Source: Candidatus Omnitrophota bacterium (GTDB lineage: Bacteria; Omnitrophota; Gorgyraeia; JAHJTE01). From it: a stretch of DNA of 64,000 bases. Below the pieces are notes generated by a model. It did not search any database. It had not been told where the DNA came from and was given only the letters and a program-made list of their open reading frames with translations. Numbering within the stretch: position 1 is the stretch's first letter; each line of letters starts with the position of its first letter. The stretch covers positions 2,027 to 66,026 of the forward strand of contig JAGVEL010000017.1 of assembly GCA_020058285.1 (NCBI GenBank), written 5' to 3'. This document shows, piece by piece, positions 1 through 64,000 of the stretch. The position numbers were made by a program, and so were the translations under genes.

Positions 1-342
1 GCCGCGATGACCAGCATCAGAGCCTTTTTGCCTAAACTTCAATTTAGATAAATCTAAATCCAGGCAGTCAGCAATAACTAAAGAATCATTTATTGCGATA
101 TTGCGCTTGAGCATGAAAGGGACAATAGACAAACCGCAGAGATTCATAAATCTCAAGGGCTTTAATAGGCTAATTTCTTGTCCGCGAATACGCCCCTGGG
201 CGACTTTCGCCTGAATACTTAAATCTGTTTTAAAATTTATTTTGTTTTCCTTGGCAATTTGCTCTACGACTCTCGCGCCAATGTTATGACGTGTAAATTT
301 ATATTTTAAGCCAGGATTACCCAGGCCGACGATTAATTTCAT
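1..342 (-). CDS. pth: Peptidyl-tRNA hydrolase, N-terminal 114 codons (gene continues past the window start)
   Basis: Reverse-strand translation from ATG at 342..340 gives MKLIVGLGNPGLKYKFTRHNIGARVV..., the canonical Pth N-terminus. The ATG overlaps the ctc stop (ATGA). The prs-ctc-pth synteny is conserved. Confidence 0.8.
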   Translation of the reverse strand, partial: MKLIVGLGNPGLKYKFTRHNIGARVVEQIAKENKINFKTDLSIQAKVAQGRIRGQEISLLKPLRFMNLCGLSIVPFMLKRNIAINDSLVIADCLDLDLSKLKFRQKGSDAGHRG

Positions 343-1070
343 TCCTTTGCTTTTTCTTTAGGCTTTTCTTTAGCCGCCTCGGGAGTTTCACCCTCTTTCT
401 CTTTCTTTTCTTTTATAACCTCGGGTTCTTGTTTCACAGACTCAGTAACCACTGCCTCTGCCTCAGCCGGCTTTGCCACCTCTTCTTTTGTCGGAGGCAC
501 AACAGACAGAACAACCATTTCTAAATCCTGCAATGCCACAACGCCCGCTGCTAGCTTTAAGTCCTTTATGCGTATATCATCATTGATCTTAAGATTCGAA
601 ACATCCACTTCAATTTTTTCCGGCAAATCCTTAGGCAAACACTTAACATCCAACTCCCAAACCTGATGACTAAGGACTCCGCCGTCCTGTTTAACGCCAA
701 TTGGTTCACCCTTAGCGATTAAGGGGACTTTAACCGTAATTTCCTTAGTCAGGGATATCTCATTAAAATCAACATGAATCACTGAGCCTTTCAAAGGATC
801 ATACTGGATATCTTTTATTAAAACAGGATGGTCTTTTTCTTTTGATTTTTTAGCGCTAGATGCCTCATCGGTAATCTTTAAGTTAATAATAATATTTTCT
901 GCTGCATGCGAACCCATAAGCCTCTGGAATTTAGTCTTATCTATACTAATCGGAAAATTAATCTTCTCTCCATAGACTACAGCCGGAATAATATTTGCAC
1001 GCCTCAAGGCCTTGGCCTTTGATTTACCTATCTGTTTACGCAACGTCACTTCCAAATTAATCTCTGCCAT
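339..1070 (-). CDS. rplY: 50S ribosomal protein L25 / general stress protein Ctc (long form with a Lys/Glu-rich C-terminal tail)
   Basis: The 243-aa ORF begins MAEINLEVTLRKQIGKSKAKALRRANIIPAVVYG..., matching the L25/Ctc family. It lies directly downstream of prs. Confidence 0.9.
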   Translation of the reverse strand: MAEINLEVTLRKQIGKSKAKALRRANIIPAVVYGEKINFPISIDKTKFQRLMGSHAAENIIINLKITDEASSAKKSKEKDHPVLIKDIQYDPLKGSVIHVDFNEISLTKEITVKVPLIAKGEPIGVKQDGGVLSHQVWELDVKCLPKDLPEKIEVDVSNLKINDDIRIKDLKLAAGVVALQDLEMVVLSVVPPTKEEVAKPAEAEAVVTESVKQEPEVIKEKKEKEGETPEAAKEKPKEKAKE

Positions 1071-1088
1071 TAAAACCCTCCAGTGAAT

Positions 1089-2048
1089 CTATGCCGAATC
1101 GTAAGGCTTCGCTTCATCAAATAAGCAGCTTACTGATTCCTCTTTATGAATTCTTTTTATTGCCTCGCCTAATAATGAGGCCACAGAAAGAACCTTTATT
1201 CTAGGGCATTCTTTCTTTCTTGTAAATGGAATTGTATCCGTAATCAAAAGTTCCCTTAGATTTGATTTTTCAATTAGCTTTAGGGCGTTACCGGAAAGCA
1301 CACCATGGACAACTGCAGCGTATATTTCCTTAGCTCCGGCTTTTTTTAATGCCTGTGCTGCTTCAACCATTGAGCTTCCGGTAGCAATCAAATCATCTAC
1401 GATTATACAGTTATGATTATTAACCTCGCCGAGTATATTCATTGCCTCGGTCTGCTCCGGAGAAATCCGGCGCTTATCCACAATGGCTAACTGCGCACTT
1501 AGGCGCTTTGCATATGCCCGGGCCATTTTTATTCCGCCGACATCAGGAGAAACCACAACAATATCCTTCAATTTTAATTTTGTAAAGTACTCCACAAAAA
1601 CATTAATTGCAAAAAGATGGTCCATGGGTATGTCGAAGAACCCTTGAATCTGGCCGGCATGTAAATCAACGGTTAAAATCCTGTCTGAGCCTGCGCTGGT
1701 TAGAAGATTTGCTACTAATTTCGCGGTTATCGGAACGCGCGGCTGGTCTTTTCTATCCTGGCGGGCATAACCATAATAAGGAATAACTGCTGTAATCCTG
1801 GCAGAGGATGCCCGTTTAAGCGCATCAATCATAATCAGGAGCTCTACGAGATTATCATTAGACGGCGGACAGGTCGGCTGGATTACAAAAACATCTTTGC
1901 CGCGTACGTTCTCGTTTATTTTAACCCGAATCTCTCCTTCGCTAAATCTTGAAACCAAAGCATCGCCTAATTGAACTTTCAAATATTTACAAATATCCTG
2001 CGCTAACTTTACATTAGCATTTCCAGTAAATATCGTCAGCTTATCCAT
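1089..2048 (-). CDS. prs: Ribose-phosphate pyrophosphokinase
   Basis: The 319-aa ORF has MDKLTIFTGNAN...VVSPDVGG...IVDDLIATGSS, the PRPP synthetase motifs. Confidence 0.95.
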   Translation of the reverse strand: MDKLTIFTGNANVKLAQDICKYLKVQLGDALVSRFSEGEIRVKINENVRGKDVFVIQPTCPPSNDNLVELLIMIDALKRASSARITAVIPYYGYARQDRKDQPRVPITAKLVANLLTSAGSDRILTVDLHAGQIQGFFDIPMDHLFAINVFVEYFTKLKLKDIVVVSPDVGGIKMARAYAKRLSAQLAIVDKRRISPEQTEAMNILGEVNNHNCIIVDDLIATGSSMVEAAQALKKAGAKEIYAAVVHGVLSGNALKLIEKSNLRELLITDTIPFTRKKECPRIKVLSVASLLGEAIKRIHKEESVSCLFDEAKPYDSA

Positions 2049-2050
2049 GC

Positions 2051-3367
2051 TTAACCCCTCTTATTAATAAATTTACTTGCTCTTCTTTTTTTGTTTGTTA
2101 TCCGAGCTGGCAAGCCTAAAGCAACTTTGCCGTCCGGAACATTTTTATTTTTAGTCAACACCGCGCCTGCGCCAGTTACTGCCTTCTTACCTACCCTAAC
2201 CGGAGCAATCAACACTGTGTCACAACCAATAAATGCTCCATCGGCGATATTTGTTATAAATTTGTTCTGTCCATCATAATTTGCCGTAACTGTTCCTGCG
2301 CCAATATTCGCATTTTGGCCAATGATGCAATCACCAAAATATCCAAAATGTTTCATAATCGTACCGTTGCCCACGCGTGTGCGAGAAAGTTCAATAAAAT
2401 TGCCTACTGTAATATTATTGCCTAGTCTTACGCCTTTTCTTAAACGGGCAAAGGGACCAATCGAACAATTATTACCAATCTTAACTCCGGCCTCTATATA
2501 GGTAAACGGATATATTATGCAATCTTGATTAATCTCAACATCGGCTTCGATATAAGTAGTTTGGGGGTCAATTATTTTTACGCCGAGATTTAAAAATTCA
2601 TTTATAATTTTTAAACTAAGAATCTTCTGCGCTTTGGCTAATTCTACAGCAGAATTTATTCCCAAAACATCCTCTACATGGTCTACGCAAATACTTTCAA
2701 TACGCTCTTCGCCCTCAAACTCTCTTGCTGATAGAATCTGGATACAATCGGTTAGATAAAATTCGTTTTTATTCGGCCGGCGGGTAACGGACTTTAACGC
2801 CTTGCGCAACTCATCTTTTTTAAAACAATATATTCCGCTATTAATCTCGGCTATCTGTTTTTCCTTGTCAGTTAAGTCAATTTCTTCGGTGATTCTTTCA
2901 ACCTGGCCAGCTTTGTTCCGGATAATCCTGCCGTAACCATAAGGGGAATCGGAGAAACCGCTAACTAAGGAAGCCACTCTGCCGCTTTGGATATGGGAAG
3001 AAATCAGTTTTTCAATATTATCCGGGCTAAATAAAACAACATCAGCGCTGATAATAAACACGTCGCTGATATTCTTTGATAATTTCGCAATACCTTGTTT
3101 CGCTGCATCAGCAGTGCCTAGCGGTTTTTGCTGGATAGTGATTCGTATTTTTTTGCTTTTTTTCTTGAGGCTTTTAGTTAAAAATAATAAATCTTTGTTT
3201 AAAACTAAAATTATTTCTTCAAAAGATTTAACCTCCAGTAAATTGTCAATGACCATCTCAAGCAAACTCTTGCCGCAGATTAAGCTTAAAACCTTTGGCT
3301 TGCTAGACTTCATCCTCACGCCCTTGCCTGCGGCAAGGACTATTGCGCTGATTTTTCTCTTTTGCAT
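2051..3367 (-). CDS. glmU: Bifunctional UDP-N-acetylglucosamine pyrophosphorylase / glucosamine-1-phosphate N-acetyltransferase
   Basis: 438 aa. The N-terminus LAAGKGVRMKS marks the nucleotidyltransferase. The C-terminal left-handed beta-helix hexapeptide repeats (IGxxxxIG...) follow. Position upstream of prs is conserved. Confidence 0.9.
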   Translation of the reverse strand: MQKRKISAIVLAAGKGVRMKSSKPKVLSLICGKSLLEMVIDNLLEVKSFEEIILVLNKDLLFLTKSLKKKSKKIRITIQQKPLGTADAAKQGIAKLSKNISDVFIISADVVLFSPDNIEKLISSHIQSGRVASLVSGFSDSPYGYGRIIRNKAGQVERITEEIDLTDKEKQIAEINSGIYCFKKDELRKALKSVTRRPNKNEFYLTDCIQILSAREFEGEERIESICVDHVEDVLGINSAVELAKAQKILSLKIINEFLNLGVKIIDPQTTYIEADVEINQDCIIYPFTYIEAGVKIGNNCSIGPFARLRKGVRLGNNITVGNFIELSRTRVGNGTIMKHFGYFGDCIIGQNANIGAGTVTANYDGQNKFITNIADGAFIGCDTVLIAPVRVGKKAVTGAGAVLTKNKNVPDGKVALGLPARITNKKRRASKFINKRG

Positions 3368-3385
3368 TTGGAAATTATAATGTTC

Positions 3386-3730
3386 TCAATAATTTATAAG
3401 CCCTGTCAGCATCTTGCAGATTTCGTCTAAATTCCCTTTTAAAGCCTGTGCTTTTTCTACTTTGATGAGCCCTTTTCGCTTACACAGCTCAATAATCGGT
3501 ATACATTCAAAAGCAGAACCGCGTGAAATTCTAAAGAAGTTTATTCTATCTGCTTTATGATATCTTCCATTTCCTTCGGCGATATTCGTAGCTATGGATA
3601 ACGCCGCTCGATTCAAATGATCAGTTAGGTAATAACTTCTTTTTGGGAAGTCTTCGATTAAATTCCCGATTTCTTCGGCTAGAGCAATAGCCTTTTTATA
3701 AACTTCAAGGTTTTCAAATAAAAATGCCAT
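3386..3730 (-). CDS. Four-helix-bundle protein ('23S rRNA-intervening-sequence protein' family, TIGR02436-like)
   Basis: The 114-aa protein MAFLFENLEVYKKAIALAEEIGNLIEDFPKRSYYLTDHLNRAALSIATNIAEGNGR is typical of this small family. It is inserted between the tRNA and glmU. Confidence 0.75.
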   Translation of the reverse strand: MAFLFENLEVYKKAIALAEEIGNLIEDFPKRSYYLTDHLNRAALSIATNIAEGNGRYHKADRINFFRISRGSAFECIPIIELCKRKGLIKVEKAQALKGNLDEICKMLTGLINY

Positions 3731-3744
3731 TTATTACTTCTTGA

Positions 3745-3830
3745 ACAATAGAACAATTGAACAATAGACCGCAATTGAGCTTTTGTTTGTCTATTGTCTA
3801 TTTTCTATTGCTCAATTGCTCTGCCAAATT
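3745..3830. repeat. Cluster of GAACAATAG / CTATTGTC direct and inverted short repeats (at least 6 copies) upstream of the four-helix-bundle gene
   Basis: Seen directly: gaacaatagaacaattgaacaatagac...gtctattgtctattttctattgctcaattgctc. These are candidate regulator iterons or an imperfect long inverted repeat. Confidence 0.5.
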
Positions 3831-3847
3831 TTTCTAGAGGAAAAATT

Positions 3848-3922
3848 TGGCTGGGACGTCTGGACTCGAACCAGAATAGCGAGACCCAAATTCTCGTGTC
3901 CTACCAATTAGACGACATCCCA
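3848..3922 (-). tRNA. tRNA-Gln (anticodon UUG), 75 nt, CCA encoded
   Basis: The reverse complement folds by hand as follows. Acceptor stem TGGGATG/CGTCCCA (U1:A72, one G-U pair). Anticodon stem CGAGA/TCTCG with loop ATTTGGG (U33, anticodon TTG). T-arm TCTGG-TTCGAGT-CCAGA. Then G73 and CCA. The 3' half is near-identical to E. coli tRNA-Gln (GGTTCGAGTCCAG..CCCAGCCA). Confidence 0.7.
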
Positions 3923-3937
3923 AGATTATTTAAAAGC

Positions 3938-4360
3938 TTAAAAAGATGTCTGTCCGCTTGGCCTTCTTTGAGCTACTTCGGGACCTTTGGCTTTTTCAGA
4001 CCCGTAAGCATCCAGCACCTTTTTCTGCAAATATTCGCGAAAACTTTGCGTTATGGGGTGGGCTATATCCCTGTGTTCAGATTGCGTTTTATCCGGAGAT
4101 TGGGGAACACCGCGTTCAAAATCAGGTAATGGACTAGCACACTGGTTACAAAATTTAGATTTAGCTTCGTTACGGAAAGAACATTTTTGGCACATATATT
4201 TAATCTTTCTGGAAGGCATGGCGATAAATAATCCGGAATTACCTTCAATGACTTTGATGTTGCGCACTACAAACGCATTGTCAAATGTTACTGTTGCATA
4301 CGCCTTGAGTTTCTTATCCGGACTTTCTCTCAAGAATATTCTAGTTTCAGTTATCTCCAT
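3938..4360 (-). CDS. spoVG: SpoVG-family protein with an inserted CxxC...CxxC zinc ribbon and a C-terminal extension
   Basis: MEITETRIFLRESPDKKLKAYATVTFDNAFVVRNIKVIEGNSGLFIAMPSRK...RDIAHPI is the SpoVG core. An approximately 40-aa insert KYMCQKCSFRNEAKSKFCNQCASPLP sits in the PDGEF loop position. Total length is 140 aa versus about 95 for typical SpoVG. Confidence 0.8.
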   Translation of the reverse strand: MEITETRIFLRESPDKKLKAYATVTFDNAFVVRNIKVIEGNSGLFIAMPSRKIKYMCQKCSFRNEAKSKFCNQCASPLPDFERGVPQSPDKTQSEHRDIAHPITQSFREYLQKKVLDAYGSEKAKGPEVAQRRPSGQTSF

Positions 4361-4381
4361 AGCAATTACCTCCTTAAACCT

Positions 4382-5269
4382 TTAGCAAGTTCTGACAATA
4401 AAAATGCGCCAATCCTTAAATTTACCCAGCCTTCTCCTGAAATGTTCTCCCTCCTTTCTGGAACGCAAAATTCCAAACACGCTGGAGCCGCTTCCAGACA
4501 TAGCCACTGCATTAATGCCCAGGGAATAAAGAGTCTGTTTTATCGTAAGTATCTGGGGCAGTAAAGTTATGGCTGCCTGTTCTAAATCGTTGTAAAGCCC
4601 TTTAGCAAACAGTTCAGATTGCTTTTCTTGGCTTGATTTTATGAGGGAAGCCATTATCTTAACATCCCCCTTAGGTTTTGTCAATCTTGATTCTCTTCTT
4701 TGCAGCCGATCAAACTGCTTATAAACCAAGGCAGTAGATAAATTATTCTTGGGTACAACTAAAATATGCCAGAGCTTTAATCCGGTCTTTATCCGGCTAA
4801 ATTTCTGCCTTGGTTGTTCGGCCAGGCAAAACTCGCTGTTAGTAATGAAAAATGGAACATCTGCGCCAATAGTAGCAGCTATATTTATAAGTTCTTTTTT
4901 ATCTAACCTTAACTGCCACAAATGGTTTAAGCCCAAAAGCGTAGCTGCTGCGTCAGAAGAACCTCCGCCTAAGCCTGCACCCGGAGGAATTGCTTTCTCT
5001 ATGAAAATTTGCAGCCCTTGCTTAATTGAAAACTTTTTTCTTAACGCATCCGCTGCTTTATAAACTAAATTATCTTTGCCTGTAGGTACGTGGGGACAAT
5101 CGCAGCAAATTTTAATTGCTTTGCCCTTGCTTTCCCTAAAAACTAATTTATCAAATAGGTTTATGCGTTCAAATACGGTCTGGATATCATGAAATCCATC
5201 AGGTCTTTTACCTAAAACGCGTAGATATAAATTCAGTTTTGCTGCAGCTTTAACATGAAGCCCAGGCAT
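4382..5269 (-). CDS. ispE: 4-diphosphocytidyl-2-C-methyl-D-erythritol kinase
   Basis: 295 aa. LNLYLRVLGKRPDGFHDI and PPGAGLGGGSSDAAA are GHMP kinase motifs. It sits upstream of spoVG as in Firmicutes. Confidence 0.9.
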   Translation of the reverse strand: MPGLHVKAAAKLNLYLRVLGKRPDGFHDIQTVFERINLFDKLVFRESKGKAIKICCDCPHVPTGKDNLVYKAADALRKKFSIKQGLQIFIEKAIPPGAGLGGGSSDAAATLLGLNHLWQLRLDKKELINIAATIGADVPFFITNSEFCLAEQPRQKFSRIKTGLKLWHILVVPKNNLSTALVYKQFDRLQRRESRLTKPKGDVKIMASLIKSSQEKQSELFAKGLYNDLEQAAITLLPQILTIKQTLYSLGINAVAMSGSGSSVFGILRSRKEGEHFRRRLGKFKDWRIFIVRTC

Positions 5270-5272
5270 TGT

Positions 5273-6211
5273 TTAATATCTATCCAGAATCTGCTTACAA
5301 GCTTTAATAATATCATTGGCTGTCAGGCCGTATTCAGCCATCAGCTCATCGCCTTCACCGGACTGGCCAAATCGTTCTTTTATCCCAACCCTGGCCATAA
5401 AAATCGGCTTATTAGCCAGCACAACATCATCAATTGCAGAACCTAAGCCGCCGTTTATAACATGCTCTTCACATACAACTATGCCCTTAGTCTCCTCTGC
5501 TGCCTTTATTATTGCCTGATTATCTAGCGGTCTTACCGTATGCATATTAATTACCCTAGCCTCAATTCCCTGCTTGGATAACTCAACACTAGCCTTAAGC
5601 GCCTGTTCAACCATTATCCCGCAGGCAATAATTGTTATATCCCTACCTTGACGTAACGAGCAAGATTTCCCAATTTGGAAATCGCCCTTTCCTTCAATTG
5701 TTGTAACTTTTGACCTGCCTAAGCGTATATACATCGGACCAGGAGTTTTAACTGCCGTATATATTGCCTGGGTTGTTTCGTGCGCATCGCATGGCACAAC
5801 TATCGTCATATTCGCCGGTATCGCGCGCATTAAGGCAATATCTTCAATCGCCTGATGGCTGCTGCCGTCAGGGCCAACAGTTAAACCGCTATGAGTAGCA
5901 ACTATTTTAACATCAAAATTATTAGAACAAATTGAATTGCGTACCTGATCCCACGCCCGGCCAACAGCAAACATGGCAAACGTAGAAGCGAATACAATTT
6001 TTCCACAACTAGCCAGGCCTGCTGCCGTAGCCATCATATTTTGCTCGGCCACGCCAAAATTAAAAAACCTTTTCGGAAATTCCTTAGCAAAAAGTGCAGT
6101 ACGCGTAGAGCCGGAAAGATCAGCATCTAAAACCACAATATTGGGGTTATCTTTACCTAACTTTACTAACGCCTGACCATAGGCATCTCTTGCATATAAT
6201 TTTTCTAGCAT
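5273..6211 (-). CDS. Transketolase, C-terminal subunit (split transketolase)
   Basis: 312 aa with pyrimidine-binding and C-terminal domains (GIAEQNMM, ATHSGLTVGPDGSSHQ). It is paired with the upstream N-terminal subunit. Confidence 0.9.
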   Translation of the reverse strand: MLEKLYARDAYGQALVKLGKDNPNIVVLDADLSGSTRTALFAKEFPKRFFNFGVAEQNMMATAAGLASCGKIVFASTFAMFAVGRAWDQVRNSICSNNFDVKIVATHSGLTVGPDGSSHQAIEDIALMRAIPANMTIVVPCDAHETTQAIYTAVKTPGPMYIRLGRSKVTTIEGKGDFQIGKSCSLRQGRDITIIACGIMVEQALKASVELSKQGIEARVINMHTVRPLDNQAIIKAAEETKGIVVCEEHVINGGLGSAIDDVVLANKPIFMARVGIKERFGQSGEGDELMAEYGLTANDIIKACKQILDRY

Positions 6212-6212
6212 A

Positions 6213-7034
6213 TTACTCTAATTCCTCTAGCGCTTGCTTGGTCTCGTCGTTATTCGGCGCGCGGCCATGAAAGTCCGCTACATGCTCCATGAATGAAACG
6301 CCCTTACCTTTTACGGTATTAGCAATGATAACTGATGGTCTATCCAAAACCATCGCCGCCTGCTCAAACGCTTTCAAAATCTCTTCCATTTTATGGCCAT
6401 CTATCGAAATAGTATTCCAGCCAAAAGCCTTCCATTTTTCGGCCAATGGCTCAATATTCATAATATCGTTGACTTTACCATCAATCTGAAAACCATTATG
6501 ATCAACAATCGCACAGAGATTTTCACATTTATAATGCGCACTGGCCATTGCTGCTTCCCAGACATTGCCTTCCTGTACCTCCCCGTCGCCTAAAAGTACG
6601 TAAACACGGTAATCTTTTTTATCAATCTTTGCAGCTAAAGCCATACCTAGCCCCACAGAAAGTCCCTGGCCTAAAGAACCACTTCCCACTTCTATGCCAG
6701 GCGTGCGCCTGTCAGGATGGCCCTGAAGCAGACTGCCTAATTTACGCAATTTTGTAAGTTCTTGTTTTGGGAAATATCCGCTTTCAGCCAAGGCAGCGTA
6801 AACAATCGGACAGGCATGGCCTTTAGAAAGATGAAACCTATCTCTCTCTGGCCAGGTAGGATTTTTAGGATCATGGCGCAACACGTGAAAATATAAAGCA
6901 CTAATAATATCTGCAGATGATAAAGAGCCTCCGGGATGGCCGCTGGCAGCAGTTGAGAGCATTTGAATTACTGATTTTCTTAAAATCTTTGCCTTGGCTT
7001 CTAATTGCTTTATTTTATCTTGGGGGGGCATCAT
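6213..7034 (-). CDS. Transketolase, N-terminal (thiamine-diphosphate-binding) subunit
   Basis: 273 aa with GHPGGSLS and the GDGEVQEG TPP-binding motifs. Confidence 0.9.
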   Translation of the reverse strand: MMPPQDKIKQLEAKAKILRKSVIQMLSTAASGHPGGSLSSADIISALYFHVLRHDPKNPTWPERDRFHLSKGHACPIVYAALAESGYFPKQELTKLRKLGSLLQGHPDRRTPGIEVGSGSLGQGLSVGLGMALAAKIDKKDYRVYVLLGDGEVQEGNVWEAAMASAHYKCENLCAIVDHNGFQIDGKVNDIMNIEPLAEKWKAFGWNTISIDGHKMEEILKAFEQAAMVLDRPSVIIANTVKGKGVSFMEHVADFHGRAPNNDETKQALEELE

Positions 7035-8014
7035 TATTCTGCGGTTTTGCGATTAATCTTTTCTTGAATGGTATTGCGTATCTTCTTATCCAGCTCTTTT
7101 GACTCAAGTACTTTCTGCCAAATTTCTTTTGCCTTTGCCTGATCGCCGAGAGCAGAATAAATATCTCCCAGATGGTCAAAAATTACCGGATCCTCCAGCA
7201 TATTTGCAGCCTGCTCTATTTTTTCCCGAGCTTCTTTTAGCTGACCTTTCTTGAAATAAACCCAGCCCAGACTATCAACATAGGCGCCGTTTTTGGGTTG
7301 CTGCTCTAACGCCCGGGAAATCAATTTTTCTGCTTCATCAAGGTTCTGATTCATCTCTGCATAAATATAACCCAGGGCATTTAAGGCATCGGCATTATCC
7401 GGACTTATTTCTAAAATCTCTTTAAATTCTTTTATTGCTTCAAGCCGCTTTTCCTGCTCATCATAAATCAGGCCAATAAATAATTTCGCCTCTATATATT
7501 TGGGGTCGGATTTTAATATAGACCTAAACTGCTCCAGGGCCTTATCAAAATTCTTTTTCTGAAAATAAAGCTGGCCTAGATAATTATGTATATCAAGATT
7601 GTCCGGCTCTTGTTCTGAAGCTTTCTTTAAGATAATTTCATATTGGTTTTGAGCTAGATCAAGCTGATTTTTAGAAGTGTATATTAGGGCAAGGATTGTG
7701 CGGGCGCCTAAATTTTCCGGATTTACCGCAAGTATTTTATTTAACTGCTCAATCCCCTCTGTAGTATGCCCTAGTTTTATATAATCAATAGCAATCCTTA
7801 AGGCGATTGAGTCAGAGTCTGGGTCAAAACGTCTTGCCTGCTCAAATTCCTTTAATGCTTCTTCGGTCTGGTCAAGGTTATCAAGAAATACGCCCATCAT
7901 ATAATGGGCGTAAGTTTGAGAGTTCTCTCCAGATTTTGCCTGTACTGCCGAAGTAGATAATAATAACCAGCTGCAGACAAAAATCAACGACAACAAAAAG
8001 CGAAACCTTAGCAT
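7034..8014 (-). CDS. Secreted tetratricopeptide-repeat protein
   Basis: 326 aa. It has a signal peptide (MLRFRFLLSLIFVCSWLLLSTSAVQA) followed by multiple TPR units (ALxxFxxALxxDP...). Its TAA stop overlaps the ATG of the downstream transketolase gene by 1 nt. Confidence 0.8.
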   Translation of the reverse strand: MLRFRFLLSLIFVCSWLLLSTSAVQAKSGENSQTYAHYMMGVFLDNLDQTEEALKEFEQARRFDPDSDSIALRIAIDYIKLGHTTEGIEQLNKILAVNPENLGARTILALIYTSKNQLDLAQNQYEIILKKASEQEPDNLDIHNYLGQLYFQKKNFDKALEQFRSILKSDPKYIEAKLFIGLIYDEQEKRLEAIKEFKEILEISPDNADALNALGYIYAEMNQNLDEAEKLISRALEQQPKNGAYVDSLGWVYFKKGQLKEAREKIEQAANMLEDPVIFDHLGDIYSALGDQAKAKEIWQKVLESKELDKKIRNTIQEKINRKTAE

Positions 8015-8065
8015 AGTAGTAGCCTAAACCTTCTGCCTATCCAAAAAATTCTTAAAAAATTCTCA

Positions 8066-8167
8066 TCAACCCCAAGCGCGTTTCTTCAAATGTCTGAGTC
8101 TACGACGCATCTTTTTTCTTTTATGGGTGCGGATCTTTCTACGTTTACGTTTTCTGCCACAAGGCAT
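8066..8167 (-). CDS. Tiny Arg/Lys-rich protein (33 aa), possibly a bS22/AURKAIP1-like small ribosomal protein
   Basis: Hand translation gives MPCGRKRKRRKIRTHKRKKMRRRLRHLKKRAWG. It resembles mycobacterial bS22 (..[24 protein letters not shown]..). It is below the ORF-track cutoff. Confidence 0.4.
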   Translation of the reverse strand: MPCGRKRKRRKIRTHKRKKMRRRLRHLKKRAWG

Positions 8168-8178
8168 AACTTCCTCCC

Positions 8179-9051
8179 CTATAATATTATCTTATTTAAC
8201 GGATATTCCACAATACCTGCTGCCCCGTTTTTCTTCAGTTGTGGAATAATCTCACGGACAATTGCCTCGTCAATAATTGTCTCGACTGCTACCCATCCTG
8301 AATCGCTAAGATTAGATATAGTTGGTTTTTTTAAAGCCGGTAAGGTCTGCAGGACTTTTTTTAAATTCTTGCAACTTACATTCATTTTAAGGCCAACCTT
8401 GCCTTCAGCAAGTATTGCTCCTTCAAGAAGCATGGCCAGTTCCGCAATCTTTGCCTTCTTCCATTCGTTTTTATAACTTTGCGGGTTTGCAATTAGCTTT
8501 GTTGTCGATTCGCAGACCGTATCAATTATCTTTAATTTATTAGCCCTTAATGAAGAGCCTGTTTCAGTTAATTCAACGATTGCATCAACTAAACCCTGGG
8601 CAACCTTGGCCTCAGTAGCGCCCCAACTAAATTCCACATAGGCATTTACTTTTTTGCGCTTCAGGAATTTGCGCGTGACATTAACTAATTCAGTGGCAAT
8701 CTGTTTTCCTTCTAAATCTTTAACCTTTCTTATTGATGAAGCCTCTGGCACAGCAATAACCCAGCGCACTGCAGCCATTGACTGCTTGGCATAGACTAAT
8801 TCCTTAACCCGGATAACCTTAGCATCGTTCTCTTGAATCCAGTCTTCTCCGGTAATGCCGCAATCCAGGTCTGTTTCCACATAGCGCGGAATTTCCTGGG
8901 CGCGCAAAAGAACCGGCTCAATTTCCGAATCATCAATGCTCGGAAAGTAAGAGCGCGTGCCCACATTCACTTTAAAACCTGCCTTCAGGAACATTTTAAA
9001 GGTTGCCTCTTGCAAGCTTCCTTTGGGCAGGCCTAATTTTAGCTTATTCAT
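8179..9051 (-). CDS. hisG: ATP phosphoribosyltransferase, long form with C-terminal regulatory domain
   Basis: 290 aa. The N-terminus [15 protein letters not shown]... matches HisG. The C-terminal approximately 80 aa is the regulatory domain. Confidence 0.9.
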
Positions 9052-9090
9052 TTAACCCAACCTGTCTTTTATTTAAATATATTTGAACTC

Positions 9091-9119
9091 ATTATACTTT
9101 TTTTTAATATTCTTGTAAA
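9091..9119 (-). promoter_or_regulatory. Putative sigma70 promoter of hisG (-35 TTTACA, 17-nt spacer, -10 TATAAT)
   Basis: On the minus strand: tttacaagaatattaaaaaaaagtataat, about 40 nt upstream of the hisG ATG. Confidence 0.5.
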
Positions 9120-9180
9120 GGCAAATTTACAACCGCAAAGAACGCAAAATTCACTTATTATAAACTTCTAAAATAAAACG

Positions 9181-9420
9181 CAAAGGCTGCAAAAAAATAA
9201 CGCAGTCCTGCCTACGGCAGAGAAGGATACGCCTCTTTGTTTATACTGTCCAGCGGGTGACTTGGCTTGATTCGAGCAGCATCTTGAAAATTCGAGCGGG
9301 CATGGTTCGCCTGCTAATACAGTTTGCGAGAGCAAGAATTTTCACGAAGCGCAGTCCCGCCTCGCTGGGGCGGAACAAGCGGTTCTGCGAGAACAAGACA
9401 AGACAGGACCCGCTGCCCAA
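9181..9420. ncRNA. GC-rich (about 50% vs about 37% background) non-coding island with paired hairpins and short direct repeats; candidate sRNA or structured regulatory element
   Basis: No ORF is present. It has two CGCAGTCC-YGCC-loop-GGCRG hairpins (9203-9225 and 9349-9375). It also has ATTCGAGC x2 and TGCGAGARCAAGA x2 repeats. On the minus strand it ends in a hairpin plus a T-run (plus coordinates about 9199-9225). Confidence 0.3.
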
Positions 9421-9466
9421 TAGAATTCACACATAACTGAGTATACTATCCTAAGGAAATTACAAA

Positions 9467-9494
9467 TTGACACTTTTCTAAAACCGTGTTAAAT
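9467..9494 (+). promoter_or_regulatory. Sigma70-type promoter for the Cys-rich secreted gene pair (-35 TTGACA, 16-nt spacer, -10 TTAAAT)
   Basis: The reading ttgacacttttctaaaaccgtgttaaat is followed by the RBS aaggagg (9511-9517) and a GTG start at 9524. Confidence 0.6.
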
Positions 9495-9523
9495 TAATTT
9501 AATAAGCCTTAAGGAGGTGTGCT

Positions 9524-10057
9524 GTGATTAAAAAAACAATAGTAGTAATGCTCTTTATTTTGTCTGGTTTTATTTGTTTTAATCTATGCAGTTTTGCCCA
9601 AACTACAGAACAACTTGATATTACTACTTATTACCCCAGTCCGACCGGGGTATACCAACAGCTGCGGCTTTTCCCTACAAATGTTGCTCCTGCCTGCAAT
9701 GCTAATAACGAAGGTGCGCTTTATTATAACACGAGTAAAACTCTGTTCGTATGTGATGGGACTAGCTGGCAAAAAACATATCCTGCTGACATTCCCTCTA
9801 AGACACCAGCTGGCTGGCTTCCAATAGTAACAAATTTAACTGACCCATTGGTAAATCCAGGTACAACATGCAATTTCAGTGGATACGTTGTTTGCCCGGA
9901 TGCTGGACGCATGTGTGAAGATACTGAAACTCCTCCAGGTAAATATCCTAACTTTCAATGGTGTACTGCTCATCCCGTGGACTCCTGGAAATGTAGTACT
10001 ACATCAGGACATTGTGTCGCTGATGCGCCTGGAAGAGTCCATTGTTGCACCCCATAA
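9524..10057 (+). CDS. Secreted cysteine-rich protein, paralog A
   Basis: 177 aa with a signal peptide. The mature N-terminus AQTTEQLDITTYYPSPTGVYQQLRLFP is shared with paralog B. There are 10 or more Cys in the C-terminal half. A good SD is present. Confidence 0.7.
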   Translation: MIKKTIVVMLFILSGFICFNLCSFAQTTEQLDITTYYPSPTGVYQQLRLFPTNVAPACNANNEGALYYNTSKTLFVCDGTSWQKTYPADIPSKTPAGWLPIVTNLTDPLVNPGTTCNFSGYVVCPDAGRMCEDTETPPGKYPNFQWCTAHPVDSWKCSTTSGHCVADAPGRVHCCTP

Positions 10058-10083
10058 ATATATTAATAACTAAGGAGAATACG

Positions 10084-10605
10084 ATGCATAACAACAAAAC
10101 AATTTTTATAGCATTAATTGTTTTTCTTGCAGTAGCGATGTTTAATCTACCCTGCTTTGCCCAAACTACAGAACAACTTGATATTACTACTTATTACCCC
10201 AGTCCGACCGGGGTTTATCAGCAATTGCGGCTTTTCCCTAAAGATTTTGATACTACTGCTATTTGCAATGGGAAGGAAGGAACTCTAGCTTTTCACGCTA
10301 CGGACAATGCCTTATACGTTTGCGATGGCACTGGTCAATGGAAAAGAGTAGACAGGCCAACAGCCTTACAGCCAGCAGGCTGGATTACTGTTGCTACAGG
10401 TCTCGGCGACCCACTAGTTCATCCCACCACTAATTGTACCTTGAATAGTTTAATCAGTTGCCCTGATAGTGGGGGGTTTAATTGCCAGGATTCGGATGGT
10501 GTTCGAGCTGCTTCCTTCCATTGGTGGCTCGCAGTTAGCAAATGGTATTGTGCTGGCGGCTCTGCTGTTCAACTAACCGACGTACATTGCTGTTTTCCGC
10601 CTTAA
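10084..10605 (+). CDS. Secreted cysteine-rich protein, paralog B
   Basis: The start is placed at MHNNKTIFIALIV... with SD aaggaga rather than the upstream ATG of the ORF track. It has the same 27-aa conserved mature N-terminus as paralog A and a divergent Cys-rich C-terminus. Confidence 0.65.
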   Translation: MHNNKTIFIALIVFLAVAMFNLPCFAQTTEQLDITTYYPSPTGVYQQLRLFPKDFDTTAICNGKEGTLAFHATDNALYVCDGTGQWKRVDRPTALQPAGWITVATGLGDPLVHPTTNCTLNSLISCPDSGGFNCQDSDGVRAASFHWWLAVSKWYCAGGSAVQLTDVHCCFPP

Positions 10606-10622
10606 TTATAAGATTTGCGCAC

Positions 10623-10685
10623 TGCAAGCTTTAACACAAACTCCGCAAATATACTGGCTTACCAAACCTTGCTTTTGAAATTCTT
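10623..10685. repeat. Direct repeat copy 1 (about 64 bp, about 92% identical to 11262-11324); a pseudo-3'-end of the 4Fe-4S gene, candidate att site
   Basis: Copy 1: tgcaagctttaacacaaactccgcaaatatactggcttaccaaaccttgcttttgaaattctt. Copy 2: tgcaagctttaacacataccccacaaatatactggcttaccacgccttgcttttgaaattctt. Confidence 0.8.
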
Positions 10686-10688
10686 TAT

Positions 10689-10925
10689 CTACCCTTTTGA
10701 ATATGCCATGGCATAGCGGTCAACTAGCTCACGAATCATTCTTTGATATTTAGTGTGGTGACGTTGCGCTTGATGTTTAAAAAATTCAATGCTTGATTTT
10801 TTTAAGGATATGGTAATTTTTTTACTCTCCCCCGGAATAGCCAACTCTGCTGGCGATGGAAGGAAATCTTTAACTCTAACTAATGTGCCGATAGGCATTT
10901 CTGAATTAATCGTCTTTTTTTTCAT
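10689..10925 (-). CDS. brnA: BrnA antitoxin (RHH/CopG-like, type II toxin-antitoxin)
   Basis: The C-terminus KITISLKKSSIEFFKHQAQRHHTKYQRMIRELVDRYAMAY is BrnA-like. The start is placed at the internal ATG preceded by a perfect SD aagggagg. It overlaps the brnT stop by 20 nt. Confidence 0.7.
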   Translation of the reverse strand: MKKKTINSEMPIGTLVRVKDFLPSPAELAIPGESKKITISLKKSSIEFFKHQAQRHHTKYQRMIRELVDRYAMAYSKG

Positions 10926-11193
10926 AATATTGCCTCCCTTTTCTCCAATTCCCTGCGCCGAATATTCTAATTTTTTTTCCACGATAAGTAAATCTAACAG
11001 TTAAAATTTTCCCTTCGACTTTTCCAATGCAGAAAAACCTCTGTTCTTTTTTAGTATGTTTTGAGTCAATAAAAATTTTTCTATTAGCATCGCTAAAAAC
11101 TTTTGCAGCCGTAGTGAAATCAACGTTGTGTTTACGAATATTAGTCCGCTCTTTAGCCGCATTCCAAACAAAACTTCCCAGCGCCCTATCCAT
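10906..11193 (-). CDS. brnT: BrnT toxin (DUF497 / RelE-fold ribonuclease)
   Basis: 95 aa: FVWNAAKERTNIRKHNVDFTTAAKVFSD...IGKVEGKILTVRFTYRGKKIRIFGAGNWRKGRQYYEK matches the BrnT family pattern (W..K...N..KHG..F....F.D......R...G......V.YT.R...IRIISAR). Confidence 0.75.
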   Translation of the reverse strand: MDRALGSFVWNAAKERTNIRKHNVDFTTAAKVFSDANRKIFIDSKHTKKEQRFFCIGKVEGKILTVRFTYRGKKIRIFGAGNWRKGRQYYEKKDD

Positions 11194-11250
11194 GATAGAA
11201 ATATAACATATATATTGCTAATTGTCAATATAATTATACATATAATGCTA

Positions 11251-11925
11251 CTAACTGCCGTTGCAAGCTTTAACACATACCCCACAAATATACTGGCTTA
11301 CCACGCCTTGCTTTTGAAATTCTTTTAATTTTTCAAAACACCTCTGGTGGTCAAAGTCTTTTTTATCTTGCTTAATCGCTTCCACAGGGCAAGCCTTAAT
11401 ACAAGCAAAGCAGCTCCCGCAAGAAATTTTGTCCGGCAAATCTCGCTTTAGCGGCATATCCGTAAGAATTGTCGTTAATCTAAATCTTGCTCCTAAGTTT
11501 TTATTAACCAACAAATTATTTCTGCCAATCCATCCTAAACCAGCAAGATAACCAATCCGCTTATGCGATAAATGCGCCCTCTGTTTTTCCCAGTCAACAA
11601 TTTGCGATGCGGGTATAGGTAAAGCGCAAAAACCCTTGCTTTCAATAAAATTTGAAAGCCTAAAACTAAGCTGGTCAAGAAACATATTCGCGCTACGATA
11701 ATGATGAAAATAAATTTTATTCGGCGCTTCTTCAAGCGTTTTAAATATGCCTGAACTTAAAGTCACGGCAATTACTACTGCGCTATTTAAAGTCTCTATT
11801 GATTTTCCGGGCAAATTAAAATTCTCTTTTTCTTCTAATATATCCGCAACGCCAAATAAATTTGCGCCTAAAAGCAATGCCTGATTCTTTAACAGGTTAT
11901 AATTTTTAATCTTTTCTTTCGTCAT
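11251..11925 (-). CDS. 4Fe-4S ferredoxin-domain protein, QueG/DUF1730-like (possible short epoxyqueuosine reductase homolog)
   Basis: 224 aa with a C-terminal CGSCFACIKACP Fe-S motif. Its last approximately 24 codons are encoded by direct-repeat copy 2. Confidence 0.5.
   Translation of the reverse strand: MTKEKIKNYNLLKNQALLLGANLFGVADILEEKENFNLPGKSIETLNSAVVIAVTLSSGIFKTLEEAPNKIYFHHYRSANMFLDQLSFRLSNFIESKGFCALPIPASQIVDWEKQRAHLSHKRIGYLAGLGWIGRNNLLVNKNLGARFRLTTILTDMPLKRDLPDKISCGSCFACIKACPVEAIKQDKKDFDHQRCFEKLKEFQKQGVVSQYICGVCVKACNGS
11262..11324. repeat. Direct repeat copy 2 (forms the functional 3' end of the 4Fe-4S gene)
   Basis: See copy 1. Differences between the copies are mostly synonymous in the coding frame (EFQKQGVVSQYICGVCVKAC vs EFQKQGLVSQYICGVCVKAC). 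Confidence 0.8.
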
Positions 11926-11970
11926 TTTGCAAATTTATTTTTTATTTTACAAACTACCAACTACAAACTA

Positions 11971-13845
11971 CTAATTACTAACTGCCTGCTTTCTGTCTTT
12001 TTCAAGCCAGGTCATTAAAATCGAAATGCTCGCCGGAGTAACTCCGCATATCCGCCAGGCACTGGCTAAAGTCAAGGGTTTAAATTTCTCAAGCTTTTCC
12101 TTAATCTCGCGCGATAATCCAGGTATATCTGAAAAATTAATATCCTTAGAGAGTTTGATCTTTTCTAAATGCCGGAATTTATCAATCTCCTCTTGCTGGC
12201 GCTTAATAAACGGCGCATATTTTATTTGACTATTGATTGCCTGAGCTAAATTGTCCGGTAAGGAAACCTGCTCGCTAAAAACGTTTAATTGTTCATAATT
12301 AATTTCCGGCCTTTGTAATAACTCTTCTAAGCTAATAGCTCTTTTTATCGGACTGCTTTTAAAAATTTTGAGAATTGCGTTGGTCTTTTCGTCAGGTTTA
12401 AGCTTAATTTTCTTTAAGCGGCTCAGTTCTGAGTCAATAATTCTTTTCTTTTCTAGAGTGGTTTCATAATCCTGTTTACTCACTAACCCCAGGGAAAAAC
12501 CAAGTTTGCCTAATCTCAAATCCGCATTATCCTCACGTAAAAGCAAACGATATTCAACGCGGGAGGTAAACATCCGGTATGGCTCATCAGTGCCCTTGGT
12601 TACCAAATCATCAATCAATACTCCGATATAGCTTGATGAGCGGTCTAAAATAAACGCTGCTCTTTTTGTTAGCTTCAGGCTGGCATTAATCCCTCCGATT
12701 AAACCTAGGCTTGCTGCTTCCTCATATCCGGTTGTACCATTAAGTTGTCCGGTCACAAAGAGATTCTCAATTAATTTTGTCTCTAAGGTTGGCTTTAGCT
12801 GTGTTGGGTCTATCATATCATGCTCAATGCCATAGCCCGGTCTGACAAATGCAGCATTTTCTAAGCCGTTTATTGACTGGATTATTTTTAGCTGCACATC
12901 CTCAGGAAGACTGGTAGATAGCCCGTTGGGATAATACTCAATAGGTTCTTGTGTCTCCGGCTCTAAGAATATTTGATGCCGGCGATGAAGAGGAAATTTA
13001 ACTATTTTATCTTCCACAGACGGACAATACCTGACCCCGCAGGCTTTGATTTTGCCTGTATAAAGCGGTGAAAGATTCAAAGAATCTCTTATTATTTTAT
13101 GAGTTTTATCATTCGTATAAGTTATAAAACAAGGAAGCTGTTTTAATCTACTTGGGTTACCATTAAATGAAAAAGCTGTTGGCTTGATATCCGGGGATTG
13201 ACTCTCTAATTTAGAAAAATCTATTGAAGAAGCCTTAATCCTGGCGCATGTTCCGGTTTTAAACCTCTTAACCTTAAAACCCAATTTAATTAAATTCTTT
13301 GATAAATTTATTGAGGCTGGCTCGTTAATCCTGCCTGCAGGAAAACTCTTCAGGCCGATATGGATAAGGCCGTTTAAAAAAGTACCACAGGCTAAAATTA
13401 CTGCTTTTGAATGAATATCTGCGTTTGCCAAAGTCCTAACGCCGACAGCCTTATTAGCCTTAGTCAGAATTTTAAGTACCTCGTCTTCTAAAATAGATAA
13501 GCCGGAAAGATTACTTAAAAAATCTATCATAAACTGGTTGTAAACTTTTCTATCAATCTGACAACGCGTAGACCAAACTGCCGGGCCTTTAGATAGATTT
13601 AGTGTACGATAACCAATTGCACAAGCGTCCGCTGCCTTAGCCATTAAACCACCCAGGGCATCAACTTCTTTAACCAGCTGGCCCTTGCCCACACCGCCGA
13701 TTGCCGGATTGCAACTCATCAAACCGATTGTCTCGCGTTTTAAGCAAATCAGCAAAGTTTTCAAACCCATCCGGCAGCAGGAAACGCTCGCCTCAATGCC
13801 CGCATGGCCTGCACCAACAACTATGATATCAAAATGGTCTTTCAT
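11971..13845 (-). CDS. mnmG: tRNA uridine 5-carboxymethylaminomethyl modification enzyme MnmG (GidA)
   Basis: 624 aa. MKDHFDIIVVGAGHAGIEAS is the FAD-binding motif. Family length and architecture match. Confidence 0.95.
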   Translation of the reverse strand: MKDHFDIIVVGAGHAGIEASVSCCRMGLKTLLICLKRETIGLMSCNPAIGGVGKGQLVKEVDALGGLMAKAADACAIGYRTLNLSKGPAVWSTRCQIDRKVYNQFMIDFLSNLSGLSILEDEVLKILTKANKAVGVRTLANADIHSKAVILACGTFLNGLIHIGLKSFPAGRINEPASINLSKNLIKLGFKVKRFKTGTCARIKASSIDFSKLESQSPDIKPTAFSFNGNPSRLKQLPCFITYTNDKTHKIIRDSLNLSPLYTGKIKACGVRYCPSVEDKIVKFPLHRRHQIFLEPETQEPIEYYPNGLSTSLPEDVQLKIIQSINGLENAAFVRPGYGIEHDMIDPTQLKPTLETKLIENLFVTGQLNGTTGYEEAASLGLIGGINASLKLTKRAAFILDRSSSYIGVLIDDLVTKGTDEPYRMFTSRVEYRLLLREDNADLRLGKLGFSLGLVSKQDYETTLEKKRIIDSELSRLKKIKLKPDEKTNAILKIFKSSPIKRAISLEELLQRPEINYEQLNVFSEQVSLPDNLAQAINSQIKYAPFIKRQQEEIDKFRHLEKIKLSKDINFSDIPGLSREIKEKLEKFKPLTLASAWRICGVTPASISILMTWLEKDRKQAVSN

Positions 13846-14003
13846 AACAATTTATATTATAACAGAAATTAGCTTCTGGGTAATCAGCAATAATAATTAA
13901 TGACAAATGACAAAATTCAAATGACAAAATAATTGTTTTGTTATTTGGTATTGGAGATTATTTTGAATTTTGTGCTTTGTTATTTTAATTTAATAAGGCG
14001 GGA

Positions 14004-15290
14004 TTATTCTCTTGCGTATTTTATCAACATACCCATCAGGTCTTTACCTAAGATGATGCCCAGGCTTCCTTCTGTGCAGCTTTTTTCTGAAAAACTTAAG
14101 GAGCCGTCGGGTTTGATCCCGAGGCCGGAAATTAATAACGGCACAGGATCTGCAGAGTGGGCCTTAATTAAGCAAACCGTGGAGTGATCCGCAGTCACGG
14201 CAATCAAGGTATCGGACAATAAATCCTTTTTCTTCAGGAGTTGCCCAAAAAAGAATTTATCAATTGCGCTAATCACTTCTTTTTTTGTTTTAAAATCTCC
14301 GTCGTGAGCCGGCTCATCCGGTCCTTTTATATGGATATAAAGTCCGTCAAATTCTTTAATTTTTTCTAAAGCAATCTTTGCCCAGACGCCAAAATCAACA
14401 TCATTGTGGCCAGTGTGCGACGGCACCTCAACGATTTCTAAGCCGGTTAACAGCGCAATACCCCGCTCCACCGGCATCTCAACAAACGAACCAAAGTTAA
14501 CTCCATACAATTCTTTTATTGTCGGAAACTTTGGTAATTTATCGCCAGCATCCCGGGAAAGAATTACGTTTGCCGGCGGTTTTTTTTCAGAGAGTCTTTT
14601 TTTATTAACTAGGGAATCCTGCAACACTTTATGTGATTTATGCGTAAATTCATTAATCAGCTTTGCTGCTTCCTGAGCTGCGCCTAAATCTAGCGCCTCA
14701 TTTAAAGCCTCTGCAGCCATAAGGCGCATTTCAAATTTCTCTTTAGCTATGCCAAATGCGCCTTGCTTTTCATAAGCCGGATCCGTATTGGTAATATCAG
14801 CACAAAGCCTGCCCCTTGCACTTCTTATTATAAGAATACCGCGGTGGCCAATAGTATTTTTGAATTCAAACGTAGCATTACTAAGAATAACTTTGGAATT
14901 AATTTCTTTGGCTAAGGCTGTTGCCTCTTCAGTAGACAAATTCCTTCCAACTCTGCGGTCTAAAATAGTCAGGCCGTCGTCAGCCACTGTAGCAAAATTC
15001 ACTCTGAATGCCAAATCTCCGTCATTAACCTTTAGGCCTTCGGCAAAAGACTCTAACGGCCCCCTTCCTGTATAGTATTTGTGAGCATCAAAGCCTAATA
15101 GGCTTATTACTGCAACATCAGACTCAGGAGCAATCCCCTCGCCTACGGTGTGCATTAGGCCGGTTACGCCCTGTTGAGCAAGTTTATCCATATTTGGGGT
15201 TAATGCTGCCTCGAGAGGAGTTTTATTCCCCAGCTCTTTTATCGGCTGATCTCCCAGGCCATCTAGAACTATGTATAGGATTTTTTTCAT
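14004..15290 (-). CDS. apgM: Cofactor-independent phosphoglycerate mutase, archaeal type (ApgM)
   Basis: 428 aa. MKKILYIVLDGLGDQP...TPNMD...ADHSTV are metalloenzyme (alkaline-phosphatase-fold) motifs typical of ApgM. Confidence 0.85.
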   Translation of the reverse strand: MKKILYIVLDGLGDQPIKELGNKTPLEAALTPNMDKLAQQGVTGLMHTVGEGIAPESDVAVISLLGFDAHKYYTGRGPLESFAEGLKVNDGDLAFRVNFATVADDGLTILDRRVGRNLSTEEATALAKEINSKVILSNATFEFKNTIGHRGILIIRSARGRLCADITNTDPAYEKQGAFGIAKEKFEMRLMAAEALNEALDLGAAQEAAKLINEFTHKSHKVLQDSLVNKKRLSEKKPPANVILSRDAGDKLPKFPTIKELYGVNFGSFVEMPVERGIALLTGLEIVEVPSHTGHNDVDFGVWAKIALEKIKEFDGLYIHIKGPDEPAHDGDFKTKKEVISAIDKFFFGQLLKKKDLLSDTLIAVTADHSTVCLIKAHSADPVPLLISGLGIKPDGSLSFSEKSCTEGSLGIILGKDLMGMLIKYARE

Positions 15291-15359
15291 ACCTTCTCAC
15301 ACAAAATCAAGTTTTAACCCCTTGCTTAAAACTTGCTAATATTTCTGTTAAGCTTCGGC

Positions 15360-15492
15360 CTTGCACAATTCGCACCCGCAAAGCGGGCAAGAATTGTTCA
15401 AGATTAGTCCTAATACAATCTTGGCTGTGCCAAGATTGTGTAGGAGATTAATTCCGGCAGACAATTTATGTTCATTACATTCCATAAATTGT
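15360..15492 (-). repeat. Structured intergenic repeat element, copy 1 (three hairpins; shares the conserved loop TTCATTACATTC and a GAGATTAATTCC box with the copies at 22857 and 33621)
   Basis: Hairpins cttgcacaattc..gaattgttcaag, acaatcttgg..ccaagattgt, and acaatttatg-ttcattacattc-cataaattgt lie immediately 3' of the nrdJ stop. Confidence 0.6.
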
Positions 15493-15499
15493 GCCGTCA

Positions 15500-17779
15500 T
15501 TAACACTTCGAATATCCACAGGAATGGCACTTGACGCAGCCTTCTTCGTGGCGTAAAGCACCGCCGCAATCAGGACAAACTCCGACGATGTTAGCGCTGT
15601 GCAGGCTATTTTCCACAACACTTTCTGCTTGAGCTAAAGTAGCCTCTGCTCCTGCGTTTTCCTCTATTGCATCCTTATCATTAACCAGGCGCTTCTCAAT
15701 AACCCGGGCAATAGCATCAGCACAAGAAAATATGCGCACACCCTTTTCCCAGGATGGCGACGGACATCTAATACCTCTTAATTGCTCAATGATTGATTTT
15801 AAGTCTAATTCAGAACGCAGAGACAAGGATACCAGGCGGCCAATTGCTTCAAGCTGGCTTGCTGCACACCCTCCGGCTTTGCCCATTTGAGTAAAAACTT
15901 CAAACGGCCTGCCTTGTTCATCGCAGTTTATCGTGACATAAAGATTGCCGCAGCCTGTTGCAACCTTTGTCGTCGTGCCGCATACAACCTCTGGCCTGGG
16001 CCGAGGCGTAATCTTTCCTTTTGGTATTGATATTTCCTTATCTTTTTCTGTTGATTTGCCTACATTTAAAACCTGTTCTTCGCGGCTGCCATCACGATAA
16101 ATCGTAACGCCTTTACATCCTAATTTAAAAGCTGACAAGTAAACTTGCCGCACATCATTCTCTGTAGCTGCTTTAGAAAAATTCACTGTTTTAGACACTG
16201 CGTTATCCGTATATTTTTGGAATGCAGCCTGCATCCGCGCATGCCAAATAGGCGAGATATCATGGGCAGTGACAAAAACCCTGCGCACATCCTCGGGGAT
16301 TTCTTTAATCTGGGCTAGCGAGTTCGTCTCAGCAACAGCCTCCATAAGTTTACGTGAATAAAAATTTCTTTCTTTAGCCACTTGTTCAAATATCGGATCA
16401 ACCTCAACCAGTTTATCATTATCCATAACGTTGCGATAATAAGAAATCGCAAATAACGGCTCTATCCCTGAAGAACATGGCCCGGCAATAATGCTAATCG
16501 TTCCCGTCGGAGCAATTGTAGTCAATGTCGCATTTCTCAAAGCTAAAGGAGGATTTAATTTAGCATATCTACTTTTATTAAACGCCGGAAAAGGCCCGCG
16601 TTTTTTGGCAATCTTCACAGAAGCCTTTTGCGATTCTTTTAAAATAAACGACATCAATTTTTCAGCTAAAATAAGCGCCTCTTCGCTATCATAAGGGATA
16701 TTTAATAAAAGAAGCAAGCTAGCCCAGCCCATTACTCCCAGGCCGATTTTCCTATTTCTCCGGGTATTTTCCTCAATCTGTTTAAGCGGGAATTTATTGA
16801 CATCAATTAGATTATCCAGGAAGTGTACGGCAAGATAAACTATCCTTTGTAACTTATCCCAATCTATCTCATATTTTAAATCCTGTTTCTTAACCATCTT
16901 ACAAAGATTAATTGAACCCAGGCAACAGCTTTCAAAAGGTAAAAGCGGCTGCTCACCGCAAGGGTTAGTGCTTTCAATCTCGCCCAGCTCCGGAGTAGGA
17001 TTATCTTTATTAACTCGGTCAATGAAGATAATTCCCGGCTCGCCGTTGTTATGAGCCATCTTCACAATCAAATCAAAGACCTCTTTTGTATTTAGTTCTC
17101 TGACTTTATTTTTTGTATGCGGGTCAATTAAATCGTAATTCTCGTTTTTTTCCAACCTTTTCATGAAATCATCAGTAACTGCTACGGAAATATTAAAATT
17201 GGATATTTGTTTGTCTTTGGCCTTACAGGTAATAAACTCCATTATATCCGGATGATCTACGCGTAATATCCCCATATTTGCCCCGCGCCGAGTACCGCCT
17301 TGTTTAACTGCCTCAGTTGCCGCGTCAAAAACCTTCATAAATGAAACCGGGCCTGAAGCTATGCCACCCGTAGAGCAAACCTGGCTATTTTTGGCTCGCA
17401 GCCGGGAAAAAGAAAAACCTGTACCTCCGCCGGTTTTATGAATGAGCGCTGTGGATTTTATCGCATCAAAAATACTCTCCATCGAATCATCAATCGGCAA
17501 AGTAAAACAAGCTGAGAGCTGGCCACCGGGTTTTCCTGCATTCATAAGACACGGGCTGTTGGGCATAAACTCTAGCTCAATCATCGCCTTATAAAAGCTC
17601 TCTGAAATTTGCTCAACTTCAAGATGGGTTGCTTTATAGAGTTTATCTGCGCTGGCTATCGCGCTGGCCACGCGCCTAAATAGCTGTTCCGGAGTCTCGA
17701 CAACCTTTCCTTCTGCATCTTTTTTAAGATAGCGCCTTTCCAAAACTTTTAAGGCATTTTCAGATAACTTAACGCTCAT
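15500..17779 (-). CDS. nrdJ: Class II (adenosylcobalamin-dependent) ribonucleotide reductase
   Basis: 759 aa. The N-terminus MSVKLSENALKVLERRYLKKD, the active-site region, and the C-terminal Cys cluster CPDCGGALRHEEGCVKCHSCGYSKC all fit NrdJ. Confidence 0.9.
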   Translation of the reverse strand: MSVKLSENALKVLERRYLKKDAEGKVVETPEQLFRRVASAIASADKLYKATHLEVEQISESFYKAMIELEFMPNSPCLMNAGKPGGQLSACFTLPIDDSMESIFDAIKSTALIHKTGGGTGFSFSRLRAKNSQVCSTGGIASGPVSFMKVFDAATEAVKQGGTRRGANMGILRVDHPDIMEFITCKAKDKQISNFNISVAVTDDFMKRLEKNENYDLIDPHTKNKVRELNTKEVFDLIVKMAHNNGEPGIIFIDRVNKDNPTPELGEIESTNPCGEQPLLPFESCCLGSINLCKMVKKQDLKYEIDWDKLQRIVYLAVHFLDNLIDVNKFPLKQIEENTRRNRKIGLGVMGWASLLLLLNIPYDSEEALILAEKLMSFILKESQKASVKIAKKRGPFPAFNKSRYAKLNPPLALRNATLTTIAPTGTISIIAGPCSSGIEPLFAISYYRNVMDNDKLVEVDPIFEQVAKERNFYSRKLMEAVAETNSLAQIKEIPEDVRRVFVTAHDISPIWHARMQAAFQKYTDNAVSKTVNFSKAATENDVRQVYLSAFKLGCKGVTIYRDGSREEQVLNVGKSTEKDKEISIPKGKITPRPRPEVVCGTTTKVATGCGNLYVTINCDEQGRPFEVFTQMGKAGGCAASQLEAIGRLVSLSLRSELDLKSIIEQLRGIRCPSPSWEKGVRIFSCADAIARVIEKRLVNDKDAIEENAGAEATLAQAESVVENSLHSANIVGVCPDCGGALRHEEGCVKCHSCGYSKC

Positions 17780-18015
17780 TTTACCACCCTTTTTTTAACG
17801 CTAAAACGCGAAAATTGGTTATTAAAATATTTATATCGCTAAACCACAAAGATTTTTTTGCGGCCTTAAGCGGTGTAATCTGTATTTTTTATTTGTATTT
17901 TTTGCGATTTTGCGGTGTAAAGAGTATAACTCTGATTTTTATGCCTGTCAAGGTAAAAATACTACATATAGTATGTGCTTAAAATTTAAACACAATAAGT
18001 GGTATTTACCCCGAC

Positions 18016-19020
18016 TTAACTTTTAGGCCTAAATGCAGTTACTGAATCGCGTATAACCAGTTGCGGTTTTAATGCTGCATTTTTCAAACTTACTGGTTTT
18101 CCGGCAATAAGGTAGAGGAGTGTTTCTAAGGCCTTTTCGCACATCTCATTTAAAGGCTGATGAACTGTAGTCAAGCGAATCTGGCCAAAAAGCCCTATTG
18201 GATCATCATCAAAACCGATTACAGAGATATCCTGGGGGACATTTATTCTTTTTTCAGCCAACGCTGAAATAGCCTCCATTGCCATATCATCGCTGGCCAC
18301 AAATATGGCTGTTGGCCTTTTGTCCGTCTTGATAATTGCCTCCACTGCCTTGCGGCTGGAATTACGTGAATAATCTGCCTTGAATATATATTTATCGCTT
18401 GCCAAAATTCCTTTATCAACAAGCGCCTTTTTATATCCGGCGAGCCGCTCGCTTGCAGCCTGGGTATTCAAGTCTCCGGAGATATGAGCGATAATCTTAT
18501 GGTTTAAACCAATCAGATAATTCACCGCCTCATATGCGCCGGCTTTGTTATCAATATAAACGCAGTTTACCTGGGATTGTTCAAAATTTCTATTTATGAC
18601 TACGCTGGGTATGCCTTGTTTTATTGCTTCGTCAACCTGGGCAACATTATCAATTATATCCGCAAACACAATACCATCAACCGCATTAAAATTAAGCACA
18701 GCGTTTCTGGTGCTTAAGTGTAAAAGTAAATCCATGCGCATCCGCTCACAAACAGCGCCAATAGCGCGGATAATCTCAATGGCATAAAATGAATGGAATA
18801 AGCCCGGATAAAAAGGTATAACCAGGCCGATAGTGTTGGTTTTTCCGCCGGCAAGGCGTTGTGCGCTTATATTTGGCTTAAACTTCAACTTGCGGATTGC
18901 TTCTTCGACCCGGAGGCGGTTTTTTGCAGTTACGGAAGGAGTTTTATTTATTACGCGCGAAACTGTAGTAATAGATACATTAGCTACTTTAGCTACATCT
19001 TGAATAGTAACTTTATTCAC
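18016..19020 (-). CDS. LacI/GalR-family transcriptional regulator
   Basis: 334 aa. The N-terminal HTH is VTIQDVAKVANVSITTVSRVIN, followed by a periplasmic-binding-protein-like sugar-binding domain. Confidence 0.9.
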   Translation of the reverse strand: MNKVTIQDVAKVANVSITTVSRVINKTPSVTAKNRLRVEEAIRKLKFKPNISAQRLAGGKTNTIGLVIPFYPGLFHSFYAIEIIRAIGAVCERMRMDLLLHLSTRNAVLNFNAVDGIVFADIIDNVAQVDEAIKQGIPSVVINRNFEQSQVNCVYIDNKAGAYEAVNYLIGLNHKIIAHISGDLNTQAASERLAGYKKALVDKGILASDKYIFKADYSRNSSRKAVEAIIKTDKRPTAIFVASDDMAMEAISALAEKRINVPQDISVIGFDDDPIGLFGQIRLTTVHQPLNEMCEKALETLLYLIAGKPVSLKNAALKPQLVIRDSVTAFRPKS

Positions 19021-19055
19021 TGTAATTTTAAAAAAAAGAAATATCTATTAATGAC

Positions 19056-19074
19056 AAGCTTTTTAAAAAAGCTT
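19056..19074. promoter_or_regulatory. Perfect 19-bp palindrome AAGCTTTTTAAAAAAGCTT in the LacI-gene 5' region (candidate autoregulatory operator, or an AT-rich terminator for the upstream gene)
   Basis: Seen directly in the 80-bp gap between the coiled-coil gene stop (19101) and the LacI gene start (19020). Confidence 0.4.
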
Positions 19075-19100
19075 AAAGGAAAGCTTCTTATTTTTTATTC

Positions 19101-20288
19101 TTAGCGTACTATATCGCCGATCTTCATTCTATGTTTAGCGTCAAAGCGAATTATGTCTGCTGCGCTTATATTTTTCCTGGCCTGAATTACTTCAACGCGG
19201 CCGATGGAAACATTATTGCGATAGATGTCAAATTTTCTTCCGAGCGTAACTGCGTGATTTTCTCCTAAATTTATTACCACAAAATTATTAGCCTCATTTA
19301 TCGCAATTATTTTACCAGAGATAATCTTTAAATCGTTAACCGGCTCGTTGTTTTGCCCCTTAACCACAATTGGCGGCAACTCAACTTCCTTGGCTTCTTT
19401 TTCGCTTTCTGTAGACGCCTTTACGCTTTCCCCGGAAGGTAGTGCCCTTATCTCCCTTGAAACCTTAGCCACCTCGTTAATTTTCTCATCAAGGCTGGCA
19501 TTAATCTGCTCAACCTTTTGATCTAATATCTGTCTCTCTGATTCAATTGACTGCATTTTAGTCTTTAGGGAAAGGTTTGTCCTATCTAGATCTTTTACCT
19601 TTGAGCGTAACGACAAATTCTCTTGTTTTATAAATGTAATCTGGTCTAATATTTCTTTTTTATCCTTCTGCTCACGCATTAAATCTGTAGATAGATTAGA
19701 TGCCAGCCTCTCGTTATAATCTGCACGCCGGCTTAGCTCTTTATTGTCCTGCTCAAATTTGGAAAGCTGTAAGGACAAATCACTTTTATCCTTACTCACC
19801 GTATCTAATCTTATCTGCAGGTCACCTACCACATCTTTTAAATCGGATAATTTTAATTCCAGATCAGCCTTATCTTTTAAAAGTTGCGCCCAATATTCGT
19901 CTGAGGCGCCGGTCGGTTGCTGCGGCTTTTCACTAACCTGCTGTGGCTCCTCTTTCTTTGTCGCGGCTAAACTTTTCAACCTTTCGACAAGTTCATCTTT
20001 TTCTTTTACTAACGTCTCGTATTTTGCCTGAACATTCTCCCGTTCCGCTTTTAAAGAATTTAAGTCTTTTTCGAGTTGGGGAATTTTGCTTTGCAGTTTT
20101 TCTTTTTCGTCTTTAAGGCTGGCTAATTGACTGGACCAGGTAGTGGTCTGAGTGTTTAGTTTATCTTTAATCTCATTGTAATTTTGCTGCAGTGATTGTC
20201 TTTCCTGGAATAGCTGCAATAAGAAGAAAACGCTTACTGATAACAAAATTAATAAGCCAATTATAATAAATTTTGAGCCTTTTCCCAT
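19101..20288 (-). CDS. Membrane-anchored coiled-coil protein with a conserved C-terminal approximately 90-aa globular domain
   Basis: 395 aa. An N-terminal TM helix (FIIIGLLILLSVSVFFLLQLF) is followed by a long heptad-rich Q/E/K/L region. The C-terminus reads GKIIAINEANNFVVINLG...IGDIVR. Confidence 0.7.
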   Translation of the reverse strand: MGKGSKFIIIGLLILLSVSVFFLLQLFQERQSLQQNYNEIKDKLNTQTTTWSSQLASLKDEKEKLQSKIPQLEKDLNSLKAERENVQAKYETLVKEKDELVERLKSLAATKKEEPQQVSEKPQQPTGASDEYWAQLLKDKADLELKLSDLKDVVGDLQIRLDTVSKDKSDLSLQLSKFEQDNKELSRRADYNERLASNLSTDLMREQKDKKEILDQITFIKQENLSLRSKVKDLDRTNLSLKTKMQSIESERQILDQKVEQINASLDEKINEVAKVSREIRALPSGESVKASTESEKEAKEVELPPIVVKGQNNEPVNDLKIISGKIIAINEANNFVVINLGENHAVTLGRKFDIYRNNVSIGRVEVIQARKNISAADIIRFDAKHRMKIGDIVR

Positions 20289-20302
20289 TTACCCCCCTTG
20301 TC

Positions 20303-21544
20303 TTACGCTTTAATGAACATATTGCGCACTACTAAACTTGCTGCACCTAAGGCTACTGCATTTTCTCCGAGTCGCGACGGCATTATTTTTACTGCCTGGG
20401 CCATTTCCTTGAAACACCAATCATTAACTGATTGACGTACAATATCAAGCAGAACATTACCCGCTTCCTCTAATCCGCCGCCGATTATTACTAATTGCGG
20501 ATTAAATACATTGACCAGGAATGCAATCTTTAAAGCCAACCTCCTTGAGACAGCGGCGATTAATTCTAGAGCTAATGAATCACGCTGTTTAGCAGCGTTA
20601 AAGATTATGTTTAAATTAATTTTTGATATATCCGCCGAGGCTAATTTAAAAATGAGCGAAGAATCTTTTAGCTCCGGAGAGTTTAAGAATCTATTTCTCG
20701 CTGCCTCCCGCAAACCTAAATCGGCTTCTATCCGTTTCAATAAACAAGGAGCGCCAAATTCACAATTAAAAAGCTCTTCATCTTTGGGACTTGATATTGA
20801 TAACTCTCCGGCTGCGCCGCTTGCGCCGCGATAGATTTGGCCATCAATCATTATCCCACAGCCAACACCGGAAAAAAAATAAAGTAAATGCTTTATTTCC
20901 GGATTTAGCGTCAACCACTGCTCGCCAAAACAGGCCAACGTGGCATCGTTATCAATAAACGCATTTAAACCAAATTCGCGTTCAATAATGTCTTTTAGCG
21001 GTAAATATACACTGGCGTAGTCAGTCTTATTCTCTGAAATTTTTTGCGGCCACAAAACTGTTTCGCCAAGTTTATCTACAATGCCAGCAATGCCTACGCC
21101 TACACCTTCAATATTTCTATTTTGTTTTTTTGCCTCAGTTACTAACCGAGTAGTAATTTTAACTATTGCCTGGACAATATCTTTTATATTTAATTCCGGC
21201 TTATCTTCCTTGACGCAATATAAAAGTTTTCCATTTAAATCCGTCATCACTCCTACCATATTCAGGAGATTGATGCCCACGCCAAGCGCCACACCTCTAG
21301 TTGAGTTTAAATCCAATAATAACGGCCTGCGGCCGCCGCCCGATACATCCAGGGCTTTTTCCATAACTATACTTTTTTCTAAGAATTCCTCAATATAATT
21401 AGAAACTGTGGCTACATTAAGACCGACAATTTTAGATATGTCGGTTTTGCTTATCGGGCCGCTACGCCTAATAGCTTCAAGTATAGCTAAGTTCCTTCGC
21501 GACCTCTCTGTTAAAATTTCATCTTCAAAAACTTCCGTTCTCAC
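20303..21544 (-). CDS. ROK-family transcriptional repressor (NagC/XylR-like)
   Basis: 413 aa. The N-terminal winged HTH (ILEAIRRSGPISKTDISKIVGLNVATVSNYIEEF) is followed by a ROK sugar-kinase-like domain with glycine-rich motifs. Confidence 0.85.
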   Translation of the reverse strand: MRTEVFEDEILTERSRRNLAILEAIRRSGPISKTDISKIVGLNVATVSNYIEEFLEKSIVMEKALDVSGGGRRPLLLDLNSTRGVALGVGINLLNMVGVMTDLNGKLLYCVKEDKPELNIKDIVQAIVKITTRLVTEAKKQNRNIEGVGVGIAGIVDKLGETVLWPQKISENKTDYASVYLPLKDIIEREFGLNAFIDNDATLACFGEQWLTLNPEIKHLLYFFSGVGCGIMIDGQIYRGASGAAGELSISSPKDEELFNCEFGAPCLLKRIEADLGLREAARNRFLNSPELKDSSLIFKLASADISKINLNIIFNAAKQRDSLALELIAAVSRRLALKIAFLVNVFNPQLVIIGGGLEEAGNVLLDIVRQSVNDWCFKEMAQAVKIMPSRLGENAVALGAASLVVRNMFIKA

Positions 21545-21630
21545 GGTTCACATCTCTTTTTTCTCCGTGGCTTTTTAATTAAATTAATCTTACTACATAA
21601 CTTAAATTAAGTCAATAGGTTATCAATAAA

Positions 21631-21669
21631 AATTTACCCCGTTAGTATTTTCTAACGGGGTAAATTTTT
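21631..21669 (-). terminator. Rho-independent terminator (bidirectional-looking) after the tandem-domain protein gene
   Basis: A 10-bp perfect stem accccgttag/ctaacggggt with a 7-nt loop is flanked by A/T runs. Confidence 0.6.
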
Positions 21670-21690
21670 GAACGTAATCCTTAAAAAGAA

Positions 21691-22839
21691 TTACTCATAT
21701 TTTATTTCATCAAGATAAAATACCGCTCCTTGAGGGTTCACATCAATATTCGTAGACCAGGCAAATCCGCCGCTTAAATAACTTAAATCTTTACCCTTAA
21801 GGTCTATTACATATTGTTTCCATTCCTTGGTTAATATCACTGGTCCAATGCCTGCGGAATCTGAATCCGGATATTCGCCCATAAGCCCGCCAATTTTTAA
21901 CTCTTCAATGCGCTCTGCGCCTTTTTCGCCTTTAGCCCAAAAAGTTATCTTTGTCGCTTTGGACAAATCATAACCGCCATCAACATTACCCCAGTTATTT
22001 GCCGGATTCTGCCAATAAATTCCTGCCCAGCGTGCACCGTTTGTAGCTTTCCCGGAATAACTTATCTTTATGCAACTGTCTCCAGACTGAGTATTTTCAG
22101 ACCAAGACTGATCCACAATTAAATCACCATAATCGCCCATCCAACCCGACAGGATAAAATGATTCTTTACCGAGATTCTGTCAGAATATACATAAAACGG
22201 CATAGTTTGTGCGGATTTTACTTCGGGCTTAACTGCATCATCCTTTTCAAATTTGATTTCATCAATATATATTGTTGCCCCCTTAGGATTAAGATCTGCA
22301 CTGGTTACAAAAGCAAACCCGCCGCTGATAGAGCTTAAATCCTCACCGGCAAGATTAATCGTATATTTTTCCCAGGTATTACTTAATTCAATTGGGCCAA
22401 AACTAACTTCAGTAGAGTCAAGATACGTACCTTTGATGCCGCCGACTTTAACCTTTTCAATTATCTCACCGCCAACTTTTCCTTTTGCCCAAAATGTAAG
22501 CTTAGTCATTCCTCTTAAATCAAATCCGCCTTGGACTGAACCCCAGTTATTTGCCGGGTTTTGCCAATACATTCCTGCCCAACCATATTTCTGGGAACGC
22601 GCTGCGCTATAGGTTATCTCTATACAGCTTGTGCCGCTATAAGGTTCCTTCATAGATTCTTCGTTTATTTTTAAATCCCCATAATCACCCATCCAGCCAC
22701 TGGGTATATAATGGTTTAATGGAGATCCTTTATCAGTATAAACAACAAATGTATCCTTGGCTGCTTCTTGAGCAAAACTAATAGTCGCTGCTGTCAACCC
22801 TAGTATTACTGTACTCAAAATTACTAAAACCCTTTTCAT
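21691..22839 (-). CDS. Secreted protein with two tandem approximately 180-aa homologous domains (probable carbohydrate-binding / CBM-like beta-sandwich)
   Basis: 382 aa with a signal peptide. Both internal repeats share SGWMGDYGDL...YWQNPANNWG..GG.DL...TK.TFWAKG....IE..K.GG..G.Y.DS....GP..L...W..Y.I.L.G.DLS...GGFA......NP.GA..Y.DEIK.E. Confidence 0.7.
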   Translation of the reverse strand: MKRVLVILSTVILGLTAATISFAQEAAKDTFVVYTDKGSPLNHYIPSGWMGDYGDLKINEESMKEPYSGTSCIEITYSAARSQKYGWAGMYWQNPANNWGSVQGGFDLRGMTKLTFWAKGKVGGEIIEKVKVGGIKGTYLDSTEVSFGPIELSNTWEKYTINLAGEDLSSISGGFAFVTSADLNPKGATIYIDEIKFEKDDAVKPEVKSAQTMPFYVYSDRISVKNHFILSGWMGDYGDLIVDQSWSENTQSGDSCIKISYSGKATNGARWAGIYWQNPANNWGNVDGGYDLSKATKITFWAKGEKGAERIEELKIGGLMGEYPDSDSAGIGPVILTKEWKQYVIDLKGKDLSYLSGGFAWSTNIDVNPQGAVFYLDEIKYE

Positions 22840-22856
22840 TCTGCCTCCTTAATGAG

Positions 22857-23012
22857 CGCATAACTTACGGAGCAGGAACTACGACGTAAGTTATTTGCGC
22901 GAATTAATCCCTCACCTTTTATCTATTCAAGTATTTAGGTATTTTTTGAATACCTAAAAAGGTGAGGGATAAGTTCAGCCAATAAAGTTATGTTCATTAC
23001 ATTCCATAACTT
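22857..23012 (-). repeat. Structured intergenic repeat element, copy 2 (hairpin A cataacttacg..cgtaagttat, box GCGAATTAATCC, hairpin B, hairpin C with loop TTCATTACATTC)
   Basis: Seen directly. It lies 3' of the glycoside hydrolase gene. Confidence 0.6.
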
Positions 23013-23168
23013 TAGGCTTCACTTAACTTCTTTTAATCTTTTTAAATCTATCTAGTTAACTTTTAAAGTATAATCTACGCGTATCTAAAAGTCAAGCGAA
23101 ATTTGGCCAGCTGGCGATTCAAATTTCACTTGTGCCGCAAAGGCTTTTGCGGCCAAGCAAGCAGAACC

Positions 23169-25481
23169 CTATCTCCAATATCGCTGTAATGTAAAGTAAC
23201 CCTTGCGTAACTGTCTCAAAAACGGACTCATTGCTCCATCGCCTTGAGATACCACGCCAAGCCATTCTTCGTACATAAACCCATCGGGAAATGGCCCTTT
23301 AAATAAGCCTTTTGTATCATGAATGCTCGGCTCATAAGCCTTCCACCATTCATCCAAATACTCAAAAACAATACCGCCCAAGGCATTGCCATAACCATCT
23401 TTGTTAAAGGCTGTGTTTGACATTATATCCTGCCAACAACCTTCTAAAAATTGCGCCTGGCCAAGTTCAGCTTGCTCTCTATCCAAATTATGGGCATAAG
23501 CCGGGCAACCAAATTCAGTAATAAACGCGGGCTTACCTGTTTCAAAGAATACTGACTGCCAAAGGTCAGCAAAACCAAATTCTCCCCGGTAAGCATTTGC
23601 AGCAAAGATATCCACATTGGCAGCATATTTTGCAAACTTATCCAGAAATAACGTATCACCATTGGCTAAAGCTATCGGATGAACATTATCTATTCTTTTA
23701 ATCTCCGCAGCTACCTTGTCGCAGAATTTATAAAAGGCATCGGGCTTTTTATCGGCATTACAAGCAACGCCGTAAACATTTTCATTGCCTAAAAGCCACA
23801 TCAAAATATAAGGCTCATCTTTAAATTCGTTTACCATTTTTGTAACTGAATCCAGCATATTTTTTTGATGTTCGGGATTTTCATAATCTGTCCCTTTATA
23901 CCAATCCGCGCTAGAGCCAATTGCATACTTACCTAAATAATCGCCCATAATAACCATTATTCCAAATTCCTCATAGAGCTGACGCAGAAGTTTTTTATTT
24001 TTTTCAGTCAAGGCAAATGGTTGATGATAAATCCTTATTGTATTTACCCCCATATTTTTCATAAGCTGAAAATCGCCAATCGGAAACTCATCCGCATCCT
24101 GTTTGTTATTAAAATTCTTATCCACAAATGCGTCAAACGGGCCATCGCACAAATTGTTTCGGTTATAATCGTAATCCATCCAGTTTAGCAGAGTGCCGTC
24201 GTCAGGGCTCTGGCCAACTTTTGTCGGCGAATATGTTATACCTTTAATTATATATGGTTTATTATCCACATATAGCCGCCAATGCCGGTTATCAAACTGG
24301 ACTAGTTTAATCCTTTCCCCGCCGATTTTCTTTGTCACTTTTACTCTAAGCTTCTGGCCAGATGGCAGAGTAGCAACCTTATCCAGTAAATTAGTATGCA
24401 CTAACTTGCCAGGATCAACGATAACCACATCATTGGTAATATCCTTGTCAAAACTATTAATTATGCGCACCTTGGCATTTTCAAGAGTTAAACCTAAATT
24501 AGGATTGCGAAAACATAAATATTTGATCTTGGCAATTGCTACCGGGCCGATATACCAAGGCGTCTGCCAATAAGTCCAGCCATAGCTTGCCGGAAAATGC
24601 ACAATAATTGCGTAATATGCCTTTATTGCCTGCTCAACGAATCCGGCTTTCTCTAAGGCAAAGGCTGTATAAAAAAGTTTCACACCTTCAGGCTCGCTGG
24701 CAGTTGCCCATCTGTAAAAGGCAGCTTCTAAATCCGGGCTGTTAACATAATCCCAATGATTACCTTTAAGCCTGCCTTCTTTCAGTGCCTTGCGGAAATT
24801 AGGATCCCAGCGCACACTGGTTGAATTTGGGTATATTCCTTCGCCAACTGCCTGAGCCAACCCTTCCTGATCAATGATTTCATATTTATAATCCTTGCTG
24901 CCAATGCCGCTGAATTTTCCAAATTTTTTATATTCAACCGGAAACTGGTTACCTGAATCATAAAGAGTTAATTTAGTCACAGGTCTTTCGGCAACTGGTT
25001 TCACATCGTTGCCATATGGTTTTTTGCCCTCAATTTTGTCCAGGATATTCTGGCTTTTTTCAGATACAGACCAAAACCAGCCGCGCGGATCCCAGGCTTG
25101 TGCAAAATGATAATTAACTACTGCCTCTTTCAAGGCCGACTTTGCTTCCTCAAATTTTCCAAGCTTGAACAATGCTTCTCCTCGGATAAAACAACAGGTA
25201 GCAACATCATTTAATGCGCTGTATCGGCCTGCCTTATCTTTAGACGCCAGCGCATTCAAGCTTCCCTGTTGTTTATGGGCTTCCTGCGCATAATTATCAA
25301 TGCATTCCTGGGTTATCTTCATCAGATTATCTAAATCCTCTTTACTTGATGCCTCCCAGGCCTTGCGCACGTATTCAGCGGAAGGCAGTGGCTCAGCGAA
25401 AACAGTCCATGGTCCATGGTCCATGGTCCATAGTAAAAATAAAATAGCTAAGCCAACAACTTTGTGATTTATTTTTCTCAT
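23169..25481 (-). CDS. Secreted glycoside hydrolase, clan GH-A TIM barrel (GH5-like) with an N-terminal accessory region
   Basis: 770 aa with a signal peptide. The acid/base motif is LLGNENVYG and the nucleophile motif is AFITEFGCPAY. The context is a beta-glucoside utilisation locus. Confidence 0.7.
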   Translation of the reverse strand: MRKINHKVVGLAILFLLWTMDHGPWTVFAEPLPSAEYVRKAWEASSKEDLDNLMKITQECIDNYAQEAHKQQGSLNALASKDKAGRYSALNDVATCCFIRGEALFKLGKFEEAKSALKEAVVNYHFAQAWDPRGWFWSVSEKSQNILDKIEGKKPYGNDVKPVAERPVTKLTLYDSGNQFPVEYKKFGKFSGIGSKDYKYEIIDQEGLAQAVGEGIYPNSTSVRWDPNFRKALKEGRLKGNHWDYVNSPDLEAAFYRWATASEPEGVKLFYTAFALEKAGFVEQAIKAYYAIIVHFPASYGWTYWQTPWYIGPVAIAKIKYLCFRNPNLGLTLENAKVRIINSFDKDITNDVVIVDPGKLVHTNLLDKVATLPSGQKLRVKVTKKIGGERIKLVQFDNRHWRLYVDNKPYIIKGITYSPTKVGQSPDDGTLLNWMDYDYNRNNLCDGPFDAFVDKNFNNKQDADEFPIGDFQLMKNMGVNTIRIYHQPFALTEKNKKLLRQLYEEFGIMVIMGDYLGKYAIGSSADWYKGTDYENPEHQKNMLDSVTKMVNEFKDEPYILMWLLGNENVYGVACNADKKPDAFYKFCDKVAAEIKRIDNVHPIALANGDTLFLDKFAKYAANVDIFAANAYRGEFGFADLWQSVFFETGKPAFITEFGCPAYAHNLDREQAELGQAQFLEGCWQDIMSNTAFNKDGYGNALGGIVFEYLDEWWKAYEPSIHDTKGLFKGPFPDGFMYEEWLGVVSQGDGAMSPFLRQLRKGYFTLQRYWR

Positions 25482-25507
25482 CCGACCAGCGCTCCCGCGG
25501 TAATACC

Positions 25508-27034
25508 CTAGTCCCGTCTTTCTACTCTGCGCCTTTCCTCTTCTGCTCGTCTTTCTACTCTGCGCCCTTCTTCTTCTGCTCGTCTTTCTCCTCTGCGCCG
25601 CTCGACCTGCCCACGAATTTCAAAGCACTTAGCTTCTGTGAGATCAAAACTCATAATAACAAAAATAGCGGCTAAAGAGGTCACAATCGGGATGCCGATA
25701 TCACACAGCCGCATATTCAATAAAGCTTGCGGTGTTTGGTTGAGGCCTAATGTAACTTTAAAGCCGGTCATATTCAGGAGAATTCCGGAAATAAGCGATG
25801 AAGCTGCGACTCCCACTTTTACCATCCACCAGTAAATAGCGCCAAACATACCTTCCCTACGTGTATCGGTTCGAAGTTCATCAAGGTCGCAGACATCAGC
25901 GACCATAGAGCTAACTAAGGTAAAGAGTGATCCCAGGCCAAATGCGATGAACGGAGCAGCGATCATCAGTAAGTACGGATGCTCAGGATTATACCCTACC
26001 CACTTCAAAGCGTAACCGATTATTGAAATAGGAATAGTGATAAAGAATGTGTTTCTCTTACCGAGTTTTCTGGATAGCCATGTGGTTACGTAAATGGCGC
26101 CCATAGTACAAAGAGCAGAAAACGTCCCATAGATACCGAGCAAAAGACCGCCGTTTGCATAGGCTTGATCAAGAACAGGAGCATTCTTAAAGACGTAGAA
26201 GAAAACAACATAGATGGTAAAAGCTGACGCGCACATGAATCCACCAAAGATCAGTAAGGTGAACATGCACAGCTTGAAAAATGGCTTACATTTAAGAGTA
26301 ACAAAACCCCCGCCAAAGAAGTCTTTCGTCACATTCCAAGCGCCCTTGACATCAGGTTTTGGTAAGTCGTGAAAGTATTCTTTATTAAAGATAGCCGGCA
26401 GGATTCCGAACCCAACGATAATCATACCGATGATGATTGCAAGAACTCTTCCGCCATAAACGATATCCGGAAACCAGTTCTGGTTGTGCATAATAAACCA
26501 GCACCAAGGAGCGATGAACCAGGGCAATTGACCGACAATATTGCTGGCCCCCTGCAAGCGTGTGCGCTCATGATAATCAGGGGTCATTTCATATCCCAGC
26601 GCTATCCAAGGGATGGAAAAACAGGTAAATCCAATAAAATAAAGGGCCTGAAACACCCCGAAATACAAGACATAGAAACCTTCGCTATGCCCCTTATAGA
26701 GTTGATACATCAATGCGTAACAAATCCCGCCGGTAACCGCGCCAAATAATATAAGCGGCCTACGGCGTCCCCAACGGGTCCGTAGATTATCAGAAAAGTA
26801 GCCGGTTATGGGATCAGATATGGCATCAATAATACGGGGAATGGCTCCGACCAAACCCACTAAAGCTGGATTTACGCCTAATCCGAGGTTTAAAACAATG
26901 ACCATCTGTCCGATAAAGGCGGCCTGAGCAGTATTCGCAAATGCCCCCATACTGTATATGAATTTTTGAAAAAAAGGAATGCGGTCTTGGGGGGCTGTAA
27001 CATGGTGTTTAAGTTGACCAACTGATTGTTCCAT
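25508..27034 (-). CDS. MFS transporter, glycoside-pentoside-hexuronide (GPH):cation symporter family, with an Arg/Glu-rich repetitive C-terminal tail
   Basis: 508 aa. It has the GPH signature D..G..SDNLRTRWGRRRP and 12 TM helices. The tail RGQVERRRGERRAEEEGRRVERRAEEERRRVERRD is encoded by 33-bp tandem repeats at 25509-25600. Confidence 0.8.
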   Translation of the reverse strand: MEQSVGQLKHHVTAPQDRIPFFQKFIYSMGAFANTAQAAFIGQMVIVLNLGLGVNPALVGLVGAIPRIIDAISDPITGYFSDNLRTRWGRRRPLILFGAVTGGICYALMYQLYKGHSEGFYVLYFGVFQALYFIGFTCFSIPWIALGYEMTPDYHERTRLQGASNIVGQLPWFIAPWCWFIMHNQNWFPDIVYGGRVLAIIIGMIIVGFGILPAIFNKEYFHDLPKPDVKGAWNVTKDFFGGGFVTLKCKPFFKLCMFTLLIFGGFMCASAFTIYVVFFYVFKNAPVLDQAYANGGLLLGIYGTFSALCTMGAIYVTTWLSRKLGKRNTFFITIPISIIGYALKWVGYNPEHPYLLMIAAPFIAFGLGSLFTLVSSMVADVCDLDELRTDTRREGMFGAIYWWMVKVGVAASSLISGILLNMTGFKVTLGLNQTPQALLNMRLCDIGIPIVTSLAAIFVIMSFDLTEAKCFEIRGQVERRRGERRAEEEGRRVERRAEEERRRVERRD

Positions 27035-27057
27035 TAATTGACCTCCGTTCTTTTTTC

Positions 27058-27897
27058 TTATTGAAATATCGCCTGAGAAATTACTCCCTTGACAATATAC
27101 TTCTGCATCAACAGGTATAAGATGATTATAGGTAGGGCCGCTATAGTAAGTCCTGCCATCAAAAGTGGGTAATTAGTCAGGAACTCTCCCCGGAACATCA
27201 TCACCCCCCGTTGAAGAGGCATCAGGTTTTTACTGTTAAATATTATCAAAGCCAGTACATATTCGTTCCAGACATTCAGGGCGTTAAAAATCACCACCAC
27301 CGCAAGCGCCGGCTTGACAAAGGGCAGAGCCACATGTCTATAAATCCCCAACCTGTTGCAGCCGTCTATCCTAGCGGCATCCTCTAACTCTTTAGGCATC
27401 TTATCGAAAAACGTCTTAAGTAAAAATATGCTAAAAGACAGCCCCACGTTAATAAGGCATAAAACATACCCCAGCCGCGTATTGACCAAATGAAGTTTCA
27501 CCATAAGCACATATAAAGGAACGAAACTACCCGGCAGCGGTATCATCATCGCGGCAAGAAGCATGATAAAGAATGCCTTTCTACCGGGAAATTCCAATCG
27601 CGAAAACGCAAATGCTGCCAGCGATGATACTAAAACTATGCCGAATACTACAGTAAAGGTATATATTAAGCTATTCAAGAAATACCTACCGAAACCCCCG
27701 TCTATCCAGGCCGTGACATAATTCTCGAAATGCGGCTGTTGAGGAATTATGCTCATGTCAGAAAAAACAGTTGCCTGCGTCTTTAAGGAAGAACCAAACA
27801 TCCATAATAGAGGGAAAAGACAGGCAATCGACACCGAAATCAATAAAAGATGGACTAGGATGTTTGTGAAGGTTTTCTTTACCCTATATATCTGCAT
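27058..27897 (-). CDS. ABC sugar transporter permease (CUT1 family, MalG-like)
   Basis: The EAA loop is DAARIDGCNRLGIYRHVALPFVKPAL. The start is assigned to the internal ATG that overlaps the upstream permease stop (ATGA). The ORF-track start at 27984 would overlap the upstream gene by 88 nt. Confidence 0.75.
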   Translation of the reverse strand: MQIYRVKKTFTNILVHLLLISVSIACLFPLLWMFGSSLKTQATVFSDMSIIPQQPHFENYVTAWIDGGFGRYFLNSLIYTFTVVFGIVLVSSLAAFAFSRLEFPGRKAFFIMLLAAMMIPLPGSFVPLYVLMVKLHLVNTRLGYVLCLINVGLSFSIFLLKTFFDKMPKELEDAARIDGCNRLGIYRHVALPFVKPALAVVVIFNALNVWNEYVLALIIFNSKNLMPLQRGVMMFRGEFLTNYPLLMAGLTIAALPIIILYLLMQKYIVKGVISQAIFQ

Positions 27898-28928
27898 TAT
27901 GCCTGCCTCATATTTTGCGAGATCCTCTTCTGTACAAAGGAAATTGCCAGGAGGATTGCGCCGAATATTATACTCTGTGCACAAGCATACCCAAATCTAG
28001 AAGAGCCTATCATAGAACTTAGTATTCTGGTCACCGGCACCTCGGTATGGAATCCCGGCCCACCGTCGGTCATAGTAAGTATCAAAATAAACGACTGCAT
28101 AGAGCCTAAAACCGTCAGTATCGCCACCAGCACGAATACTGGGATCATCAAAGGCGCGGTAATATTCTTAAATACCTGCCAACTAGTCGCTCCCTCAACA
28201 CGTGCAGCTTCATAAAGCTGTTTTGGTATAGTCTGTAATCCAGCAAGTAGAATAACAAATCCCCAGCCAAAACCTTTCCAGGAATGTACTATCGCCACAC
28301 AGGTTAATGCTGTATGAGGATCAGACAACCAGGCCTTAGTTAAATTATTAAAACCCAACGCAACCAGCCAATGATTCAATAGTCCGTAATTGCCATCATA
28401 TATCCACTGCCAAACCAAACCTACTACAACCTCGGATAATACCGGAGGTATAAAAAATATCATCCTGTAGAAATTCCCCGCCTTCATTTGTCTATCGCAG
28501 GCTAATGCCAGAATCAAAGCCAGGGCATTCTGGAAAGTTAATGCGATTAAAGTAATATAACCGGCATTAAACATCGACTGCCACCAGACTTTATCTTTTA
28601 TGACCTCTATAAAATTATATAAACCTACGAATTTCATTGTTGGCAGGATACCATCCCAACTGTAATGACCCAGTTGTAAAACTTTTATAAAAGGATAAAT
28701 ATAAAATATCGAAAAAATTGCTAAGGCAGGAACTATAAAAAGAAAACTTTTGAATTGCTTTGCTAAAATAATTTTAGTAACGAGGATAATAAGAAGTGCG
28801 ACTGCCAATAATATTATGATCGGAGATATGAATCTAAGGTTGTGGGATTTTTGATAAATTAATTCTGCTAAAATGAAACACAATATTACTATGATTGATT
28901 TTACATAGATATTTTTAAATATCCTCAT
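27897..28928 (-). CDS. ABC sugar transporter permease (CUT1 family, MalF-like)
   Basis: 343 aa with 6 TM helices and the EAA motif EAARVEGATSWQVFKNITAPLM. Confidence 0.85.
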   Translation of the reverse strand: MRIFKNIYVKSIIVILCFILAELIYQKSHNLRFISPIIILLAVALLIILVTKIILAKQFKSFLFIVPALAIFSIFYIYPFIKVLQLGHYSWDGILPTMKFVGLYNFIEVIKDKVWWQSMFNAGYITLIALTFQNALALILALACDRQMKAGNFYRMIFFIPPVLSEVVVGLVWQWIYDGNYGLLNHWLVALGFNNLTKAWLSDPHTALTCVAIVHSWKGFGWGFVILLAGLQTIPKQLYEAARVEGATSWQVFKNITAPLMIPVFVLVAILTVLGSMQSFILILTMTDGGPGFHTEVPVTRILSSMIGSSRFGYACAQSIIFGAILLAISFVQKRISQNMRQA

Positions 28929-28931
28929 CGT

Positions 28932-30263
28932 TTAATTAGAAACTATCCTGGATGACTCTTTCTCTTTTATAGCCTGCAATTCTTGCGCTAACTGCTCAGG
29001 AGTCTTTTCTTTAATCAATATTAACTGAATGCCTTTCCCCAGTGCCTCAATGACACCTGGGAACTCATTCACTGGCCAAATGCTGGGATGAGTAGCGCTA
29101 TCCATACCATCTGCAAACTGAGCCAAAATCTTGGGGATTTCTGCAAGCGCAAATTTGTTGGAAGGCAAGTTTTTAGTCTGACTCGATAAATATGCCTGTT
29201 GGTCTTTATCTGTTAACCACTTTAAAAACTTTATTGCCTCTAGTTTCTTACTAGATCTATCATTTACAAGAAATGAGAATGAAGAGCCTCCGCCCCAAAT
29301 ATACATAGGATTTTTTCTATTTACTTTTGGTGGCAAGAATACCCCATACTCTAAATGGGGATTCATGCCATCATAAACATTAATACACCATGAACCATTA
29401 AATGCAAATGCCGCTCTTTCATTAGCAAATGTCTGCTCAGCGACTTTATTTTTCATTATGACAACGCCGGATACTAAGGCATGTTTATCTACCAGTTCTT
29501 TAAATAATGAAAAGACTTTAATCCAATCAGGATCAGTATAAGGTACATCTCCTTTTAAAGTAGCGATAACCTTATCTTCTCCCATAATATTAAATGCATA
29601 ATTGGACGCAAAACAATCAATCATCCAAATCTCTCCCCACCCCGAGACCAAACCTGGCACACCCACTTTTTTTAATTTATTGATATTGTCAATAAATTCC
29701 TCCCAGTTTGAGGGTGGTCTCTCTGGATCAAGTCCTGCCTTCTTAAATAATTTTTTATTGTAAAGCATCTGGATATTCATTATATCAATAGGAGCACCAT
29801 AGATGCCTGGCAATATGGCATAGGTATTATTCTCCTTGAATTCCACCACCTCTAGAGCTTTAGAAAAGAAACATTCTTTCCAAACGCCATTTTCCTCATT
29901 CATAACCTCGCTTAAATCTGCTACATGGCCACTTTTTATAAATGCTGCAAAATCTCTCTTTTCACCCAGAAGTCCGTATATATCTGGTAAGGTTCTTCCT
30001 TGGGCAGCAGCGCGGACTTTTTGGGCATAGATATCAGAAGGGGCATAGAGTTCAAAATTAACTTTTATGCCGGTTTTGTCCTCGTAGCGTTTGGCCAATT
30101 CTTGAAAGGCTGCCTCGCGGTCAGTCATCCAGTGCCAGACATTAATTGTCGGCTTGGAAGAAAGTTTCTTAGACGAACAACCTGTTAAAGAAAATCCAAA
30201 TGCCAAAGCACAAATGACAAGATAATAACAAAATTTAAATTTCAAATGAAAAAATTTTGACAA
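28932..30263 (-). CDS. ABC transporter extracellular solute-binding lipoprotein (family 1, sugar)
   Basis: 443 aa. The lipobox is LTGCSS. It has a family-1 solute-binding fold and sits upstream of two permeases. No ATPase gene lies in the locus, as is typical for CUT1 systems. Confidence 0.85.
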   Translation of the reverse strand: MSKFFHLKFKFCYYLVICALAFGFSLTGCSSKKLSSKPTINVWHWMTDREAAFQELAKRYEDKTGIKVNFELYAPSDIYAQKVRAAAQGRTLPDIYGLLGEKRDFAAFIKSGHVADLSEVMNEENGVWKECFFSKALEVVEFKENNTYAILPGIYGAPIDIMNIQMLYNKKLFKKAGLDPERPPSNWEEFIDNINKLKKVGVPGLVSGWGEIWMIDCFASNYAFNIMGEDKVIATLKGDVPYTDPDWIKVFSLFKELVDKHALVSGVVIMKNKVAEQTFANERAAFAFNGSWCINVYDGMNPHLEYGVFLPPKVNRKNPMYIWGGGSSFSFLVNDRSSKKLEAIKFLKWLTDKDQQAYLSSQTKNLPSNKFALAEIPKILAQFADGMDSATHPSIWPVNEFPGVIEALGKGIQLILIKEKTPEQLAQELQAIKEKESSRIVSN

Positions 30264-30272
30264 CTTTTCTCC

Positions 30273-32693
30273 TTATCCTAAAACTACCCTTACTTTATAA
30301 GTTTTCCCGGGCTGCCTTGGCTTAATTACGTTGCCGTCTATAAGTTGATTATCCACAAAAACTGCCTTAACACCCTTGGATTTTCCTTTTGGGTTTTCAA
30401 TTTCTATCATATATATAGCGCCTCTAAACGGCCGGCGGATAGAGCATTTTTTCCAGTGACGAGGGATACACGGATCAACCCTCAGGCCTTCAAAATCTCG
30501 GCGCGCACCTAACAACCACTCTGTTGCAGCCATAAAAGTCCAACCAGCTGTTCCAGTAATCCAGGTAAATGCACCCTCACCATATAGGTAAGGATGCTGC
30601 GGCCCGACAAGATATTCTGACCAGGCATATGGCTCTGTTTTATATAATTCGTAATCCTTTTGAAGATTAGGCATAATCTTACGCATTGCCTCATAAGCAA
30701 AATCTCCGTAACCTTTAGATAACAAAGCCACAATCATGAATGTTGCAGCATGGCAAAAAACAGCTGCGTTTTCTTTTGTGCCTTGCGAGAACATGCTTAT
30801 TCTGCCTAATTTCGGATTAAATTCACTATAAGCCGGAGCAAATAATGCTAGCCCATGGTCACCGTCTAAATATTTTCTTGCCGAATCAACGATTTTTTCA
30901 GTCCGGCCCGCATCATCAGAAATGCCGGATAGGATTGCCCAAGACTGAGCATTGAGATGAATTTTGCCTTCCTTATTTACCTTGCTGCCGTAAACTGTGC
31001 CGTCATCAGTAAATCCGCGCTGATACCAGGCTCCATCCCAGCAAACTTCATTAACCCGCTCGCTCATTGTCTTTGCTTTATTTAAAAACTCTTCTTTCTT
31101 GGCTTTATCGCCTACAAGCGCACAAAGTTCGGCAAATAATTTTAAACTGCGCACTAATGCCTGGGCAAGCCAGACACTTTCGCCTTTGTGCTTAATGCCT
31201 GCGGCATCAATAGCATCATTCCAATCAGCATGGCCGATGTGCGGTAAGCCCCGCTCTCCAACGTCATTAAAACAGAAATTAAGGTTTCTCTCTAGATGCT
31301 CAAACAATGTTCCTTCTCCATCTGTCGTTGCCCCGCCGGAGAAATTCACATCAATATTCCAGCCTTTGAGCCACTTATCCTTTAGGTAACTTATATACTC
31401 AGACAAAATAGCCTTGTCCCCGGTTTCCCGGATATAAGCATGCACAGTTGCAGTAAGCCAGATTTGATGGTCTTTGTTCGGACGATGCCCAGCTGGACCG
31501 GTTGTATCGCCCCAACCCGAAGCACTGGTGCCGTCTTTTCTGATGAGTGAGGCAATGTGCATTATGCGCTTACGGGTAAATTCAGGATTTATCGAAACTA
31601 AACTTTCCGAATCTTGGCAGGAATCGCGGTAACCTCTACCACCTGAGCCTTCATGATAATAACTAGGAGAACGGCTCCAGAGATTACAGATATACAACTG
31701 GTATTTTACCCAGATATTCATCATAAAATCAAAATCCTTATCCGGGGTATTAACCCAGATATTATCCAATATTTTTTTCTGCCAAAAACCCTTAACATTA
31801 TCTAATTCTTTTTTGGTATTATTTAAATTGCGGTATTTAGTAAGTAAGTGGCTGATATTCGGCAGGCCTTGTGTCTGGCCGAGGATTATTACAAATTCTT
31901 TATTTTTCCCCGCAGCTAAATTTAATTTATGCTTAAAGCAGGCAATCGCGTCTTCGCCGGAACAAAAATCAATATTCTTGAACTTATCATCAAAAATCAT
32001 TTCCGGATGCTGGTCAGTGTTATACCTGCCTAAGAAAGGATATTTTCTTGTAACATATCCATCGGCTTTTAAGGAAGAGGCAAAAAATGCCTGATAGGAA
32101 AAATGTTGGATATTGAAATCGCCCCAGGCTGCGGTTTTTTTAGCAAAAATCGCTTCGTGCTGCTTATCGAACCAGACGCGGTTATATAAATTCATAATAT
32201 TGCGATAGCGCAATTCCAAATGATAATCACCAAGCAGCCATTCGCAGTAAGGAAATAACTCTAATTGTTTTGATTTTTTTGTTTCATTTTTAATAGAAAC
32301 CAGCCAGATTTCGCAATGATCATTAGTCGGAACAAAATAGGTAATTTCAGAAGATACACCATTGTATTTTGTTTTAATCTTGGTGTAACCCAAGCCGTGC
32401 CGGCATTCGTAAAAATCAGGCTTTTCTTTAACCGGCTGATAAGTAAGGGACCAAATTTTGGATTTTTCCTTTACGTAGATATATCTACCTGGCCGGTCGT
32501 CTTGCCAGCTTGAAGGAAGCCAGCGCAATATCCGGTCAGAGCGGCAATCCTTTAAGAAACTATAACCGCTGGCACAATGCGAGATAACTGCGCAATATTC
32601 TTCATTAGTTAAATAATTAATCCAGGGGCGGGGTGTGAGGGGGTCGGTTACAACAAATTCTAATCCGTCGTTAGTAAAATGGCCGTACTTCAT
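30273..32693 (-). CDS. GH94 glycoside phosphorylase (cellobiose / cellodextrin / chitobiose phosphorylase family)
   Basis: 806 aa. The N-terminus MKYGHFTNDGLEFVVTDPLTPRPWINYLTNEEY matches the conserved GH94 start (MKFGxFDDxxREYVITxPxTPxPWINYL). The length is typical. Confidence 0.8.
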   Translation of the reverse strand: MKYGHFTNDGLEFVVTDPLTPRPWINYLTNEEYCAVISHCASGYSFLKDCRSDRILRWLPSSWQDDRPGRYIYVKEKSKIWSLTYQPVKEKPDFYECRHGLGYTKIKTKYNGVSSEITYFVPTNDHCEIWLVSIKNETKKSKQLELFPYCEWLLGDYHLELRYRNIMNLYNRVWFDKQHEAIFAKKTAAWGDFNIQHFSYQAFFASSLKADGYVTRKYPFLGRYNTDQHPEMIFDDKFKNIDFCSGEDAIACFKHKLNLAAGKNKEFVIILGQTQGLPNISHLLTKYRNLNNTKKELDNVKGFWQKKILDNIWVNTPDKDFDFMMNIWVKYQLYICNLWSRSPSYYHEGSGGRGYRDSCQDSESLVSINPEFTRKRIMHIASLIRKDGTSASGWGDTTGPAGHRPNKDHQIWLTATVHAYIRETGDKAILSEYISYLKDKWLKGWNIDVNFSGGATTDGEGTLFEHLERNLNFCFNDVGERGLPHIGHADWNDAIDAAGIKHKGESVWLAQALVRSLKLFAELCALVGDKAKKEEFLNKAKTMSERVNEVCWDGAWYQRGFTDDGTVYGSKVNKEGKIHLNAQSWAILSGISDDAGRTEKIVDSARKYLDGDHGLALFAPAYSEFNPKLGRISMFSQGTKENAAVFCHAATFMIVALLSKGYGDFAYEAMRKIMPNLQKDYELYKTEPYAWSEYLVGPQHPYLYGEGAFTWITGTAGWTFMAATEWLLGARRDFEGLRVDPCIPRHWKKCSIRRPFRGAIYMIEIENPKGKSKGVKAVFVDNQLIDGNVIKPRQPGKTYKVRVVLG

Positions 32694-32739
32694 GCTTAAT
32701 TTCTCCTCTCCTTTTATATGATATTAAGCTGCTTACACA

Positions 32740-32774
32740 CCTGCCTGCCGGCAGGCAGGGATTTTTTAAAAAAG
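32740..32774 (+). terminator. GC-rich perfect palindrome cctgcctgcc/ggcaggcagg followed by GATTTTTT (hairpin/terminator-like; orientation ambiguous)
   Basis: Seen directly in the GH94 operon leader region. On the plus strand it looks like an intrinsic terminator. It could instead be an operator or leader structure. Confidence 0.35.
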
Positions 32775-32852
32775 ATTACACCGATTAAAGCATAAATCGA
32801 TAAAGCAAAACTTTACCACAAATCAATATGCGGGTCAAGAAATTTCGTTTGC

Positions 32853-33203
32853 CTAAACCCCAACAGTTTCATTGCTTCGTAAACACTTCTCCAAAAGCAC
32901 AGCAAAAGTCACCAGATTAACCGACTGTTCTCTTAAAACCACTCCCGCCCGCCAGCCATCGGGAAAATATTCCCTGGACCAGGCGATTTGGCCGGTTAAA
33001 TCAATCAACGGAAGCTCGCCGGGAATTTTAATCTGAATCTTAATCGGGCCTTGTTGAGGAATTTTGTTTTTAGAAAACAACCCTATCCCTTTTGCTGCCA
33101 AATCCCTACTTTCCGCGGATAACTCTAAATCCGGAGAATCTGTTTTAATACGCAATGGCAAGTTCAGTAATATTCTATCAAAATATCGGCGTTCATTTTC
33201 CAT
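32853..33203 (-). CDS. PilZ-domain protein (degenerate second motif)
   Basis: 116 aa. The RxxxR motif is RRYFDR. The beta-barrel PilZ-like fold is inferred. The D/NxSxGG motif is degenerate. Confidence 0.55.
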   Translation of the reverse strand: MENERRYFDRILLNLPLRIKTDSPDLELSAESRDLAAKGIGLFSKNKIPQQGPIKIQIKIPGELPLIDLTGQIAWSREYFPDGWRAGVVLREQSVNLVTFAVLLEKCLRSNETVGV

Positions 33204-33600
33204 CTTCCTTCACCTCCGTGGGTCGAAGGCCGGCCCACCATTTTTTATTCAATTCTTGGTTACAGAACTTAAATGCATAATGAAATATTCTTTCCTTGTC
33301 CCGGTCAACAAGATTGCTAAAACTTACACCCGTAGCAAGGGTTTGCCCCTCACGAACAATCGGTAAATCTTGCTGCCAGGCAACTCTGCCTTCGGTGAAT
33401 ACAAAACGCTGCTCGTCGGGCAATTCAATAATTACTTCTAAATCTGTCTGAGGAAGGTATTTCACGCGAGATTGAAACCTTATGCCGCCGCAACTGATAT
33501 CGCCTGCCTGAGTGTAAATTTCCGGTTCTTCATAATCTACTCTCTTGACGCTAACTGCGCCGTCAAAATTCCAGCGAATCGCTTTTCTTCTTTCTTCCAT
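33193..33600 (-). CDS. PilZ-domain c-di-GMP-binding protein
   Basis: 135 aa with RxxxR (RRKAIR) and DxSxGG (GDISCGGIRF) motifs. Confidence 0.7.
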   Translation of the reverse strand: MEERRKAIRWNFDGAVSVKRVDYEEPEIYTQAGDISCGGIRFQSRVKYLPQTDLEVIIELPDEQRFVFTEGRVAWQQDLPIVREGQTLATGVSFSNLVDRDKERIFHYAFKFCNQELNKKWWAGLRPTEVKEDGK

Positions 33601-33620
33601 ATCCGCCCTCCTTTAATAAG

Positions 33621-33776
33621 CACATAACTTACGGAGCAATTGATTATCTTTGGCGACGTAAGTTATAAGTGCGAATTAAATCCAGCACTTATTTTACTGC
33701 AAGGCTTATAATTAAAATAAGTGCTGGGTCAAATTCAGACATACAACTTATGTCGTTGAAAACTCCATAAGTTGTG
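33621..33776 (-). repeat. Structured intergenic repeat element, copy 3 (hairpin A cacataacttacg..cgtaagttat, box GCGAATTAAATCC, hairpin B ccagcacttatttt..aaaataagtgctgg, hairpin C acaacttatg..cataagttgt)
   Basis: Seen directly. It lies 3' of the PilZ-ROK gene stop. Confidence 0.6.
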
Positions 33777-33839
33777 TCTTTATTTGACCTCCTTTCTTTA
33801 TTATATCTCTAAACGCAAATATTGTCTCTTTCTAAAATA

Positions 33840-35147
33840 CTATCGGCATATACCGACAAAAATTTCCTTCATCACCAGGCTTATCGCGCCTAAGGCCACA
33901 ATTTTATCCTCGTCAATTTCAGAAATCAACACCTTAATTGCCTGTGTTTCTTTGATATTCGCCAGATTTAATCTTGCATTCAGCACTTTTTTAACTTCCG
34001 GGAATTCTTTATCAACTCTCTTAGAAATATAAACAATATCCGGGCCTAAAAATTCTATCAACGCCAAGGCCTTCTCCACTAAATCCATAGGAACCAATTC
34101 AATTTTACTTCCAATTTCTTTTTCCGGCTTAAAAATATCCCCTCCTAAGATTAAACTTGTTAAATGCCGAGAGTGCATATATAGAATGCTCTTATTAACC
34201 AATTCTCTCACTAGCCAGCTCTGCGCAAAAGACTCTAAATGAAAACCTTCTTCAACAACAACTGGCAAATCTAATGCTTTAGATATGTAATTTTCAAGCC
34301 CATCCGGAACTTGGCCGTTAGAAACACCAATACCAATGCCTAGTATCTGGCTGTTTTTGGCCTTAAGCTTAGTGATAATATCAGTTAAAAACGAACTAAG
34401 CGTAATGTTGATATCTTGTTTATTATCAATTAGTTTCTTCTCTTCTAAAATATTCCCTAATTCTAAGTTAGTTACCAATGCCAGCAAATAACTCTTTTCT
34501 AGGTTTACTTCAACGCCTAAAATCAAGCCAAAATCCCTATTTAGTTTAAACAACTGCGCCCTGCGGCCTCCGCTGGATAAGTCTAAGCCGCAATCAAAAA
34601 CTAATCCTGCTCTCAAGAATTCATCAATAAATTTCCCAGTGCTTACAGCATTTAAGTTAATTTCTTTGCATATATCTGCCTTAGAAACCGGGCCAAACCT
34701 GCGGATATAATCCAGAATCTGACAGCAGCGGCGCTCTTTATCTCCCAGTTTAAACAACGGCTGCCTTAAAAACTTAATCTTGTAAGCCTTTTTCTTTGGG
34801 CTAATCCGCTTATATATATAGGTAAGGTAAATTTCTTTGTTTTTTGGGTCAATCTGCAATATCTTTAAGCCTAGACCAATAATCACGCCTTGCTCTCTTT
34901 TTATCCAGGCAACTTGGCAGACAGCATGCAAAAATTTATTTTCTAATTGCAAATCAAGATGCACAACATCACCGATTAAATCCTGGGACAAATTACCACT
35001 GACAAATAGCCCTCCTTCGGAAATATTCTGCGTCTGCGCCTCTTGCCAGACAGAGTCCAACCTATCTGAGAACCTGAACCGTACCGGTAGCGTCTCGTTT
35101 ACGCGCTCAAATTTGCGCTTGTCGTTATAGGTGGATGTGTTTAACAT
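33840..35147 (-). CDS. PilZ-ROK fusion: an N-terminal PilZ c-di-GMP-binding domain fused to a ROK-family (HTH plus sugar-kinase-like) regulator
   Basis: 435 aa. The PilZ motifs are RKFER (RxxxR) and NISEGG (D/NxSxGG) in residues 10-110. A winged HTH (ILDYIRRFGPVSKADICKEINLNAVSTGKFIDEF) and a ROK domain follow. Confidence 0.7.
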   Translation of the reverse strand: MLNTSTYNDKRKFERVNETLPVRFRFSDRLDSVWQEAQTQNISEGGLFVSGNLSQDLIGDVVHLDLQLENKFLHAVCQVAWIKREQGVIIGLGLKILQIDPKNKEIYLTYIYKRISPKKKAYKIKFLRQPLFKLGDKERRCCQILDYIRRFGPVSKADICKEINLNAVSTGKFIDEFLRAGLVFDCGLDLSSGGRRAQLFKLNRDFGLILGVEVNLEKSYLLALVTNLELGNILEEKKLIDNKQDINITLSSFLTDIITKLKAKNSQILGIGIGVSNGQVPDGLENYISKALDLPVVVEEGFHLESFAQSWLVRELVNKSILYMHSRHLTSLILGGDIFKPEKEIGSKIELVPMDLVEKALALIEFLGPDIVYISKRVDKEFPEVKKVLNARLNLANIKETQAIKVLISEIDEDKIVALGAISLVMKEIFVGICR

Positions 35148-35238
35148 AATTTACTCTTTACGCAGATGAACACAGATGTAAATGCGGCAGATGATCGCAG
35201 ATATCTTTGTAAGCTAGATATAATCTGTGTAATCATTT

Positions 35239-38200
35239 TTATTTAAATACCTCTGGAAATTTCTTTTGCAACCATTCTAATATATAGTTACTAATTGCTC
35301 CTGCCTCAATAATTCTCTTTATTTTTTGTATCCCAAATGATTGTAGTTCTTTTAATATTTCTCCTCTATGGTAGGATACATCGCCATAATATTTTATATC
35401 CTCAATTACTTCAAACATTTCTTCTTCGGAAAGATGTCCACATATTGGCTCTACTTTTTCGTCACAGTTTAGAATAAAACCCACGATAATTTTCGAAACA
35501 TTATTGCCTTGTTTATATTCCTGTCCTCTATATTTATCTAATCGCAATTGGCCAAGGCAATAATGAATCATATCCACAGTTAAATCAATTGGCAATTTTG
35601 ATAAAATATAATCGAAGCTGCTCCTTTCTCTTCCAAGTAATGACAAGGCCTCATATATATTATATGGATCAAGATAATAATAAGCTATGAAGTCATCTTT
35701 TAAATCCTCGATGTAACCACTATCAAATCCATCTCTCTTGGAGAACAAATTGTATACCCATGTTGAAACATCCTTTTTAATTGCAGATTTCATTTTCTCT
35801 AAACTCGGCGCTCCCCACTTCCAGGGATTTTCTCTCCAGCGCGGATGCACATATCCTCCAAGCTCATCCTTATCAACAAGCTCCTGTAAGTTTGTCCTTC
35901 TTATATAGTATGTATCCAAGTATTCTTTCCATTCTTTATCGGTTCTATCATCAAAATCCATTAAGATATCTTTTAATGTGTTCCTTAAAAGATGATAAAT
36001 ATCCTCCTCTGGAGGCAATTTATATTCAAATACCAAATCATATAATCGCCCAATCCAGCTCTTATTTTTGAGTTCCCTATTGAAATATGTATATAAGGGC
36101 TTAGCATAACGAGTTATCTCTACATCATCTATATGCCCTGGCTCTACGTAGGTAATGCTATAATGTACAGTAACCTCATTAAAATCGTTTCCCCATCTTT
36201 CTCGGCCTGTTTCACATACAGCTATTATTATGAAACCGTCCTGCTCTAACTTCTTTTCTGCTTCGCGCTCTTGATCACATGGAACGCGTAAAAAGTGGCA
36301 ATCTCCCTTTATTTCCCGATATAATTCGAAACCTAAGAAATTAATCTCTAATCTTAATAATTTCCTTAATATATCTTCATTAGGGATTTCGTTCAAGGCT
36401 AGCTGCCACGTCTCTTTGAGTTTCTGATCGCTAAGTCCATTGTTTCTGGCTAATTTAAACCATTCAGAGGCTAATTCATTAATATCAAAAGTGCTGCTGA
36501 ATAAATCTTGAGTTAGTTTTAACCGATCCTCAGCCTTAAAATCTTCTGAGCCGAGCAAAGTTATCCATTCTGGAGATTTTAAACTAATCTCATCCAAGTT
36601 AGCTTGCCAATACAATACTTTTTGCCCATGCCTATGCTTCAAAGAGCCTTCTCTAACCAACCTAAACCCTAACTGCCTATAAAAATCCTTAACTAAAGCA
36701 TTCTTACTTGTAGGAATATATGTTCCTTGTAAAGTCGTAACGCCTTGCTCTCTAAGCTGATTTACTACATATGCCATAAATGCGTGTTCTACAGTTAAGC
36801 CAATTGCCCGGCAACTTAAACAAAATGTATCAATCTCCCACTCACAAATATTATAACCCCTGCCTAATCTCATTACACCGACTATGCCTGCATTCCCAAA
36901 CTTATCTATCAATTCTAAGGTAAATATTTTGGCCGTTAAAGAACCTACGCCTCTTACATCCCATTTCACCACTTCTTTAGAACGCTCTCCCGGAGTTAGA
37001 TTAAACTGATTTGTTCTTTGGGTTAATTGGAATATGCGTGATATATATGGCAGGTTTTCTTGGCCTTCCCGGATAATTATCTTCATATCTAAAGAACGAT
37101 AATATTCCTCTAAAGAAACAGCCTGTCCTTTTAATTCGTCCCTTTTGCTTTTAGCGAGATAGAGTTGGGTTCTACGCCTATCCTCCTCAGTGATTTTCCC
37201 CTCAGGAAATAGCCCCGAGCCAATTAATAATTGTATTCTTTCTATTGGCCTATCCGGAATATCTGGCGTGAAAACCTCGGGATAGCTTAATCTTATTAAC
37301 TCTCTTTCATGCGGACTGTCATCTATGAATACCAAACTATCCATACCAATATTTAACTCCTCGGCTATCTCCCTTAAATTTGTAGCCTTATCCTGCCAAT
37401 TGGCTTTAATAATCGTAAAGTCATCTTTTCTTAGAATCATCTCAGGATGTCTTTCTAATACCCCGATGACCTCTTCGGGATTATTCTTGCTGTTTATGGC
37501 TAAGATAATGTCTCTCTCTTTGAGTGCCCTTACTGTTTTTTGAAATTCCTTATGCTCTTCTGTTATCTTTATCCCGTTAAATCCGTCTTCTCCTACAATG
37601 CCAGACCACAATATACCGTCTGCATCCAGAACGAGGCATTTTTTGTTATTTTGCTGTACTGGCGAACTGACGGTTTCATCAAGATTTTCTATCGGCAACA
37701 CCCCAGCCGCAACTCCGATATCAGATTCGGCAGGAATAGCCTCGAATGTTTTAAATACCTCTGGAAAATTTTGCTTAAGCCAATCTAATATTTCTTGGTC
37801 TTCGCCAAAAATCTTTATAAGTCGCTCTTTGCCGATTGCCAACAATTCCTTCTGGATTGCACTTCTTATTGCTAACATTTCTTTGCGCCAGAGTTCTGAG
37901 GTGTAGTTTTTCTTAATAATTAATTCTACTAACAGATCGCTAAGATACTGACTCATTGACACCTGGCTAAATTCAGCCCTTGTTAGCCAGACAATAGGAA
38001 TATTCCCTTCAATCTTCCGGTCCCAACTTGGCTTTATGTTCATGGAATAATTAAACATATCAGCCGCTAAATCCGGTGCTAAGTACGAAGTAATCTGGCC
38101 GAATTTTTCAGAAATACCGAAAACATTTGAAAAGATTTTATAGGCATTTTCAGGGTCCATATAGTAATATGCTTTTAATATTTGGCTGGCATTTTGTGCT

Positions 38201-53200: not shown

Positions 53201-56200
53201 TTAGTTTCTTTTTCTGGATAACCGATTGGCGAAGAAGAAGTTTTGGTGGGCGTTGATGGCAAACCTTTTTCTTTTAAAATCTCTGTAATCTCACCATCAG
53301 CCGGCAACCTCTTGTTGCCATTTATCCTGATAAGCTTGCCTTGTTCGTTAAATTCCTCAAGTTCAGGAATAACAACATCACAAAGCGTTTTTGCTCTTCT
53401 ATCAAATATGCGTTCAGCTTGACGTCTATCAGCATATCTACGCCTTTTCAGCCATCTATTTTGAGCTATTGTGCGGTTAACGGAAATATAAATTACTGCC
53501 TGGATATTAAAACCCATATAATTAATAAAACTATATAATGTTTTCAAATTGTCGCTACTGGACGGTGAGACGTCTATGATCAATCCTTTAGAAATATCTA
53601 ATAAGTTTATTCCAGATCTTACTAAAACCCAATACAAGTACTTGTCCATTACTCTACTGGGTGTTCTATGAGCCAATAAGGCCTGTCTTGCATTAACTTC
53701 TTTACGCAATAATTCTCCTGTAGAAATAAATGGAATGCCTAATTTTTTGGACAATGATTGGCCTAAAGTAGTTTTGCCTGAAGCGGGCAAACCAAAAATT
53801 AACACTACTGGCGTCTTATTGTTAAAATTTATAGTAATTACTTTTCGAAATTTATAGATTAAATAAATGATATTGGCCTTAAGACATTCCCTTGTAAAAA
53901 TCTTCGCAATTATTTTTATCCATTTATTGTTTTTGACTCTAGCAAATATTGATATAGGCGAAGAAGAAGTTTGGGCTAGGGTGTTCCCTGGGGCGGTTTT
54001 TACTATTCTAAGAAAATACGCCTGGAATATGCTCATTTCAGTAACGATATAGTCCGGGATATCTGAAGTTACAAAAATTTGTTTTTCGCCTTTTATGCTA
54101 TTAAAATGCCCGGTTATCTCATCAGTATATTCAGCGTCCACAACTAATATCTGAATCTCGCCCCCCACTTTTAATCTATCAAAAAGCGCCTGGGCAAAAT
54201 CATTACCATAAGCCTCTTGTGGCGGAAACAACCGGAAACGCTCCAATGTTTTGCCTTCGCCAAACCAGGGAGAAATAATATAAATCTTTTCTAGTTGATC
54301 ACGCCTAAATAGTTGGCTAACTAGTTCTCTGACATCGCCATAGACTATCTTTATATTCTTAATTTTTTTCTTTTCTATCCTCGTCGGCAATTTTTCACCT
54401 GCCGAAGAAAATGGAGAACCGGGCGGTTGTTCAATACCAACAAATAATTTATCCGGATTTTGCCTAGCTTGTTGCACCAAAAATTTACCCCGGCCGTAAC
54501 CTATTTCTAAAACATTGGCTTCGTAAGTACGCCAAGGTTGCCCAACTACATTTCCAGATAAGGATTCATCAGGGAGTTTTGCAATTAGAGTCTTAGATAA
54601 ACGCTGGGCCGGTTCCGGATAATTTATTGACGAAGAAGAAGTTGTGGCTTTTGAAACATCTTCTAAATCTAAGGAACTATCTTTTAATGTCCTGACCGGT
54701 TCACCCTGAATCTCTCCACCTATCCTAAAACGAGGATTATCAAGATTGACCTCGTTATGGAGTTGGGATAAATCTTGAGCATGATGTCCTATATCGTCTC
54801 TGATCGCATCTTTTGAATCATTCCAGAAAAGACACAGGGACTCTCCAGATGTCACAAACAAAGCAGCGCTGTTTGTTACTAATAGATAAGTGATTTGATT
54901 TTTGTAAAGCGGGTAGATTCTTGCCGGCAATACAAAAATCTCAGTATCTGGACATTGGCTAACCTCATTCTCTAAATCAATTAGATATTTATTATCTTCG
55001 CTATTAGACTGTAAAAATATCCTTACTCTCTCTAAACCTAAATTATTCTTAAGATAATCAATTAATGACTTTACTGCCCAATAATTTTCTTTCAGGGCGC
55101 CGATTCTTTGACTAATGTGAGTAAGGCCAGTTATTATTTCACCTTGCCTTTCTCCTTGAAAGGCAACAGCTAAACAATTCCCAAAGGGATAGGTAGCAAT
55201 TACATCCTCATCTTTTAATACACCCCAGGCCATTTCGTTGTAATATGCATAGTAGAAATCTGAGATAAATCTATGCAGGCCTTCAAGCGGCTGGAATTTT
55301 AACTCTACGCTCAAAGGAGGATCAGACTTATGGCGTTTTTCAATCTTTATCAAATGCATCCTTTCAAAGCCTTTGGACGCTTGGAAAGGAGGTTCAGCAG
55401 GACTAAATAATCTTAAGAATTGTTCATATAACGCAAACATCCCCAAAAATCCAAGCCCAGCCAACATTGGTCCATGATCCATAGTCAATGGTCCACAGTT
55501 CCCTCCTTCGCTAAAGCCTAGGAGGGCAGGTATAGAAATCAGATGCCCAAGATATGGCATAAGACACAAAATTCCAATTCCCAAAAACACCCCGCCTAGA
55601 ATCTTCCAGGGGAATTTGTTAATTAAAGCCTTAAATAAACCCCAGCCTGTTTCCGGAGAAGTAATCGGCGAAGAAGAGATTTCGGCAGGAGTGGCGCTGA
55701 TTACATTCGGGTCGTGCTCTTCGGCCCTTTCTCTTGACTTTCTAAAAAGGGCTAAAAATCCAAATCCAGCCAATGTTAGTCCCTGCCTATCCGGCAGGCA
55801 GGCGTGGTCCATGGTCAATAGATTACAGATACTAGATATAAAACAGAAAATTCCAAAACCTAAAGCTAATATTATGATAACTCTTTCAAATCTATCCTCC
55901 CGACCTTTCCTATTTACAAAATCAGGGCCTGATTTCTTTTGTTTTCTATAAACAACCCAACCACTCCTGACATATGGCAACCTCTTAGTTTTAATCTTCG
56001 GTAATTCATCCTCTCCTTTGGGCACATCCGCCAGCGTTAAATCACAGATCCAATTTTGTTGAACTATTTTTGGCTCCTTCATTCCAAATTCTTTGGCGTC
56101 GATCCCCTCCAAACCACTTAAGGCATCATCCAATATATCTGTTCTTAAATACGATTTGTGGATGAATAGATAATCGCCTATTCTCATTAATCTGATTAAG

Positions 56201-59200
56201 TGACTATAAAAGGAAACAAAGAGAGATAGTGCCGAATTATCCCCTGGAACTTTGACAATATGAACCGTTGGTTTTCTAAAGGGAAGTGTTTTTAGCTGCG
56301 AGATTTGCCTTCCTTCAAGAATGATATTCAAAGGGTTTGAAGTCTCTTTTGAAATTACATGAAATCCATGAAAATGTTCTTTTTGGAGATGAAATTGCTC
56401 TTTTACTTTTTCAATCAATTCTTTAACTCTTCCGTACAGGAAACCCCACTGACTAGGAATCTTTTCGGGAGAGCCTATGTCTCTGCTAAAGGCTGGATCC
56501 TGTAAGTAAATTTGTTCAACATCAGGAAATCGTTGACTTAACTGCCTCACTGTTTCCACATCAATACCTGAAGCCCAATAATAAATCACCTTGACTTCTT
56601 GTCCTGTTTTAGGGAATCTATTTGCTTTGGTCATCCCCAAAAATCCAAAACCAGCCATTATTAGTCCCTGGTCAACAGTCCCCGCCTTCGCTAAAGCTAC
56701 GGCGGACAGGGATAGTCCATAGTTCAAAGATATAAGATACCAGAGATAAAACGCAAGACACAAAATCCCCACTCCCAAAACCGCCCCGCCGATGATTTTT
56801 AAGATTGCAGATATATAAACAGAAAAATTATACTTAAAGTGTATACAGCTGGCTGCTAACCATCCAGCAACCCATGAAAAATACGGACTAGTCCAGCGAA
56901 ATTTCTTCTCATATCTATAATAAACTTCATCTACTTTTCTTGAAAAAGCCCGAATTGAAGCTATATCATCATCAGTTGGCTCCACCCATTCCCCTAACCC
57001 TGGATCGTACATAAGACGATGTTTACAAACAAATTGCGAAGCGGCAAATCCATCTCCGAACTCCCTATCTAGCAGTCTCTCAAATTCTTCTATGGATACT
57101 GAAAGACAATTCAAAACTATACGACCGGTAAGACGTAAACCTAACCACATCTTTGCAACCCAGGAATTATTCCGTAAGCCGACAGCGATGAATCCAAATC
57201 CAGCCAAGAGTGGTCCATAGTCGATAGTCGATGGTCTATAGTTAATATCAAACCTAGCGAGAAGTGTTCCGCTTGGATTCAAACTCAAGAACGGCAACTG
57301 ATCAAGGAAACTCGGGGTGATGAATAAGAGATATAATAGAAGTAAGCAGGCGAAGGATAAACTGATAATGGCGAGTTTTCTATTTCCAAATAAATGATGC
57401 TGATTAAAATTATTATGCTCTTGCCGGCTAAATATACCGGGCCACTTATAGATAAGCCAAAGTAAAACAAGAGCAATGGCTGATTTTGGTTCAGCGTCTG
57501 CGCAACCAGTGAGGTAAAGTGTGTGGTTTTCTAAAATATATACAGCAATATTGCTGTATATAGCTACTGTCAAAAATAATGTTACAAGCGTAAAATAATA
57601 TAAATCTAATTTCTCCCTAAGTCGGTCATTAGTAAATATTTTGGTAATATTCTCAAGCCGTTTAATCTTAAATAAGCTTAAGTAAGAAATTAATGACAAT
57701 ATAACTGCAGGAAAGCCAATGAATAAACCGATATTTCTCCAGCTTAAATGATAATCATGATTGCCTCCAAGTTCAATTAACCGCTCTTTTGCGAATTCCG
57801 GCCAAATAAGGCTGATAGATATGAGCGCGACAATCGCGCCAACAATAACTAAGTGCGCTTTTTTGGTTTTTATGATACTCCTTAGCAGATTAATCGGCTT
57901 TTCAAGATGCAATTTGTCATATAAATTCAAAAATGGCCGGCCAAGATTCAGGCCCCAAATCATAACTGCCAATGAAGGAATGTTCATAAACTGTAAGAAT
58001 GTGAAAGCTACATTGTCAGGTAATGACTGGGCTATTGGGTATTTGAATAATAAAAGCGCCTCAACAGCCAAAATATCAATTATAATTTTTAAATCAACTT
58101 TACTTTCTGTCTTAAGCAGCCTTTGTTCAAACTTTTTATACACACAGTAAACGACAAAATTCACAGCTGCGGCTGACCAAAGCCCAAAACTTCTTGCCAA
58201 ACCATACTCTCCAGTTTTTGGAAAATAATTTTCAATGCCCAGCTGCATAATTCTAAATATCCAACCGTTCACTGCGCCTATTGCTAATTCCAAAGGTATT
58301 CTTAAAATATTATATGGGGTTGGATTAGTTCTTAAATATACGGTTATGAAATCAAATATTACCGTGATGATAGCTGAACCTAGAACTATAAACGCCAGAA
58401 TATTTACATTGCTCAGCGACCAATACCAGGAAAATGCTCCGCTGAAATATAAAATGCAGCTTAAGCCAGCTAAAACAATAGCCAGCCGGGCAAGCTTGCT
58501 GTTTTTAATTTTGGTAAATATTGATATCGGCGAGGAAACAAGGATTGGGCTGGAGGCTGATCTTTTTTGCTCCAATATCTTATTTAGTGCCAAATCTAAA
58601 GGCAAGCCCTGATGAAACTCTCTCTTAAGATATAAATCTCCGCTATCAATTACCACTGCTAAGGTATTATCAGAGGATACCAGGCACTGAGGAGTACATG
58701 ACAGGCCGTATTCTAATAGTCTTGTTTTAAGAATATTTACGCTGGCTCCTTCTGCGGATAATGCTTCTAGTTCGGACGCAGATAAAAATCTACCCCCCAC
58801 AGCTTGCATCACGTAAGCCAATTCATTATTTCCAAGACTGATTATATCGCAAAATTTCGGGCCAACTCCGATAATATCTGTAAATTGAGTCAGGTAAATT
58901 GCTTTTTTTATTGAATATTCCGAGGCCTGCCCAAGCTTTTCTACCACAACCGGCTTGCCTATCCCTTTAACAAAACCTAAATATACTCCGTTGTTATTAT
59001 TGCCTCTCTCACCATCTGTAAGTAGCCTGAATTTCAAATCGCCGTCCAATGAAAGCGGCCTGGCTAATAAGTCACCTAAGGAAACAATTTTCCTGACACC
59101 GTCATCCTGCCTTAATCTATCCATAACCCATAATCTCTTGGGGTCATATTCACCTGTTACTTCTAAATCTCTGGTATTAATGATATAATCTCCGGGATTT

Positions 59201-62200
59201 TTCCTATCTAATTTGATTGCTTCCGGAGATAAGCCAAAATCAATAAATCTACGTGCTGTTTGGTCATCTTTTAAATTATAAATAAAATAAGTCAATACTA
59301 ACGGCAGGATTGAAAGAAAGGTAAGTAATAATGGACTGTGGACTGTGGACTGTGGACTGACTGTCCCGAGCAATGTCGAGGCATGGGCTGAAGAAAAGCC
59401 GATTAAGGACAAAATAGTAAATATACCAGCTACAAGCAAGAAGTTAAATCTGGGCAGAGTGCCGCTTAAAGGCGAGCTGGATTCGGATTGTTTACCGGGT
59501 TCATATAATACTTCTACTCTAGACATCCATGCAGGAAATAGCTTGCCTGGAAATAGATCCATTAAAAATGTATTTCCATCGGGTTTAGCCCGTATTAGCC
59601 GCACTCTGATATCTCTAACGACAGCTCTTACCATATTAGATGACCGGAGATTATTAACCTCATCTATATGAGCTAGATAATATCGTATGCCTTGATCTTG
59701 GAGATATCTTAGGCTGACCTTGAACAGATTATATCCGATATTATTAGAAACATGCGTTGGGCTCCTAGCGATATCACCTTCGGCAAAGTCCTCAATTCTT
59801 ATATCTGGGGACAATATAGAGCAAAGTTCGTTAAACATAAATTTTCTAAGCATCATCAAAGTACGAAGGCCTACAATATTACCTCCGTCTCTGCTACGGA
59901 CAGCCCAAGCCTTGATCATATCTCTAATTCGGTCGGTTAAATCAAAATTTATAAGGTCAAAACTTATAACGGCACGAAAGTCAGATGCCGCACTTTCAGT
60001 TGACAATCTCAGAGCTTCTTCGGCAAACCGAGAATAATCTGAAGATTCTGCTGTCACAATCTCAAATTGCTCACCGATTGAGCCAGATTGACTACCCAAT
60101 GGTGAACTCTGCATTTCATTTAAAAACTCTAATACCCCCTCAGGGCCAGGGACTTTTGTATATGTAACCTTTTTGCCTAAGGCCGCAGATAGGTTTTGTT
60201 CAAAGCCAGCATAGATTGCGCTAACTTCAGGTAAAGCCAACATACTATGGTCGTTCAAACTATCGCCGAAGATTATTGTTTTCTTTAGGGGAATATTAAG
60301 CCGCTGAATTAAACTTAAGACAGCCTCGCCTTTAAGCACAACAGCAACATCAACCACTTCCGGAGTATAAAAGATATGTAATGTTTCATCTCTAATTTTC
60401 TCGTTTAATTTCTCAGCGATTTGCTTTGCATGTACACCTAACACTGAATCGGTAATCAATAGGCTGACCACGCTGTCTCTATTATCCAGTAATTTTAACC
60501 GACCATCCTCAAAATATTTCCGTAATCTAAGCTCATCAATTACATCCATCATCTGGCTTAGTATATGTCTCCTAGCCTCAGAGTCTATGATATTGCTGTT
60601 ATTATTATCAAATGTTAACTCCCCATTTCCGTCAAAATGCCAGGAACAGCCCCCGGTATCGGTAAAAAGGTGGATTTTATGAGCGTATTTTATTCTGGTC
60701 TGCTTATCAATATACTTAACTAACAATTCATCTAAACCAGGTATGCCGTTGACATTATGCATGCTTCTGCCGGTAATAATTGCTATATCCTTGCCTAATT
60801 TTAGTAATAATAACAAAGCCAACATTGGCTTAGAAATAGCTGTCCTGAATTTTCCTAAGGTGTCATCATAATCAAATATGAACAGCTTAAATTGCGATAA
60901 TTTTAACTTGTTATTTATTAACGAGAGAACGCTCAGTAATCTCTTAAGTTGGAGTAGAATGTTGTGGCTGCTGGAATCAGATTGACTAATTAATGGCGAG
61001 CTGGGTAAATTTTTCCTCGCCGCAAGATAATACATATTGCAAAGTCCTTCCGAAACAATTACTGGCTCGTCTTGGCCTACCTCAACTCTAAATTTCATTA
61101 TGGACTCCGCCTCTAAGCCTGCCAGCCTACATTCCTTTGCAACATATTCAGGCGGAGCTCCGCGTATATGAAACCTGCCAATTAATTTTTCAGGCCACAA
61201 ATAATCTAAAATAACCACCATACCATTGTTGTTTAAGACCTGGCTGACTTTAGATAAAATCTGACTAACCTCTCTCATATTGCACATAGATTCCTGAAAA
61301 AGCACAATATCAAATTTTTCAGTATCAGTGTTAACTTCTAATACTTCGAGTAAGTCAGCGGCATTTCCAACATAAGCTTTTATCCCAGCCTCTTTAGCTA
61401 TCTGCACCATCTGCTCAGCTATATCAATACCTACAATATCGTGTCCATCTTTAACTAATTCTGCTTCAACCGGCGCCTTACCCATTCCCAGAGATAGAAT
61501 CCTGCTGGGTTTATTTTCACCAATACCATTTATTTTTTCTTTTACCCATCTTCTAAACCCGATATTAAGCGTAATATATGTTCCTAAAATTGCCCATCTA
61601 AAACCAGACTTATCATAAACTAAATCCATCTGGTATTTATAAGCATTCTCAATTGCCTGTTCTGAGTCTGTTGTTCCAAGCAAAGCATTGATAAAATCCT
61701 GATTAAATCTAAACAATAATTGCCCGGTTACGCCAGCGACTTCAACTAATAACGAAAAATTTAAACGCTCTGGGTTATAAAAGTCTCTTATATAAGCATC
61801 TAAAAAGATTAAAAATCTGATTAATTCTTCTTCGGACATGGGGCAACGCCTGATTGCAAACATATTTATTTTTAATATTACTAATGTCTTATTATCTAAC
61901 TTATGAAACGGCTCGCTTTTTAAAATTTCTTCACAAAGATTATTTTCGCCATGCAAAACATTCCAACTATCTATATAAGAGTTATCCAATAAATATAAAA
62001 GTTGCGTTAGTAAGGTGTTTTTGTTTTGCGCTAAGTCAACTACGTTTATCGGCGAAGAAGAAATGAGCAGAGTTTTTGTTTTAGGGGTATTTTCAGGTTG
62101 TAATTGTTGTTTCAGTGCACTAGGTTTCGGGTAAGTGACTTGGATTGGTGATGAGGAAAGGAAGGAATTTTGACTATAGACTATTGACCATGGACTATTG

Positions 62201-64000
62201 ACTGATTCCGGCGGCGCCTGAGCAACCTGTGACCATGCCTGGATATAGGCAATAATCTGCTCTTTGTAGGTTAGGAAGTAATTCAAGAATAAAAGCGCAA
62301 AGAAAAACGCAAGAGCAATATTGCCGTCATTAATAACAAGTCCGGCACCTGGCACAAAATATACTACATTGTTCTGACCTTCAGAATGTTGTTGGCCAAT
62401 CAACTCTCTAGTTTTATAATCTGGCGAAAGGCCAAATCTAGTGAGAAGTTCTTCTGCCCTTTTAGCTTCCTGAGTCTCAAAAAGTTCTGGTCTTTTCTCG
62501 TTAAATCTCAATATCTTGTTTACTAAATCATCATAAGCGCCCTGCTCTAACTCAATAATCGATATATATAATGAATGACTCTCGCAACTACACCTTAAAA
62601 TTACCCGATTAACAGTAAAGTAATGTTCGACGAACTTAAGCCAATCAAAATCATAGGTGTTTATTTCTGTTTGCGATATGAAAGCCTTAAATGAATCCTG
62701 GATAATACTGCGTTCATTCTCGGCTATATGTGATATTTTTTGATCTTTAAAATTATAAGCAATGTCCAAATCTGAAGTTGCCAAAAAGCCATTGTAAGTA
62801 TTAAGCAGCATACTCAAGGCTTGGCTGCCAAATATACAAAAATCTAAAGATGAATCTATCTTTTCCTCAATAAGTTTTAGAGCCTCGACAAAAAGCGGGT
62901 GTATGGTAATTGTGTGCATTAATCCCATACCCTCAACCGGACATTGTAGATGATAACAATTATTTTTTGGATCAAGCTGCAAAGAGTCTTTAAAAGGAGT
63001 AAGTGTATGGCCTATATCTTTATCATAAAAATCTGCCTGGAACTCAAAATCAATCTTTCGTTCATTAACTAAAAACGCCGTAATCATTTTGGCTATTCTG
63101 TTACAATCGCTCCTGGTTAAAGAAAATCCTGTAATGAATTCTTCGCTGTCTAAAGAAACATCTTTAAAATCGCTCTTTAAATGAAGTAATTTACTGCGCA
63201 AGCTAAGAAGTGCGCTATCGCATAAAATATCAGGCTGATTTTTATAAAGCTCAGCTAATAATGCAACGCCTCGTTTATGATTATGGTTTATTAGTAGCCC
63301 GATTACATAACTCTCGCGGATTGTTCTAGTTAGAAGCGTATCGTCTTCTTTAAAAAGCGCACCCTGTAAAGTCCGTAAAAGATAATGAGGAGATGGGAGC
63401 CATATCTTTATCTTATCTATCTGCGCTAATACCACAATACTCTCTATCGCAACATAGAATTTTCTGGCTCCTATCTCAAGATTTAGTATCTGGTCAAAGA
63501 AATTGCCTACCTCATCATATTTTAAATTCAATTCTTTGCTCAATATCAAATATTCAGCTATTTCGTGGAATATTGCTATGGGCTGATTAAGAAGCGATTT
63601 ATGGAGGGCAACTAGGTTGGGATTGGCAAAACCAAACAAGTCTTGGAAAGGTGTTAAATAGGCATAAAATTCGGGTGGAGAATCTTCCAAGGCCTCTAAA
63701 AATGCTTCTAATAGCTGTTTATGAGCAGGAAAATCTACGCTTAACCTATGCAGCGCGTCAGCTAAAAGTTTATTATCTATTTTCTCCAATTCTAATTCAC
63801 CTAAAAAGCTGTTATTCTCTGTTGAAACAACCTGAGCAAATTTTTTCCCACCTCTATCTATTATCTCGCTTACCTTTGCGCGTTTTCCTATCTGTGGCAG
63901 GTCGTTATTTAAGTAATCCCCAATTTTCCTGAGTAACTCCAAAGCTGCAATATCTCTAGCCTCGCTAGCCGCATTTTTCTTCGAACTTCTTGCTATCTGC
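35239..64000 (-). CDS. Giant multidomain membrane-associated protein; over 9,580 codons in the window, 5' end beyond the window edge
   Basis: A single uninterrupted minus-strand ORF runs 35239..64000; hand translation past the TTG at 63942 shows no stop up to position 64000. Recognisable modules are listed as separate features. Confidence 0.85.
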   Translation of the reverse strand, partial: QIARSSKKNAASEARDIAALELLRKIGDYLNNDLPQIGKRAKVSEIIDRGGKKFAQVVSTENNSFLGELELEKIDNKLLADALHRLSVDFPAHKQLLEAFLEALEDSPPEFYAYLTPFQDLFGFANPNLVALHKSLLNQPIAIFHEIAEYLILSKELNLKYDEVGNFFDQILNLEIGARKFYVAIESIVVLAQIDKIKIWLPSPHYLLRTLQGALFKEDDTLLTRTIRESYVIGLLINHNHKRGVALLAELYKNQPDILCDSALLSLRSKLLHLKSDFKDVSLDSEEFITGFSLTRSDCNRIAKMITAFLVNERKIDFEFQADFYDKDIGHTLTPFKDSLQLDPKNNCYHLQCPVEGMGLMHTITIHPLFVEALKLIEEKIDSSLDFCIFGSQALSMLLNTYNGFLATSDLDIAYNFKDQKISHIAENERSIIQDSFKAFISQTEINTYDFDWLKFVEHYFTVNRVILRCSCESHSLYISIIELEQGAYDDLVNKILRFNEKRPELFETQEAKRAEELLTRFGLSPDYKTRELIGQQHSEGQNNVVYFVPGAGLVINDGNIALAFFFALLFLNYFLTYKEQIIAYIQAWSQVAQAPPESVNSPWSIVYSQNSFLSSSPIQVTYPKPSALKQQLQPENTPKTKTLLISSSPINVVDLAQNKNTLLTQLLYLLDNSYIDSWNVLHGENNLCEEILKSEPFHKLDNKTLVILKINMFAIRRCPMSEEELIRFLIFLDAYIRDFYNPERLNFSLLVEVAGVTGQLLFRFNQDFINALLGTTDSEQAIENAYKYQMDLVYDKSGFRWAILGTYITLNIGFRRWVKEKINGIGENKPSRILSLGMGKAPVEAELVKDGHDIVGIDIAEQMVQIAKEAGIKAYVGNAADLLEVLEVNTDTEKFDIVLFQESMCNMREVSQILSKVSQVLNNNGMVVILDYLWPEKLIGRFHIRGAPPEYVAKECRLAGLEAESIMKFRVEVGQDEPVIVSEGLCNMYYLAARKNLPSSPLISQSDSSSHNILLQLKRLLSVLSLINNKLKLSQFKLFIFDYDDTLGKFRTAISKPMLALLLLLKLGKDIAIITGRSMHNVNGIPGLDELLVKYIDKQTRIKYAHKIHLFTDTGGCSWHFDGNGELTFDNNNSNIIDSEARRHILSQMMDVIDELRLRKYFEDGRLKLLDNRDSVVSLLITDSVLGVHAKQIAEKLNEKIRDETLHIFYTPEVVDVAVVLKGEAVLSLIQRLNIPLKKTIIFGDSLNDHSMLALPEVSAIYAGFEQNLSAALGKKVTYTKVPGPEGVLEFLNEMQSSPLGSQSGSIGEQFEIVTAESSDYSRFAEEALRLSTESAASDFRAVISFDLINFDLTDRIRDMIKAWAVRSRDGGNIVGLRTLMMLRKFMFNELCSILSPDIRIEDFAEGDIARSPTHVSNNIGYNLFKVSLRYLQDQGIRYYLAHIDEVNNLRSSNMVRAVVRDIRVRLIRAKPDGNTFLMDLFPGKLFPAWMSRVEVLYEPGKQSESSSPLSGTLPRFNFLLVAGIFTILSLIGFSSAHASTLLGTVSPQSTVHSPLLLTFLSILPLVLTYFIYNLKDDQTARRFIDFGLSPEAIKLDRKNPGDYIINTRDLEVTGEYDPKRLWVMDRLRQDDGVRKIVSLGDLLARPLSLDGDLKFRLLTDGERGNNNNGVYLGFVKGIGKPVVVEKLGQASEYSIKKAIYLTQFTDIIGVGPKFCDIISLGNNELAYVMQAVGGRFLSASELEALSAEGASVNILKTRLLEYGLSCTPQCLVSSDNTLAVVIDSGDLYLKREFHQGLPLDLALNKILEQKRSASSPILVSSPISIFTKIKNSKLARLAIVLAGLSCILYFSGAFSWYWSLSNVNILAFIVLGSAIITVIFDFITVYLRTNPTPYNILRIPLELAIGAVNGWIFRIMQLGIENYFPKTGEYGLARSFGLWSAAAVNFVVYCVYKKFEQRLLKTESKVDLKIIIDILAVEALLLFKYPIAQSLPDNVAFTFLQFMNIPSLAVMIWGLNLGRPFLNLYDKLHLEKPINLLRSIIKTKKAHLVIVGAIVALISISLIWPEFAKERLIELGGNHDYHLSWRNIGLFIGFPAVILSLISYLSLFKIKRLENITKIFTNDRLREKLDLYYFTLVTLFLTVAIYSNIAVYILENHTLYLTGCADAEPKSAIALVLLWLIYKWPGIFSRQEHNNFNQHHLFGNRKLAIISLSFACLLLLYLLFITPSFLDQLPFLSLNPSGTLLARFDINYRPSTIDYGPLLAGFGFIAVGLRNNSWVAKMWLGLRLTGRIVLNCLSVSIEEFERLLDREFGDGFAASQFVCKHRLMYDPGLGEWVEPTDDDIASIRAFSRKVDEVYYRYEKKFRWTSPYFSWVAGWLAASCIHFKYNFSVYISAILKIIGGAVLGVGILCLAFYLWYLISLNYGLSLSAVALAKAGTVDQGLIMAGFGFLGMTKANRFPKTGQEVKVIYYWASGIDVETVRQLSQRFPDVEQIYLQDPAFSRDIGSPEKIPSQWGFLYGRVKELIEKVKEQFHLQKEHFHGFHVISKETSNPLNIILEGRQISQLKTLPFRKPTVHIVKVPGDNSALSLFVSFYSHLIRLMRIGDYLFIHKSYLRTDILDDALSGLEGIDAKEFGMKEPKIVQQNWICDLTLADVPKGEDELPKIKTKRLPYVRSGWVVYRKQKKSGPDFVNRKGREDRFERVIIILALGFGIFCFISSICNLLTMDHACLPDRQGLTLAGFGFLALFRKSRERAEEHDPNVISATPAEISSSPITSPETGWGLFKALINKFPWKILGGVFLGIGILCLMPYLGHLISIPALLGFSEGGNCGPLTMDHGPMLAGLGFLGMFALYEQFLRLFSPAEPPFQASKGFERMHLIKIEKRHKSDPPLSVELKFQPLEGLHRFISDFYYAYYNEMAWGVLKDEDVIATYPFGNCLAVAFQGERQGEIITGLTHISQRIGALKENYWAVKSLIDYLKNNLGLERVRIFLQSNSEDNKYLIDLENEVSQCPDTEIFVLPARIYPLYKNQITYLLVTNSAALFVTSGESLCLFWNDSKDAIRDDIGHHAQDLSQLHNEVNLDNPRFRIGGEIQGEPVRTLKDSSLDLEDVSKATTSSSSINYPEPAQRLSKTLIAKLPDESLSGNVVGQPWRTYEANVLEIGYGRGKFLVQQARQNPDKLFVGIEQPPGSPFSSAGEKLPTRIEKKKIKNIKIVYGDVRELVSQLFRRDQLEKIYIISPWFGEGKTLERFRLFPPQEAYGNDFAQALFDRLKVGGEIQILVVDAEYTDEITGHFNSIKGEKQIFVTSDIPDYIVTEMSIFQAYFLRIVKTAPGNTLAQTSSSPISIFARVKNNKWIKIIAKIFTRECLKANIIYLIYKFRKVITINFNNKTPVVLIFGLPASGKTTLGQSLSKKLGIPFISTGELLRKEVNARQALLAHRTPSRVMDKYLYWVLVRSGINLLDISKGLIIDVSPSSSDNLKTLYSFINYMGFNIQAVIYISVNRTIAQNRWLKRRRYADRRQAERIFDRRAKTLCDVVIPELEEFNEQGKLIRINGNKRLPADGEITEILKEKGLPSTPTKTSSSPIGYPEKETKDLVGQGNDYLSVLERLTCLADSQYTTEINQSLKKLILKAKEGAKINNRTEEFINILKLYLDGTNYEIVEFVRKQLISLRSILKQELTHSYAKPKTRIELLRQHRASLDKDIVLFIDPAEDIILYRIGKDDKGKTPVNLINETAEKIMDSENHKSLLIVGLPSAKDGRLPRIFDRKLYVPFAFAKTAVLVTKTPYGQKVFRKVSVLEDRRYIERALKVIDDLKGREIDWRELEGYGIMLRSLFGVRRVSGTIKVDKCGNVTRENKSISFSELPDELLKYIEEERIYPELFDKHGKLLCTFSDSSSLADDLEENIAVLTSHERGKYRFGRSLHFIGGSYDVVISFNKTIWPLQAICAGDIDNFNEKINKFIQVELQRDIGENDDFLFTCSPTAIDKVLAREFKDIADGSILRVKYLRVLSNRKLNFNGEHPVDTKFVQPGDYVVAWFIKDGVKPLLLQYMKIEDYEAQEFLKAAVAESSKVYDGRGNLRMTFCHHRSTLEEIRKITSADGQGAAKLIWSTDGDGCWRFRIDTKNKKSRQYLRYRIGVKNQPLVVWTNPVTGYPELAITLEDLRNLTTSSIVYKLSNNNSRGSKNTELVSRLNSELKQNEKLLQEISGYPLEKIFAKYPHLTRAVLYRRDNSTNTLCGNFTGKFRKVSAHQLRSDNRKNSATSRKIMQIIYSVLSKVGIRPADLEAALEDRRNSINWLMVRYTQPDTIQAARLAILYLICNADATPIDVEQDVINGWIDEWREKYTNIETVLTDFAELERKLRELEEDVGAKPVVNSIVHTEKRTIILDILSEIWRYIPKTRIERMLDFPRVLIGKFEQEKQRRAQLCIWARLDEPCREDSDVDYKILALTLKEKLVGIISDDCLEAERLSGQEDSASVFSARRIMSELTAVLELDKKLGTGFISKELRTEITTMTSHVAGVLSTRRAERVEKDTQNRNNHDSNGSIDLTHSRNNFHHSLPNPWESEIGSLEGRNSRNLRRYNQRFEQGNNILSASSPLRPGGELFGFSLVAKETNPDWQVRQISSSSPVDAEGPENPEFKVFYTSEESPKDNPFKAQIEELLDKARNNIIQSLDDFPGSKEEPYLVPVLQGGNFTHPHWQEVFKPIFEHLDLLNGFDLVGSLNKTLKDMTEFIKQDLNIILVGGPRYIHFHKNNQFVIAYLDIEQKTLYISLKFFNSRYLLRHTSLVLQFIAEAVSRIKFSSRENIPPEIKQLITMLDLPDSLIKTINYYLYQQYDYDDKALRDLRTQTQVAQTAGYLQRCNLSPTQLFLDKFREGARFLSIVFAPLSSELYLLLKDIASAIPDLSQQGKLTHLVFYYHEEIAKIQKAVNRYIEADKDEIDKRRKELLSLIDETLKYRTGFLKISLPAEFEQYEQEYNKDAEDLRQKASRAYMDVFDKVRRANRTNNKHPIKIIFIDGDSSAQVAAKKLRRIIFNHNPKACILIHGNAYHLLKGPIFEEHFGASRPIKRINKQGLLKYQLQDIIGTSGFQTIFYTTLQRTLSDSANPEDSLTSAARDWHFGSFALDRIENSPVAEELVAYWLWQMKYGEVADGVIFALDRRDDGGEPETVWTGITSDSDKQPKPVPVSTPIASEIPANITHIFNEKGYRIASSPITSSTIKDLAEAINEYTSKAAVSVDLSQQGKVRLISGDVELAEITITNEHPFYLVANRLNIRVINFSREVEQWIVEKLFMTLQNEHRQGVSRPKRRYSDLSPKWTAARKQAGTGFAYDVLINPEEKDYGSPEWDAKEVELEIQIIKYRFLSVLKDDTHFYKRDIDALLRPEGTQLKPKSLFRIVNAFNDWFGKIWDPVFCKHLAWEHYEKNRLILIDYIKGLLPYLEAYDNEHKTDLTTFAKISLSLLERLGKSRISESEYEEFIRKAKALSMPESSSPIEPPDSRQGGGKNHRANGNRRKTRRYHFEDFLYIDSRKFLEIYPLIIEAIRGKALSEDEMKWLKGFARLFDETGKMSVTSKHQDALTFADLRWVLEYGLDYRQDESLEEEKDFRFPYICQYTLFGVSEICARNSIAHKWLTTNEPGEKNWHNFPVIKILGVEFILDVAYEQFYDLYWQNQLNCKIVLLPYALVKQGLFKDRSYMYTDWPEITRINLSPTGAVESYEIRDRHKDGRVLLRGDYLTGSEFILSLVSGGESTIYLQGDSHDSAITIKDDYEGNLAFIVGKNLVGSNKINTEGIERIEIWRATDDRCSLCIIRKTNKKDLPPLNPRQGGAVSSPVESRSISCYLLTKYLLVNLETRMAYFGLSDELKERVRNILGDIKSLGVFRDGEYVYNPLLLNLFRKLKIDMPLAYLYAQAYALAKTTPHLNDLDEAAVDDCIEKILKLKPRFIRSLFCEYFPYLVKLEDKITVDSEFIATHVGKENFIRQLIGSFFTQNLEFTNSASTNFTLLITGYKDEIKKLQKIINQFFSELGQKDYLDELLKQARELRHNKKGILGFSGRLTDLETSFEEQLGVLGVKTVEDKFKKQELESLAEAIERLPLYKERAAKLNSYEDVAIKVFLTDPDEAVQQCSETQKQKLSTAITATSLELISYWQVAYAVILANLAHFDQETFKFFKERVPILLPQDQHKGKKKGERRDLRPILIGRNGLARVINEYFVFGVDPNDIYLDGWGASVEKEDCRRVGVNEPYLKSLDQSIDFFNEYRETEAYKKFGLGPRIINSIFPIIEAFRKIDQREQGRAKCVDFALLYAALLVALDIVSQDKIFIIGNAGHLFVYIDEDDGYLVSNKLIFDKEMIASGDRRAEEALRTCTGSAVSNIFTFKGFYDAYRGMNNENNGFSSIPGQELKRILEKIDTFFGFPLRKYNLSDVKYVDSPAIMPDLKQFINPERLDNGAIKLGEFRVEEFKQEMYRLAQQYRETQPDSPLCFLAYAARDLLNVEYPEVFAIANNRDWLVREAAEKIATSIDDAIKYAREGLKLGKAFLARLKIPRPDEVIRFGTNEPAHLVPVLYGLIYHSPHISQAEKQEMYYVYADDDSFVYVNGKFISTKTFEVTNEIPKNITHIFNEKGHYESIASSPVPEKSSYSQRDEGLSQQGCIVKATISTAAGFLEVIYSQDGAENNFYELWLNGERIDQNNYGHPGIFYDNPAGFCFIVREDTRGGILEVPYLSLESQYQWLGIGSALVSWLSQQASEKDINTLLSGKTKNINAIKIFLGALEEGSRKFEIEVLTIFGHTFWRRISYRKLLSLFEKEPYKNFMRISGRPRTSSPVTQTAVAALFANLKLFLKGQSYLKEVPKTIKAIIFIGVIVTSVAFAFVSIWIDTLSQSAWFLFFIQFLPYAASALILCAAASLFGQWRKGAVATWQLIKNYTIVQFGIEAYWYCIFVGLSLTYDKLSIDRPLHISFSVLTIVIFNLINASLTSSLIEVLNYPANLLEFFLRKHVYKLTLEQSRREKKENLWKLTWFSLKWWWVVGLVIFSDVNITFFDTTIHLKPTEWVFVVVIATSILEFLFSKKKANILDGRLIQQNNEVYSKMPVIGCDVASMPQQIHYQQDDGQGNDLSTSSPLKSKGSFEHYMGNKVINSFSSQQGYFTLEKISSTGYQTILKIEAKLLAVALDVIQRKRIAMTGEGNLLFLAGILRGDYHTNIYSVLEYSFKARQMLEQDKWWQVEDISDIEIVNLHRMPKVNLCKIFGFLESMAAKGLTWFDFIREYPIEVLKLTDDTFFILDGSHRLETAILLGERKIRAKVYSIKQGSEIGSRVIEFAAKRRQELNKQYQFDTAQRRFTDDADKIIKISFGTRQLESPKLCQYLWSTDQPKEIAIFYFPEIFYKAGYIKPGRINTHSPAFAYFKAFILACLGSGSIEDDILVSVIKDIRRKQKTVSSPVRQLNNSGQRHYHRENADPWSGVFESEDLEEDWLGYHHKSRNSSRARHYQQGKQSRRSARAKGKSQQETQFDMVAVTGTLASLLRHGAIFYDFSLDEFGFVSLETVLPILQQEYNGLEKKDLIDLAENDPDGRFEIKQNRIRARYGHSIKVLPVGEPIEPPEFLYHGTPTANTQAVLCSGLKSMRRQFVHFSLDPDKALSIALRRARNVTALKIKAREAHESGVKFYREADVFLAGFIPGNFIVATELTAARSAADIQHGCVNLNESAIIRRFAKEDGYVVLDTQMANKQTLLRIDERLFRVIHAAEYCLSQEMAVPIEANLLIMTDMFREIPIGDLRIAGPDYIVKARHLTEDQKWWQEVGLKEIPIAEIQRMHSSHLFRYLRFLDYLCDNKLFWEDFIDSYPIDVFQLPWGSYFTLDGMHRLDLACLVGAQTITSRIYHNKIDDPNGHLMSGWMVGYAKELEKEYRFSNFKERFIHQLYALTPLLNAFPQFSSYEHKGDRLTMTFNFPALPAIPLLPIENNIEFIYLVSLAQNITGMGSERFVNRLLEEWRKINKQIQGSSPIGNDDTNPKSSSAKRFWPGSGDLKSPQSTVNGPRLTETRQHSPSARCGLSGICRDEPQRADGSEFGLGRVAHYRHNTSEENPRVGNNELVRQEQSILEELKNQLGKAHVSASLVSSLFDRLKSDKKVTEKAVILSALIKNLLIRFTRRRRYQNFEAEDISKPIYIAEALIASPDIIERAGELLSLTSKLKMTKGVRRELGESIKKAEEGKGGRFKRSVFDMICIDAKNHKANIGKAFVVDCINDYYVLLSCGHLSKSARTGILKINEKAKKTVGRTFIVMDNESDDISVLLMHKRDVNRKVFKDGKLVPIKLLLTPPARRFAWVIKGSNHDVSVGHLVLTGDKVVLLGANTYRGDSGAPYLIRIGKGYFVIAVHGYPGPVGRRLTHKIFAEMNIALQGKESNFSLVVSNDSFIETIREFLQKQLQNDKGVKCATLHSNSLSLGDGVRKHIHPHGKEKGRGGKAYCQNPKGEQGFGEFNNPRTTVAHSLTNRVFGRDEPQRADGSEFGLDRVAHWPGNYQSSSPLADDDVTKYMHPYWEEKGWKWEKPSLTDIRFITIRFLDPIQFVYSCWPRTPSEEGELHPKRAQNASQILKAYYYMDPENAYKIFSNVFGISEKFGQITSYLAPDLAADMFNYSMNIKPSWDRKIEGNIPIVWLTRAEFSQVSMSQYLSDLLVELIIKKNYTSELWRKEMLAIRSAIQKELLAIGKERLIKIFGEDQEILDWLKQNFPEVFKTFEAIPAESDIGVAAGVLPIENLDETVSSPVQQNNKKCLVLDADGILWSGIVGEDGFNGIKITEEHKEFQKTVRALKERDIILAINSKNNPEEVIGVLERHPEMILRKDDFTIIKANWQDKATNLREIAEELNIGMDSLVFIDDSPHERELIRLSYPEVFTPDIPDRPIERIQLLIGSGLFPEGKITEEDRRRTQLYLAKSKRDELKGQAVSLEEYYRSLDMKIIIREGQENLPYISRIFQLTQRTNQFNLTPGERSKEVVKWDVRGVGSLTAKIFTLELIDKFGNAGIVGVMRLGRGYNICEWEIDTFCLSCRAIGLTVEHAFMAYVVNQLREQGVTTLQGTYIPTSKNALVKDFYRQLGFRLVREGSLKHRHGQKVLYWQANLDEISLKSPEWITLLGSEDFKAEDRLKLTQDLFSSTFDINELASEWFKLARNNGLSDQKLKETWQLALNEIPNEDILRKLLRLEINFLGFELYREIKGDCHFLRVPCDQEREAEKKLEQDGFIIIAVCETGRERWGNDFNEVTVHYSITYVEPGHIDDVEITRYAKPLYTYFNRELKNKSWIGRLYDLVFEYKLPPEEDIYHLLRNTLKDILMDFDDRTDKEWKEYLDTYYIRRTNLQELVDKDELGGYVHPRWRENPWKWGAPSLEKMKSAIKKDVSTWVYNLFSKRDGFDSGYIEDLKDDFIAYYYLDPYNIYEALSLLGRERSSFDYILSKLPIDLTVDMIHYCLGQLRLDKYRGQEYKQGNNVSKIIVGFILNCDEKVEPICGHLSEEEMFEVIEDIKYYGDVSYHRGEILKELQSFGIQKIKRIIEAGAISNYILEWLQKKFPEVFK
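36500..36950 (-). other. Giant ORF module: GNAT-like acyltransferase fold following the FkbH-like domain
   Basis: The HAD-IIIC plus GNAT arrangement is typical of FkbH-like proteins. The segment is GNAGIVGVMRLGRGYNICEWEIDTFCLSCRAIGLTVEHAF. Confidence 0.35.
37100..37650 (-). other. Giant ORF module: HAD-IIIC (FkbH-like) domain
   Basis: LVLDADGILWSGIVGEDG (FkbH signature xLDxDxTLWxGvxGEDG)...AINSKNN...FIDDSPHE. Confidence 0.55.
38411..38475. repeat. Intragenic direct repeat, copy 1 (encodes RDEPQRADGSEFGL); 40 nt identical to 39732-39795
   Basis: ctaagccaaattcagaaccatctgctctctgcggttcatc is identical in both copies. The copies flank the protease module. Confidence 0.8.
38790..39400 (-). other. 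Giant ORF module: chymotrypsin-fold serine protease (GDSGAP catalytic-Ser motif)
   Basis: CGHLSKS (candidate His), ESDDISVLLM (candidate Asp), and TYRGDSGAPYLIRIGKGYFVIAVHGYPG (GDSG motif at about 38876-38893). Confidence 0.5.
39732..39795. repeat. Intragenic direct repeat, copy 2
   Basis: See copy 1. Confidence 0.8.
40250..40650 (-). other. Giant ORF module: ParB/sulfiredoxin-like domain 2 (DGxHR motif)
   Basis: YFTLDGMHRLDLACLVG at about 40370. It is homologous to the module at 42000-42400. Confidence 0.4.
40900..41440 (-). other. Giant ORF module: Tpt1/KptA RNA 2'-phosphotransferase domain
   Basis: LASLLRHGA...IRARYGHS...FLYHGTPTANTQAVLCSGLKSMRRQFVHFSLDPDKALSIALRR...KFYREADVFL matches the KptA signature (LRH..., RA.QGHS, HGT, R..VHLS). 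Confidence 0.6.
42000..42400 (-). other. Giant ORF module: ParB/sulfiredoxin-like domain 1 (DGxHR motif)
   Basis: FFILDGSHRLETAILLGE, at about 42100. Confidence 0.4.
42700..43500 (-). other. Giant ORF: third transmembrane cluster
   Basis: AIIFIGVIVTSVAFAFVSIWI...WWWVVGLVIFSDV hydrophobic helices. Confidence 0.5.
53250..53800 (-). other. Giant ORF module: P-loop NMP-kinase-like domain (Walker A GLPASGKTT)
   Basis: VVLIFGLPASGKTTLGQSLSKKLGIPFISTGELLRKE, with downstream lid-like and Arg-rich segments. Confidence 0.55.
54000..54560 (-). other. Giant ORF module: TrmB-like (m7G-type) SAM methyltransferase fold
   Basis: VLEIGYGRGKFLVQQARQNPDKLFVGIEQ...KIVYGDVRELV...KIYIISP. Confidence 0.45.
55400..59500 (-). 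other. Giant ORF: two polytopic transmembrane regions containing repeated (T/S)(M/I)D(H/Y)GP(M/L)LAG(F/L)GF(L/I) helix motifs
   Basis: There are long runs of hydrophobic segments. The motif recurs at about 57211, 55801 and 55471. Confidence 0.5.
60170..60900 (-). other. Giant ORF module: HAD-superfamily phosphatase (Cof/IIB-like)
   Basis: Motif I FIFDYDDTLG, motif II IITGRS, motif IV GDSLNDHSM. Confidence 0.6.
61050..61520 (-). other. Giant ORF module: class I SAM-dependent methyltransferase domain
   Basis: Motif I ILSLGMGKAP, then VGIDIAEQMVQIA, then FDIVLFQESMCNM, then NGMVVI. Confidence 0.55.

What the first reader, a model, noticed from the sequence alone, without database searches (positions are those of the whole stretch)
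10623..11324. BrnT/BrnA toxin-antitoxin cassette bracketed by 64-bp direct repeats that duplicate and re-code the 3' end of the adjacent 4Fe-4S gene (attL/attR-like)
The 4Fe-4S gene at 11251..11925 finishes inside repeat copy 2. Copy 1, about 640 bp away on the far side of brnTA, would encode the same C-terminus (EFQKQGLVSQYICGVCVKAC...). The 5 mismatches between the copies are almost all synonymous. This is the classic signature of an integrative element that inserts into a gene's 3' end and supplies a replacement end. Here the cargo is only a toxin-antitoxin pair with no integrase, either a minimal or decayed island or a cassette mobilised in trans.
Basis: seen in the sequence. Interest (0 to 1): 0.65.

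Follow-up and report, generated by a model that had tools for sequence, protein, structure and literature searches.

The report
Toxin-antitoxin insert duplicating a gene end
A small, self-contained brnT/brnA toxin-antitoxin module was inserted into the last 27 codons of a conserved iron-sulfur gene and keeps that gene intact through a second copy of its end; this is a real but fairly ordinary kind of insertion scar, and related toxin-antitoxin modules in other genomes show the same scar.

Summary
Two 64-nt direct repeats (10623-10686 and 11262-11325, 59/64 identical) bracket a 575-bp segment. That segment is almost entirely a brnT/brnA operon with its own promoter. The upstream copy is the real 3' end of a 224-aa QueG-like 4Fe-4S gene. 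The downstream copy is an orphan fragment reading KEFQKQGLVSQYICGVCVKAC-SAQIL*.

Three syntenic relatives have mnmG, the QueG-like gene and hisG without brnTA and without a second copy, so the module is an insertion.

The replacement tail (NGS*) looks like a genuine family C-terminus, and 4 of 5 mismatches are synonymous. This argues that the incoming DNA carried an orthologous gene end, which fits a Campbell-type (attL/attR-like) integration better than a plain target-site duplication.

No recombinase lies in the 64-kb window, the repeat has no integron-attC fold, and the sister cassettes share no sequence outside the operon. The enzyme is therefore unresolved.

The pattern recurs. 17 of 64 related brnTA loci have flanking direct repeats, against 5 of 95 control positions. 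The closest sister cassette has a 46-nt gene-end duplication with empty sites in two relatives. A hicBA module sits at that same site with its own duplication.

The nearest precedents are e14 at icd, cis-mobilizable elements (CIMEs), and 'insertion with long target duplication' of restriction-modification genes. I class it as a new member of a known kind, of moderate interest.

The parts
11251..11925 (-). Target gene: a 224-aa QueG-like 4Fe-4S protein (Fer4_16 domain). It is intact and ends ...KEFQKQGVVSQYICGVCVKAC-NGS*.
   Evidence: ORF. PF13484 scores 31 bits against a cut-off of 30. TIGR00276 (QueG) scores only 74 bits against a cut-off of 200, and it also resembles reductive dehalogenase (RDH). 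There are 4330 homologues, the best non-self at 67-68% identity, from Omnitrophota. It is syntenic with mnmG and hisG in L018, L019 and L021.
11262..11325 (-). Direct repeat copy 2: the functional 3' coding end of the 4Fe-4S gene (21 codons plus 1 nt).
11245..11261 (-). Replacement tail: AC GGC AGT TAG, giving ..NGS*, plus 5-6 nt. This lies between the repeat and the conserved TA module.
   Evidence: Sequence. The tail matches the family pattern, with Gly at +2 in 100/120 and Asn at +1 in 19/120. The closest relative, L018, ends AAC GGT GAT TGA (CNGD*). Homology to sister cassettes starts only at 11244-11242.
11194..11244 (-). The brnTA promoter and palindromic operator, conserved across the cassette clade. 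The -35 TTGACA is at 11228-11223 and the -10 TATATT at 11205-11200.
   Evidence: Promoter scan gives 11 of 12 matches, a 17-nt spacer and an upstream TG. The same element sits in front of brnT in L104, L106, L109, L022 and L042.
10906..11193 (-). brnT toxin gene (95 aa).
   Evidence: PF04365, E = 5e-22, 78 bits against a cut-off of 34.5. It has 385 homologues, the best non-self at 77-78% identity, from Brocadiales. No column that is invariant across the 36-sequence alignment is altered in it.
10689..10925 (-). brnA-like antitoxin gene (78 aa). Its start overlaps the end of brnT by 20 nt.
   Evidence: Sequence. The hits are sub-threshold: DUF6364 20 bits, CopG_antitoxin 16 bits, BrnA_antitoxin 15 bits. 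The size and position match the 78-81-aa partners in L104, L106 and L109.
10623..10686 (-). Direct repeat copy 1: the orphan copy of the gene end. It starts 2 nt after the brnA stop codon.
   Evidence: It does not fold into a hairpin (z about -0.3).
10606..10622 (-). Tail of the orphan copy (..SAQIL plus stop at 10606-10608). It abuts the stop codon of the convergent gene. I infer that this is the native, displaced end of the 4Fe-4S gene.
   Evidence: Translation. Relative L021 has the same convergent arrangement, with the QueG-like stop 8 bp from the stop of a homologous secreted-protein gene.
10042..10605 (+). Context: a convergent 187-aa secreted-protein gene that marks the native downstream flank. 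It is one of a tandem pair with 9524-10057.
   Evidence: No Pfam or NCBIfam hit.

Best explanation
A foreign, self-sufficient brnT/brnA addiction module was integrated into the chromosome by one reciprocal (Campbell-type) crossover. The module is 556 bp: promoter-operator, toxin and antitoxin. The crossover took place between the 3' end of the resident QueG-like 4Fe-4S gene and a closely related copy of that gene end carried next to brnTA on the incoming, probably circular, DNA of about 639 bp.

The result, in gene order, is: gene body, hybrid repeat copy 2, incoming natural tail NGS*, brnTA, hybrid repeat copy 1, native tail SAQIL*, native downstream gene. The gene stays functional because the conserved Cys motif and a normal C-terminus are restored. 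The old end is left behind as a silent relic. The toxin-antitoxin pair then resists loss.

**Shown:** the anatomy; that brnTA is absent from this position in relatives; that the replacement tail looks natural; and that the scar recurs at other TA loci, including one with empty sites.

**Inferred:** the circular intermediate; that tail 1 is the native one; and the enzyme. I cannot decide between a site-specific recombinase acting in trans or since lost (about 0.4 of my belief) and host homologous recombination on a circularised fragment from a related donor (about 0.3).
For: **1. Repeat anatomy**.

**2. Synteny.** The order mnmG, QueG-like gene, hisG holds in L018, L019 and L021, with no brnTA and only one copy of the motif.

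**3. The two copies are each other's closest relatives.** They are 92% identical to each other but only 61-73% identical to any relative.

**4. Synonymous excess.** Four of five differences are synonymous. The probability of at least 4 of 5 is 0.03-0.08 if one copy simply decayed after a target duplication, and 0.53-0.70 if both evolved as coding sequence.

**5. The tail after copy 2 is a bona fide family end.** It reads N-G-S-stop. Gly is at +2 in 100/120 homologues, Asn at +1 in 19/120, and L018 ends CNGD* with the same tail length.

**6. Copy 1's stop abuts the stop of a convergent secreted-protein gene,** as in relative L021.

**7. The insert is essentially only the TA module.** Homology to eight sister cassettes runs from 11244-11242 to the brnA stop.

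**8. The sister cassette L104/L105 shows the same scar with empty sites.** Its BrnT is 77-78% identical.
- It is bracketed by an exact 46-nt duplication of the V-ATPase D gene end.
- Relatives L111 and L110 carry a single copy and no cassette.
- The DNA after the first copy forms a different terminator-like palindrome from the native one that follows the second copy. The incoming DNA therefore seems to have carried an ortholog-like gene end plus terminator.

**9. Further cases.**
- L113 has hicBA at that same site with a 27-nt duplication.
- L033 duplicates the last 19 nt of tRNA-Glu.
- L069 duplicates about 50 nt of the upstream gene's coding end.

**10. Enrichment.** Flanking direct repeats occur at 17 of 64 brnTA loci against 5 of 95 shifted control positions, Fisher p = 2.6e-4.
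Against: - No recombinase or transposase domain is found in any ORF of the window. No circular form or excision can be observed.
- The nearest relatives are only 66-68% identical in this protein. There is therefore no species-level empty site, and I cannot tell directly which copy and tail is native.
- The native tail proposed here (SAQIL) is atypical for the family. Ala at +2 occurs in 2 of 120 homologues.
- The longest perfectly matching runs between the copies are 20, 19 and 16 nt. That is short for RecA-type recombination unless the mismatches arose later.
- The synonymous-site test rests on five sites. Pooled by eye with L062 and L069, the excess disappears.
- Everything rests on one metagenome-assembled contig.
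Confidence: 0.6

Rival explanations
1. The repeats are attL and attR of a tyrosine- or serine-recombinase element that targets the 3' end of this gene and carries a replacement end in its attP. What remains is either a decayed island reduced to its addictive TA module (CIME-like) or a minimal cassette mobilised in trans by an integrase encoded elsewhere.
For: - The architecture matches e14 at icd, where icd extends into the prophage, an icdC C-terminal pseudogene lies on the far side, and the differences are mostly synonymous (PMC13626634).
- It also matches the CIME definition: attL and attR retained, integration genes lost (PMC5704250).
- L033 duplicates a tRNA-Glu 3' end by 19 nt and has a third partial copy. 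That is typical of integrase targets and tandem accretion.
- Repeats of 18-25 nt at L032 and L047 are too short for homologous recombination.
- Two different TA modules use the same atpD end.
- A TA module is the part of an island that can least easily be deleted. This last point is inference.
Against: - There is no recombinase in the insert or in 64 kb around it.
- Nothing is conserved among sister cassettes outside the operon.
- I saw no shared motif among the repeats at different loci.
- Sister cassettes that are 70-78% identical sit in unrelated targets, so each would need its own integrase.
- For a decayed island, deletions would have had to stop within 2 nt and 5-6 nt of the operon on the two sides while sparing both 64-nt sites.
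- A viral-contig scan for the gene-end motif found nothing.
Confidence: 0.3
2. [quoted passage not shown] The 64 nt of the target itself was duplicated at insertion, for example by a staggered break and fill-in. The upstream copy stayed under selection, the downstream copy decayed, and the NGS* tail is just the edge of the insert.
For: - The precedent involves addiction modules with no mobility genes, flanked by 45-420-bp direct repeats that often span a neighbour's stop codon (PMC2853133).
- The insert here contains only the TA module.
- L104/L105 has an exact 46-nt duplication with empty sites.
- L069 and L062 show no clear synonymous excess.
Against: - The tail after copy 2 is N-G-S-stop. 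It has the family's Gly at +2 and the same length as the closest relative's CNGD*. A random insert edge would give Gly there about 6% of the time.
- 4 of 5 differences being synonymous has P = 0.03-0.08 under this model.
- In L104 the insert edge completes a terminator-like palindrome together with the last 6 nt of the repeat. That is hard to get by chance.
Confidence: 0.08
3. The repeat would be incidental to brnTA. The gene always ended NGS*, and brnTA landed just downstream of its stop. Later a block from a related genome was pasted in behind brnA. That block held the convergent secreted-protein gene(s) together with the last 82 nt of the donor's QueG-like gene.
For: - The interval between the QueG-like gene and hisG is variable among relatives. 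It is empty in L018 and L019 and holds a 373-aa secreted-protein gene in L021.
- Tail 2 looks more native than tail 1.
- This also explains the synonymous divergence between the two copies.
Against: - It needs two independent events landing within 2 nt of each other.
- It does not explain why sister TA modules elsewhere are also bracketed by gene-end duplications, nor the L104 case, where the native downstream sequence follows the second copy.
Confidence: 0.1
4. The structure would be an assembly artefact joining two strain variants of the locus.
For: The only source is a single metagenome-assembled contig. The exact proteins occur on one contig only, and the BrnT look-up found no independent record.
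Against: - The two copies share no identical run longer than 20 nt. Typical assembly k-mers would therefore not collapse or bridge them.
- Both junctions are shorter than one read.
- The same architecture is seen in independent assemblies for other loci, namely L104 and L105.
Confidence: 0.03

Closest known systems
e14 (and phage 21) integration into the 3' end of icd in Escherichia coli
   Same: The element sits inside the 3' end of a protein-coding gene and the gene is completed by an element-borne end. The displaced original end (icdC) remains as a pseudogene on the far side. The two ends differ mostly by synonymous or conservative changes (PMC13626634).
   Different: e14 is a 15-kb prophage with its own integrase and excises on SOS induction. 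Here the insert is 575 bp, carries only a TA operon, and has no recombinase within 64 kb. Excision is untested.
CIMEs (cis-mobilizable elements), the decayed ICE/IME remnants of streptococci
   Same: [quoted passage not shown]
   Different: CIMEs are recognised because related ICEs or IMEs with cognate integrases use the same site. No such partner element is known here, and I cannot show that the repeats are recombinase substrates.
[quoted passage not shown]
   Same: A post-segregational-killing module with no mobility gene is flanked by direct repeats longer than 30 bp. These often span the stop codon of a neighbouring gene, which leaves that gene intact. The mechanism is unknown (PMC2853133).
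   Different: It was described for restriction-modification systems, not for classical type II TA pairs (the review PMC3874152, ascribes it to RM only). In the window the upstream copy is followed by an ortholog-like tail, which points to imported homology rather than duplication of the target.
Toxin-antitoxin cassettes of chromosomal integrons
   Same: The geometry is equally compact: site, about 60 nt of own promoter, toxin, antitoxin, site. More distant brnTA relatives do sit in arrays with attC-like repeats (L053, L075, L077, L100).
   Different: The window repeat is coding sequence of a core gene. It has no attC-type palindrome (fold z about -0.3), and there is no integron integrase in the window.

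Membership tests
BrnT/BrnA type II toxin-antitoxin system | Toxin carries the BrnT_toxin (PF04365) domain above the curated threshold | tested here: met
   78.3 bits against a cut-off of 34.5, E = 5e-22. No alignment-wide invariant position is altered.
BrnT/BrnA type II toxin-antitoxin system | Adjacent, co-transcribed small antitoxin of the BrnA/ribbon-helix-helix type, downstream of the toxin | tested here: inconclusive
   A 78-aa ORF overlaps the brnT stop by 20 nt. PF14384 scores 15.4 bits (cut-off 26.1), PF12441 scores 16.4 and DUF6364 scores 20.1, all below threshold. The gene order and size match sister loci.
BrnT/BrnA type II toxin-antitoxin system | Ribonuclease toxicity neutralised by the antitoxin | not testable with these tools
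   Needs expression experiments.
Site-specific integrative element in a gene 3' end (e14/icd type; CIME when the integrase is lost) | Direct repeats bracket the insert, and one lies inside the 3' end of the target gene | tested here: met
   Repeats at 11262-11325 (inside the gene) and 10623-10686.
Site-specific integrative element in a gene 3' end (e14/icd type; CIME when the integrase is lost) | The target reading frame is completed by an element-side end | tested here: met
   The gene ends ..KAC-NGS*. The tail fits the family pattern.
Site-specific integrative element in a gene 3' end (e14/icd type; CIME when the integrase is lost) | Empty site in related genomes | tested here: inconclusive
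   L018, L019 and L021 lack brnTA and have a single copy, but they are only 66-68% identical in this protein. There is no species-level comparison.
Site-specific integrative element in a gene 3' end (e14/icd type; CIME when the integrase is lost) | A cognate integrase or recombinase in the element or demonstrably available | tested here: not met
   No recombinase or transposase domain in the insert or in any window ORF. The rest of the genome was not available.
Site-specific integrative element in a gene 3' end (e14/icd type; CIME when the integrase is lost) | Excision to a circle and an attB-restored chromosome | not testable with these tools
   Needs reads or PCR.
Insertion with long target duplication (Nobusato/Furuta) | The insert holds only the addiction module, with no mobility gene, and the repeat is longer than 30 bp | tested here: met
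   The insert is 575 bp, of which 556 bp is the TA module. The repeat is 64 nt.
Insertion with long target duplication (Nobusato/Furuta) | Both repeat copies correspond to one sequence at an empty site, so the target itself was duplicated | tested here: inconclusive
   The window's relatives are too distant. The ortholog-like tail and the synonymous bias argue against a simple target duplication. The feature is met for sister cassette L104 against L111 and L110.
Integron gene cassette | attC recombination site with imperfect palindromic structure, and an IntI integrase nearby | tested here: not met
   The repeat with flanks does not fold better than shuffles on either strand. No integrase in the window.
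QueG (epoxyqueuosine reductase), for the target gene | Reaches the TIGR00276 equivalog threshold | tested here: not met
   74 bits against a cut-off of 200, matching only profile positions 129-209 of 337. I therefore call it 'QueG-like 4Fe-4S protein'.

The most novel reading that the evidence does not exclude
Type II toxin-antitoxin operons (brnTA and hicBA here) may spread between related genomes as integrase-less mini-units. Each unit would carry a copy of a neighbouring conserved gene's 3' end, or a tRNA end, plus terminator. It would re-enter chromosomes by a single crossover at that conserved end. This would leave gene-end duplications as a diagnostic scar and create TA hotspots behind particular genes. 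It would be a TA counterpart of the 'long target duplication' life cycle proposed for restriction-modification systems, which to my knowledge has not been described for classical TA pairs.
Probability: 0.3. Interest if true: 0.65.

Novelty: new member of a known kind. Interest (0 to 1): 0.45.

Why it matters
How chromosomal toxin-antitoxin pairs move when no transposase, integrase or integron lies next to them is poorly explained. This locus and its sister loci give a concrete, checkable scar: a TA-only insert bracketed by a duplicated gene end, with an ortholog-like tail or terminator after the first copy. That scar can be searched for across complete genomes and tested with a marked minicircle.

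It also has a practical side. Annotation pipelines will miss the orphan gene-end fragment. The intact-looking 4Fe-4S gene is probably a chimera of resident and imported sequence.

Tried and rejected
1. **Integron attC site.** Both strands of both copies with flanks fold no better than shuffles. Rejected.

2. **RNA or tRNA gene as the target.** Rfam (gathering thresholds) and ARAGORN find nothing at the site.

3. **Element-borne attP in viruses.** A scan of viral contigs for a degenerate QYICGVCVKAC DNA pattern gave 0 hits. Only two distant BrnT loci occur in viral contigs, and neither has flanking repeats.

4. **Recombinase nearby.** Pfam on all sizeable window ORFs found none. The interior of the 9567-aa ORF was only partly scanned.

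5. **Other copies of the 64-mer in the window.** None. No other gene-end duplications in 1-35300.

6. **Homology-facilitated illegitimate recombination of a linear fragment.** I considered it because it explains imported orthologous sequence. I rejected it as the direct cause, because a single colinear strand replacement cannot duplicate the anchor sequence. This is reasoning, not a computation.

7. **Which copy is native.** I compared the five variable sites with relatives. This was uninformative, since relatives are 61-73% identical to both copies.

8. **Common motif among the repeats of different loci.** None seen by eye.

9. **Is the compact size a detection bias?** Extending the repeat search to 4 kb of flank left only 18 loci with long flanks, too few to say.

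10. **Independent contig carrying the window's BrnT.** Not on record.

11. **A species-level empty site for the window.** None exists among 5.8 billion proteins. The best non-self hit to the 4Fe-4S protein is 67-68% identical.
Full report
**1. What is in the sequence**

Between 10623 and 11325 the window holds two 64-nt direct repeats, at 10623-10686 and 11262-11325. They are 59/64 identical and 639 nt apart, start to start. They are the only copies in the 64-kb window, and the match is far beyond chance (about 1e-20 expected).

All relevant genes lie on the minus strand. Read in gene order, the region contains:
- mnmG (11971-13845).
- A 224-aa 4Fe-4S gene (11251-11925). Its codons 201-221 are repeat copy 2, and it then ends NGS*.
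- 5-6 nt of spacer.
- A strong sigma-70-like promoter: TTGACA, 17 nt, TATATT, with a TG extension, at 11228-11200.
- brnT (10906-11193; PF04365, 78 bits).
- An overlapping 78-aa antitoxin gene (10689-10925; only sub-threshold BrnA/CopG hits).
- 2 nt of spacer.
- Repeat copy 1, which reads KEFQKQGLVSQYICGVCVKAC and runs on as SAQIL*.

The stop codon of copy 1 (10606-10608) touches the stop codon of a convergent 187-aa gene (10042-10605). No ORF of 40 aa or more contains copy 1. Four of the five mismatches are synonymous third-position changes, and the fifth changes Leu to Val.

**2. Is it an insertion?**

The 4Fe-4S protein belongs to a large family of short QueG-like proteins. The search found 4330 homologues. 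The window's protein is below the QueG equivalog threshold. Named homologues come from Candidatus Omnitrophota, and the best non-self hit is only 67-68% identical.

Three of the closest relatives (L018, L019, L021) share the window's gene order: ribonucleotide reductase, phosphoglycerate mutase, mnmG, QueG-like gene, hisG, TPR protein, transketolase.
- In L018 and L019 the QueG-like gene is followed directly by hisG.
- In L021 a convergent 373-aa secreted-protein gene lies between them, with its stop 8 bp from the QueG-like stop. Its N-terminus is homologous to the window's two small proteins at 9524-10605.
- None of the relatives has brnTA there, and none of 20 fetched loci has a second copy of the C-terminal motif.

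brnTA is therefore lineage-specific at this site. Copy 1 sits exactly where a native gene end would sit relative to the convergent gene.

**3. What exactly was inserted**

Nucleotide homology between the window's cassette and sister cassettes in different genomic contexts (eight loci, six distinct contexts) begins at 11244-11242, the edge of the palindromic operator. It ends at or just before the brnA stop.

Of the 575 bp between the repeats, 556 bp are the functional TA module. The rest is the 11-nt tail ACGGCAGTTAG (..NGS*), 5-6 nt, and 2 nt after brnA. Nothing outside the operon is shared among sister cassettes, so I found no conserved element ends. The repeat is not an integron attC site, because neither strand folds better than shuffled sequence. 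No Rfam family or tRNA lies at the site. No ORF of the window carries a recombinase or transposase domain.

**4. Target duplication or imported gene end?**

Two observations argue that the sequence now completing the gene came from a second, functional orthologue and was not simply a duplicated target.

First, the tail after copy 2 looks like a natural family end. Among 120 homologues, Gly follows the last Cys at +2 in 100, and Asn is at +1 in 19. The closest relative, L018, ends CNGD* with the same tail length (AACGGTGATTGA against AACGGCAGTTAG). A random insert edge would rarely give this.

Second, getting 4 or more synonymous differences out of 5 has these probabilities:

| Model | P(at least 4 of 5 synonymous) |
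|---|---|
| Both copies drifted neutrally | 0.006-0.019 |
| One copy decayed after a target duplication | 0.03-0.08 |
| Both copies diverged as coding sequence | 0.53-0.70 |

The copies are 92% alike but only 61-73% like any relative, so the donor was a close relative.

A reciprocal single crossover between the resident gene end and a homologous end carried next to brnTA reproduces every feature. The incoming DNA would be about 639 bp: repeat, NGS* tail, TA module, 2 nt.

The sequence does not reveal the enzyme. I considered homology-facilitated illegitimate recombination of a linear fragment and rejected it, because a colinear strand replacement cannot duplicate its own anchor.

**5. The same scar elsewhere**

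I fetched 80 metagenomic loci encoding BrnT relatives and compared the flanks on either side of each cassette. 17 of 64 testable loci have a direct repeat bracketing the cassette, against 5 of 95 control positions shifted by 2-3 kb in the same loci (Fisher p = 2.6e-4).

Some are integron-type arrays with palindromic ..YTAAC/GTTAGGG.. repeats: L053, L075, L077, L100 and L058/L060.

Others copy the end of a neighbouring gene:
- **L033:** the last 19 nt of tRNA-Glu, plus a third partial copy.
- **L069:** about 50 nt of the upstream gene's coding end.
- **L089:** 33 nt abutting the stop of a convergent gene resembling D-aminoacyl-tRNA deacylase (dtd), identified by eye only.
- **L026 and L032:** 10-18 nt next to an IS200-like gene (identified by eye only), conserved in two genomes that are 77% identical.
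- **L062 and L047:** coding-looking or unassigned repeats.

The two closest BrnT relatives (77-78% identical; Brocadiales, L104 and L105) are bracketed by an exact 46-nt repeat. One copy is the last 13 codons, the stop and 5 nt of the convergent V-ATPase D gene.
- Relatives whose V-ATPase D is 91% and 95% identical (L111, L110) have that gene, a single copy of the segment, the native terminator and no cassette. These are true empty sites.
- In L104 the second copy is followed by the native terminator (GGGGCGAAC..GTTCGCCC, as in L111).
- The first copy runs into a different perfect palindrome (GGGCGTATTGCAATACGCCC). This again looks as if the incoming DNA brought an orthologue-like gene end with its own terminator.
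- A third relative (L113) carries a different TA pair, hicB/hicA, at the same gene end, with a 27-nt duplication at 85% identity.

The window's structure is therefore one instance of a recurrent way in which TA-only units sit in chromosomes.

**6. Comparison with what is known**

- **e14 at icd.** The architecture is that of e14 or phage 21 at icd: the gene extends into the element, a C-terminal pseudogene lies on the far side, and the differences are mostly synonymous (PMC13626634).
- **CIMEs.** An att-flanked element without integration genes is what streptococcal workers call a CIME (PMC5704250).
[quoted passage not shown] A later review ascribes this behaviour to RM systems only (PMC3874152). 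My limited literature searches found no equivalent description for classical type II TA pairs.

Membership in the integrase-element family fails on the one testable defining feature, a recombinase. Membership in the plain target-duplication class is doubtful for the window because of the orthologue-like tail.

**7. Verdict**

The enzyme is unproven. My belief is divided as follows:

| Explanation | Belief |
|---|---|
| Campbell-type insertion of a module that brought an orthologous gene end | about 0.6-0.7 |
| of which: dedicated recombinase, acting in trans or since lost | about 0.3-0.4 |
| of which: host recombination on a circularised fragment | about 0.3 |
| Plain target duplication | about 0.08 |
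| Incidental repeat imported with the neighbouring secreted-protein genes | about 0.1 |
| Assembly artefact | about 0.03 |

It is a new member of a known kind. Its wider interest lies in the recurring scar at other TA loci, which could be turned into a systematic test of how TA pairs move.

**Caveats:** one MAG contig, no close relatives, five informative sites, and a survey of 80 loci classified largely by eye.

Noticed in passing
window 35239-63942 (-): A single ORF of 9567 aa fills the last 29 kb of the window. The N-terminal 1647 aa carry methyltransferase and HAD-like hydrolase hits. The C-terminal 1586 aa have no Pfam hit.
   Followed up: partly
window 9524-10057 and 10042-10605 (+): Two tandem paralogous small proteins with signal-peptide-like N-termini and a shared motif TTYYPSPTGVYQQLRLFP. 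They share a 114-nt repeat at 88% identity. Neither has a Pfam or NCBIfam hit. A 373-aa homologue occupies the same interval in relative L021.
   Followed up: partly
L113 3597-4191: A hicB/hicA pair sits directly behind the V-ATPase D gene, flanked by a 27-nt duplication of that gene's end at 85% identity. This is the same spot where L104 and L105 carry brnTA with a 46-nt duplication. It is a TA hotspot at one gene end.
   Followed up: yes
L033 314-1257: tRNA-Glu (314-391) has its last 19 nt repeated exactly after a brnTA pair (1239-1257). A third partial copy lies at about 553-565. Each full copy is followed by its own terminator hairpin.
   Followed up: partly
L026 1520-2190 and L032 3890-4570: The two loci are syntenic at 76.6% nucleotide identity over 4.5 kb, including brnTA. 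Both keep CACTGTCTAC on each side of the cassette, next to a gene that looks IS200-like by eye (no domain search was run). In L026 the upstream ORF reads through the repeat to a TAG at the cassette edge. The conservation of the 10-mer is unexplained.
   Followed up: partly
L053, L075, L077, L100, L058/L060: More distant brnTA relatives (about 51-54% identical) lie in arrays of 80-130-nt palindromic repeats that start ..YTAAC and end GTTAGGG/GTTA. These look like integron attC sites, with up to three copies per locus. No integrase search was done.
   Followed up: no
window 15500-17779 (-), compared with L018 1-1476 and L021 1-1495: The ribonucleotide reductase of relatives L018 and L021 is about 1195 aa and carries an intein with a LAGLIDADG endonuclease. 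The window's copy (759 aa) and L019's (763 aa) lack it.
   Followed up: no
window 3386-3730 (-) and 3848-3922 (-): A gene for a 23S rRNA intervening-sequence protein (PF05635, 107 bits) lies next to the only tRNA in the window, tRNA-Gln. No rRNA is nearby.
   Followed up: no
window 9052-9523: About 470 bp between hisG and the first secreted-protein gene has no convincing ORF and locally higher G+C (up to 0.47). There is no Rfam hit at gathering thresholds. The corresponding spacer in relatives is 108-254 bp.
   Followed up: no
window 25515-25613 and 21965-22581: Three tandem 33-nt units lie at the start of the MFS transporter gene region. A 65-nt internal repeat (83% identical, 552 nt apart) lies inside the unannotated ORF 21691-22839.
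   Followed up: no

What the first reader, a model, noticed from the sequence alone, without database searches (positions are those of the whole stretch)
15360..33776. Family of structured intergenic repeats (three copies) placed 3' of minus-strand genes, with a conserved loop and covarying stems
The copies are at 15360-15492 after nrdJ, 22857-23012 after the GH gene, and 33621-33776 after the PilZ-ROK gene. All three share the same architecture: hairpin A, hairpin B, a GMGAATTAAWTCC box, and hairpin C. The hairpin-C loop TTCATTACATTC is identical in copies 1 and 2 while their stems differ in a compensatory way (acaatttatg/cataaattgt versus aagttatg/cataactt). Hairpin A (cataacttacg..cgtaagttat) is near-identical in copies 2 and 3. 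Covariation argues for a functional RNA structure. It could be a complex terminator or 3'UTR element, a REP/MITE-like element, or a protein-binding RNA, rather than random palindromes.
Basis: seen in the sequence. Interest (0 to 1): 0.6.

Follow-up and report, generated by a model that had tools for sequence, protein, structure and literature searches.

The report
Gene-less copies of a nuclease-carrying palindromic repeat
The three structured intergenic repeats are gene-less copies of a palindromic, apparently mobile DNA element of Omnitrophota bacteria; full-length copies carry a tiny GIY-YIG nuclease gene related to the recently described Ssn single-strand DNA nucleases, so the paired stems most likely reflect DNA hairpins, not a regulatory RNA.

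Summary
The repeats are real. A covariance model of the ~60-nt hairpin unit ("U") finds exactly five units in the window (E 1e-13 to 1e-16): two inverted units around a central hairpin B in copies 2 and 3, and one in copy 1.

Each runs from the upstream gene's stop codon, or from a promoter, to 6-9 nt before the next gene's ATG. None is a terminator.

The same U(inverted)-B-U architecture occurs in many Omnitrophota contigs. In seven independent loci the B loop holds a 76-79 aa GIY-YIG gene, with its start and stop codons inside the B arms. Copy 3 has those same B arms around a 16-nt loop, so it is an ORF-less derivative.

Three results point to DNA-level palindromes:
- Stems covary through Watson-Crick changes only: 777 Watson-Crick, 6 G.T and 24 other mismatches.
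- Loop motifs follow the unit's orientation, not the direction of transcription.
- A syntenic relative has a 25-nt nrdJ-apgM spacer with no element.

The nuclease is homologous to SRM-flanked Ssn-type nucleases (hhalign 96.9%). The hairpins do not match the published SRM motif.

Verdict: a new variant of the Ssn/hairpin-repeat kind, resembling MITE and REP elements. How it moves is inferred, not shown.

The parts
15447..15506 (+). Copy 1: hairpin unit U, given in its own orientation. It corresponds to 'hairpin C', loop TTCATTACATTC. Its outer end TCATTAA overlaps the nrdJ stop codon (15500-15502, minus strand).
   Evidence: cmsearch 74.4 bits, E 1.1e-16. ssDNA fold -11.9 kcal/mol, z -5.8. Sequence.
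15408..15445 (-). Copy 1: central hairpin in the B position (CCTACACAATCTTGGC..GCCAAGATTGTATTAGG). Its sequence is unrelated to the B arms of copies 2 and 3.
   Evidence: RNA fold. No relatives found in any locus.
15359..15403 (-). Copy 1: third hairpin, GC-rich core GCCCGC/GCGGGT. It is not a U unit, so copy 1 is a partial or chimeric element.
   Evidence: RNA fold. Not detected by the U model. No relatives.
22969..23028 (+). Copy 2: distal U unit ('hairpin C'). It lies inverted relative to the mRNA. Loop TTCATTACATTC.
   Evidence: cmsearch 73.2 bits, E 2.4e-16. ssDNA fold z -6.2.
22909..22968 (.). Copy 2: central hairpin B, arms CCCTCACCTTTT (22909-22920) and AAAAGGTGAGGG (22957-22968), with no ORF in the loop. 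The same arm type occurs in L026 at about 7417-7492.
   Evidence: Sequence. Fold. blastn match to L026.
22846..22908 (-). Copy 2: proximal U unit ('hairpin A') ending in TCATTAAGGAGG. The Shine-Dalgarno sequence (SD) follows, and the ATG of the 382-aa gene is at 22839.
   Evidence: cmsearch 65.4 bits, E 3.2e-14. Sequence.
23067..23095 (-). Sigma70-like promoter TTGACT-17-TATACT upstream of copy 2. It is conserved in the syntenic relative L021/L022, so copy 2 lies in a 5' UTR.
   Evidence: Promoter scan, 10 of 12 positions. Conservation in L021.
33729..33789 (+). Copy 3: distal U unit ('hairpin C'), loop TCGTTGAAAACTC.
   Evidence: cmsearch 65.7 bits, E 2.7e-14. ssDNA fold z -5.6.
33682..33728 (.). 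Copy 3: central hairpin B, with a 16-nt loop. On the + strand the arms read CCAGCACTTATTTTA (33682-33696) and TAAAATAAGTGCTGGG (33713-33728). In mRNA sense they read CCCAGCACTTATTTTA / TAAAATAAGTGCTGG. This is the same arm family that brackets the GIY-YIG ORF in L012, L016, L017, L018 and L026, with one compensatory change. Copy 3 is therefore the ORF-less form.
   Evidence: Sequence. Comparison with ORF-bearing loci.
33610..33680 (-). Copy 3: proximal U unit ('hairpin A') ending in TTATTAAAGGAGG. The ATG of the 135-aa PilZ gene is at 33600.
   Evidence: cmsearch 62.1 bits, E 2.6e-13. Sequence. Pfam PilZ.
33800..33828 (-). Sigma70-like promoter GAGACA-17-TATAAT between the upstream gene's terminator-like hairpin (33859-33840) and copy 3.
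   Evidence: Promoter and terminator scan.

Best explanation
The three elements are ORF-less (MITE-like) members of a family of nested palindromic DNA elements in Omnitrophota. A complete element reads as follows, in the sense of the host genes:

(T)AAATGA - U hairpin (inverted) - GAATTTGA - B arm - [76-79 aa GIY-YIG nuclease ORF, or just a short loop] - B arm - TTYAATTC - U hairpin - TCATTRAA - GGAGG (SD) - ATG of the next host gene.

Each U unit is about 60 nt. It has a 5-bp outer stem, a 2x2 internal loop, a 4-bp stem, a 2-nt bulge with a conserved A, a 10-bp stem (..ACTTAYG/CRTAAGT..) and a 12-23-nt loop of consensus TTCRYT..YTC.

Shown:
- the architecture and its recurrence;
- the nuclease gene sitting exactly inside hairpin B;
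- Watson-Crick-only covariation of the stems;
- absence of the element from the nrdJ-apgM spacer of a syntenic relative, and of any detectable U unit from that relative's 21 kb;
- homology of the nuclease to SRM-flanked Ssn-type GIY-YIG proteins.

Inferred:
- By analogy with SsnA, which binds a hairpin in single-stranded DNA and cuts next to it, the mini-nuclease recognises the U (and/or B) hairpins extruded in single-stranded DNA. It would nick at the element ends and so drive copying or transposition. ORF-less copies such as those in this window would be mobilised in trans.
- The element sits in operon spacers and 5' UTRs in the same direction as the host genes and relies on read-through transcription.
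- It is tolerated because its ends supply stop codons (TAA/TGA within TAAATGA) and abut a strong SD for the downstream gene.
- Any RNA-level effect of the hairpins, such as mRNA processing or stability, would be a by-product.
For: - Five U units in the window at E 1e-13 to 1e-16, and none elsewhere in the 64 kb.
- The same architecture in Omnitrophota MAGs and metagenome contigs.
- A GIY-YIG ORF (Pfam PF01541, E 9.7e-11) inside hairpin B in seven independent loci: L012, L016, L017, L018, L023 (between rpsD and rpoA), L026 and L031. The A of its ATG and its TAA lie within the 16-bp B arms.
- In all seven loci the ORF points the same way as the host genes.
- Copy 3 and L026:3678-3837 carry the same B arms around a short loop. 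L001:4631-4878 appears by eye to hold a decayed ORF remnant.
- B-arm type tracks the protein clade. CCCCACACCCAG arms were predicted for P0104 from its clade-mate P0094 and were then found.
- Covariation on 14 seed units: 97.7% of cells paired, 12 of 19 pairs changed on both sides, 0 of 500 shuffles as high, and 27-44% paired when the partner is slid.
- On 43 distinct units: 777 Watson-Crick, 6 G.T and 24 other mismatches.
- Loops and bulge are conserved in the unit's own orientation on either strand.
- The nrdJ-apgM spacer is 209 nt with copy 1 in the window. It is 25 nt in syntenic L021/L022 and holds unrelated sequence in L019 and L020. L021/L022 have no detectable U unit in 21 kb of synteny. 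L019 has a U unit before lacI where the window has none.
- L026 has 8 elements in 12 kb. In nearly every case the upstream stop codon lies in the first 5-18 nt of the element and the next ATG lies 0-13 nt after it.
- Catalytic-type residues are invariant in 28 homologues (Y5, Y16, Y17, R25, E43, R54, E55).
- hhalign against a Rhizobium GIY-YIG protein flanked by canonical SRM hairpins: probability 96.9%, E 2e-10.
- Ssn biochemistry and the 'NTS-ssnA-NTS, IS-like' idea come from PMC11893778.
Against: - No consistent target-site duplication and no clean empty-versus-filled pair with defined junctions were found. Movement is therefore inferred from distribution only.
- No GIY-YIG gene lies in the 64-kb window, so a trans-acting source in this genome is unverified.
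- Several B-arm families (CCCTTGACA, and the CCCTCACC arms of copy 2) were seen only without an ORF.
- The hairpins do not match the published SRM consensus.
- The protein is 15-20 aa shorter than characterised Ssn proteins, so the biochemical analogy may not transfer.
- The invariable placement next to an SD, and the ORF pointing the same way as host genes, would also fit an RNA-level role.
- ORF-bearing loci were retrieved through the ORF itself, so the ratio of ORF-bearing to ORF-less copies is not sampled fairly.
Confidence: 0.68

Rival explanations
1. The GIY-YIG gene is a secondary invader. It would be a minimal homing-endonuclease gene that homes into the loop of hairpin B of a pre-existing REP/BIME-like repeat family, and that family would be spread or maintained by something else. 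The window copies would then be never-invaded 'empty' targets rather than deletion derivatives.
For: - B-arm families CCCTTGACA and CCCTCACC were seen only without an ORF.
- The ORF sits precisely in a hairpin loop, as homing-endonuclease genes do in intron loops.
- A multi-copy repeat is an ideal homing target.
- Weak similarity to the group-I-intron endonuclease model TIGR01453 (E 1e-4, below its cut-off).
Against: - No other transposase (Y1 or DDE) appears in the window. Among the fetched Omnitrophota loci none appears near the elements.
- The protein has no DNA-binding domain for recognising a duplex target.
- Its closest characterised relatives, the Ssn proteins, act on the very hairpins that flank them (PMC11893778).
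- ORF-less B loops share no conserved sequence that could serve as a homing site.
Confidence: 0.17
2. This is a host-domesticated hairpin-plus-nuclease system rather than a selfish element. As proposed for NTS/SsnA in Neisseria, the repeats would mark genes and the nuclease would cut them in single-stranded DNA to modulate recombination, transformation or replication-associated processes.
For: - Homology to Ssn-type proteins.
- The NTS/SsnA precedent.
- Strong purifying selection on the small protein.
- Dense decoration of a particular gene cluster in L026.
Against: - The nuclease gene lies at a different locus in every genome examined: rpsD-rpoA, kamA-ald, nadE-pqqD and others. A domesticated single-copy gene would not.
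- Decayed or degenerate ORFs occur: the L001 remnant, and P0099, which has substitutions at conserved residues.
- Occupancy differs between close relatives.
Confidence: 0.1
3. This is a cis-acting RNA element. The three hairpins in the 5' UTR or intercistronic RNA would control translation, processing or stability of the neighbouring genes, or would terminate the upstream gene.
For: - Very stable predicted RNA folds, z about -7.6.
- Always transcribed with host genes and always ending next to an SD.
- Stem covariation.
Against: - Units occur in both orientations relative to the transcript, with loop and bulge conserved in DNA orientation.
- No G.U enrichment.
- No U-tract after any hairpin. 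Copies 2 and 3 lie downstream of promoters, and the upstream gene of copy 3 has its own terminator-like hairpin.
- The flanking genes are functionally unrelated: apgM, a 382-aa secreted protein, PilZ, rpoA, sufC-like contexts and others.
- A syntenic relative has the nrdJ-apgM and GH2 - 382-aa junctions without the full element and with an SD still in place.
- No Rfam match.
Confidence: 0.05

Closest known systems
Ssn nucleases with NTS/SRM hairpin repeats (Chenal et al. 2025, Nat Commun, PMC11893778)
   Same: - A single-domain GIY-YIG protein under 100 aa.
- The gene is bracketed on both sides by inverted hairpin-forming repeats.
- The same hairpins are scattered in many extragenic copies without the gene.
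- The overall layout is IS-like.
- A bona fide SRM-flanked member in Azospirillum also sits inside an operon, between sufB and sufC, pointing the same way as those genes.
- Protein homology: hhalign 96.9%, E 2e-10.
- Both proteins have the same nearest solved structures, the UPF0213 proteins 1zg2 and 1ywl.
   Different: - The protein is 76-79 aa, against about 94 aa. It lacks the ~10-aa segment after the RRxxEH motif and the C-terminal tail.
- The published SRM consensus gives 0 hits in these elements but 4-5 hits around each control gene.
- The repeat unit is a 60-nt, AT-rich, three-segment hairpin with a conserved 12-nt loop, not a 20-30-nt GC-rich hairpin preceded by CGTCAT.
- An extra palindrome (B) brackets the ORF exactly from start codon to stop codon.
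- Elements run from the upstream stop codon to the downstream SD.
- The phylum is Omnitrophota.
REP/BIME and REPIN elements with their RAYT transposases
   Same: - Extragenic palindromic units in inverted pairs separated by short conserved linkers.
- Dense in operon spacers and co-transcribed with the host genes.
- An associated small nuclease gene flanked by the repeats.
- Hairpins thought to be recognised as single-stranded DNA.
   Different: - The associated enzyme is GIY-YIG, not a Y1 (HUH) transposase.
- There is no conserved GTAG or CGTC tag.
- The units are twice as long and AT-rich, with sequence-conserved loops.
Bacterial MITEs that fold into long hairpins in mRNA (Correia/NEMIS, ERIC, BOX, RUP)
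   Same: - ORF-less, 150-180 bp, with long terminal inverted repeats.
- They insert between genes and are co-transcribed.
- Their structure is modular, as in boxA-boxB-boxC.
- Occupancy differs between related strains.
   Different: - The gene-bearing relative is not a DDE insertion sequence.
- No target-site duplication was detected.
- Each inverted-repeat arm is itself a hairpin.
IS200/IS605-family elements
   Same: - Very small.
- Ends defined by subterminal imperfect hairpins, not by simple inverted repeats.
- No target-site duplication.
- A single-strand DNA mechanism.
   Different: - A different catalytic fold.
- The two ends here are inverted copies of each other.
- The complete element is only about 390-450 bp.

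Membership tests
Ssn / SRM system (PMC11893778) | Single-domain GIY-YIG protein under 150 aa | tested here: met
   The ORFs in hairpin B are 76-79 aa. Pfam PF01541 gives E 9.7e-11 and 42.3 bits against a cut-off of 22.6. 399 homologues of about 77 aa were found. Y5, Y16, Y17, R25, E43, R54 and E55 are invariant. This applies to full-length relatives; the window itself holds no such gene.
Ssn / SRM system (PMC11893778) | Protein belongs to the cd10448 clade (blastp E<1e-10 and at least 75% coverage against N. meningitidis SsnA, CAX49033.1) | tested here: inconclusive
   Neither CDD nor the SsnA sequence was available. As a proxy, the best plasmid tblastn hits (E 1e-5, 40% identity, 75% coverage) are Rhizobium and Azospirillum GIY-YIG genes flanked by canonical SRMs. 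hhalign of the family profile against the Rhizobium protein gives probability 96.9% and E 2e-10 over 60 columns.
Ssn / SRM system (PMC11893778) | Gene flanked 5' and 3' by hairpin-forming repeats | tested here: met
   All seven independent ORF-bearing loci have an inverted U unit on each side.
Ssn / SRM system (PMC11893778) | Flanking repeats match the SRM consensus HGTCWYN(0-2)YYVSBRHN(0-5)WNVSBRGN(0-2)RNCYNB | tested here: not met
   The regex gives one unrelated hit in 343 kb of window plus loci, and none in any element. As positive controls it gives 5 hits around the Rhizobium gene and 4 around the Azospirillum gene.
Ssn / SRM system (PMC11893778) | Site-specific cleavage of single-stranded DNA only, next to the hairpin | not testable with these tools
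   This needs purified protein and oligonucleotide assays.
REP/BIME with RAYT | Associated Y1 (HUH) transposase gene flanked by the repeats | tested here: not met
   No PF01797 or other transposase appears among the window proteins. None appears near the elements in the gene tables of the fetched Omnitrophota loci. The gene found between the repeats is GIY-YIG.
REP/BIME with RAYT | Short (20-40 bp) GC-rich palindromes with a GTAG or CGTC tag | tested here: not met
   The units are about 60 nt with GC 0.22-0.49. The aligned units show no conserved GTAG or CGTC tag.
Classical MITE (deletion derivative of a DDE insertion sequence) | Terminal inverted repeats plus a target-site duplication | tested here: inconclusive
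   Long inverted-repeat arms are present (repeat finder I2 and I4). No consistent direct repeat flanks 16 complete elements. The terminal TYAA..TTRA motifs are inverted repeats and covary with the internal linkers.
Classical MITE (deletion derivative of a DDE insertion sequence) | Parent element encodes a DDE transposase | tested here: not met
   The gene-bearing relatives encode only the 76-79 aa GIY-YIG protein.
Intrinsic terminator | GC-rich hairpin followed by a U-tract at the 3' end of a gene | tested here: not met
   None of the 19 terminator-like sites in 15000-34500 lies inside an element. Copies 2 and 3 lie downstream of promoters. The hairpins are followed by TCATTAAGGAGG.
Curated RNA families (Rfam 15) | Match at or near a family's gathering score | tested here: not met
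   The window at gathering threshold gives only one tRNA. Permissive scans of copy 2 and of a full-length element give only generic long-hairpin miRNA-type matches far below threshold.
GIY-YIG homing endonucleases (I-TevI type) | Catalytic domain joined to a DNA-binding domain; member of the group I intron endonuclease family | tested here: not met
   The whole protein is one 76-79 aa catalytic domain. TIGR01453 scores 22 bits against a cut-off of 56.

The most novel reading that the evidence does not exclude
The full-length element (about 390-450 bp: two ~85-bp hairpin-bearing arms plus a 76-79 aa GIY-YIG gene) would be a self-sufficient mobile element that uses a single-strand-DNA hairpin nuclease as its only enzyme. 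It would then be among the smallest autonomous elements in bacteria. It would also be adapted to live inside operons: its ends would provide the upstream gene's stop codon and the downstream gene's ribosome-binding context, which would explain how it can sit even between rpsD and rpoA without harm. The window copies would be its miniature passengers.
Probability: 0.3. Interest if true: 0.8.

Novelty: new variant of a known kind. Interest (0 to 1): 0.6.

Why it matters
- It turns an apparent 'structured RNA with covariation' into a DNA-level story. This is a useful caution: Watson-Crick-only covariation, with orientation-independent conservation, points to DNA palindromes.
- It extends the Ssn nuclease / hairpin-repeat pairing, described in 2025, to Omnitrophota. 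Here the nuclease is smaller, the hairpin is different and much larger, and the nested architecture places the gene exactly inside a palindrome.
- It adds comparative evidence for turnover (occupancy differences between relatives, different host loci, decayed ORFs). This bears on the open question of whether Ssn-hairpin units are mobile elements.
- The stop-codon-to-SD placement suggests how such elements persist inside essential operons.
- Each nuclease-hairpin pair is also a candidate new specificity for single-stranded-DNA tools.

Tried and rejected
- Rfam at gathering and permissive thresholds gave nothing relevant.
- Exact-protein look-ups of the window's 382-aa protein and of apgM (P0121) found no record, so the source assembly could not be named.
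- The hairpin-loop 20-mer scans also returned hits without the hairpin context: L003 (Lachnospiraceae) and L014, both treated as chance, and L013, where only the loop core matches weakly (E 0.0012).
- Target-site duplication: W3 is flanked by AAAGGAGG on both sides, and TTAA flanks several copies. This does not generalise; the terminal motifs are inverted repeats.
- The SRM regex from the Ssn paper does not match the elements.
- A search for relatives of copy 1's two non-U hairpins found none.
- An integron attC reading was considered. It was dropped because the flanking genes are housekeeping genes in conserved synteny, and no integrase appears in the window or among the fetched Omnitrophota loci.
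- A group I intron or ribozyme reading was considered because the ORF sits in a hairpin loop. It was dropped because the non-ORF part is a pure two-fold palindrome of about 150 nt with no Rfam match.
- The Ssn paper's supplements, and a 2026 preprint that mentions SsnA, could not be read.

Full report
**1. What is in the window**

All annotated genes around the finding lie on the minus strand. Read in mRNA sense, the three elements are not simply 3' of genes.

- Copy 2 (22846-23028) lies downstream of a sigma70-like promoter, TTGACT-17-TATACT, at 23095-23067. It ends in GCGCTCATTAAGGAGGcagaATG, 6 nt before the start of the 382-aa gene at 22839.
- Copy 3 (33610-33789) lies downstream of the upstream gene's terminator-like hairpin (33859-33840) and of a promoter (33828-33800). 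It ends in GTGCTTATTAAAGGAGGgcggatATG, before a PilZ gene.
- Copy 1 begins on the nrdJ stop codon (TAA within GTGTTAATGACGG) and lies in the 209-nt nrdJ-apgM spacer.

Each element folds into three strong hairpins, with RNA z-scores of -7.5 to -7.8. The 22-mer around the hairpin-C loop is identical in copies 1 and 2 and was never matched in 100 shuffles. Only a tRNA reaches an Rfam gathering score in the window. Permissive scans give only generic hairpin matches.

**2. Anatomy**

Copies 2 and 3 are large imperfect palindromes (repeat finder I2 and I4). Hairpin 'C' is an inverted copy of hairpin 'A', the two linkers are reverse complements of each other, and the outer flanks read AAATGA ... TCATT.

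I therefore defined a single unit U of about 60 nt. It consists of:
- a 5-bp outer stem formed by the linker TTNAA and the terminal TTNAA;
- a 2x2 internal loop (TC/TC);
- a 4-bp variable stem;
- a 2-nt bulge with a conserved A;
- a 10-bp stem with conserved ACTTAYG/CRTAAGT;
- a loop of consensus TTCRYT..YTC.

On 14 seed units, 97.7% of cells are paired and 12 of 19 pairs change on both sides. No shuffle out of 500 reaches the observed values, and only 27-44% of cells pair when the partner is slid.

A covariance model (R1) finds exactly five units in the window: 15447-15506 (+), 22969-23028 (+), 22846-22908 (-), 33729-33789 (+) and 33610-33680 (-). E-values are 1e-13 to 1e-16.

Copy 1 has only one U unit. 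Its other two hairpins have no relatives in any locus. All five units fold the same way with DNA parameters: -11 to -14 kcal/mol, z -4.3 to -6.2.

**3. Relatives elsewhere**

Scans with the loop 20-mer hit Candidatus Omnitrophota MAGs (L001, L002), a MAG labelled Planctomycetales (L004) and several metagenome contigs. Stems differ between hits while the loop stays the same. L003 and L014 lack the hairpin context and are taken as chance; in L013 only the loop core matches weakly.

The window's apgM has homologues named Omnitrophota/Omnitrophica at 70-83% identity. Together with the 9567-aa ORF, this places the window in that phylum.

In L012 and L005 the arms of hairpin B (CCCAGCACTAATTTTA / TAAAATTAGTGCTGGG) bracket a 78-aa ORF. 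Pfam assigns the ORF to GIY-YIG (E 9.7e-11).

A protein search found 399 homologues of about 77 aa; where a source names the organism, it is Omnitrophota or Omnitrophica. A profile search of 1.84 billion representative proteins gives 489 clusters at E<=1e-10.

Genomic contexts of six further homologues all show the same layout: host stop codon - AAATGA - U(inverted) - GAATTTGA - B arm - ATG..GIY-YIG..TAA - B arm - TTYAATTC - U - TCATTRAAGGAGG - host ATG. These are L016, L017, L018, L023 between rpsD and rpoA, L026 and L031. The ORF always points the same way as the host genes. Across seven independent loci, 7 of 7 would happen by chance with probability 0.008.

Window copy 3 has these B arms with one compensatory change and a 16-nt loop in place of the ORF. 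L026:3678-3837 has them around a 6-nt loop. L001:4631-4878 appears by eye to hold a decayed ORF remnant.

A second arm family (CCCCACACCCAG) goes with a second protein clade. I predicted these arms for P0104 from its clade-mate P0094 and then found them.

The arm type of copy 2 (CCCTCACC) recurs in L026. That type and CCCTTGACA were seen only without an ORF. The window itself has no GIY-YIG gene and no transposase.

**4. DNA or RNA?**

Three observations favour a constraint at the DNA level.

- The unit occurs on either strand relative to transcription, and its asymmetric features (loop sequence, side of the bulge) are conserved in the unit's own orientation. The same loop therefore reads GAAUGUAAUGAA in the mRNA at the window's C positions, and UUCAUUACAUUC next to the SD in L002 and L008.
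- Across 43 distinct units there are 777 Watson-Crick cells, 6 G.T and 24 other mismatches. Wobble pairs are not favoured among the exceptions, unlike in selected RNA helices.
- Occupancy differs between relatives. The syntenic contigs L021/L022 (apgM 78% identical; same order GH2 ... ROK - LacI - nrdJ - apgM - gidA) have a 25-nt nrdJ-apgM spacer without any element. L019 and L020 carry unrelated sequence there.

In addition, L021/L022 have no detectable U unit in 21 kb, against five in the window's syntenic stretch. At the GH2 - 382-aa junction the promoter is conserved, but L021 has what I read by eye as a degenerate solo hairpin where the window has the full C-B-A element. Conversely, L019 has a U unit before lacI where the window has none.

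**5. Placement**

In L026, eight elements fill nearly every intercistronic spacer of a 12-kb cluster. In nearly every case the upstream stop codon lies within the first 5-18 nt of the element (the TAA or TGA of TNAAATGA) and the next ATG lies 0-13 nt after its end.

The terminal TYAA/TTRA motifs covary with the internal linkers, so they belong to the element. No consistent target-site duplication was found.

**6. Closest known system**

A literature search led to Chenal et al. 2025 (PMC11893778). That paper describes Ssn, a family of single-domain GIY-YIG proteins (cd10448; the N. meningitidis SsnA is 94 aa) that cut only single-stranded DNA next to a specific hairpin repeat (NTS/SRM). The repeat flanks the ssn gene on both sides and is scattered in hundreds of extragenic copies. 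The authors note the IS-like NTS-ssnA-NTS layout and raise domestication of a mobile element as a hypothesis.

I tested membership as follows.

- The paper's SRM regular expression finds none of the Omnitrophota elements.
- It does find 4-5 sites around the Rhizobium and Azospirillum GIY-YIG genes that are the best plasmid matches of the Omnitrophota protein. The Azospirillum gene sits between sufB and sufC.
- hhalign of the Omnitrophota family profile against the SRM-flanked Rhizobium protein gives probability 96.9% and E 2e-10.
- Both have the UPF0213 structures 1zg2 and 1ywl as their nearest solved relatives, followed for the Omnitrophota profile by SLX1.

The protein is therefore a shortened relative of Ssn-type nucleases. 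The hairpin is of a different type, and the nested B palindrome and the stop-to-SD placement are new features. Direct assignment to cd10448 could not be tested.

**7. Conclusion**

The three window elements are ORF-less members of a palindromic element family whose full-length members carry a mini Ssn-like GIY-YIG nuclease. I am about 85% confident of that family relationship.

It is inferred by analogy, and untested, that the nuclease acts on the U/B hairpins in single-stranded DNA and thereby spreads the elements. I rate that mechanism at about 50% and the combined explanation at 0.68.

Three rivals remain: a homing endonuclease invading a pre-existing repeat family, a domesticated host system, and a primary RNA role. 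The last is the least likely.

Noticed in passing
window 35239-63942 (-): A single 9567-aa ORF, an Omnitrophota-type giant gene, fills almost half the window. Its domains were not examined.
   Followed up: no
window 25397-25440, 39853-39879, 55468-55501, 55805-55838, 57211-57244, 59332-59358, 62167-62210: Short tandem DNA motifs (TGGTCCATGG / TGGACTGTGGACT) recur in both orientations inside the giant ORF and once near the 5' end of the GH2 gene (repeat finder D4, D16, I1, I7, I10). This is a second repeat family, and it is unexplained.
   Followed up: no
window 3386-3730 (-) and 3851-3922 (-): A gene of the 23S rRNA-intervening-sequence protein family (PF05635, E 5.8e-31) lies next to a tRNA gene, between spoVG and an NTP-transferase gene.
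   Followed up: no
L019 1522-5109: The nrdJ of a close relative carries an intein with a LAGLIDADG endonuclease domain. The window's nrdJ (15500-17779) has none.
   Followed up: no
L002 754-1218 and 2478-2781: In an Omnitrophota MAG, the metK-ahcY spacer and the next spacer hold chains of a different long hairpin module (CCCAAAAGCAAAGCACTACGTAGATTTG-TTCC-AAATCTACGTGTAGCTTTCGGG). These alternate with U units, some with an extra small hairpin inserted in the bulge. This suggests a wider modular repertoire.
   Followed up: partly
L006 about 560-1100: A partial element (U plus B) abuts what looks like the 3' end of a tRNA gene and is bracketed by a 44-bp direct repeat that includes about 20 nt of that end. 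The tRNA reading comes from the sequence alone and was not checked with a tRNA finder. It could be a long target duplication or an assembly artefact.
   Followed up: no
L030 (Azospirillum lipoferum 4B plasmid AZO_p3) 1354-1972: A canonical Ssn-like GIY-YIG gene sits between sufB and sufC, pointing the same way, with a pair of inverted SRM hairpins on each side. Operon-internal residence is therefore not peculiar to Omnitrophota.
   Followed up: partly
L017 19262-19640: A second, longer (90-aa) GIY-YIG gene without U/B flanks is followed by a ~60-nt tandem repeat.
   Followed up: no
L011 4040-4230 compared with L012 2620-2950: At the same kamA-ald junction, one strain has the full element with the nuclease gene. 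Another keeps only the left U unit and the start of the B arm, followed by a different set of small GC-rich palindromes.
   Followed up: partly
window 9578-9691 / 10141-10254 and 10623-10686 / 11262-11325: Two pairs of 88-92% identical direct repeats lie in and around neighbouring plus- and minus-strand ORFs that have no Pfam match. They are probably recent paralogues.
   Followed up: no

What the first reader, a model, noticed from the sequence alone, without database searches (positions are those of the whole stretch)
25409..62220. Degenerate heptanucleotide tandem arrays (GTCCAYR / GTCRATR, 3-5 units) embedded in-frame in coding sequence, in both orientations
The arrays are as follows. 25409-25436: (GTCCATG)x3 GTCCATA, in the GH gene, encoding WTMDHGPW in the signal peptide. 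59333-59360: (GGACTGT)x3 GGACTGA. 57213-57245: GTCCATA GTCGATA GTCGATG GTCTATA. 55473-55500: GTCCATG ATCCATA GTCAATG GTCCACA. 55805-55825: GTCCATG GTCAATA. 39843-39870: TGGACCA TTGACTG TGGACTG TGGACTT. 62181-62215: GACTATA GACTATT GACCATG GACTATT GACTGAT. Seven-nt periodicity is incompatible with codon periodicity. The arrays occur in both orientations and encode unrelated peptides, MDHGP versus STVHSP. So this is a DNA-level element tolerated in 21-28-nt doses. Candidates are a protein-binding array, a slipped-strand (phase-variation) site, or the footprint of a specific mutational or insertion process.
Basis: seen in the sequence. Interest (0 to 1): 0.6.

Follow-up and report, generated by a model that had tools for sequence, protein, structure and literature searches.

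The report
Seven-base repeat arrays inside genes
Short runs of a repeated 7-base unit really are embedded, in frame, in a secreted enzyme's signal peptide and in a giant gene of an uncultured Omnitrophota bacterium; they belong to a phylum-wide excess of 7-base tandem repeats that resembles the cyanobacterial "STRR" repeats, and they look like stable, tolerated DNA-level repeats, not on/off switches.

Summary
The window holds eight GTCNAYR-type heptanucleotide arrays against 0.01 expected by chance. Period 7 is the only over-represented tandem period. All eight arrays are read through in frame: one in the signal peptide of a GH2-like hydrolase and seven in a giant ORF of at least 9,567 codons. 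They occur in both orientations and in different frames, so the repeat is in the DNA, not the protein.

The organism is Candidatus Omnitrophota. In 1.47 Mb from 82 Omnitrophota loci I found 121 period-7 arrays against 1.7 expected, with 91 different unit types and a median of 4.3 units. They lie mostly in intergenic DNA and in the first 150 nt of ORFs. The signal-peptide region of the hydrolase carries about 100 times more arrays per kb than the mature region.

Phase variation is not supported. All 80 complete orthologues keep the signal peptide in frame. Independent assemblies of two related species show SNPs but no indels in arrays. Stop-containing unit variants occur only where the stop falls out of frame.

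My best reading is slippage-born heptanucleotide simple-sequence repeats (LSSR/STRR-like), homogenised locally and kept only at permissive sites such as signal peptides, loops between membrane helices and linkers. A cis-regulatory role is not excluded. The kind is known; the phylum and the signal-peptide bias appear undescribed.

The parts
25405..25432 (+). GTCCATG x3 plus GTCCATA. On the coding (minus) strand it reads (T/C)ATGGAC x4 and encodes WTMDHGPW. It lies between the hydrophobic core and the VFA|E cleavage site of the signal peptide of the GH2-like hydrolase (23169-25481, minus strand).
   Evidence: There is no inverted partner and no local hairpin (z = -0.7).
39851..39880 (-). GTCCACA GTCCACA GTCAATG GTCCACG on the minus (coding) strand, encoding SPQSTVNGP. 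It lies 26 residues after an SSPI module junction of the giant ORF.
55470..55497 (+). GTCCATG ATCCATA GTCAATG GTCCACA, encoding CGPLTMDHGP. It sits in the loop between two membrane helices; this is copy 4 of a repeated membrane-helix hairpin module.
55782..55820 (+). A two-unit array remnant (GTCCATG GTCAATA, 55807-55820) preceded by a 21-nt palindrome, CCTGCCTATCCGGCAGGCAGG (55782-55802), inserted in frame into the array. The stretch encodes LTMDHACLPDRQG. This is copy 3 of the membrane-helix module.
56664..56684 (+). A decayed array, GTCCCTG GTCAACA GTCCCCG, encoding GTVDQGL. This is copy 2 of the membrane-helix module.
57213..57240 (+). GTCCATA GTCGATA GTCGATG GTCTATA, encoding YRPSTIDYG. 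This is copy 1 of the membrane-helix module. The stop-containing variant TATAGAC occurs only in a register where TAG is out of frame.
59330..59360 (-). (ACAGTCC)x3 preceded by TCAGTCC on the coding strand, which reads (GGACTGT)x3 GGACTGA on the plus strand. It encodes SPQSTVHS, in a short loop between a signal-peptide-like segment (which follows an SSPL junction) and the next membrane helix of the giant ORF.
62168..62206 (-). GTCAATA GTCCATG GTCAATA GTCTATA on the coding strand, encoding SVNSPWSIVYS, 7-18 residues before an SSPI junction. The one deviant unit (CATGGTC) sits exactly where the consensus unit would give an in-frame TAG.
3743..3810 (.). An intergenic inverted pair of arrays: GAACAATA x3.2 (period 8) and TTGTCTA x3.4. 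It forms a hairpin that ends 13 nt upstream of the start codon at 3730. It is the same phenomenon with a different unit.
   Evidence: z = -4.3 and -4.8 on the two strands.
11948..11983 (.). A TACAAAC-type array (about 5 units). It overlaps the stop codon of mnmG and ends 23 nt upstream of the next start codon (11925).
13896..13994 (.). An inverted pair of AATGACA/AAATTCA-type arrays in the 5' leader of mnmG. It is a member of a dispersed composite element that is also found at several sites in other Omnitrophota loci (L067, L082).
42880..42896 (.). A short ACCCACC array (2.4 units) inside a membrane segment of the giant ORF (KWWWVVGL). It is a marginal member.

Best explanation
The arrays are heptanucleotide simple-sequence repeats of the LSSR/STRR type, a genome-wide habit of this lineage (Candidatus Omnitrophota).

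Inferred mechanism:
1. They arise and are homogenised by strand misalignment (slippage) in a 7-nt register during replication or repair.
2. Because 7 is not a multiple of 3, a run of units is translated in all three frames and gives a 7-residue periodic peptide.
3. Selection therefore removes arrays except at positions where almost any short peptide is tolerated. These are intergenic leaders, signal peptides that are cleaved off, loops between membrane helices, and inter-module linkers of the giant protein.
4. Selection also keeps arrays short (about 4 units), in frame and free of in-frame stops.

In this window the GTCNAYR arrays are bare arrays. They have no conserved flanks and no hairpin partner. 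Four of them were multiplied by duplication of a protein module. They are passengers in coding sequence, not switches.

Shown: their existence, their excess, the period specificity, the translation in frame, the location bias, the stability of copy number in close relatives, and the turnover of units between species. Inferred: slippage as the generating process, and near-neutrality.
For: - Period-7 specificity. The window has 8 arrays against 0.24 expected. The 82 Omnitrophota loci (1.47 Mb) have 121 against 1.7; periods 14 and 21 follow as multiples, and all other periods give 19 or fewer.
- Unit diversity. There are 91 canonical unit types among 121 arrays. Across species, unit similarity at the orthologous signal-peptide site equals the control: 2.0% against 2.2% of pairs match at 6/7 or better. 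This points to a general process, not one recognised sequence.
- Concerted evolution. Orthologues P0004 and P0005 are 88% identical, yet their N-terminal peptides imply that the leading units read GATACTG in one and GATACTC in the other (the P0004 units are back-inferred from its protein).
- Permissive-site bias. The signal-peptide region of the GH2-like gene has 2.7 arrays per kb against 0.027 per kb in the mature part. In the giant ORF the arrays lie in loops between membrane helices or near SSP[ILV] junctions. The residues around array 39851 are outside every homologue alignment.
- Translation under purifying selection. 80 of 80 orthologues are in frame. Stop-containing unit variants occur only out of frame.
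- Stability. Independent assemblies show no indels in arrays. Eight strains of one protein cluster show point changes but the same length.
- Bare arrays. No flank is shared with any other locus.
- Literature. Heptanucleotide repeats are the commonest 5-11 nt LSSR class in prokaryotes and have been ascribed to polymerase slippage (Mrazek 2007, as summarised in PMC4679880 and PMC4692102).
Against: - Arrays are about 6 times denser in the signal-peptide region (2.7 per kb) than in intergenic DNA (about 0.44 per kb). Tolerance alone does not obviously predict this.
- Units within one locus resemble each other more than units from different loci: 24.7% against 4.8% of pairs match at 6/7 or better. 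In this window 8 of 12 arrays share GTCNAYR, which hints at a genome-specific preference.
- One array is 100% conserved between two species whose genes are 72-73% identical.
- Neighbouring arrays are often inverted (18 of 25 pairs). Array-bearing 5' regions fold more strongly than controls: mean z = -2.65 against -0.72, and 19/48 against 6/60 have z < -3. Independent slippage does not explain that.
- Slippage itself was not observed, and no read-level data exist for this organism.
Confidence: 0.6

Rival explanations
1. The arrays are functional cis-elements. They would be multivalent binding sites for a lineage-specific DNA- or RNA-binding factor, or building blocks of hairpins at gene starts that tune translation, mRNA stability or secretion. 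TAACTGA repeats in Beggiatoaceae and heptamer repeats near start codons in Nostoc have been proposed to work this way.
For: - There is a genome-specific unit family: 8 GTCNAYR loci in 64 kb, and same-locus units are more alike than cross-locus units.
- Arrays concentrate around start codons. 35 of 121 are intergenic, and 60 of the 75 arrays in ORFs with a complete 5' end lie in the first 150 nt.
- The three intergenic arrays of the window end 13-54 nt upstream of start codons.
- Array-bearing 5' regions show an excess of strong hairpins.
- The array shared by L010 and L047 is perfectly conserved against 72-73% gene identity.
- Precedents exist in PMC4679880 and bioRxiv 10.1101/2022.06.06.494920.
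Against: - There are 91 unit types and no cross-species conservation of units at the orthologous site.
- The same unit occurs in both orientations relative to transcription within one operon-like, single-strand region, which argues against an RNA sequence motif.
- The window's coding arrays have no hairpin (z from -1.2 to +0.2).
- Once composition is controlled, sense and antisense strands fold equally well (z = -2.65 against -2.93, p = 0.30).
- Other secreted proteins encoded in the window have no arrays.
Confidence: 0.22
2. The arrays are contingency loci. Gain or loss of one 7-nt unit would shift the frame and switch the hydrolase or the giant protein on and off, as in E. coli K1 neuO (heptanucleotide repeats in the 5' coding region) or Neisseria opa (CTCTT in the leader peptide).
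For: The unit length is not a multiple of 3. One array lies in the 5' coding region of a secreted enzyme. Two arrays are perfect 4-unit tracts. The genes concerned encode surface or secreted proteins of a probably host-dependent bacterium.
Against: - 80 of 80 complete orthologues are ON, although 31 of 81 orthologue loci have arrays in the signal-peptide region.
- Copy number is identical in 3 assemblies that differ by 14-41 SNPs, and in 6 assemblies of another species. The look-up by identical hydrolase protein pre-selects that gene's own array, but not the other arrays in those loci.
- Eight strains of one cluster differ by point changes only.
- Tracts are short and mostly interrupted.
- A frameshift anywhere in a 28.7-kb ORF with 7 arrays would be an odd way to build a switch.
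- Arrays also sit in leaders of housekeeping genes such as mnmG.
Confidence: 0.07
3. The arrays are by-products of a conserved amino-acid repeat, with selection acting on the peptide, or they are chance.
For: Four arrays belong to four copies of one protein module, T[MIV]D[HYQ]G[PL]..AG[FL]GF, in one orientation and one frame.
Against: The other arrays use the opposite orientation or other frames and encode unrelated peptides. Intergenic arrays exist. Chance expectation is 0.01. Orthologues of the hydrolase carry completely different array-encoded peptides at the same site.
Confidence: 0.03
4. The arrays are footprints or parts of small mobile elements, such as target-site duplications left by repeated insertion and excision, or the arms of MITE-like hairpin elements.
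For: - A 21-nt palindrome is inserted in frame in array 55782-55820. It recurs at 32740 and at 12 further sites in other Omnitrophota loci.
- A composite AATGACA/AAATTCA element at 13896-13994 recurs at non-orthologous sites in L067 and L082.
- Inverted array pairs are common.
Against: The GTCNAYR arrays share no flanks with any of the 200 other loci held and have no inverted partner within 200 nt. Four or five identical units would need repeated precise cycles at one site.
Confidence: 0.08

Closest known systems
Heptanucleotide long simple-sequence repeats (LSSR) of prokaryotes (Mrazek, Guo and Shah 2007, as summarised in PMC4679880 and PMC4692102)
   Same: They are tandem 7-nt units, far more frequent than composition predicts. 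Period 7 stands out among periods 5-11. They are scattered over the genome, and length and sequence change between close species.
   Different: That work reported them as mainly intergenic and noted that units of 3n are the ones found in genes. Here all eight arrays of the finding are translated. The phylum (Omnitrophota) was not in that survey, and none of the Omnitrophota papers I could search mention them.
Cyanobacterial STRR sequences (Calothrix/Anabaena; Mazel et al. 1990; units recalled from memory as CCCCAGT, TTGGTCA, CAACAGT)
   Same: They are short tandem heptamer arrays in several families per genome and in both orientations. After rotation the units are within 1-2 substitutions of this window's units: GTCCCCA, GTCATTG and GTCAACA against GTCCACA, GTCAATG and GTCAATA. 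GTCCAYR arrays also occur in at least 120 unrelated metagenome contigs with GC of 33-72%.
   Different: The phylum is different. STRRs are described as intergenic. Homology, as opposed to convergence, is untested. The unit comparison rests on memory, not on a tool result.
TAACTGA direct repeats of marine Beggiatoaceae, cyanobacteria and Bacteroidetes (MacGregor 2015, PMC4679880)
   Same: There are 2-6 copies per set, mostly just upstream of start codons. A minority lie inside ORFs, at the periphery of proteins, where they are translated into 7-residue periodic peptides (LSVISYQ). That paper reaches the same conclusion: insertions survive only at tolerant positions.
   Different: There, one heptamer dominates the genome and related heptamers are rarely repeated. 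In Omnitrophota there are dozens of unit types. Here the arrays of interest are inside genes.
Phase-variable coding repeats: E. coli K1 neuO heptanucleotide repeats (background in PMC13001214; mechanism from memory) and Neisseria opa CTCTT repeats in the leader peptide (from memory)
   Same: The repeat unit is not a multiple of 3 and lies in the 5' coding or signal-peptide region of a surface-related gene. It is translated in all three frames.
   Different: Those loci have long uninterrupted tracts, strain-to-strain differences in copy number, and ON and OFF alleles. None of these was found here.
GGGAATC / GGGGA(C/T)T heptamer repeats of Xanthomonas and Nostoc (Rehm et al. 2015, PMC4692102), and small dispersed repeats of Nostoc (Elhai et al. 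2008, from memory)
   Same: They are intergenic heptamer arrays, sometimes in inverted pairs, with extensive length and sequence variation between close species. As I recall it, Elhai et al. reported very small mobile elements of about 21-27 nt inserted in heptamer repeats. That parallels the 21-nt palindrome at 55782-55802.
   Different: Those units are G-rich and form quadruplexes, and they are not in coding sequence. I could not read the Elhai paper.

Membership tests
Heptanucleotide LSSR / STRR-type arrays | Head-to-tail direct repeats with a 7-nt unit and at least about 3 copies | tested here: met
   Seven of the eight GTCNAYR loci have 3-5 units. 55807-55820 has only two.
Heptanucleotide LSSR / STRR-type arrays | Over-represented against composition, and specifically at period 7 | tested here: met
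   The window has 8 arrays against 0.24 expected. The 1.47 Mb of Omnitrophota DNA has 121 against 1.7, with other periods at 19 or fewer.
Heptanucleotide LSSR / STRR-type arrays | Predominantly intergenic location | tested here: not met
   All eight GTCNAYR arrays lie in ORFs. Phylum-wide, 35 of 121 arrays are intergenic, where intergenic DNA is 5.5% of the sequence, and most of the rest lie in the first 150 nt of ORFs.
STRR in the strict sense (heterocystous cyanobacteria) | Cyanobacterial host and units CCCCAGT / TTGGTCA / CAACAGT | tested here: not met
   The host is Candidatus Omnitrophota. The units differ by 1-2 nt from the STRR units as I recall them. The arrays work like STRRs but are not filed as members.
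Simple-sequence contingency locus (phase variation) | A repeat whose unit is not a multiple of 3, located in the 5' coding region or promoter | tested here: met
   Array 25405-25432 lies in the signal-peptide codons of the hydrolase.
Simple-sequence contingency locus (phase variation) | Copy number varies between strains or reads | tested here: not met
   No other copy of this locus exists in the metagenome collection, so the window's own locus could not be tested. In relatives, 3 assemblies with 14-41 SNPs and 6 assemblies of another species show no indel in any array, and 8 strains of one cluster have the same length.
Simple-sequence contingency locus (phase variation) | Both ON and OFF (frameshifted) alleles occur among genomes | tested here: not met
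   80 of 80 complete orthologues have an in-frame signal peptide.
Simple-sequence contingency locus (phase variation) | A long uninterrupted tract | tested here: not met
   The window's arrays have at most 4 perfect units and most are degenerate. The phylum median is 4.3 units.
TAACTGA-type repeats next to start codons | Arrays lie within a few nt to tens of nt upstream of start codons | tested here: not met
   This does not hold for the eight arrays of the finding. It does hold for the window's three intergenic arrays, which end 13, 23 and 54 nt upstream of ATG codons.
TAACTGA-type repeats next to start codons | One dominant heptamer per genome | tested here: inconclusive
   8 of 12 arrays in the window are GTCNAYR, but only 64 kb of this genome is available. 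Across loci there are 91 unit types.
Protein-level (amino-acid) repeat | The same peptide in the same frame and orientation at all sites | tested here: not met
   The arrays use two orientations and different frames and encode unrelated peptides. The feature holds only for the four paralogous membrane-helix module copies.
MITE / REP-like hairpin element | Inverted arms forming a hairpin, and flanks shared between copies | tested here: not met
   The GTCNAYR arrays have no partner within 200 nt, fold with z from -1.2 to +0.2, and share no flanks with other loci. The feature holds for the intergenic pairs 3743-3810 and 13896-13994.

The most novel reading that the evidence does not exclude
In Omnitrophota, heptamer arrays may not be mere debris. 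They could be a lineage-wide system that keeps rebuilding gene 5' ends.

Arrays often come as inverted pairs. The A-rich arm, read in frame, gives the Lys/Asn-rich n-region of a signal peptide. The complementary T-rich arm gives the hydrophobic core. The same pair forms a long hairpin that starts at the start codon. Examples are L053, L004, L082 and L077.

On this reading a DNA repeat process would generate and replace secretion signals, translational control hairpins, or both. The window's GTCNAYR arrays would be solo remnants of that system, spread into the linkers of a giant gene.

Three observations are compatible with this:
- a 100-fold enrichment in the signal-peptide region;
- completely different N-termini within protein clusters at 90% identity;
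- an excess of hairpins.

None of them shows it.
Probability: 0.2. Interest if true: 0.75.

Novelty: new variant of a known kind. Interest (0 to 1): 0.47.

Why it matters
Heptanucleotide tandem repeats have been known in cyanobacteria since 1990 and were found to be the commonest long simple-sequence repeats of prokaryotes in 2007. Their origin and function are still open.

Omnitrophota offer an unusually dense natural experiment. The same orthologous site, the signal peptide of a conserved hydrolase, carries arrays in more than a third of 81 orthologue loci from different species. The unit differs almost every time, the frame is always kept, and copy number is stable between close strains. 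That makes rates of birth, homogenisation and loss measurable, and it separates "where arrays arise" from "where they are tolerated".

There is a practical side. These arrays produce odd 7-residue periodic N-termini and linker peptides that confuse gene-start calling, signal-peptide prediction and homology searches in Omnitrophota genomes and their giant genes.

Tried and rejected
1. **Copy-number polymorphism at the window's own locus.** A metagenome scan with the two flanks of array 25405 and a variable gap found nothing, not even the source contig. Exact look-ups of the window's proteins also failed.
2. **Allelic pairs among the metagenome hits.** I scanned metagenomes for GTCCAYR x3.7 hoping to find such pairs. 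At least 120 contigs matched, but none is homologous to another. This gave no polymorphism test. It only showed that the unit family is widespread, in contigs with GC of 0.33-0.72.
3. **RNA-specific structure.** Sense strands of array-bearing 5' regions fold 4.3 kcal/mol better than antisense strands (p = 0.001). This disappears when each strand is compared with its own shuffles (z = -2.65 against -2.93, p = 0.30). The G.U asymmetry is therefore compositional, and in coding arms it is confounded by selection for hydrophobic codons. I do not claim an RNA-level element.
4. **Position statistics.** My first figures used longest-ORF starts. Inspection showed that some "5' coding" pairs (L024, L030, L019) are really intergenic hairpins directly after the upstream stop codon. 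The split between "intergenic" and "first 150 nt" is therefore approximate. The comparison for the GH2-like gene uses tblastn anchors and is more reliable.
5. **Conservation of unit sequence across species at the orthologous site.** It is no better than the reverse-complement control, apart from a small TGCCAT[ACT] group (L007, L010, L047, L066).
6. **Homologues of the giant-ORF segments that carry arrays.** The word-indexed search found none. The exhaustive search found 35 distant relatives of the protease-like core only. tblastn against all held Omnitrophota loci gave one weak hit. So I could not test whether arrays are present or absent in orthologous giant genes.
7. **Known RNA families.** Rfam finds only a tRNA at 3851-3922.
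8. **Literature.** I found no paper linking Omnitrophota with heptanucleotide or tandem DNA repeats. Elhai 2008 and Mazel 1990 could not be read.


Full report
**1. The observation**

Reading the sequence at the seven stated places shows a run of 7-nt units at each. The coordinates are off by 0 to 10 nt.

| Stated position | True position | Note |
|---|---|---|
| 25409 | 25405-25432 | |
| 39843 | 39853-39880 | |
| 55473 | 55470-55497 | |
| 55805 | 55807-55820 | two units only |
| 57213 | 57213-57240 | |
| 59333 | 59333-59360 | as stated |
| 62181 | 62172-62206 | |

The degenerate pattern (GTCNAYR)x3 with up to two mismatches gives 18 overlapping matches at eight loci. The extra locus is a decayed copy at 56664-56684. 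Only 0.01 matches are expected from dinucleotide shuffles.

I also ran a scan that makes no assumption about the unit. Period 7 gives 8 arrays against 0.24 expected under a 3rd-order Markov model. Apart from period 14 (5 arrays; a multiple of 7), no other period from 4 to 15 gives more than 1. Tandem Repeats Finder agrees. It also lists period-7 arrays of other units: 3787-3810 (with a period-8 partner at 3743-3768), 11948-11983, 13899-13930 and 42880-96.

**2. Context**

All ORFs of the window lie on the minus strand.

Array 25405 lies in a 770-residue GH2-like hydrolase. Its N-terminus is MRKINHKVVGLAILFLLWTMDHGPWTVFA|EP, so the array encodes the stretch between the hydrophobic core and the predicted cleavage site.

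The other seven arrays lie in one ORF of at least 9,567 codons (35239-63942, still open at the window edge). This ORF is real coding sequence. It contains, in frame, two methyltransferase domains, a HAD phosphatase, an adenylate-kinase-like domain and a Tpt1/KptA domain. A 28.7-kb open frame cannot arise by chance at 38% GC.

The homologues of the hydrolase that carry a source name are annotated almost exclusively as Candidatus Omnitrophota/Omnitrophica. The gene order (PilZ, GH94, sugar ABC transporter, MFS, GH2-like, ROK, ribonucleotide reductase) is shared with Omnitrophota MAGs. Giant "multi-enzyme" genes next to carbohydrate-uptake genes are a described trait of this phylum (bioRxiv 10.1101/2023.11.21.568195 and 10.64898/2026.06.07.730766). 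Neither paper mentions heptamer repeats.

**3. DNA repeat or peptide repeat?**

Relative to the coding strand the family occurs in both orientations. It reads CATGGAC-type at 25405, 55470, 55807, 56664 and 57213. It reads GTCCACA/GTCAATA-type at 39851, 59330 and 62168. The encoded peptides are unrelated: WTMDHGP, TIDYGP, SPQSTVHSP, SPWSIVYS. The repeat is therefore in the DNA.

The arrays at 55470, 55807, 56664 and 57213 are not independent. Each sits in the loop of one of four paralogous modules. Each module consists of a membrane helix, a loop, T[MIV]D[HYQ]G[PL], then AG[FL]GF and a second helix. The DNA of the flanks is also similar between copies. That leaves about five independent GTCNAYR loci.

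The arrays are translated and under purifying selection. Unit variants that contain a stop (TATAGTC, TATAGAC, CATTGAC) occur only in registers where the stop is out of frame. In array 62172 the single deviant unit lies exactly where the consensus unit would create an in-frame TAG. This also explains why the arrays look "degenerate".

**4. A phylum-wide habit**

I fetched the orthologous hydrolase locus, with 10 kb on each side, from 80 Omnitrophota species.

- With the window this makes 1.47 Mb. It contains 121 period-7 arrays against 1.7 expected. Periods 14 and 21 follow as multiples, and every other period gives 19 or fewer.
- The units are very diverse: 91 canonical types among 121 arrays. 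ACAG/CTGT and TAGT/ACTA are moderately enriched.
- Copy number is narrow: median 4.3 units, 5-95% between 2.9 and 5.9.
- 35 arrays are intergenic, where intergenic DNA is 5.5% of the sequence. Of the 75 arrays in ORFs with a complete 5' end, 60 lie in the first 150 nt. Caveat: crude longest-ORF starts put some intergenic hairpins into "ORFs".

With tblastn anchors, 31 of 81 hydrolase orthologue loci (window included) carry at least one array in the signal-peptide region. That is 39 arrays, or 2.7 per kb. The mature part has 0.027 per kb.

The N-termini of homologues show the expected 7-residue periodic peptides, such as MKIVHSPQSTVHSPQ, FTVHSTQYTVHS, GYWILDTGYSI and LFAICHMLFAICYLPFAIC. Within protein clusters at 90% identity the mature enzyme is conserved while the N-terminus can be entirely different.

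Unit sequence at this orthologous site is not conserved between species. 2.0% of pairs match at 6/7 or better, against 2.2% in the control. One small group is an exception, and it includes one pair with a perfectly conserved array (L010/L047).

Units within a locus resemble each other more than units from different loci: 24.7% against 4.8% of pairs match at 6/7 or better.

**5. Inverted pairs**

Neighbouring arrays are mostly inverted relative to each other (18 of 25 pairs). They can form very stable hairpins, either directly after an upstream stop codon or spanning a whole signal-peptide coding region.

Array-bearing 5' regions have a mean z of -2.65, against -0.72 for controls. 19 of 48 have z < -3, against 6 of 60 controls.

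An apparent sense-strand advantage vanished after correcting for composition. I therefore claim no RNA-specific structure.

In the window only the intergenic arrays 3743-3810 and 13896-13994 form such hairpins. The coding GTCNAYR arrays do not. They also have no inverted partner and no flank shared with any other locus I hold.

**6. Phase variation**

- All 80 complete orthologues keep an in-frame signal peptide.
- Three assemblies from three samples of a related species are 99.8-99.9% identical, with 14-41 SNPs over 18-20 kb. They have no indel at all, and both of their arrays are identical, including a perfect 4.4-unit array in the signal peptide.
- Six assemblies of another species give the same result for six arrays.
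- Eight strains of one protein cluster differ by point changes inside the array but not in its length.

Caveat: contigs were looked up by an identical hydrolase protein. That pre-selects the hydrolase's own array, but not the other arrays in those loci.

The window's own locus could not be tested.

Taken together, the arrays do not behave like contingency loci.

**7. What they most likely are**

The closest known class is the heptanucleotide long simple-sequence repeat. Mrazek et al. (2007) found it to be the commonest 5-11 nt class in prokaryotes and attributed it to polymerase slippage (summarised in PMC4679880 and PMC4692102).

Named examples of this class:
- cyanobacterial STRRs;
- the TAACTGA repeats of Beggiatoaceae, mostly just upstream of start codons, with a minority translated at the periphery of proteins;
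- heptamer repeats near start codons in Nostoc.

After rotation the window's units are within one or two substitutions of the three STRR units as I remember them. GTCCAYR arrays occur in at least 120 unrelated metagenome contigs of very different GC content. So the unit family is not specific to this organism.

My preferred account has four steps. Slippage in a 7-nt register creates arrays. Slippage also homogenises them: the N-terminal peptides of two 88%-identical orthologues imply GATACTG in one and GATACTC in the other across the leading units. Selection removes arrays everywhere except at tolerant positions. The survivors are kept short, in frame and stop-free.

**8. What this account does not explain**

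- Density in the signal-peptide region is higher than in intergenic DNA.
- Units within a genome resemble each other.
- Inverted pairs are frequent.
- One array is conserved across two species.

These points keep a cis-regulatory or structure-forming role alive as the main rival (confidence about 0.2). They also motivate the more novel reading that arrays actively remodel signal peptides and gene starts in this phylum.

**9. Verdict**

The element is at the DNA level, it is tolerated in small doses, and a mutational footprint is the best candidate. Phase variation is not supported.
- The kind of element is known. Its abundance in Omnitrophota, its systematic in-frame embedding in signal peptides and giant-gene linkers, and the inverted-pair architecture appear undescribed.

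Noticed in passing
window 35239-64000 (minus strand): The giant ORF (at least 9,567 codons, open at the window edge) is divided by 22 copies of a peptide motif, [ST]-S-S-P-[ILV]. The codons vary, so the motif is conserved at the amino-acid level. Recognisable enzyme domains (methyltransferase, HAD, Methyltransf_4, adenylate kinase, Tpt1) each fall between two such motifs. This looks like a polyprotein with regular junction or cleavage sites. The published work on Omnitrophota giant genes states that cleavage points are unknown.
   Followed up: partly
window 38875-38892; 39751-39792 and 38428-38469: A chymotrypsin-like GDSGAP motif lies in a module whose core has only 35 distant homologues among 1.84 billion representative proteins, several of them inside other very long proteins. 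The module is bracketed by two copies of a 14-residue motif, RDEPQRADGSEFGL. It is a candidate processing protease for the giant protein.
   Followed up: partly
window 32740-32759 and 55782-55802; 12 further copies in L014, L016, L018, L027, L030, L057, L059, L066, L082: A 16-21-nt palindrome, CCTGCC(TGCC)..GGCAGG(CAGG), recurs 14 times in 1.47 Mb of diverse Omnitrophota DNA, with essentially none expected by chance. It is sometimes inserted in frame in coding sequence, where it gives peptides such as ACLPDRQG, PACPAGR and LPVRQAG. In the window it interrupts a heptamer array.
   Followed up: partly
window 13896-13994; L067 (8054, 9940, 10039, 14895), L082 (8009, 9897, 10016), L133: A composite sequence, AATGACAAATGACAAAATTCAAA..., recurs almost identically at non-orthologous sites in distantly related Omnitrophota genomes. 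In the window it is one arm of an inverted pair. It behaves like a dispersed small element, unlike the bare GTCNAYR arrays.
   Followed up: partly
L002 2806-2835, L003 1954-1986, L023 1067-1094, L024 633-670, L046 4356-4389, L062 4030-4058: In six other species a heptamer array with a different unit each time (ACACACG, AAGCAGA, AAGGGCG, ACAGAAG, AGGACGC, CCGGGAA) sits 220-250 nt from the longest-ORF start of the GH94 phosphorylase gene, about codon 75-84 if that start is real. The window's GH94 (30273-32693) has none. This is a second recurrent array site.
   Followed up: partly
L010 2615-2654 versus L047 8000-8039: The array TTTGCCATATGCCATATGCCATAT in the hydrolase signal peptide is 100% identical between two species whose genes are only 72-73% identical. 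Related TGCCAT[ACT] arrays occur at the same site in L007 and L066. No explanation so far accounts for this.
   Followed up: partly
protein clusters of P0008, P0028, P0065: Within clusters at 90% identity or more, the mature hydrolase is nearly identical but the whole signal peptide differs. One signal-peptide type (MFRIQDAGYRIQAVCF...) appears in two different clusters. This suggests replacement or recombination of 5' ends.
   Followed up: no
window 22884-22993 and 33654-33755: Two intergenic inverted repeats share the arm sequence ACGTAAGTTAT...GCGAATTAA(T/A)CC. This looks like a MITE-like element unrelated to the heptamer arrays.
   Followed up: no
window 25515-25599: A 33-nt tandem repeat (2.6 copies, 94% matches) lies at the 3' end of the MFS transporter gene. 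It encodes an Arg/Glu-rich C-terminal tail...RRAEEEGRRVERRAEEERRRVERRD*.
   Followed up: no
window 48355-48378 and 44098-44121; 38317-38358 and 35812-35853; 37750-37779 and 35242-35271: The giant ORF contains internal duplications of whole modules. Examples are ITHIFNEKG...IASSP[IV], Y[MV]HP[YR]W.E..WKW, and two modules that end in FPEVFK.
   Followed up: no
window 1-64000: All 27 principal ORFs plus the giant ORF are on the minus strand (minor overlapping plus-strand ORFs disregarded), and GC skew is negative throughout. A tRNA lies at 3851-3922 on the minus strand, next to the inverted array pair at 3743-3810.
   Followed up: no

What the first reader, a model, noticed from the sequence alone, without database searches (positions are those of the whole stretch)
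33840..35147. PilZ-ROK fusion regulator heading a cluster of three PilZ-domain genes next to the sugar locus and the giant gene
A canonical PilZ c-di-GMP-binding domain (RKFER ... NISEGG) is fused N-terminally to a complete ROK repressor, with winged HTH and sugar-kinase-like domains. Two stand-alone PilZ genes follow, at 32853-33600. ROK repressors normally sense sugars. Fusion to PilZ would integrate c-di-GMP with carbohydrate signals. This architecture is not a commonly described c-di-GMP transcription factor, unlike the known MrkH, VpsT, FleQ and BldD types.
Basis: partly seen in the sequence, partly recalled or inferred. Interest (0 to 1): 0.6.

Follow-up and report, generated by a model that had tools for sequence, protein, structure and literature searches.

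The report
PilZ fused to sugar-blind ROK regulator
An uncultivated Omnitrophota bacterium encodes a rare, uncharacterised protein in which a cyclic-di-GMP-sensing PilZ domain is fused to a DNA-binding ROK-type regulator that has lost its sugar- and zinc-binding site, so the second messenger has probably replaced the sugar as the signal controlling a neighbouring carbohydrate-uptake locus.

Summary

It is not a "complete" ROK. Pfam's ROK model does not hit it. About 65 residues carrying the GExGH...CxCGxxGCxE zinc/sugar site are deleted, and the other sugar-contact motifs are replaced.

The winged helix is the most conserved module, so DNA binding is probably kept. Sugar sensing is probably lost, and c-di-GMP is the likely input.

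The architecture is rare: about 16 clusters among 1.84 billion representative proteins. Every confidently labelled member is from Omnitrophota. I found no publication describing it.

Distant members sit inside GH94/GH113/GH116 and ABC-transporter operons. This suggests an ancestral role as a local regulator of a beta-glycan locus.

The arrangement "giant gene, pilZ genes, sugar transporter" was already reported (West-Roberts et al. 2023 preprint), but without noticing the regulator.

Three conserved non-coding elements near the genes proved to be generic repeats, so no operator was identified. No c-di-GMP enzyme lies in the window. Ligand binding, DNA binding and targets remain untested inferences.

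The parts
33840..35147 (-). PilZ-wHTH-ROK-like fusion gene (435 aa). The long start at 35147 is the correct one.
   Evidence: ORF. Eight orthologs of 436-443 aa align from about residue 8 onward. The JGI gene call P0001 (406 aa) starts 29 codons late and would remove the RxxxR motif.
34806..35123 (-). PilZ domain (aa 9-114): RxxxR at R11/R15, [D/N]xSxxG at N41-G46, six strands plus a C-terminal helix at 101-114
34743..34805 (-). Lys-rich linker (aa 115-135), the least conserved segment
   Evidence: 52 % identity among orthologs and 22 % across fusions. Low pLDDT at 114-118.
34533..34742 (-). Winged helix-turn-helix (aa 136-205) with the ROK-typical SSGGRR wing; the most conserved module
   Evidence: Lmo0178 match E=8e-9. 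78 % identity among orthologs and 52 % across fusions. S191-S192-G193-G194-R195 are invariant. The recognition helix LNAVS(T/V)GKF differs from the clade consensus LN(I/V)xT(I/V)SNY.
33843..34532 (-). Reduced ROK-like (ASKHA) domain (aa 206-435). It lacks the zinc/sugar segment. The vestigial loop at 341-352 has low confidence.
33193..33600 (-). Stand-alone PilZ gene 2 (135 aa) with both canonical c-di-GMP motifs and a conserved C-terminal helix ...KKWWxGL
   Evidence: Pfam 39.3 bits. Ortholog alignment with R5, R9 and (D/N)-I-S-x-G-G conserved.
32853..33203 (-). Stand-alone PilZ gene 3 (116 aa). RxxxR is kept, but the second motif is D-L-A/G-A-K-G (Ser lost). It overlaps PilZ2 by 11 bp.
   Evidence: Pfam 30.1 bits. 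Ortholog alignment. Coordinates.
33800..33828 (-). Promoter-like site for PilZ2/PilZ3 (GAGACA-17-TATAAT). The TATAAT box is conserved in orthologous loci.
   Evidence: sequences.
33603..33790 (-). Three-hairpin 5' leader ahead of PilZ2. It is a copy of a generic Omnitrophota 5'-UTR repeat and is not specific to PilZ.
   Evidence: Fold dG -64.9 kcal/mol, z -6.65. Compensatory changes between loci. No Rfam family. Other copies sit ahead of PfkA, IlvD, Rho, RpsE and other genes.
35161..35202 (-). Four ATCTGYS heptamers at 10-bp period directly upstream of the PilZ-ROK start codon. These are a REP-like lineage repeat, not a demonstrated operator.
   Evidence: Of 120 metagenome contigs carrying the repeat, 49 are multi-copy and none encodes PilZ-ROK.
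32810..32838 (-). GH94 operon promoter (TTGACC-17-TAAAGT with extended TG), conserved in four loci
30273..32693 (-). GH94 glycoside phosphorylase, the first gene of the downstream sugar locus and a likely regulatory target (inferred)
   Evidence: Pfam GH94 358 bits. The same position in L001, L002 and L006. GH94 also sits next to distant fusions.
23169..30263 (-). Sugar uptake and degradation genes: SBP (28932-30263), two ABC permeases, an MFS_2 sugar transporter and a GH2-like/TPR protein
20303..21544 (-). Second ROK regulator without PilZ (413 aa, HTH_24 + full Pfam ROK). It is the ancestral-type paralog, and it sits in the syntenic slot that PilZ-ROK fusions occupy in other Omnitrophota.
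   Evidence: Pfam ROK 137 bits. 36-38 % identity to the ROK part of P0064 and P0059. Synteny with L003 and L129.
35239..63942 (-). Giant ORF (9567 aa) immediately upstream, separated by a 91-bp gap with no predicted promoter. PilZ-ROK may be read through from it.
   Evidence: Giant genes also lie upstream in L001 (18,282 aa) and L002 (at least 9215 aa).

Best explanation
The gene encodes a one-component transcription factor in which c-di-GMP, sensed by the N-terminal PilZ domain, has taken over the input role that a sugar plays in ordinary ROK repressors.

Proposed mechanism (inferred):
- The reduced ROK-like domain serves only as the dimerisation and scaffold module.
- The winged helix binds an operator that has not yet been identified.
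- When c-di-GMP binds, the RxxxR loop wraps around the ligand and the PilZ barrel repositions relative to the adjacent winged helix. This switches DNA binding on or off.
- The most likely targets are the genes it is always found beside: the two stand-alone PilZ genes and the GH94/ABC-transporter glycan-uptake locus, and possibly the upstream giant gene.

Shown here: the domain identities, the motif conservation, the loss of the zinc/sugar site, the rarity and lineage restriction, and the conserved synteny.

Inferred only: c-di-GMP binding, DNA binding, the direction of the switch, and the regulon.
For: PilZ identity and intact ligand motifs:
- Pfam hit above cut-off.
- R11, R15, N41, G45 and G46 are invariant in orthologs. 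The motifs are kept in 14 fusions down to 23 % identity.

DNA-binding module retained and under the strongest constraint:
- The wHTH is 78 % identical among orthologs and 52 % across fusions, against 29-32 % for the other modules across fusions.
- The SSGGRR wing is invariant.
- The wHTH plus first sheet match the operator-bound ROK repressor Lmo0178.

Sugar and zinc site lost:
- No Pfam ROK hit.
- 63-66 aa deletion and replaced motifs.
- The zinc motif is absent in 14 of 14 fusions.

Regulon inference:
- The order PilZ-ROK, PilZ, PilZ, GH94, SBP is conserved in L001, L002 and L006; L005 conserves it as far as its contig reaches, to the second PilZ gene.
- Distant fusions are embedded in GH113/GH94/GH116-SBP operons with abutting or overlapping coding regions.
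- Separate promoters exist for PilZ2 and GH94.

Precedent for the logic: in Borrelia the ROK repressor BadR, whose DNA binding was unaffected by sugars, and the c-di-GMP/PilZ receptor PlzA act on the same glp operon as separate proteins (10.1101/2022.11.01.514788).
Against: - No operator was found. The three conserved non-coding elements around the genes are generic repeats, and the GH94 promoter footprint shows only -35 and -10 conservation.
- No GGDEF, EAL or HD-GYP gene occurs in the 64-kb window or in the sampled giant-gene tails. c-di-GMP metabolism in this organism is therefore assumed, not shown.
- The first Arg of the fuller RRxxxR motif is Lys or Asn in this family.
- The sugar locus has its own ROK and LacI regulators, so PilZ-ROK need not control it.
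- Some ROK-fold proteins do not bind DNA at all, for example MecR2 (own knowledge).
- Inter-domain geometry could not be examined, because the tools return no coordinates or PAE.
Confidence: 0.55

Rival explanations
1. Dual-input regulator. The ROK-like domain still binds a carbohydrate effector, and the PilZ domain adds c-di-GMP as a second signal on the same repressor.
For: The ROK fold with two subdomains and a cleft is preserved. E344-I345, a remnant of GExGH, is invariant in orthologs. The gene always lies next to carbohydrate genes.
Against: The zinc motif and the following helices (63-66 aa) are deleted. The sugar-contact Asn-Asp is replaced (END to EEG). The GxGxG motif and the 'PN..W' loop are gone. 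Pfam ROK does not recognise the domain. Residues 341-352, which would line the cleft, are a low-confidence loop.
Confidence: 0.12
2. Protein-protein adaptor or anti-repressor rather than an autonomous DNA-binding factor. The reduced ROK scaffold would heterodimerise with the PilZ-less paralog ROK413 (20303-21544), or bind PilZ2/PilZ3 or another partner. That would make the partner's activity depend on c-di-GMP, in the way MecR2 acts on MecI and Mlc is controlled by EIIB.
Against: The wHTH is the most conserved part of the protein, and the DNA-contacting SSGGRR wing is invariant. That is hard to explain if DNA binding were dispensable. The recognition helix has diverged from the clade consensus as a block, which suggests a new DNA specificity rather than decay.
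Confidence: 0.17
3. The PilZ domain no longer senses c-di-GMP and acts as a structural or protein-interaction module, as in Xanthomonas-type PilZ. The protein would then be a constitutive or otherwise-controlled repressor.
For: The best sequence matches of the clade's PilZ profile in the PDB are Xanthomonas PilZ proteins, which do not bind c-di-GMP (own knowledge). No c-di-GMP enzymes are seen in the window.
Against: Unlike those proteins, this one keeps the N-terminal RxxxR and the [D/N]xSxxG motifs, and they are conserved down to 23 % identity. The Xanthomonas matches cover only positions 32-102 and exclude the RxxxR region, while the cellulose-synthase PilZ match covers it. The structural matches include c-di-GMP-bound PilZ domains.
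Confidence: 0.1

Closest known systems
ROK-family transcriptional repressors (Mlc, NagC, XylR, Lmo0178)
   Same: An N-terminal winged helix with the SSGGRR wing is followed by a two-subdomain ASKHA fold. The best sequence and structure matches are Lmo0178, the Mlc homolog and TM1224. The gene is located beside sugar-utilisation genes.
   Different: It has an extra N-terminal PilZ domain. It lacks the GExGH...CxCGxxGCxE zinc/sugar segment (63-66 aa) and other sugar-contact motifs. It falls below the Pfam and NCBIfam thresholds.
MecR2 of Staphylococcus aureus (a ROK-fold anti-repressor, PDB 4ija)
   Same: It is a ROK scaffold repurposed without canonical sugar or zinc sensing (own knowledge of Arede et al. 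2013; that paper was not held by the tools). It is a top structural match.
   Different: MecR2 has no PilZ domain and is reported not to act through DNA binding. Here the wHTH is the best-conserved module.
MrkH of Klebsiella pneumoniae (a PilZ-based c-di-GMP-dependent transcription activator)
   Same: It is a single polypeptide in which a canonical PilZ domain makes transcription respond to c-di-GMP.
   Different: MrkH has no classical DNA-binding domain. It uses a PilZ plus a PilZ-like N-domain to contact DNA. The present protein couples PilZ to a conventional winged helix on a ROK scaffold.
BadR (ROK) plus PlzA (PilZ) control of the Borrelia burgdorferi glp operon
   Same: A ROK repressor whose DNA binding was not affected by sugars, and a PilZ c-di-GMP receptor, converge on one carbohydrate operon. 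This is the same two modules and the same kind of target.
   Different: In Borrelia they are separate proteins with no demonstrated contact. Here they are fused. This is an analogy only.
'Small pilZ homologs' downstream of Omnitrophota giant genes (West-Roberts et al. 2023 preprint)
   Same: It is the same locus type: giant gene, then pilZ genes, then solute-binding proteins, transporters and glycosyl hydrolases.
   Different: The preprint does not mention a regulator, an HTH or ROK (zero occurrences of 'transcription' and 'regulator'). It proposes partnering with GGDEF domains in the giant proteins, and none is detectable in this giant gene.

Membership tests
PilZ domain (PF07238), canonical c-di-GMP-binding type | Match to the family HMM above the curated threshold, over the full domain | tested here: met
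   47.3 bits against a cut-off of 22.5; profile positions 1-101 of 102.
PilZ domain (PF07238), canonical c-di-GMP-binding type | N-terminal RxxxR motif | tested here: met
   R11-K-F-E-R15. Both Arg are invariant in 8 orthologs and in 19 fusions. The preceding residue is K or N here, and R in distant fusions.
PilZ domain (PF07238), canonical c-di-GMP-binding type | [D/N]-h-S-x-x-G motif | tested here: met
   N41-I-S-E-G-G46. Ser is replaced by Gly in one ortholog (P0007) and by Ala or Gly in two distant fusions.
PilZ domain (PF07238), canonical c-di-GMP-binding type | Six-stranded beta-barrel followed by a C-terminal alpha-helix | tested here: met
PilZ domain (PF07238), canonical c-di-GMP-binding type | Binds c-di-GMP | not testable with these tools
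   Needs DRaCALA, ITC or MST on purified protein.
ROK family (PF00480), repressor subgroup | N-terminal winged helix-turn-helix with the SSGGR(R/K)P wing | tested here: met
   Residues 142-276 align to Lmo0178 at E=8e-9. SSGGRR is invariant. Pfam HTH models hit only weakly.
ROK family (PF00480), repressor subgroup | Match to the ROK HMM above the curated threshold | tested here: not met
   No PF00480 hit even at E<=1. NagC and Mlc equivalog models score 25 and 19 bits against cut-offs of 650 and 530. Distant fusions do pass: P0064 at 118 bits and P0059 at 78 bits.
ROK family (PF00480), repressor subgroup | Two-subdomain ASKHA (sugar-kinase/actin-like) fold | tested here: met
ROK family (PF00480), repressor subgroup | Zinc-binding motif GHx(9-11)CxCGxxGCxE (as recalled from the ROK literature) | tested here: not met
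   The motif is absent and the segment is deleted (63-66 aa between residues 351 and 352). It is also absent in 14 of 14 fusions and in the window's ROK413 and P0009. It is present in Bacillales ROK controls.
ROK family (PF00480), repressor subgroup | Sugar-contact residues (Asn-Asp of ENDxN, Glu and His of GExGH, Glu after the zinc motif; own knowledge of ROK structures) | tested here: not met
   END is replaced by EEG. GExGH is replaced by KEIGS, so only the Glu is kept. The last Glu is lost with the deletion.
ROK family (PF00480), repressor subgroup | Sequence-specific operator binding released by an effector | not testable with these tools
   No operator could be inferred. Needs EMSA or DAP-seq.
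MrkH-type PilZ transcription factor | PilZN2 + PilZ two-barrel architecture that itself contacts DNA, with no HTH | tested here: not met
   There is a single PilZ followed by a wHTH and a ROK-like fold.

The most novel reading that the evidence does not exclude
This is the first example of a PilZ domain wired directly to a classical winged-helix DNA-binding domain. It would be a c-di-GMP-gated, ROK-derived transcription factor in which the second messenger has replaced the sugar effector. In Omnitrophota it would couple c-di-GMP levels to expression of the glycan-harvesting locus and perhaps of the adjacent giant 'Archaeovorin'-type gene. That would give the first regulatory handle on when these giant genes and their associated uptake systems are switched on.
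Probability: 0.3. Interest if true: 0.7.

Novelty: new variant of a known kind. Interest (0 to 1): 0.5.

Why it matters
[quoted passage not shown] A PilZ fused to an ordinary winged helix on a ROK scaffold would be a new and simple design for c-di-GMP control of transcription.

It would also be a clear case of effector replacement: the sugar and zinc site is lost and a nucleotide-sensing domain is gained. The evolutionary series is visible in the sequences, running from PilZ-less ROK413-type regulators, through long fusions with a remnant CW(E/L)...C, to reduced fusions.

Biologically, it sits at a conserved junction between the enigmatic giant genes of Omnitrophota and a glycan-uptake locus. 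If it is the switch for either, it offers an experimentally tractable entry point (a 435-aa soluble protein) into the physiology of an uncultivated, possibly predatory or symbiotic phylum.

Practically, current annotation hides the architecture. NCBI calls members either 'PilZ domain-containing protein' or 'ROK family protein'. One JGI gene call truncates the c-di-GMP motif.

Tried and rejected
1. **The PilZ2 leader as a riboswitch.** The ~190-nt structured leader ahead of PilZ2 (33603-33790) looked like a PilZ-associated, perhaps c-di-GMP, riboswitch. It folds strongly (z -6.65), shows compensatory changes and occurs three times in L002. Rejected: Rfam has no match. A genome scan found copies in Omnitrophota, and in bins labelled Planctomycetia or Brocadiaceae, directly ahead of unrelated housekeeping genes such as PfkA, IlvD (twice), Rho, RpsE and LipB. 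It is a generic 5'-UTR repeat.

2. **The ATCTGYS repeats as the operator.** They lie just upstream of the PilZ-ROK start codon (35161-35202) and are enriched in the window, L001 and L002 against other loci. Rejected: 49 multi-copy contigs among 120 metagenome hits carry the repeat, and none encodes a PilZ-ROK homolog. In L001 the repeats also form REP-like inverted pairs after the SBP gene.

3. **The GC palindrome** CCTGCCTGCCGGCAGGCAGG upstream of GH94 (32740-32759). It recurs as the central hairpin of the generic leader in another genome (L051), so it is probably a remnant of that repeat family.

4. **Footprinting of the GH94 upstream region in four loci.** It gave only promoter elements.

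5. **GGDEF domains in the giant protein** as the local c-di-GMP source, as the 2023 preprint suggested. None was found in this giant ORF, in the C-terminal ~3300 aa of the L001 and L002 giant genes, or in any other window ORF.

6. **The profile search of the word-indexed protein database** recovered few distant fusions. The census therefore relies on the exhaustive search.

7. **The recalled PROSITE ROK signature** hit only 2 of 5 canonical controls, so I did not use it as a test.

8. **The MecR2 structure paper** could not be read. Statements about MecR2's biochemistry are from memory.
Full report
**What is at the coordinates.**
The window holds a 435-aa ORF at 33840-35147 on the minus strand. 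A 9567-aa ORF (35239-63942) lies upstream. Downstream come two small ORFs (33193-33600, 135 aa; 32853-33203, 116 aa), a GH94 gene, a solute-binding protein and two ABC permeases, all on the same strand. G+C is about 36-44 % throughout, with no compositional break at the gene.

**PilZ domain: confirmed.**
- Residues 9-112 match Pfam PilZ over the whole model: E=2.9e-12, 47.3 bits, cut-off 22.5.
- Both small ORFs also pass the cut-off.
- Eight orthologs (57-100 % identity, 436-443 aa) were found among 5.8 billion proteins. The named ones are from Omnitrophota.
- In their alignment R11, R15, N41, I42, E44, G45 and G46 are invariant. S43 is Gly in one sequence.
- The motifs persist in 14 more distant fusions, where they read RRxxxR and [D/N]-h-S-x-x-G.
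- With an alignment of 19 fusions, AlphaFold2 gives mean pLDDT 83.5. The PilZ part scores about 85-92 and has six strands plus a C-terminal helix.
- A profile of the clade's N-terminal segments also hits solved PilZ chains by sequence.
- The JGI gene call for this very protein (P0001, 406 aa) starts 29 codons late and would delete RxxxR. The orthologs support the long start.

**ROK part: real, but not complete.**
- Pfam's ROK model does not hit the protein even at E<=1.
- The NCBIfam NagC and Mlc models touch only residues 143-275, at 25 and 19 bits.
- The PDB sequence search finds the operator-binding ROK repressor Lmo0178 at E=8e-9, again only for 142-276.
- Alignment with canonical ROK regulators shows what is missing:
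  - a 63-66-residue block between residues 351 and 352, which in canonical members carries GExGH and CxCGxxGCxE plus the following helices;
  - the ~15-residue 'APNLxW' loop;
  - ENDANA, replaced by EEGFHL;
  - GxGxG, replaced by HSRHLTS.
- All eight orthologs share these changes, so this is a stable derived state.
- The residual loop 341-352 is the only low-confidence stretch of the domain.

**DNA-binding module.**
- The winged helix (136-205) is the most conserved part. It is 78 % identical among orthologs and 52 % across all fusions. The corresponding figures are 61/32 % for PilZ, 52/29 % for ROK-N and 61/31 % for ROK-C.
- The ROK-typical wing SSGGRR is invariant.
- The recognition helix of the close family (LNAVS(T/V)GKF) differs as a block from the clade consensus LN(I/V)xT(I/V)SNY. 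This hints at a changed operator specificity.

**How widespread is the architecture.**
- An exhaustive HMMER pass over 1.84 billion representative proteins found 13 hits below 1e-30. About 16 clusters at 50 % identity align from the PilZ domain into the ROK-like part.
- Pfam confirms PilZ + HTH + ROK in them. P0064 (545 aa, ROK 118 bits) and P0059 (514 aa, 78 bits) have a full-length ROK match.
- Where sources give names, they are Omnitrophota, including Ca. Gygaella obscura. The one exception is a 1.3-kb contig binned as Pseudomonadota.
- None of the fusions has the zinc motif. The long ones keep only a CW(E/L)xxxxC remnant.
- The PilZ-less Omnitrophota ROKs P0009 and the window's own ROK413 also lack the zinc motif.
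- ROK413 (20303-21544; HTH_24 + ROK at 137 bits) is 36-38 % identical over its full length to the ROK part of the long fusions.
- A rough NJ tree puts the reduced fusions in one clade. The long fusions fall among PilZ-less Omnitrophota ROKs. Resolution is low, and gene-start errors could hide PilZ domains.

**Genomic context.**
- The order giant gene, PilZ-ROK, PilZ, PilZ, GH94, SBP recurs in L001 (giant gene 18,282 aa) and L002 (at least 9215 aa). In L005 the contig ends inside the second PilZ gene. L006 has a small insertion upstream.
- The tails of the giant genes differ completely between loci: YkuD/LysM in one, subtilase/alginate-export in another, Tpt1 here. The PilZ-ROK block is conserved.
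- Distant fusions lack the giant gene and the extra PilZ genes but sit inside glycan operons:
  - GH116, PilZ-ROK, SBP in L127;
  - GH113/GH94/GH116, PilZ-ROK, SBP in L128, with overlapping stop and start codons;
  - GH113/GH94/GT2, PilZ-ROK, then unknown genes, LacI, RNR and GidA in L129;
  - a similar slot in Ca. Gygaella.
- That last slot is the one ROK413 occupies in this window.
- The deep association is therefore with beta-glycan utilisation genes. This is the usual situation of a ROK local regulator.

**Prior literature.**
- West-Roberts et al. [quoted passage not shown] They suggest interaction with GGDEF domains in the giant proteins.
- Their text never mentions a regulator or transcription.
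- Galperin and Chou's PilZ survey and a 2025 review of c-di-GMP effectors contain no ROK or HTH fusion. MrkH is the only PilZ-based transcription factor they discuss.
- Full-text searches for PilZ with ROK, winged helix or NagC returned nothing relevant.
- One analogy did emerge. In Borrelia, the ROK repressor BadR (DNA binding unaffected by sugars) and the c-di-GMP receptor PlzA act on the same glp operon.

**Tests of the c-di-GMP premise and the search for cis elements.**
- No GGDEF, EAL or HD-GYP domain occurs in the giant ORF, in any other window ORF, or in the sampled tails of the orthologous giant genes.
- Promoter-like sites precede PilZ2 (33800-33828) and GH94 (32810-32838, conserved in four loci). 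None is predicted in the 91-bp gap before PilZ-ROK.
- Three conserved non-coding features were followed up, and all turned out to be generic:
  - the three-hairpin PilZ2 leader;
  - the ATCTGYS repeats upstream of PilZ-ROK;
  - the GC palindrome upstream of GH94.
- The operator therefore remains unknown.

**Interpretation.**
The best-supported reading is a c-di-GMP-responsive winged-helix regulator built on a sugar-blind ROK scaffold. It most likely controls the adjacent PilZ and GH94/ABC genes and possibly the giant gene (confidence about 0.55).

Three rivals remain:
- a true dual sugar plus c-di-GMP sensor, disfavoured by the loss of the site;
- a MecR2-like protein-protein adaptor, perhaps pairing with ROK413 or the small PilZ proteins, disfavoured by the strong wHTH conservation;
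- a PilZ domain that no longer binds the nucleotide, disfavoured by motif conservation.

All functional steps are inferences: ligand binding, DNA binding, direction of control and targets.

**Verdict.**
- The claim of a 'complete ROK' is wrong.
- The 'integration of sugar and c-di-GMP ligands' is unlikely.
- The locus layout is already published.
- The fusion itself is a rare, lineage-restricted, undescribed variant of two well-known kinds.
- It is of moderate interest and easy to test biochemically.

Noticed in passing
window 33603-33790 (-); also L002 (three copies), L005, and L042, L051, L062, L064, L065, L098, L116, L083, L113, L120, L123: A widespread Omnitrophota 5'-UTR element made of three hairpins: GGACAUAACUUA..UAAGUUAUCUGUCC / GAAUUUGACCC..GGGUUCAAUUC / GCAC..ACUUACG..CGUAAGU..GUGC. 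It always ends in UCAUUGAAGGAGG, 5-10 nt before a start codon. It sits ahead of unrelated housekeeping genes such as PfkA, IlvD, Rho, RpsE, LipB and NifU-like. It is absent from Rfam and shows compensatory stem changes. It could be a MITE/REP-like repeat or a generic translation leader, and it may deserve its own study.
   Followed up: yes
window 35161-35202 (-); L001 9945-9986, 11314-11352, 12308-12324, 16629-16717; L002 9975-9991, 13292-13308: Tandem ATCTGYS heptamers at 10-bp period, sometimes as long inverted pairs (after the SBP gene in L001, resembling the E. coli malE-malF REP). They occur on many metagenome contigs that lack PilZ-ROK, so they are a lineage-specific REP-like family.
   Followed up: yes
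window 35239-63942 (-): The giant ORF (9567 aa) contains the motif SSP[ILV] 22 times, against 0.4 expected by shuffling (maximum 3). The copies are spaced about 200-1000 aa apart, in linkers between recognisable modules (methyltransferases, HAD, adenylate-kinase-like, Tpt1). The motif may mark module boundaries or processing sites of a polyprotein.
   Followed up: partly
window 20303-21544 (-) and 18016-19020 (-): A second ROK regulator without PilZ (413 aa, also lacking the zinc motif: AGELSI...NCEFGAPC) and a LacI regulator flank the same sugar region. ROK413 sits in the syntenic slot that PilZ-ROK fusions occupy in Ca. Gygaella (L003) and in L129.
   Followed up: partly
window 32740-32759: A perfect 20-bp GC palindrome, CCTGCCTGCCGGCAGGCAGG, lies in the GH94 5' region. 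The same palindrome appears three times in L002 and as the central hairpin of the generic leader in L051.
   Followed up: partly
window 35061-35147 (the first 29 codons of the gene): The public JGI gene call for this exact protein (P0001, 406 aa) starts at codon 30 and removes the RxxxR c-di-GMP motif. NCBI names family members either 'PilZ domain-containing protein' or 'ROK family protein', so the architecture is hidden in annotation.
   Followed up: yes
L001 1-9936 and L002 1-9920 compared with window 35239-45000: The C-terminal ~3300 aa of the giant genes upstream of orthologous PilZ-ROK genes carry unrelated domains: YkuD/LysM/nucleotidyltransferase/EamA in one, subtilase/alginate-export/fn3 in another, Tpt1 here. 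The giant genes turn over much faster than the regulatory block beside them.
   Followed up: partly
window 32853-33203 (-) and its orthologs: The third PilZ protein consistently has Ala or Gly in place of the Ser of [D/N]xSxxG, while keeping RxxxR. It overlaps PilZ2 by 11 bp. It may be a low-affinity or non-binding partner of PilZ2.
   Followed up: partly
window 3386-3730 (-); L001 14857-15216; L002 16447-16806: Small 23S_rRNA_IVP (four-helix-bundle) genes recur. In L001 and L002 one is inserted between GH94 and the SBP gene. In this window the only copy lies 25 kb away.
   Followed up: no
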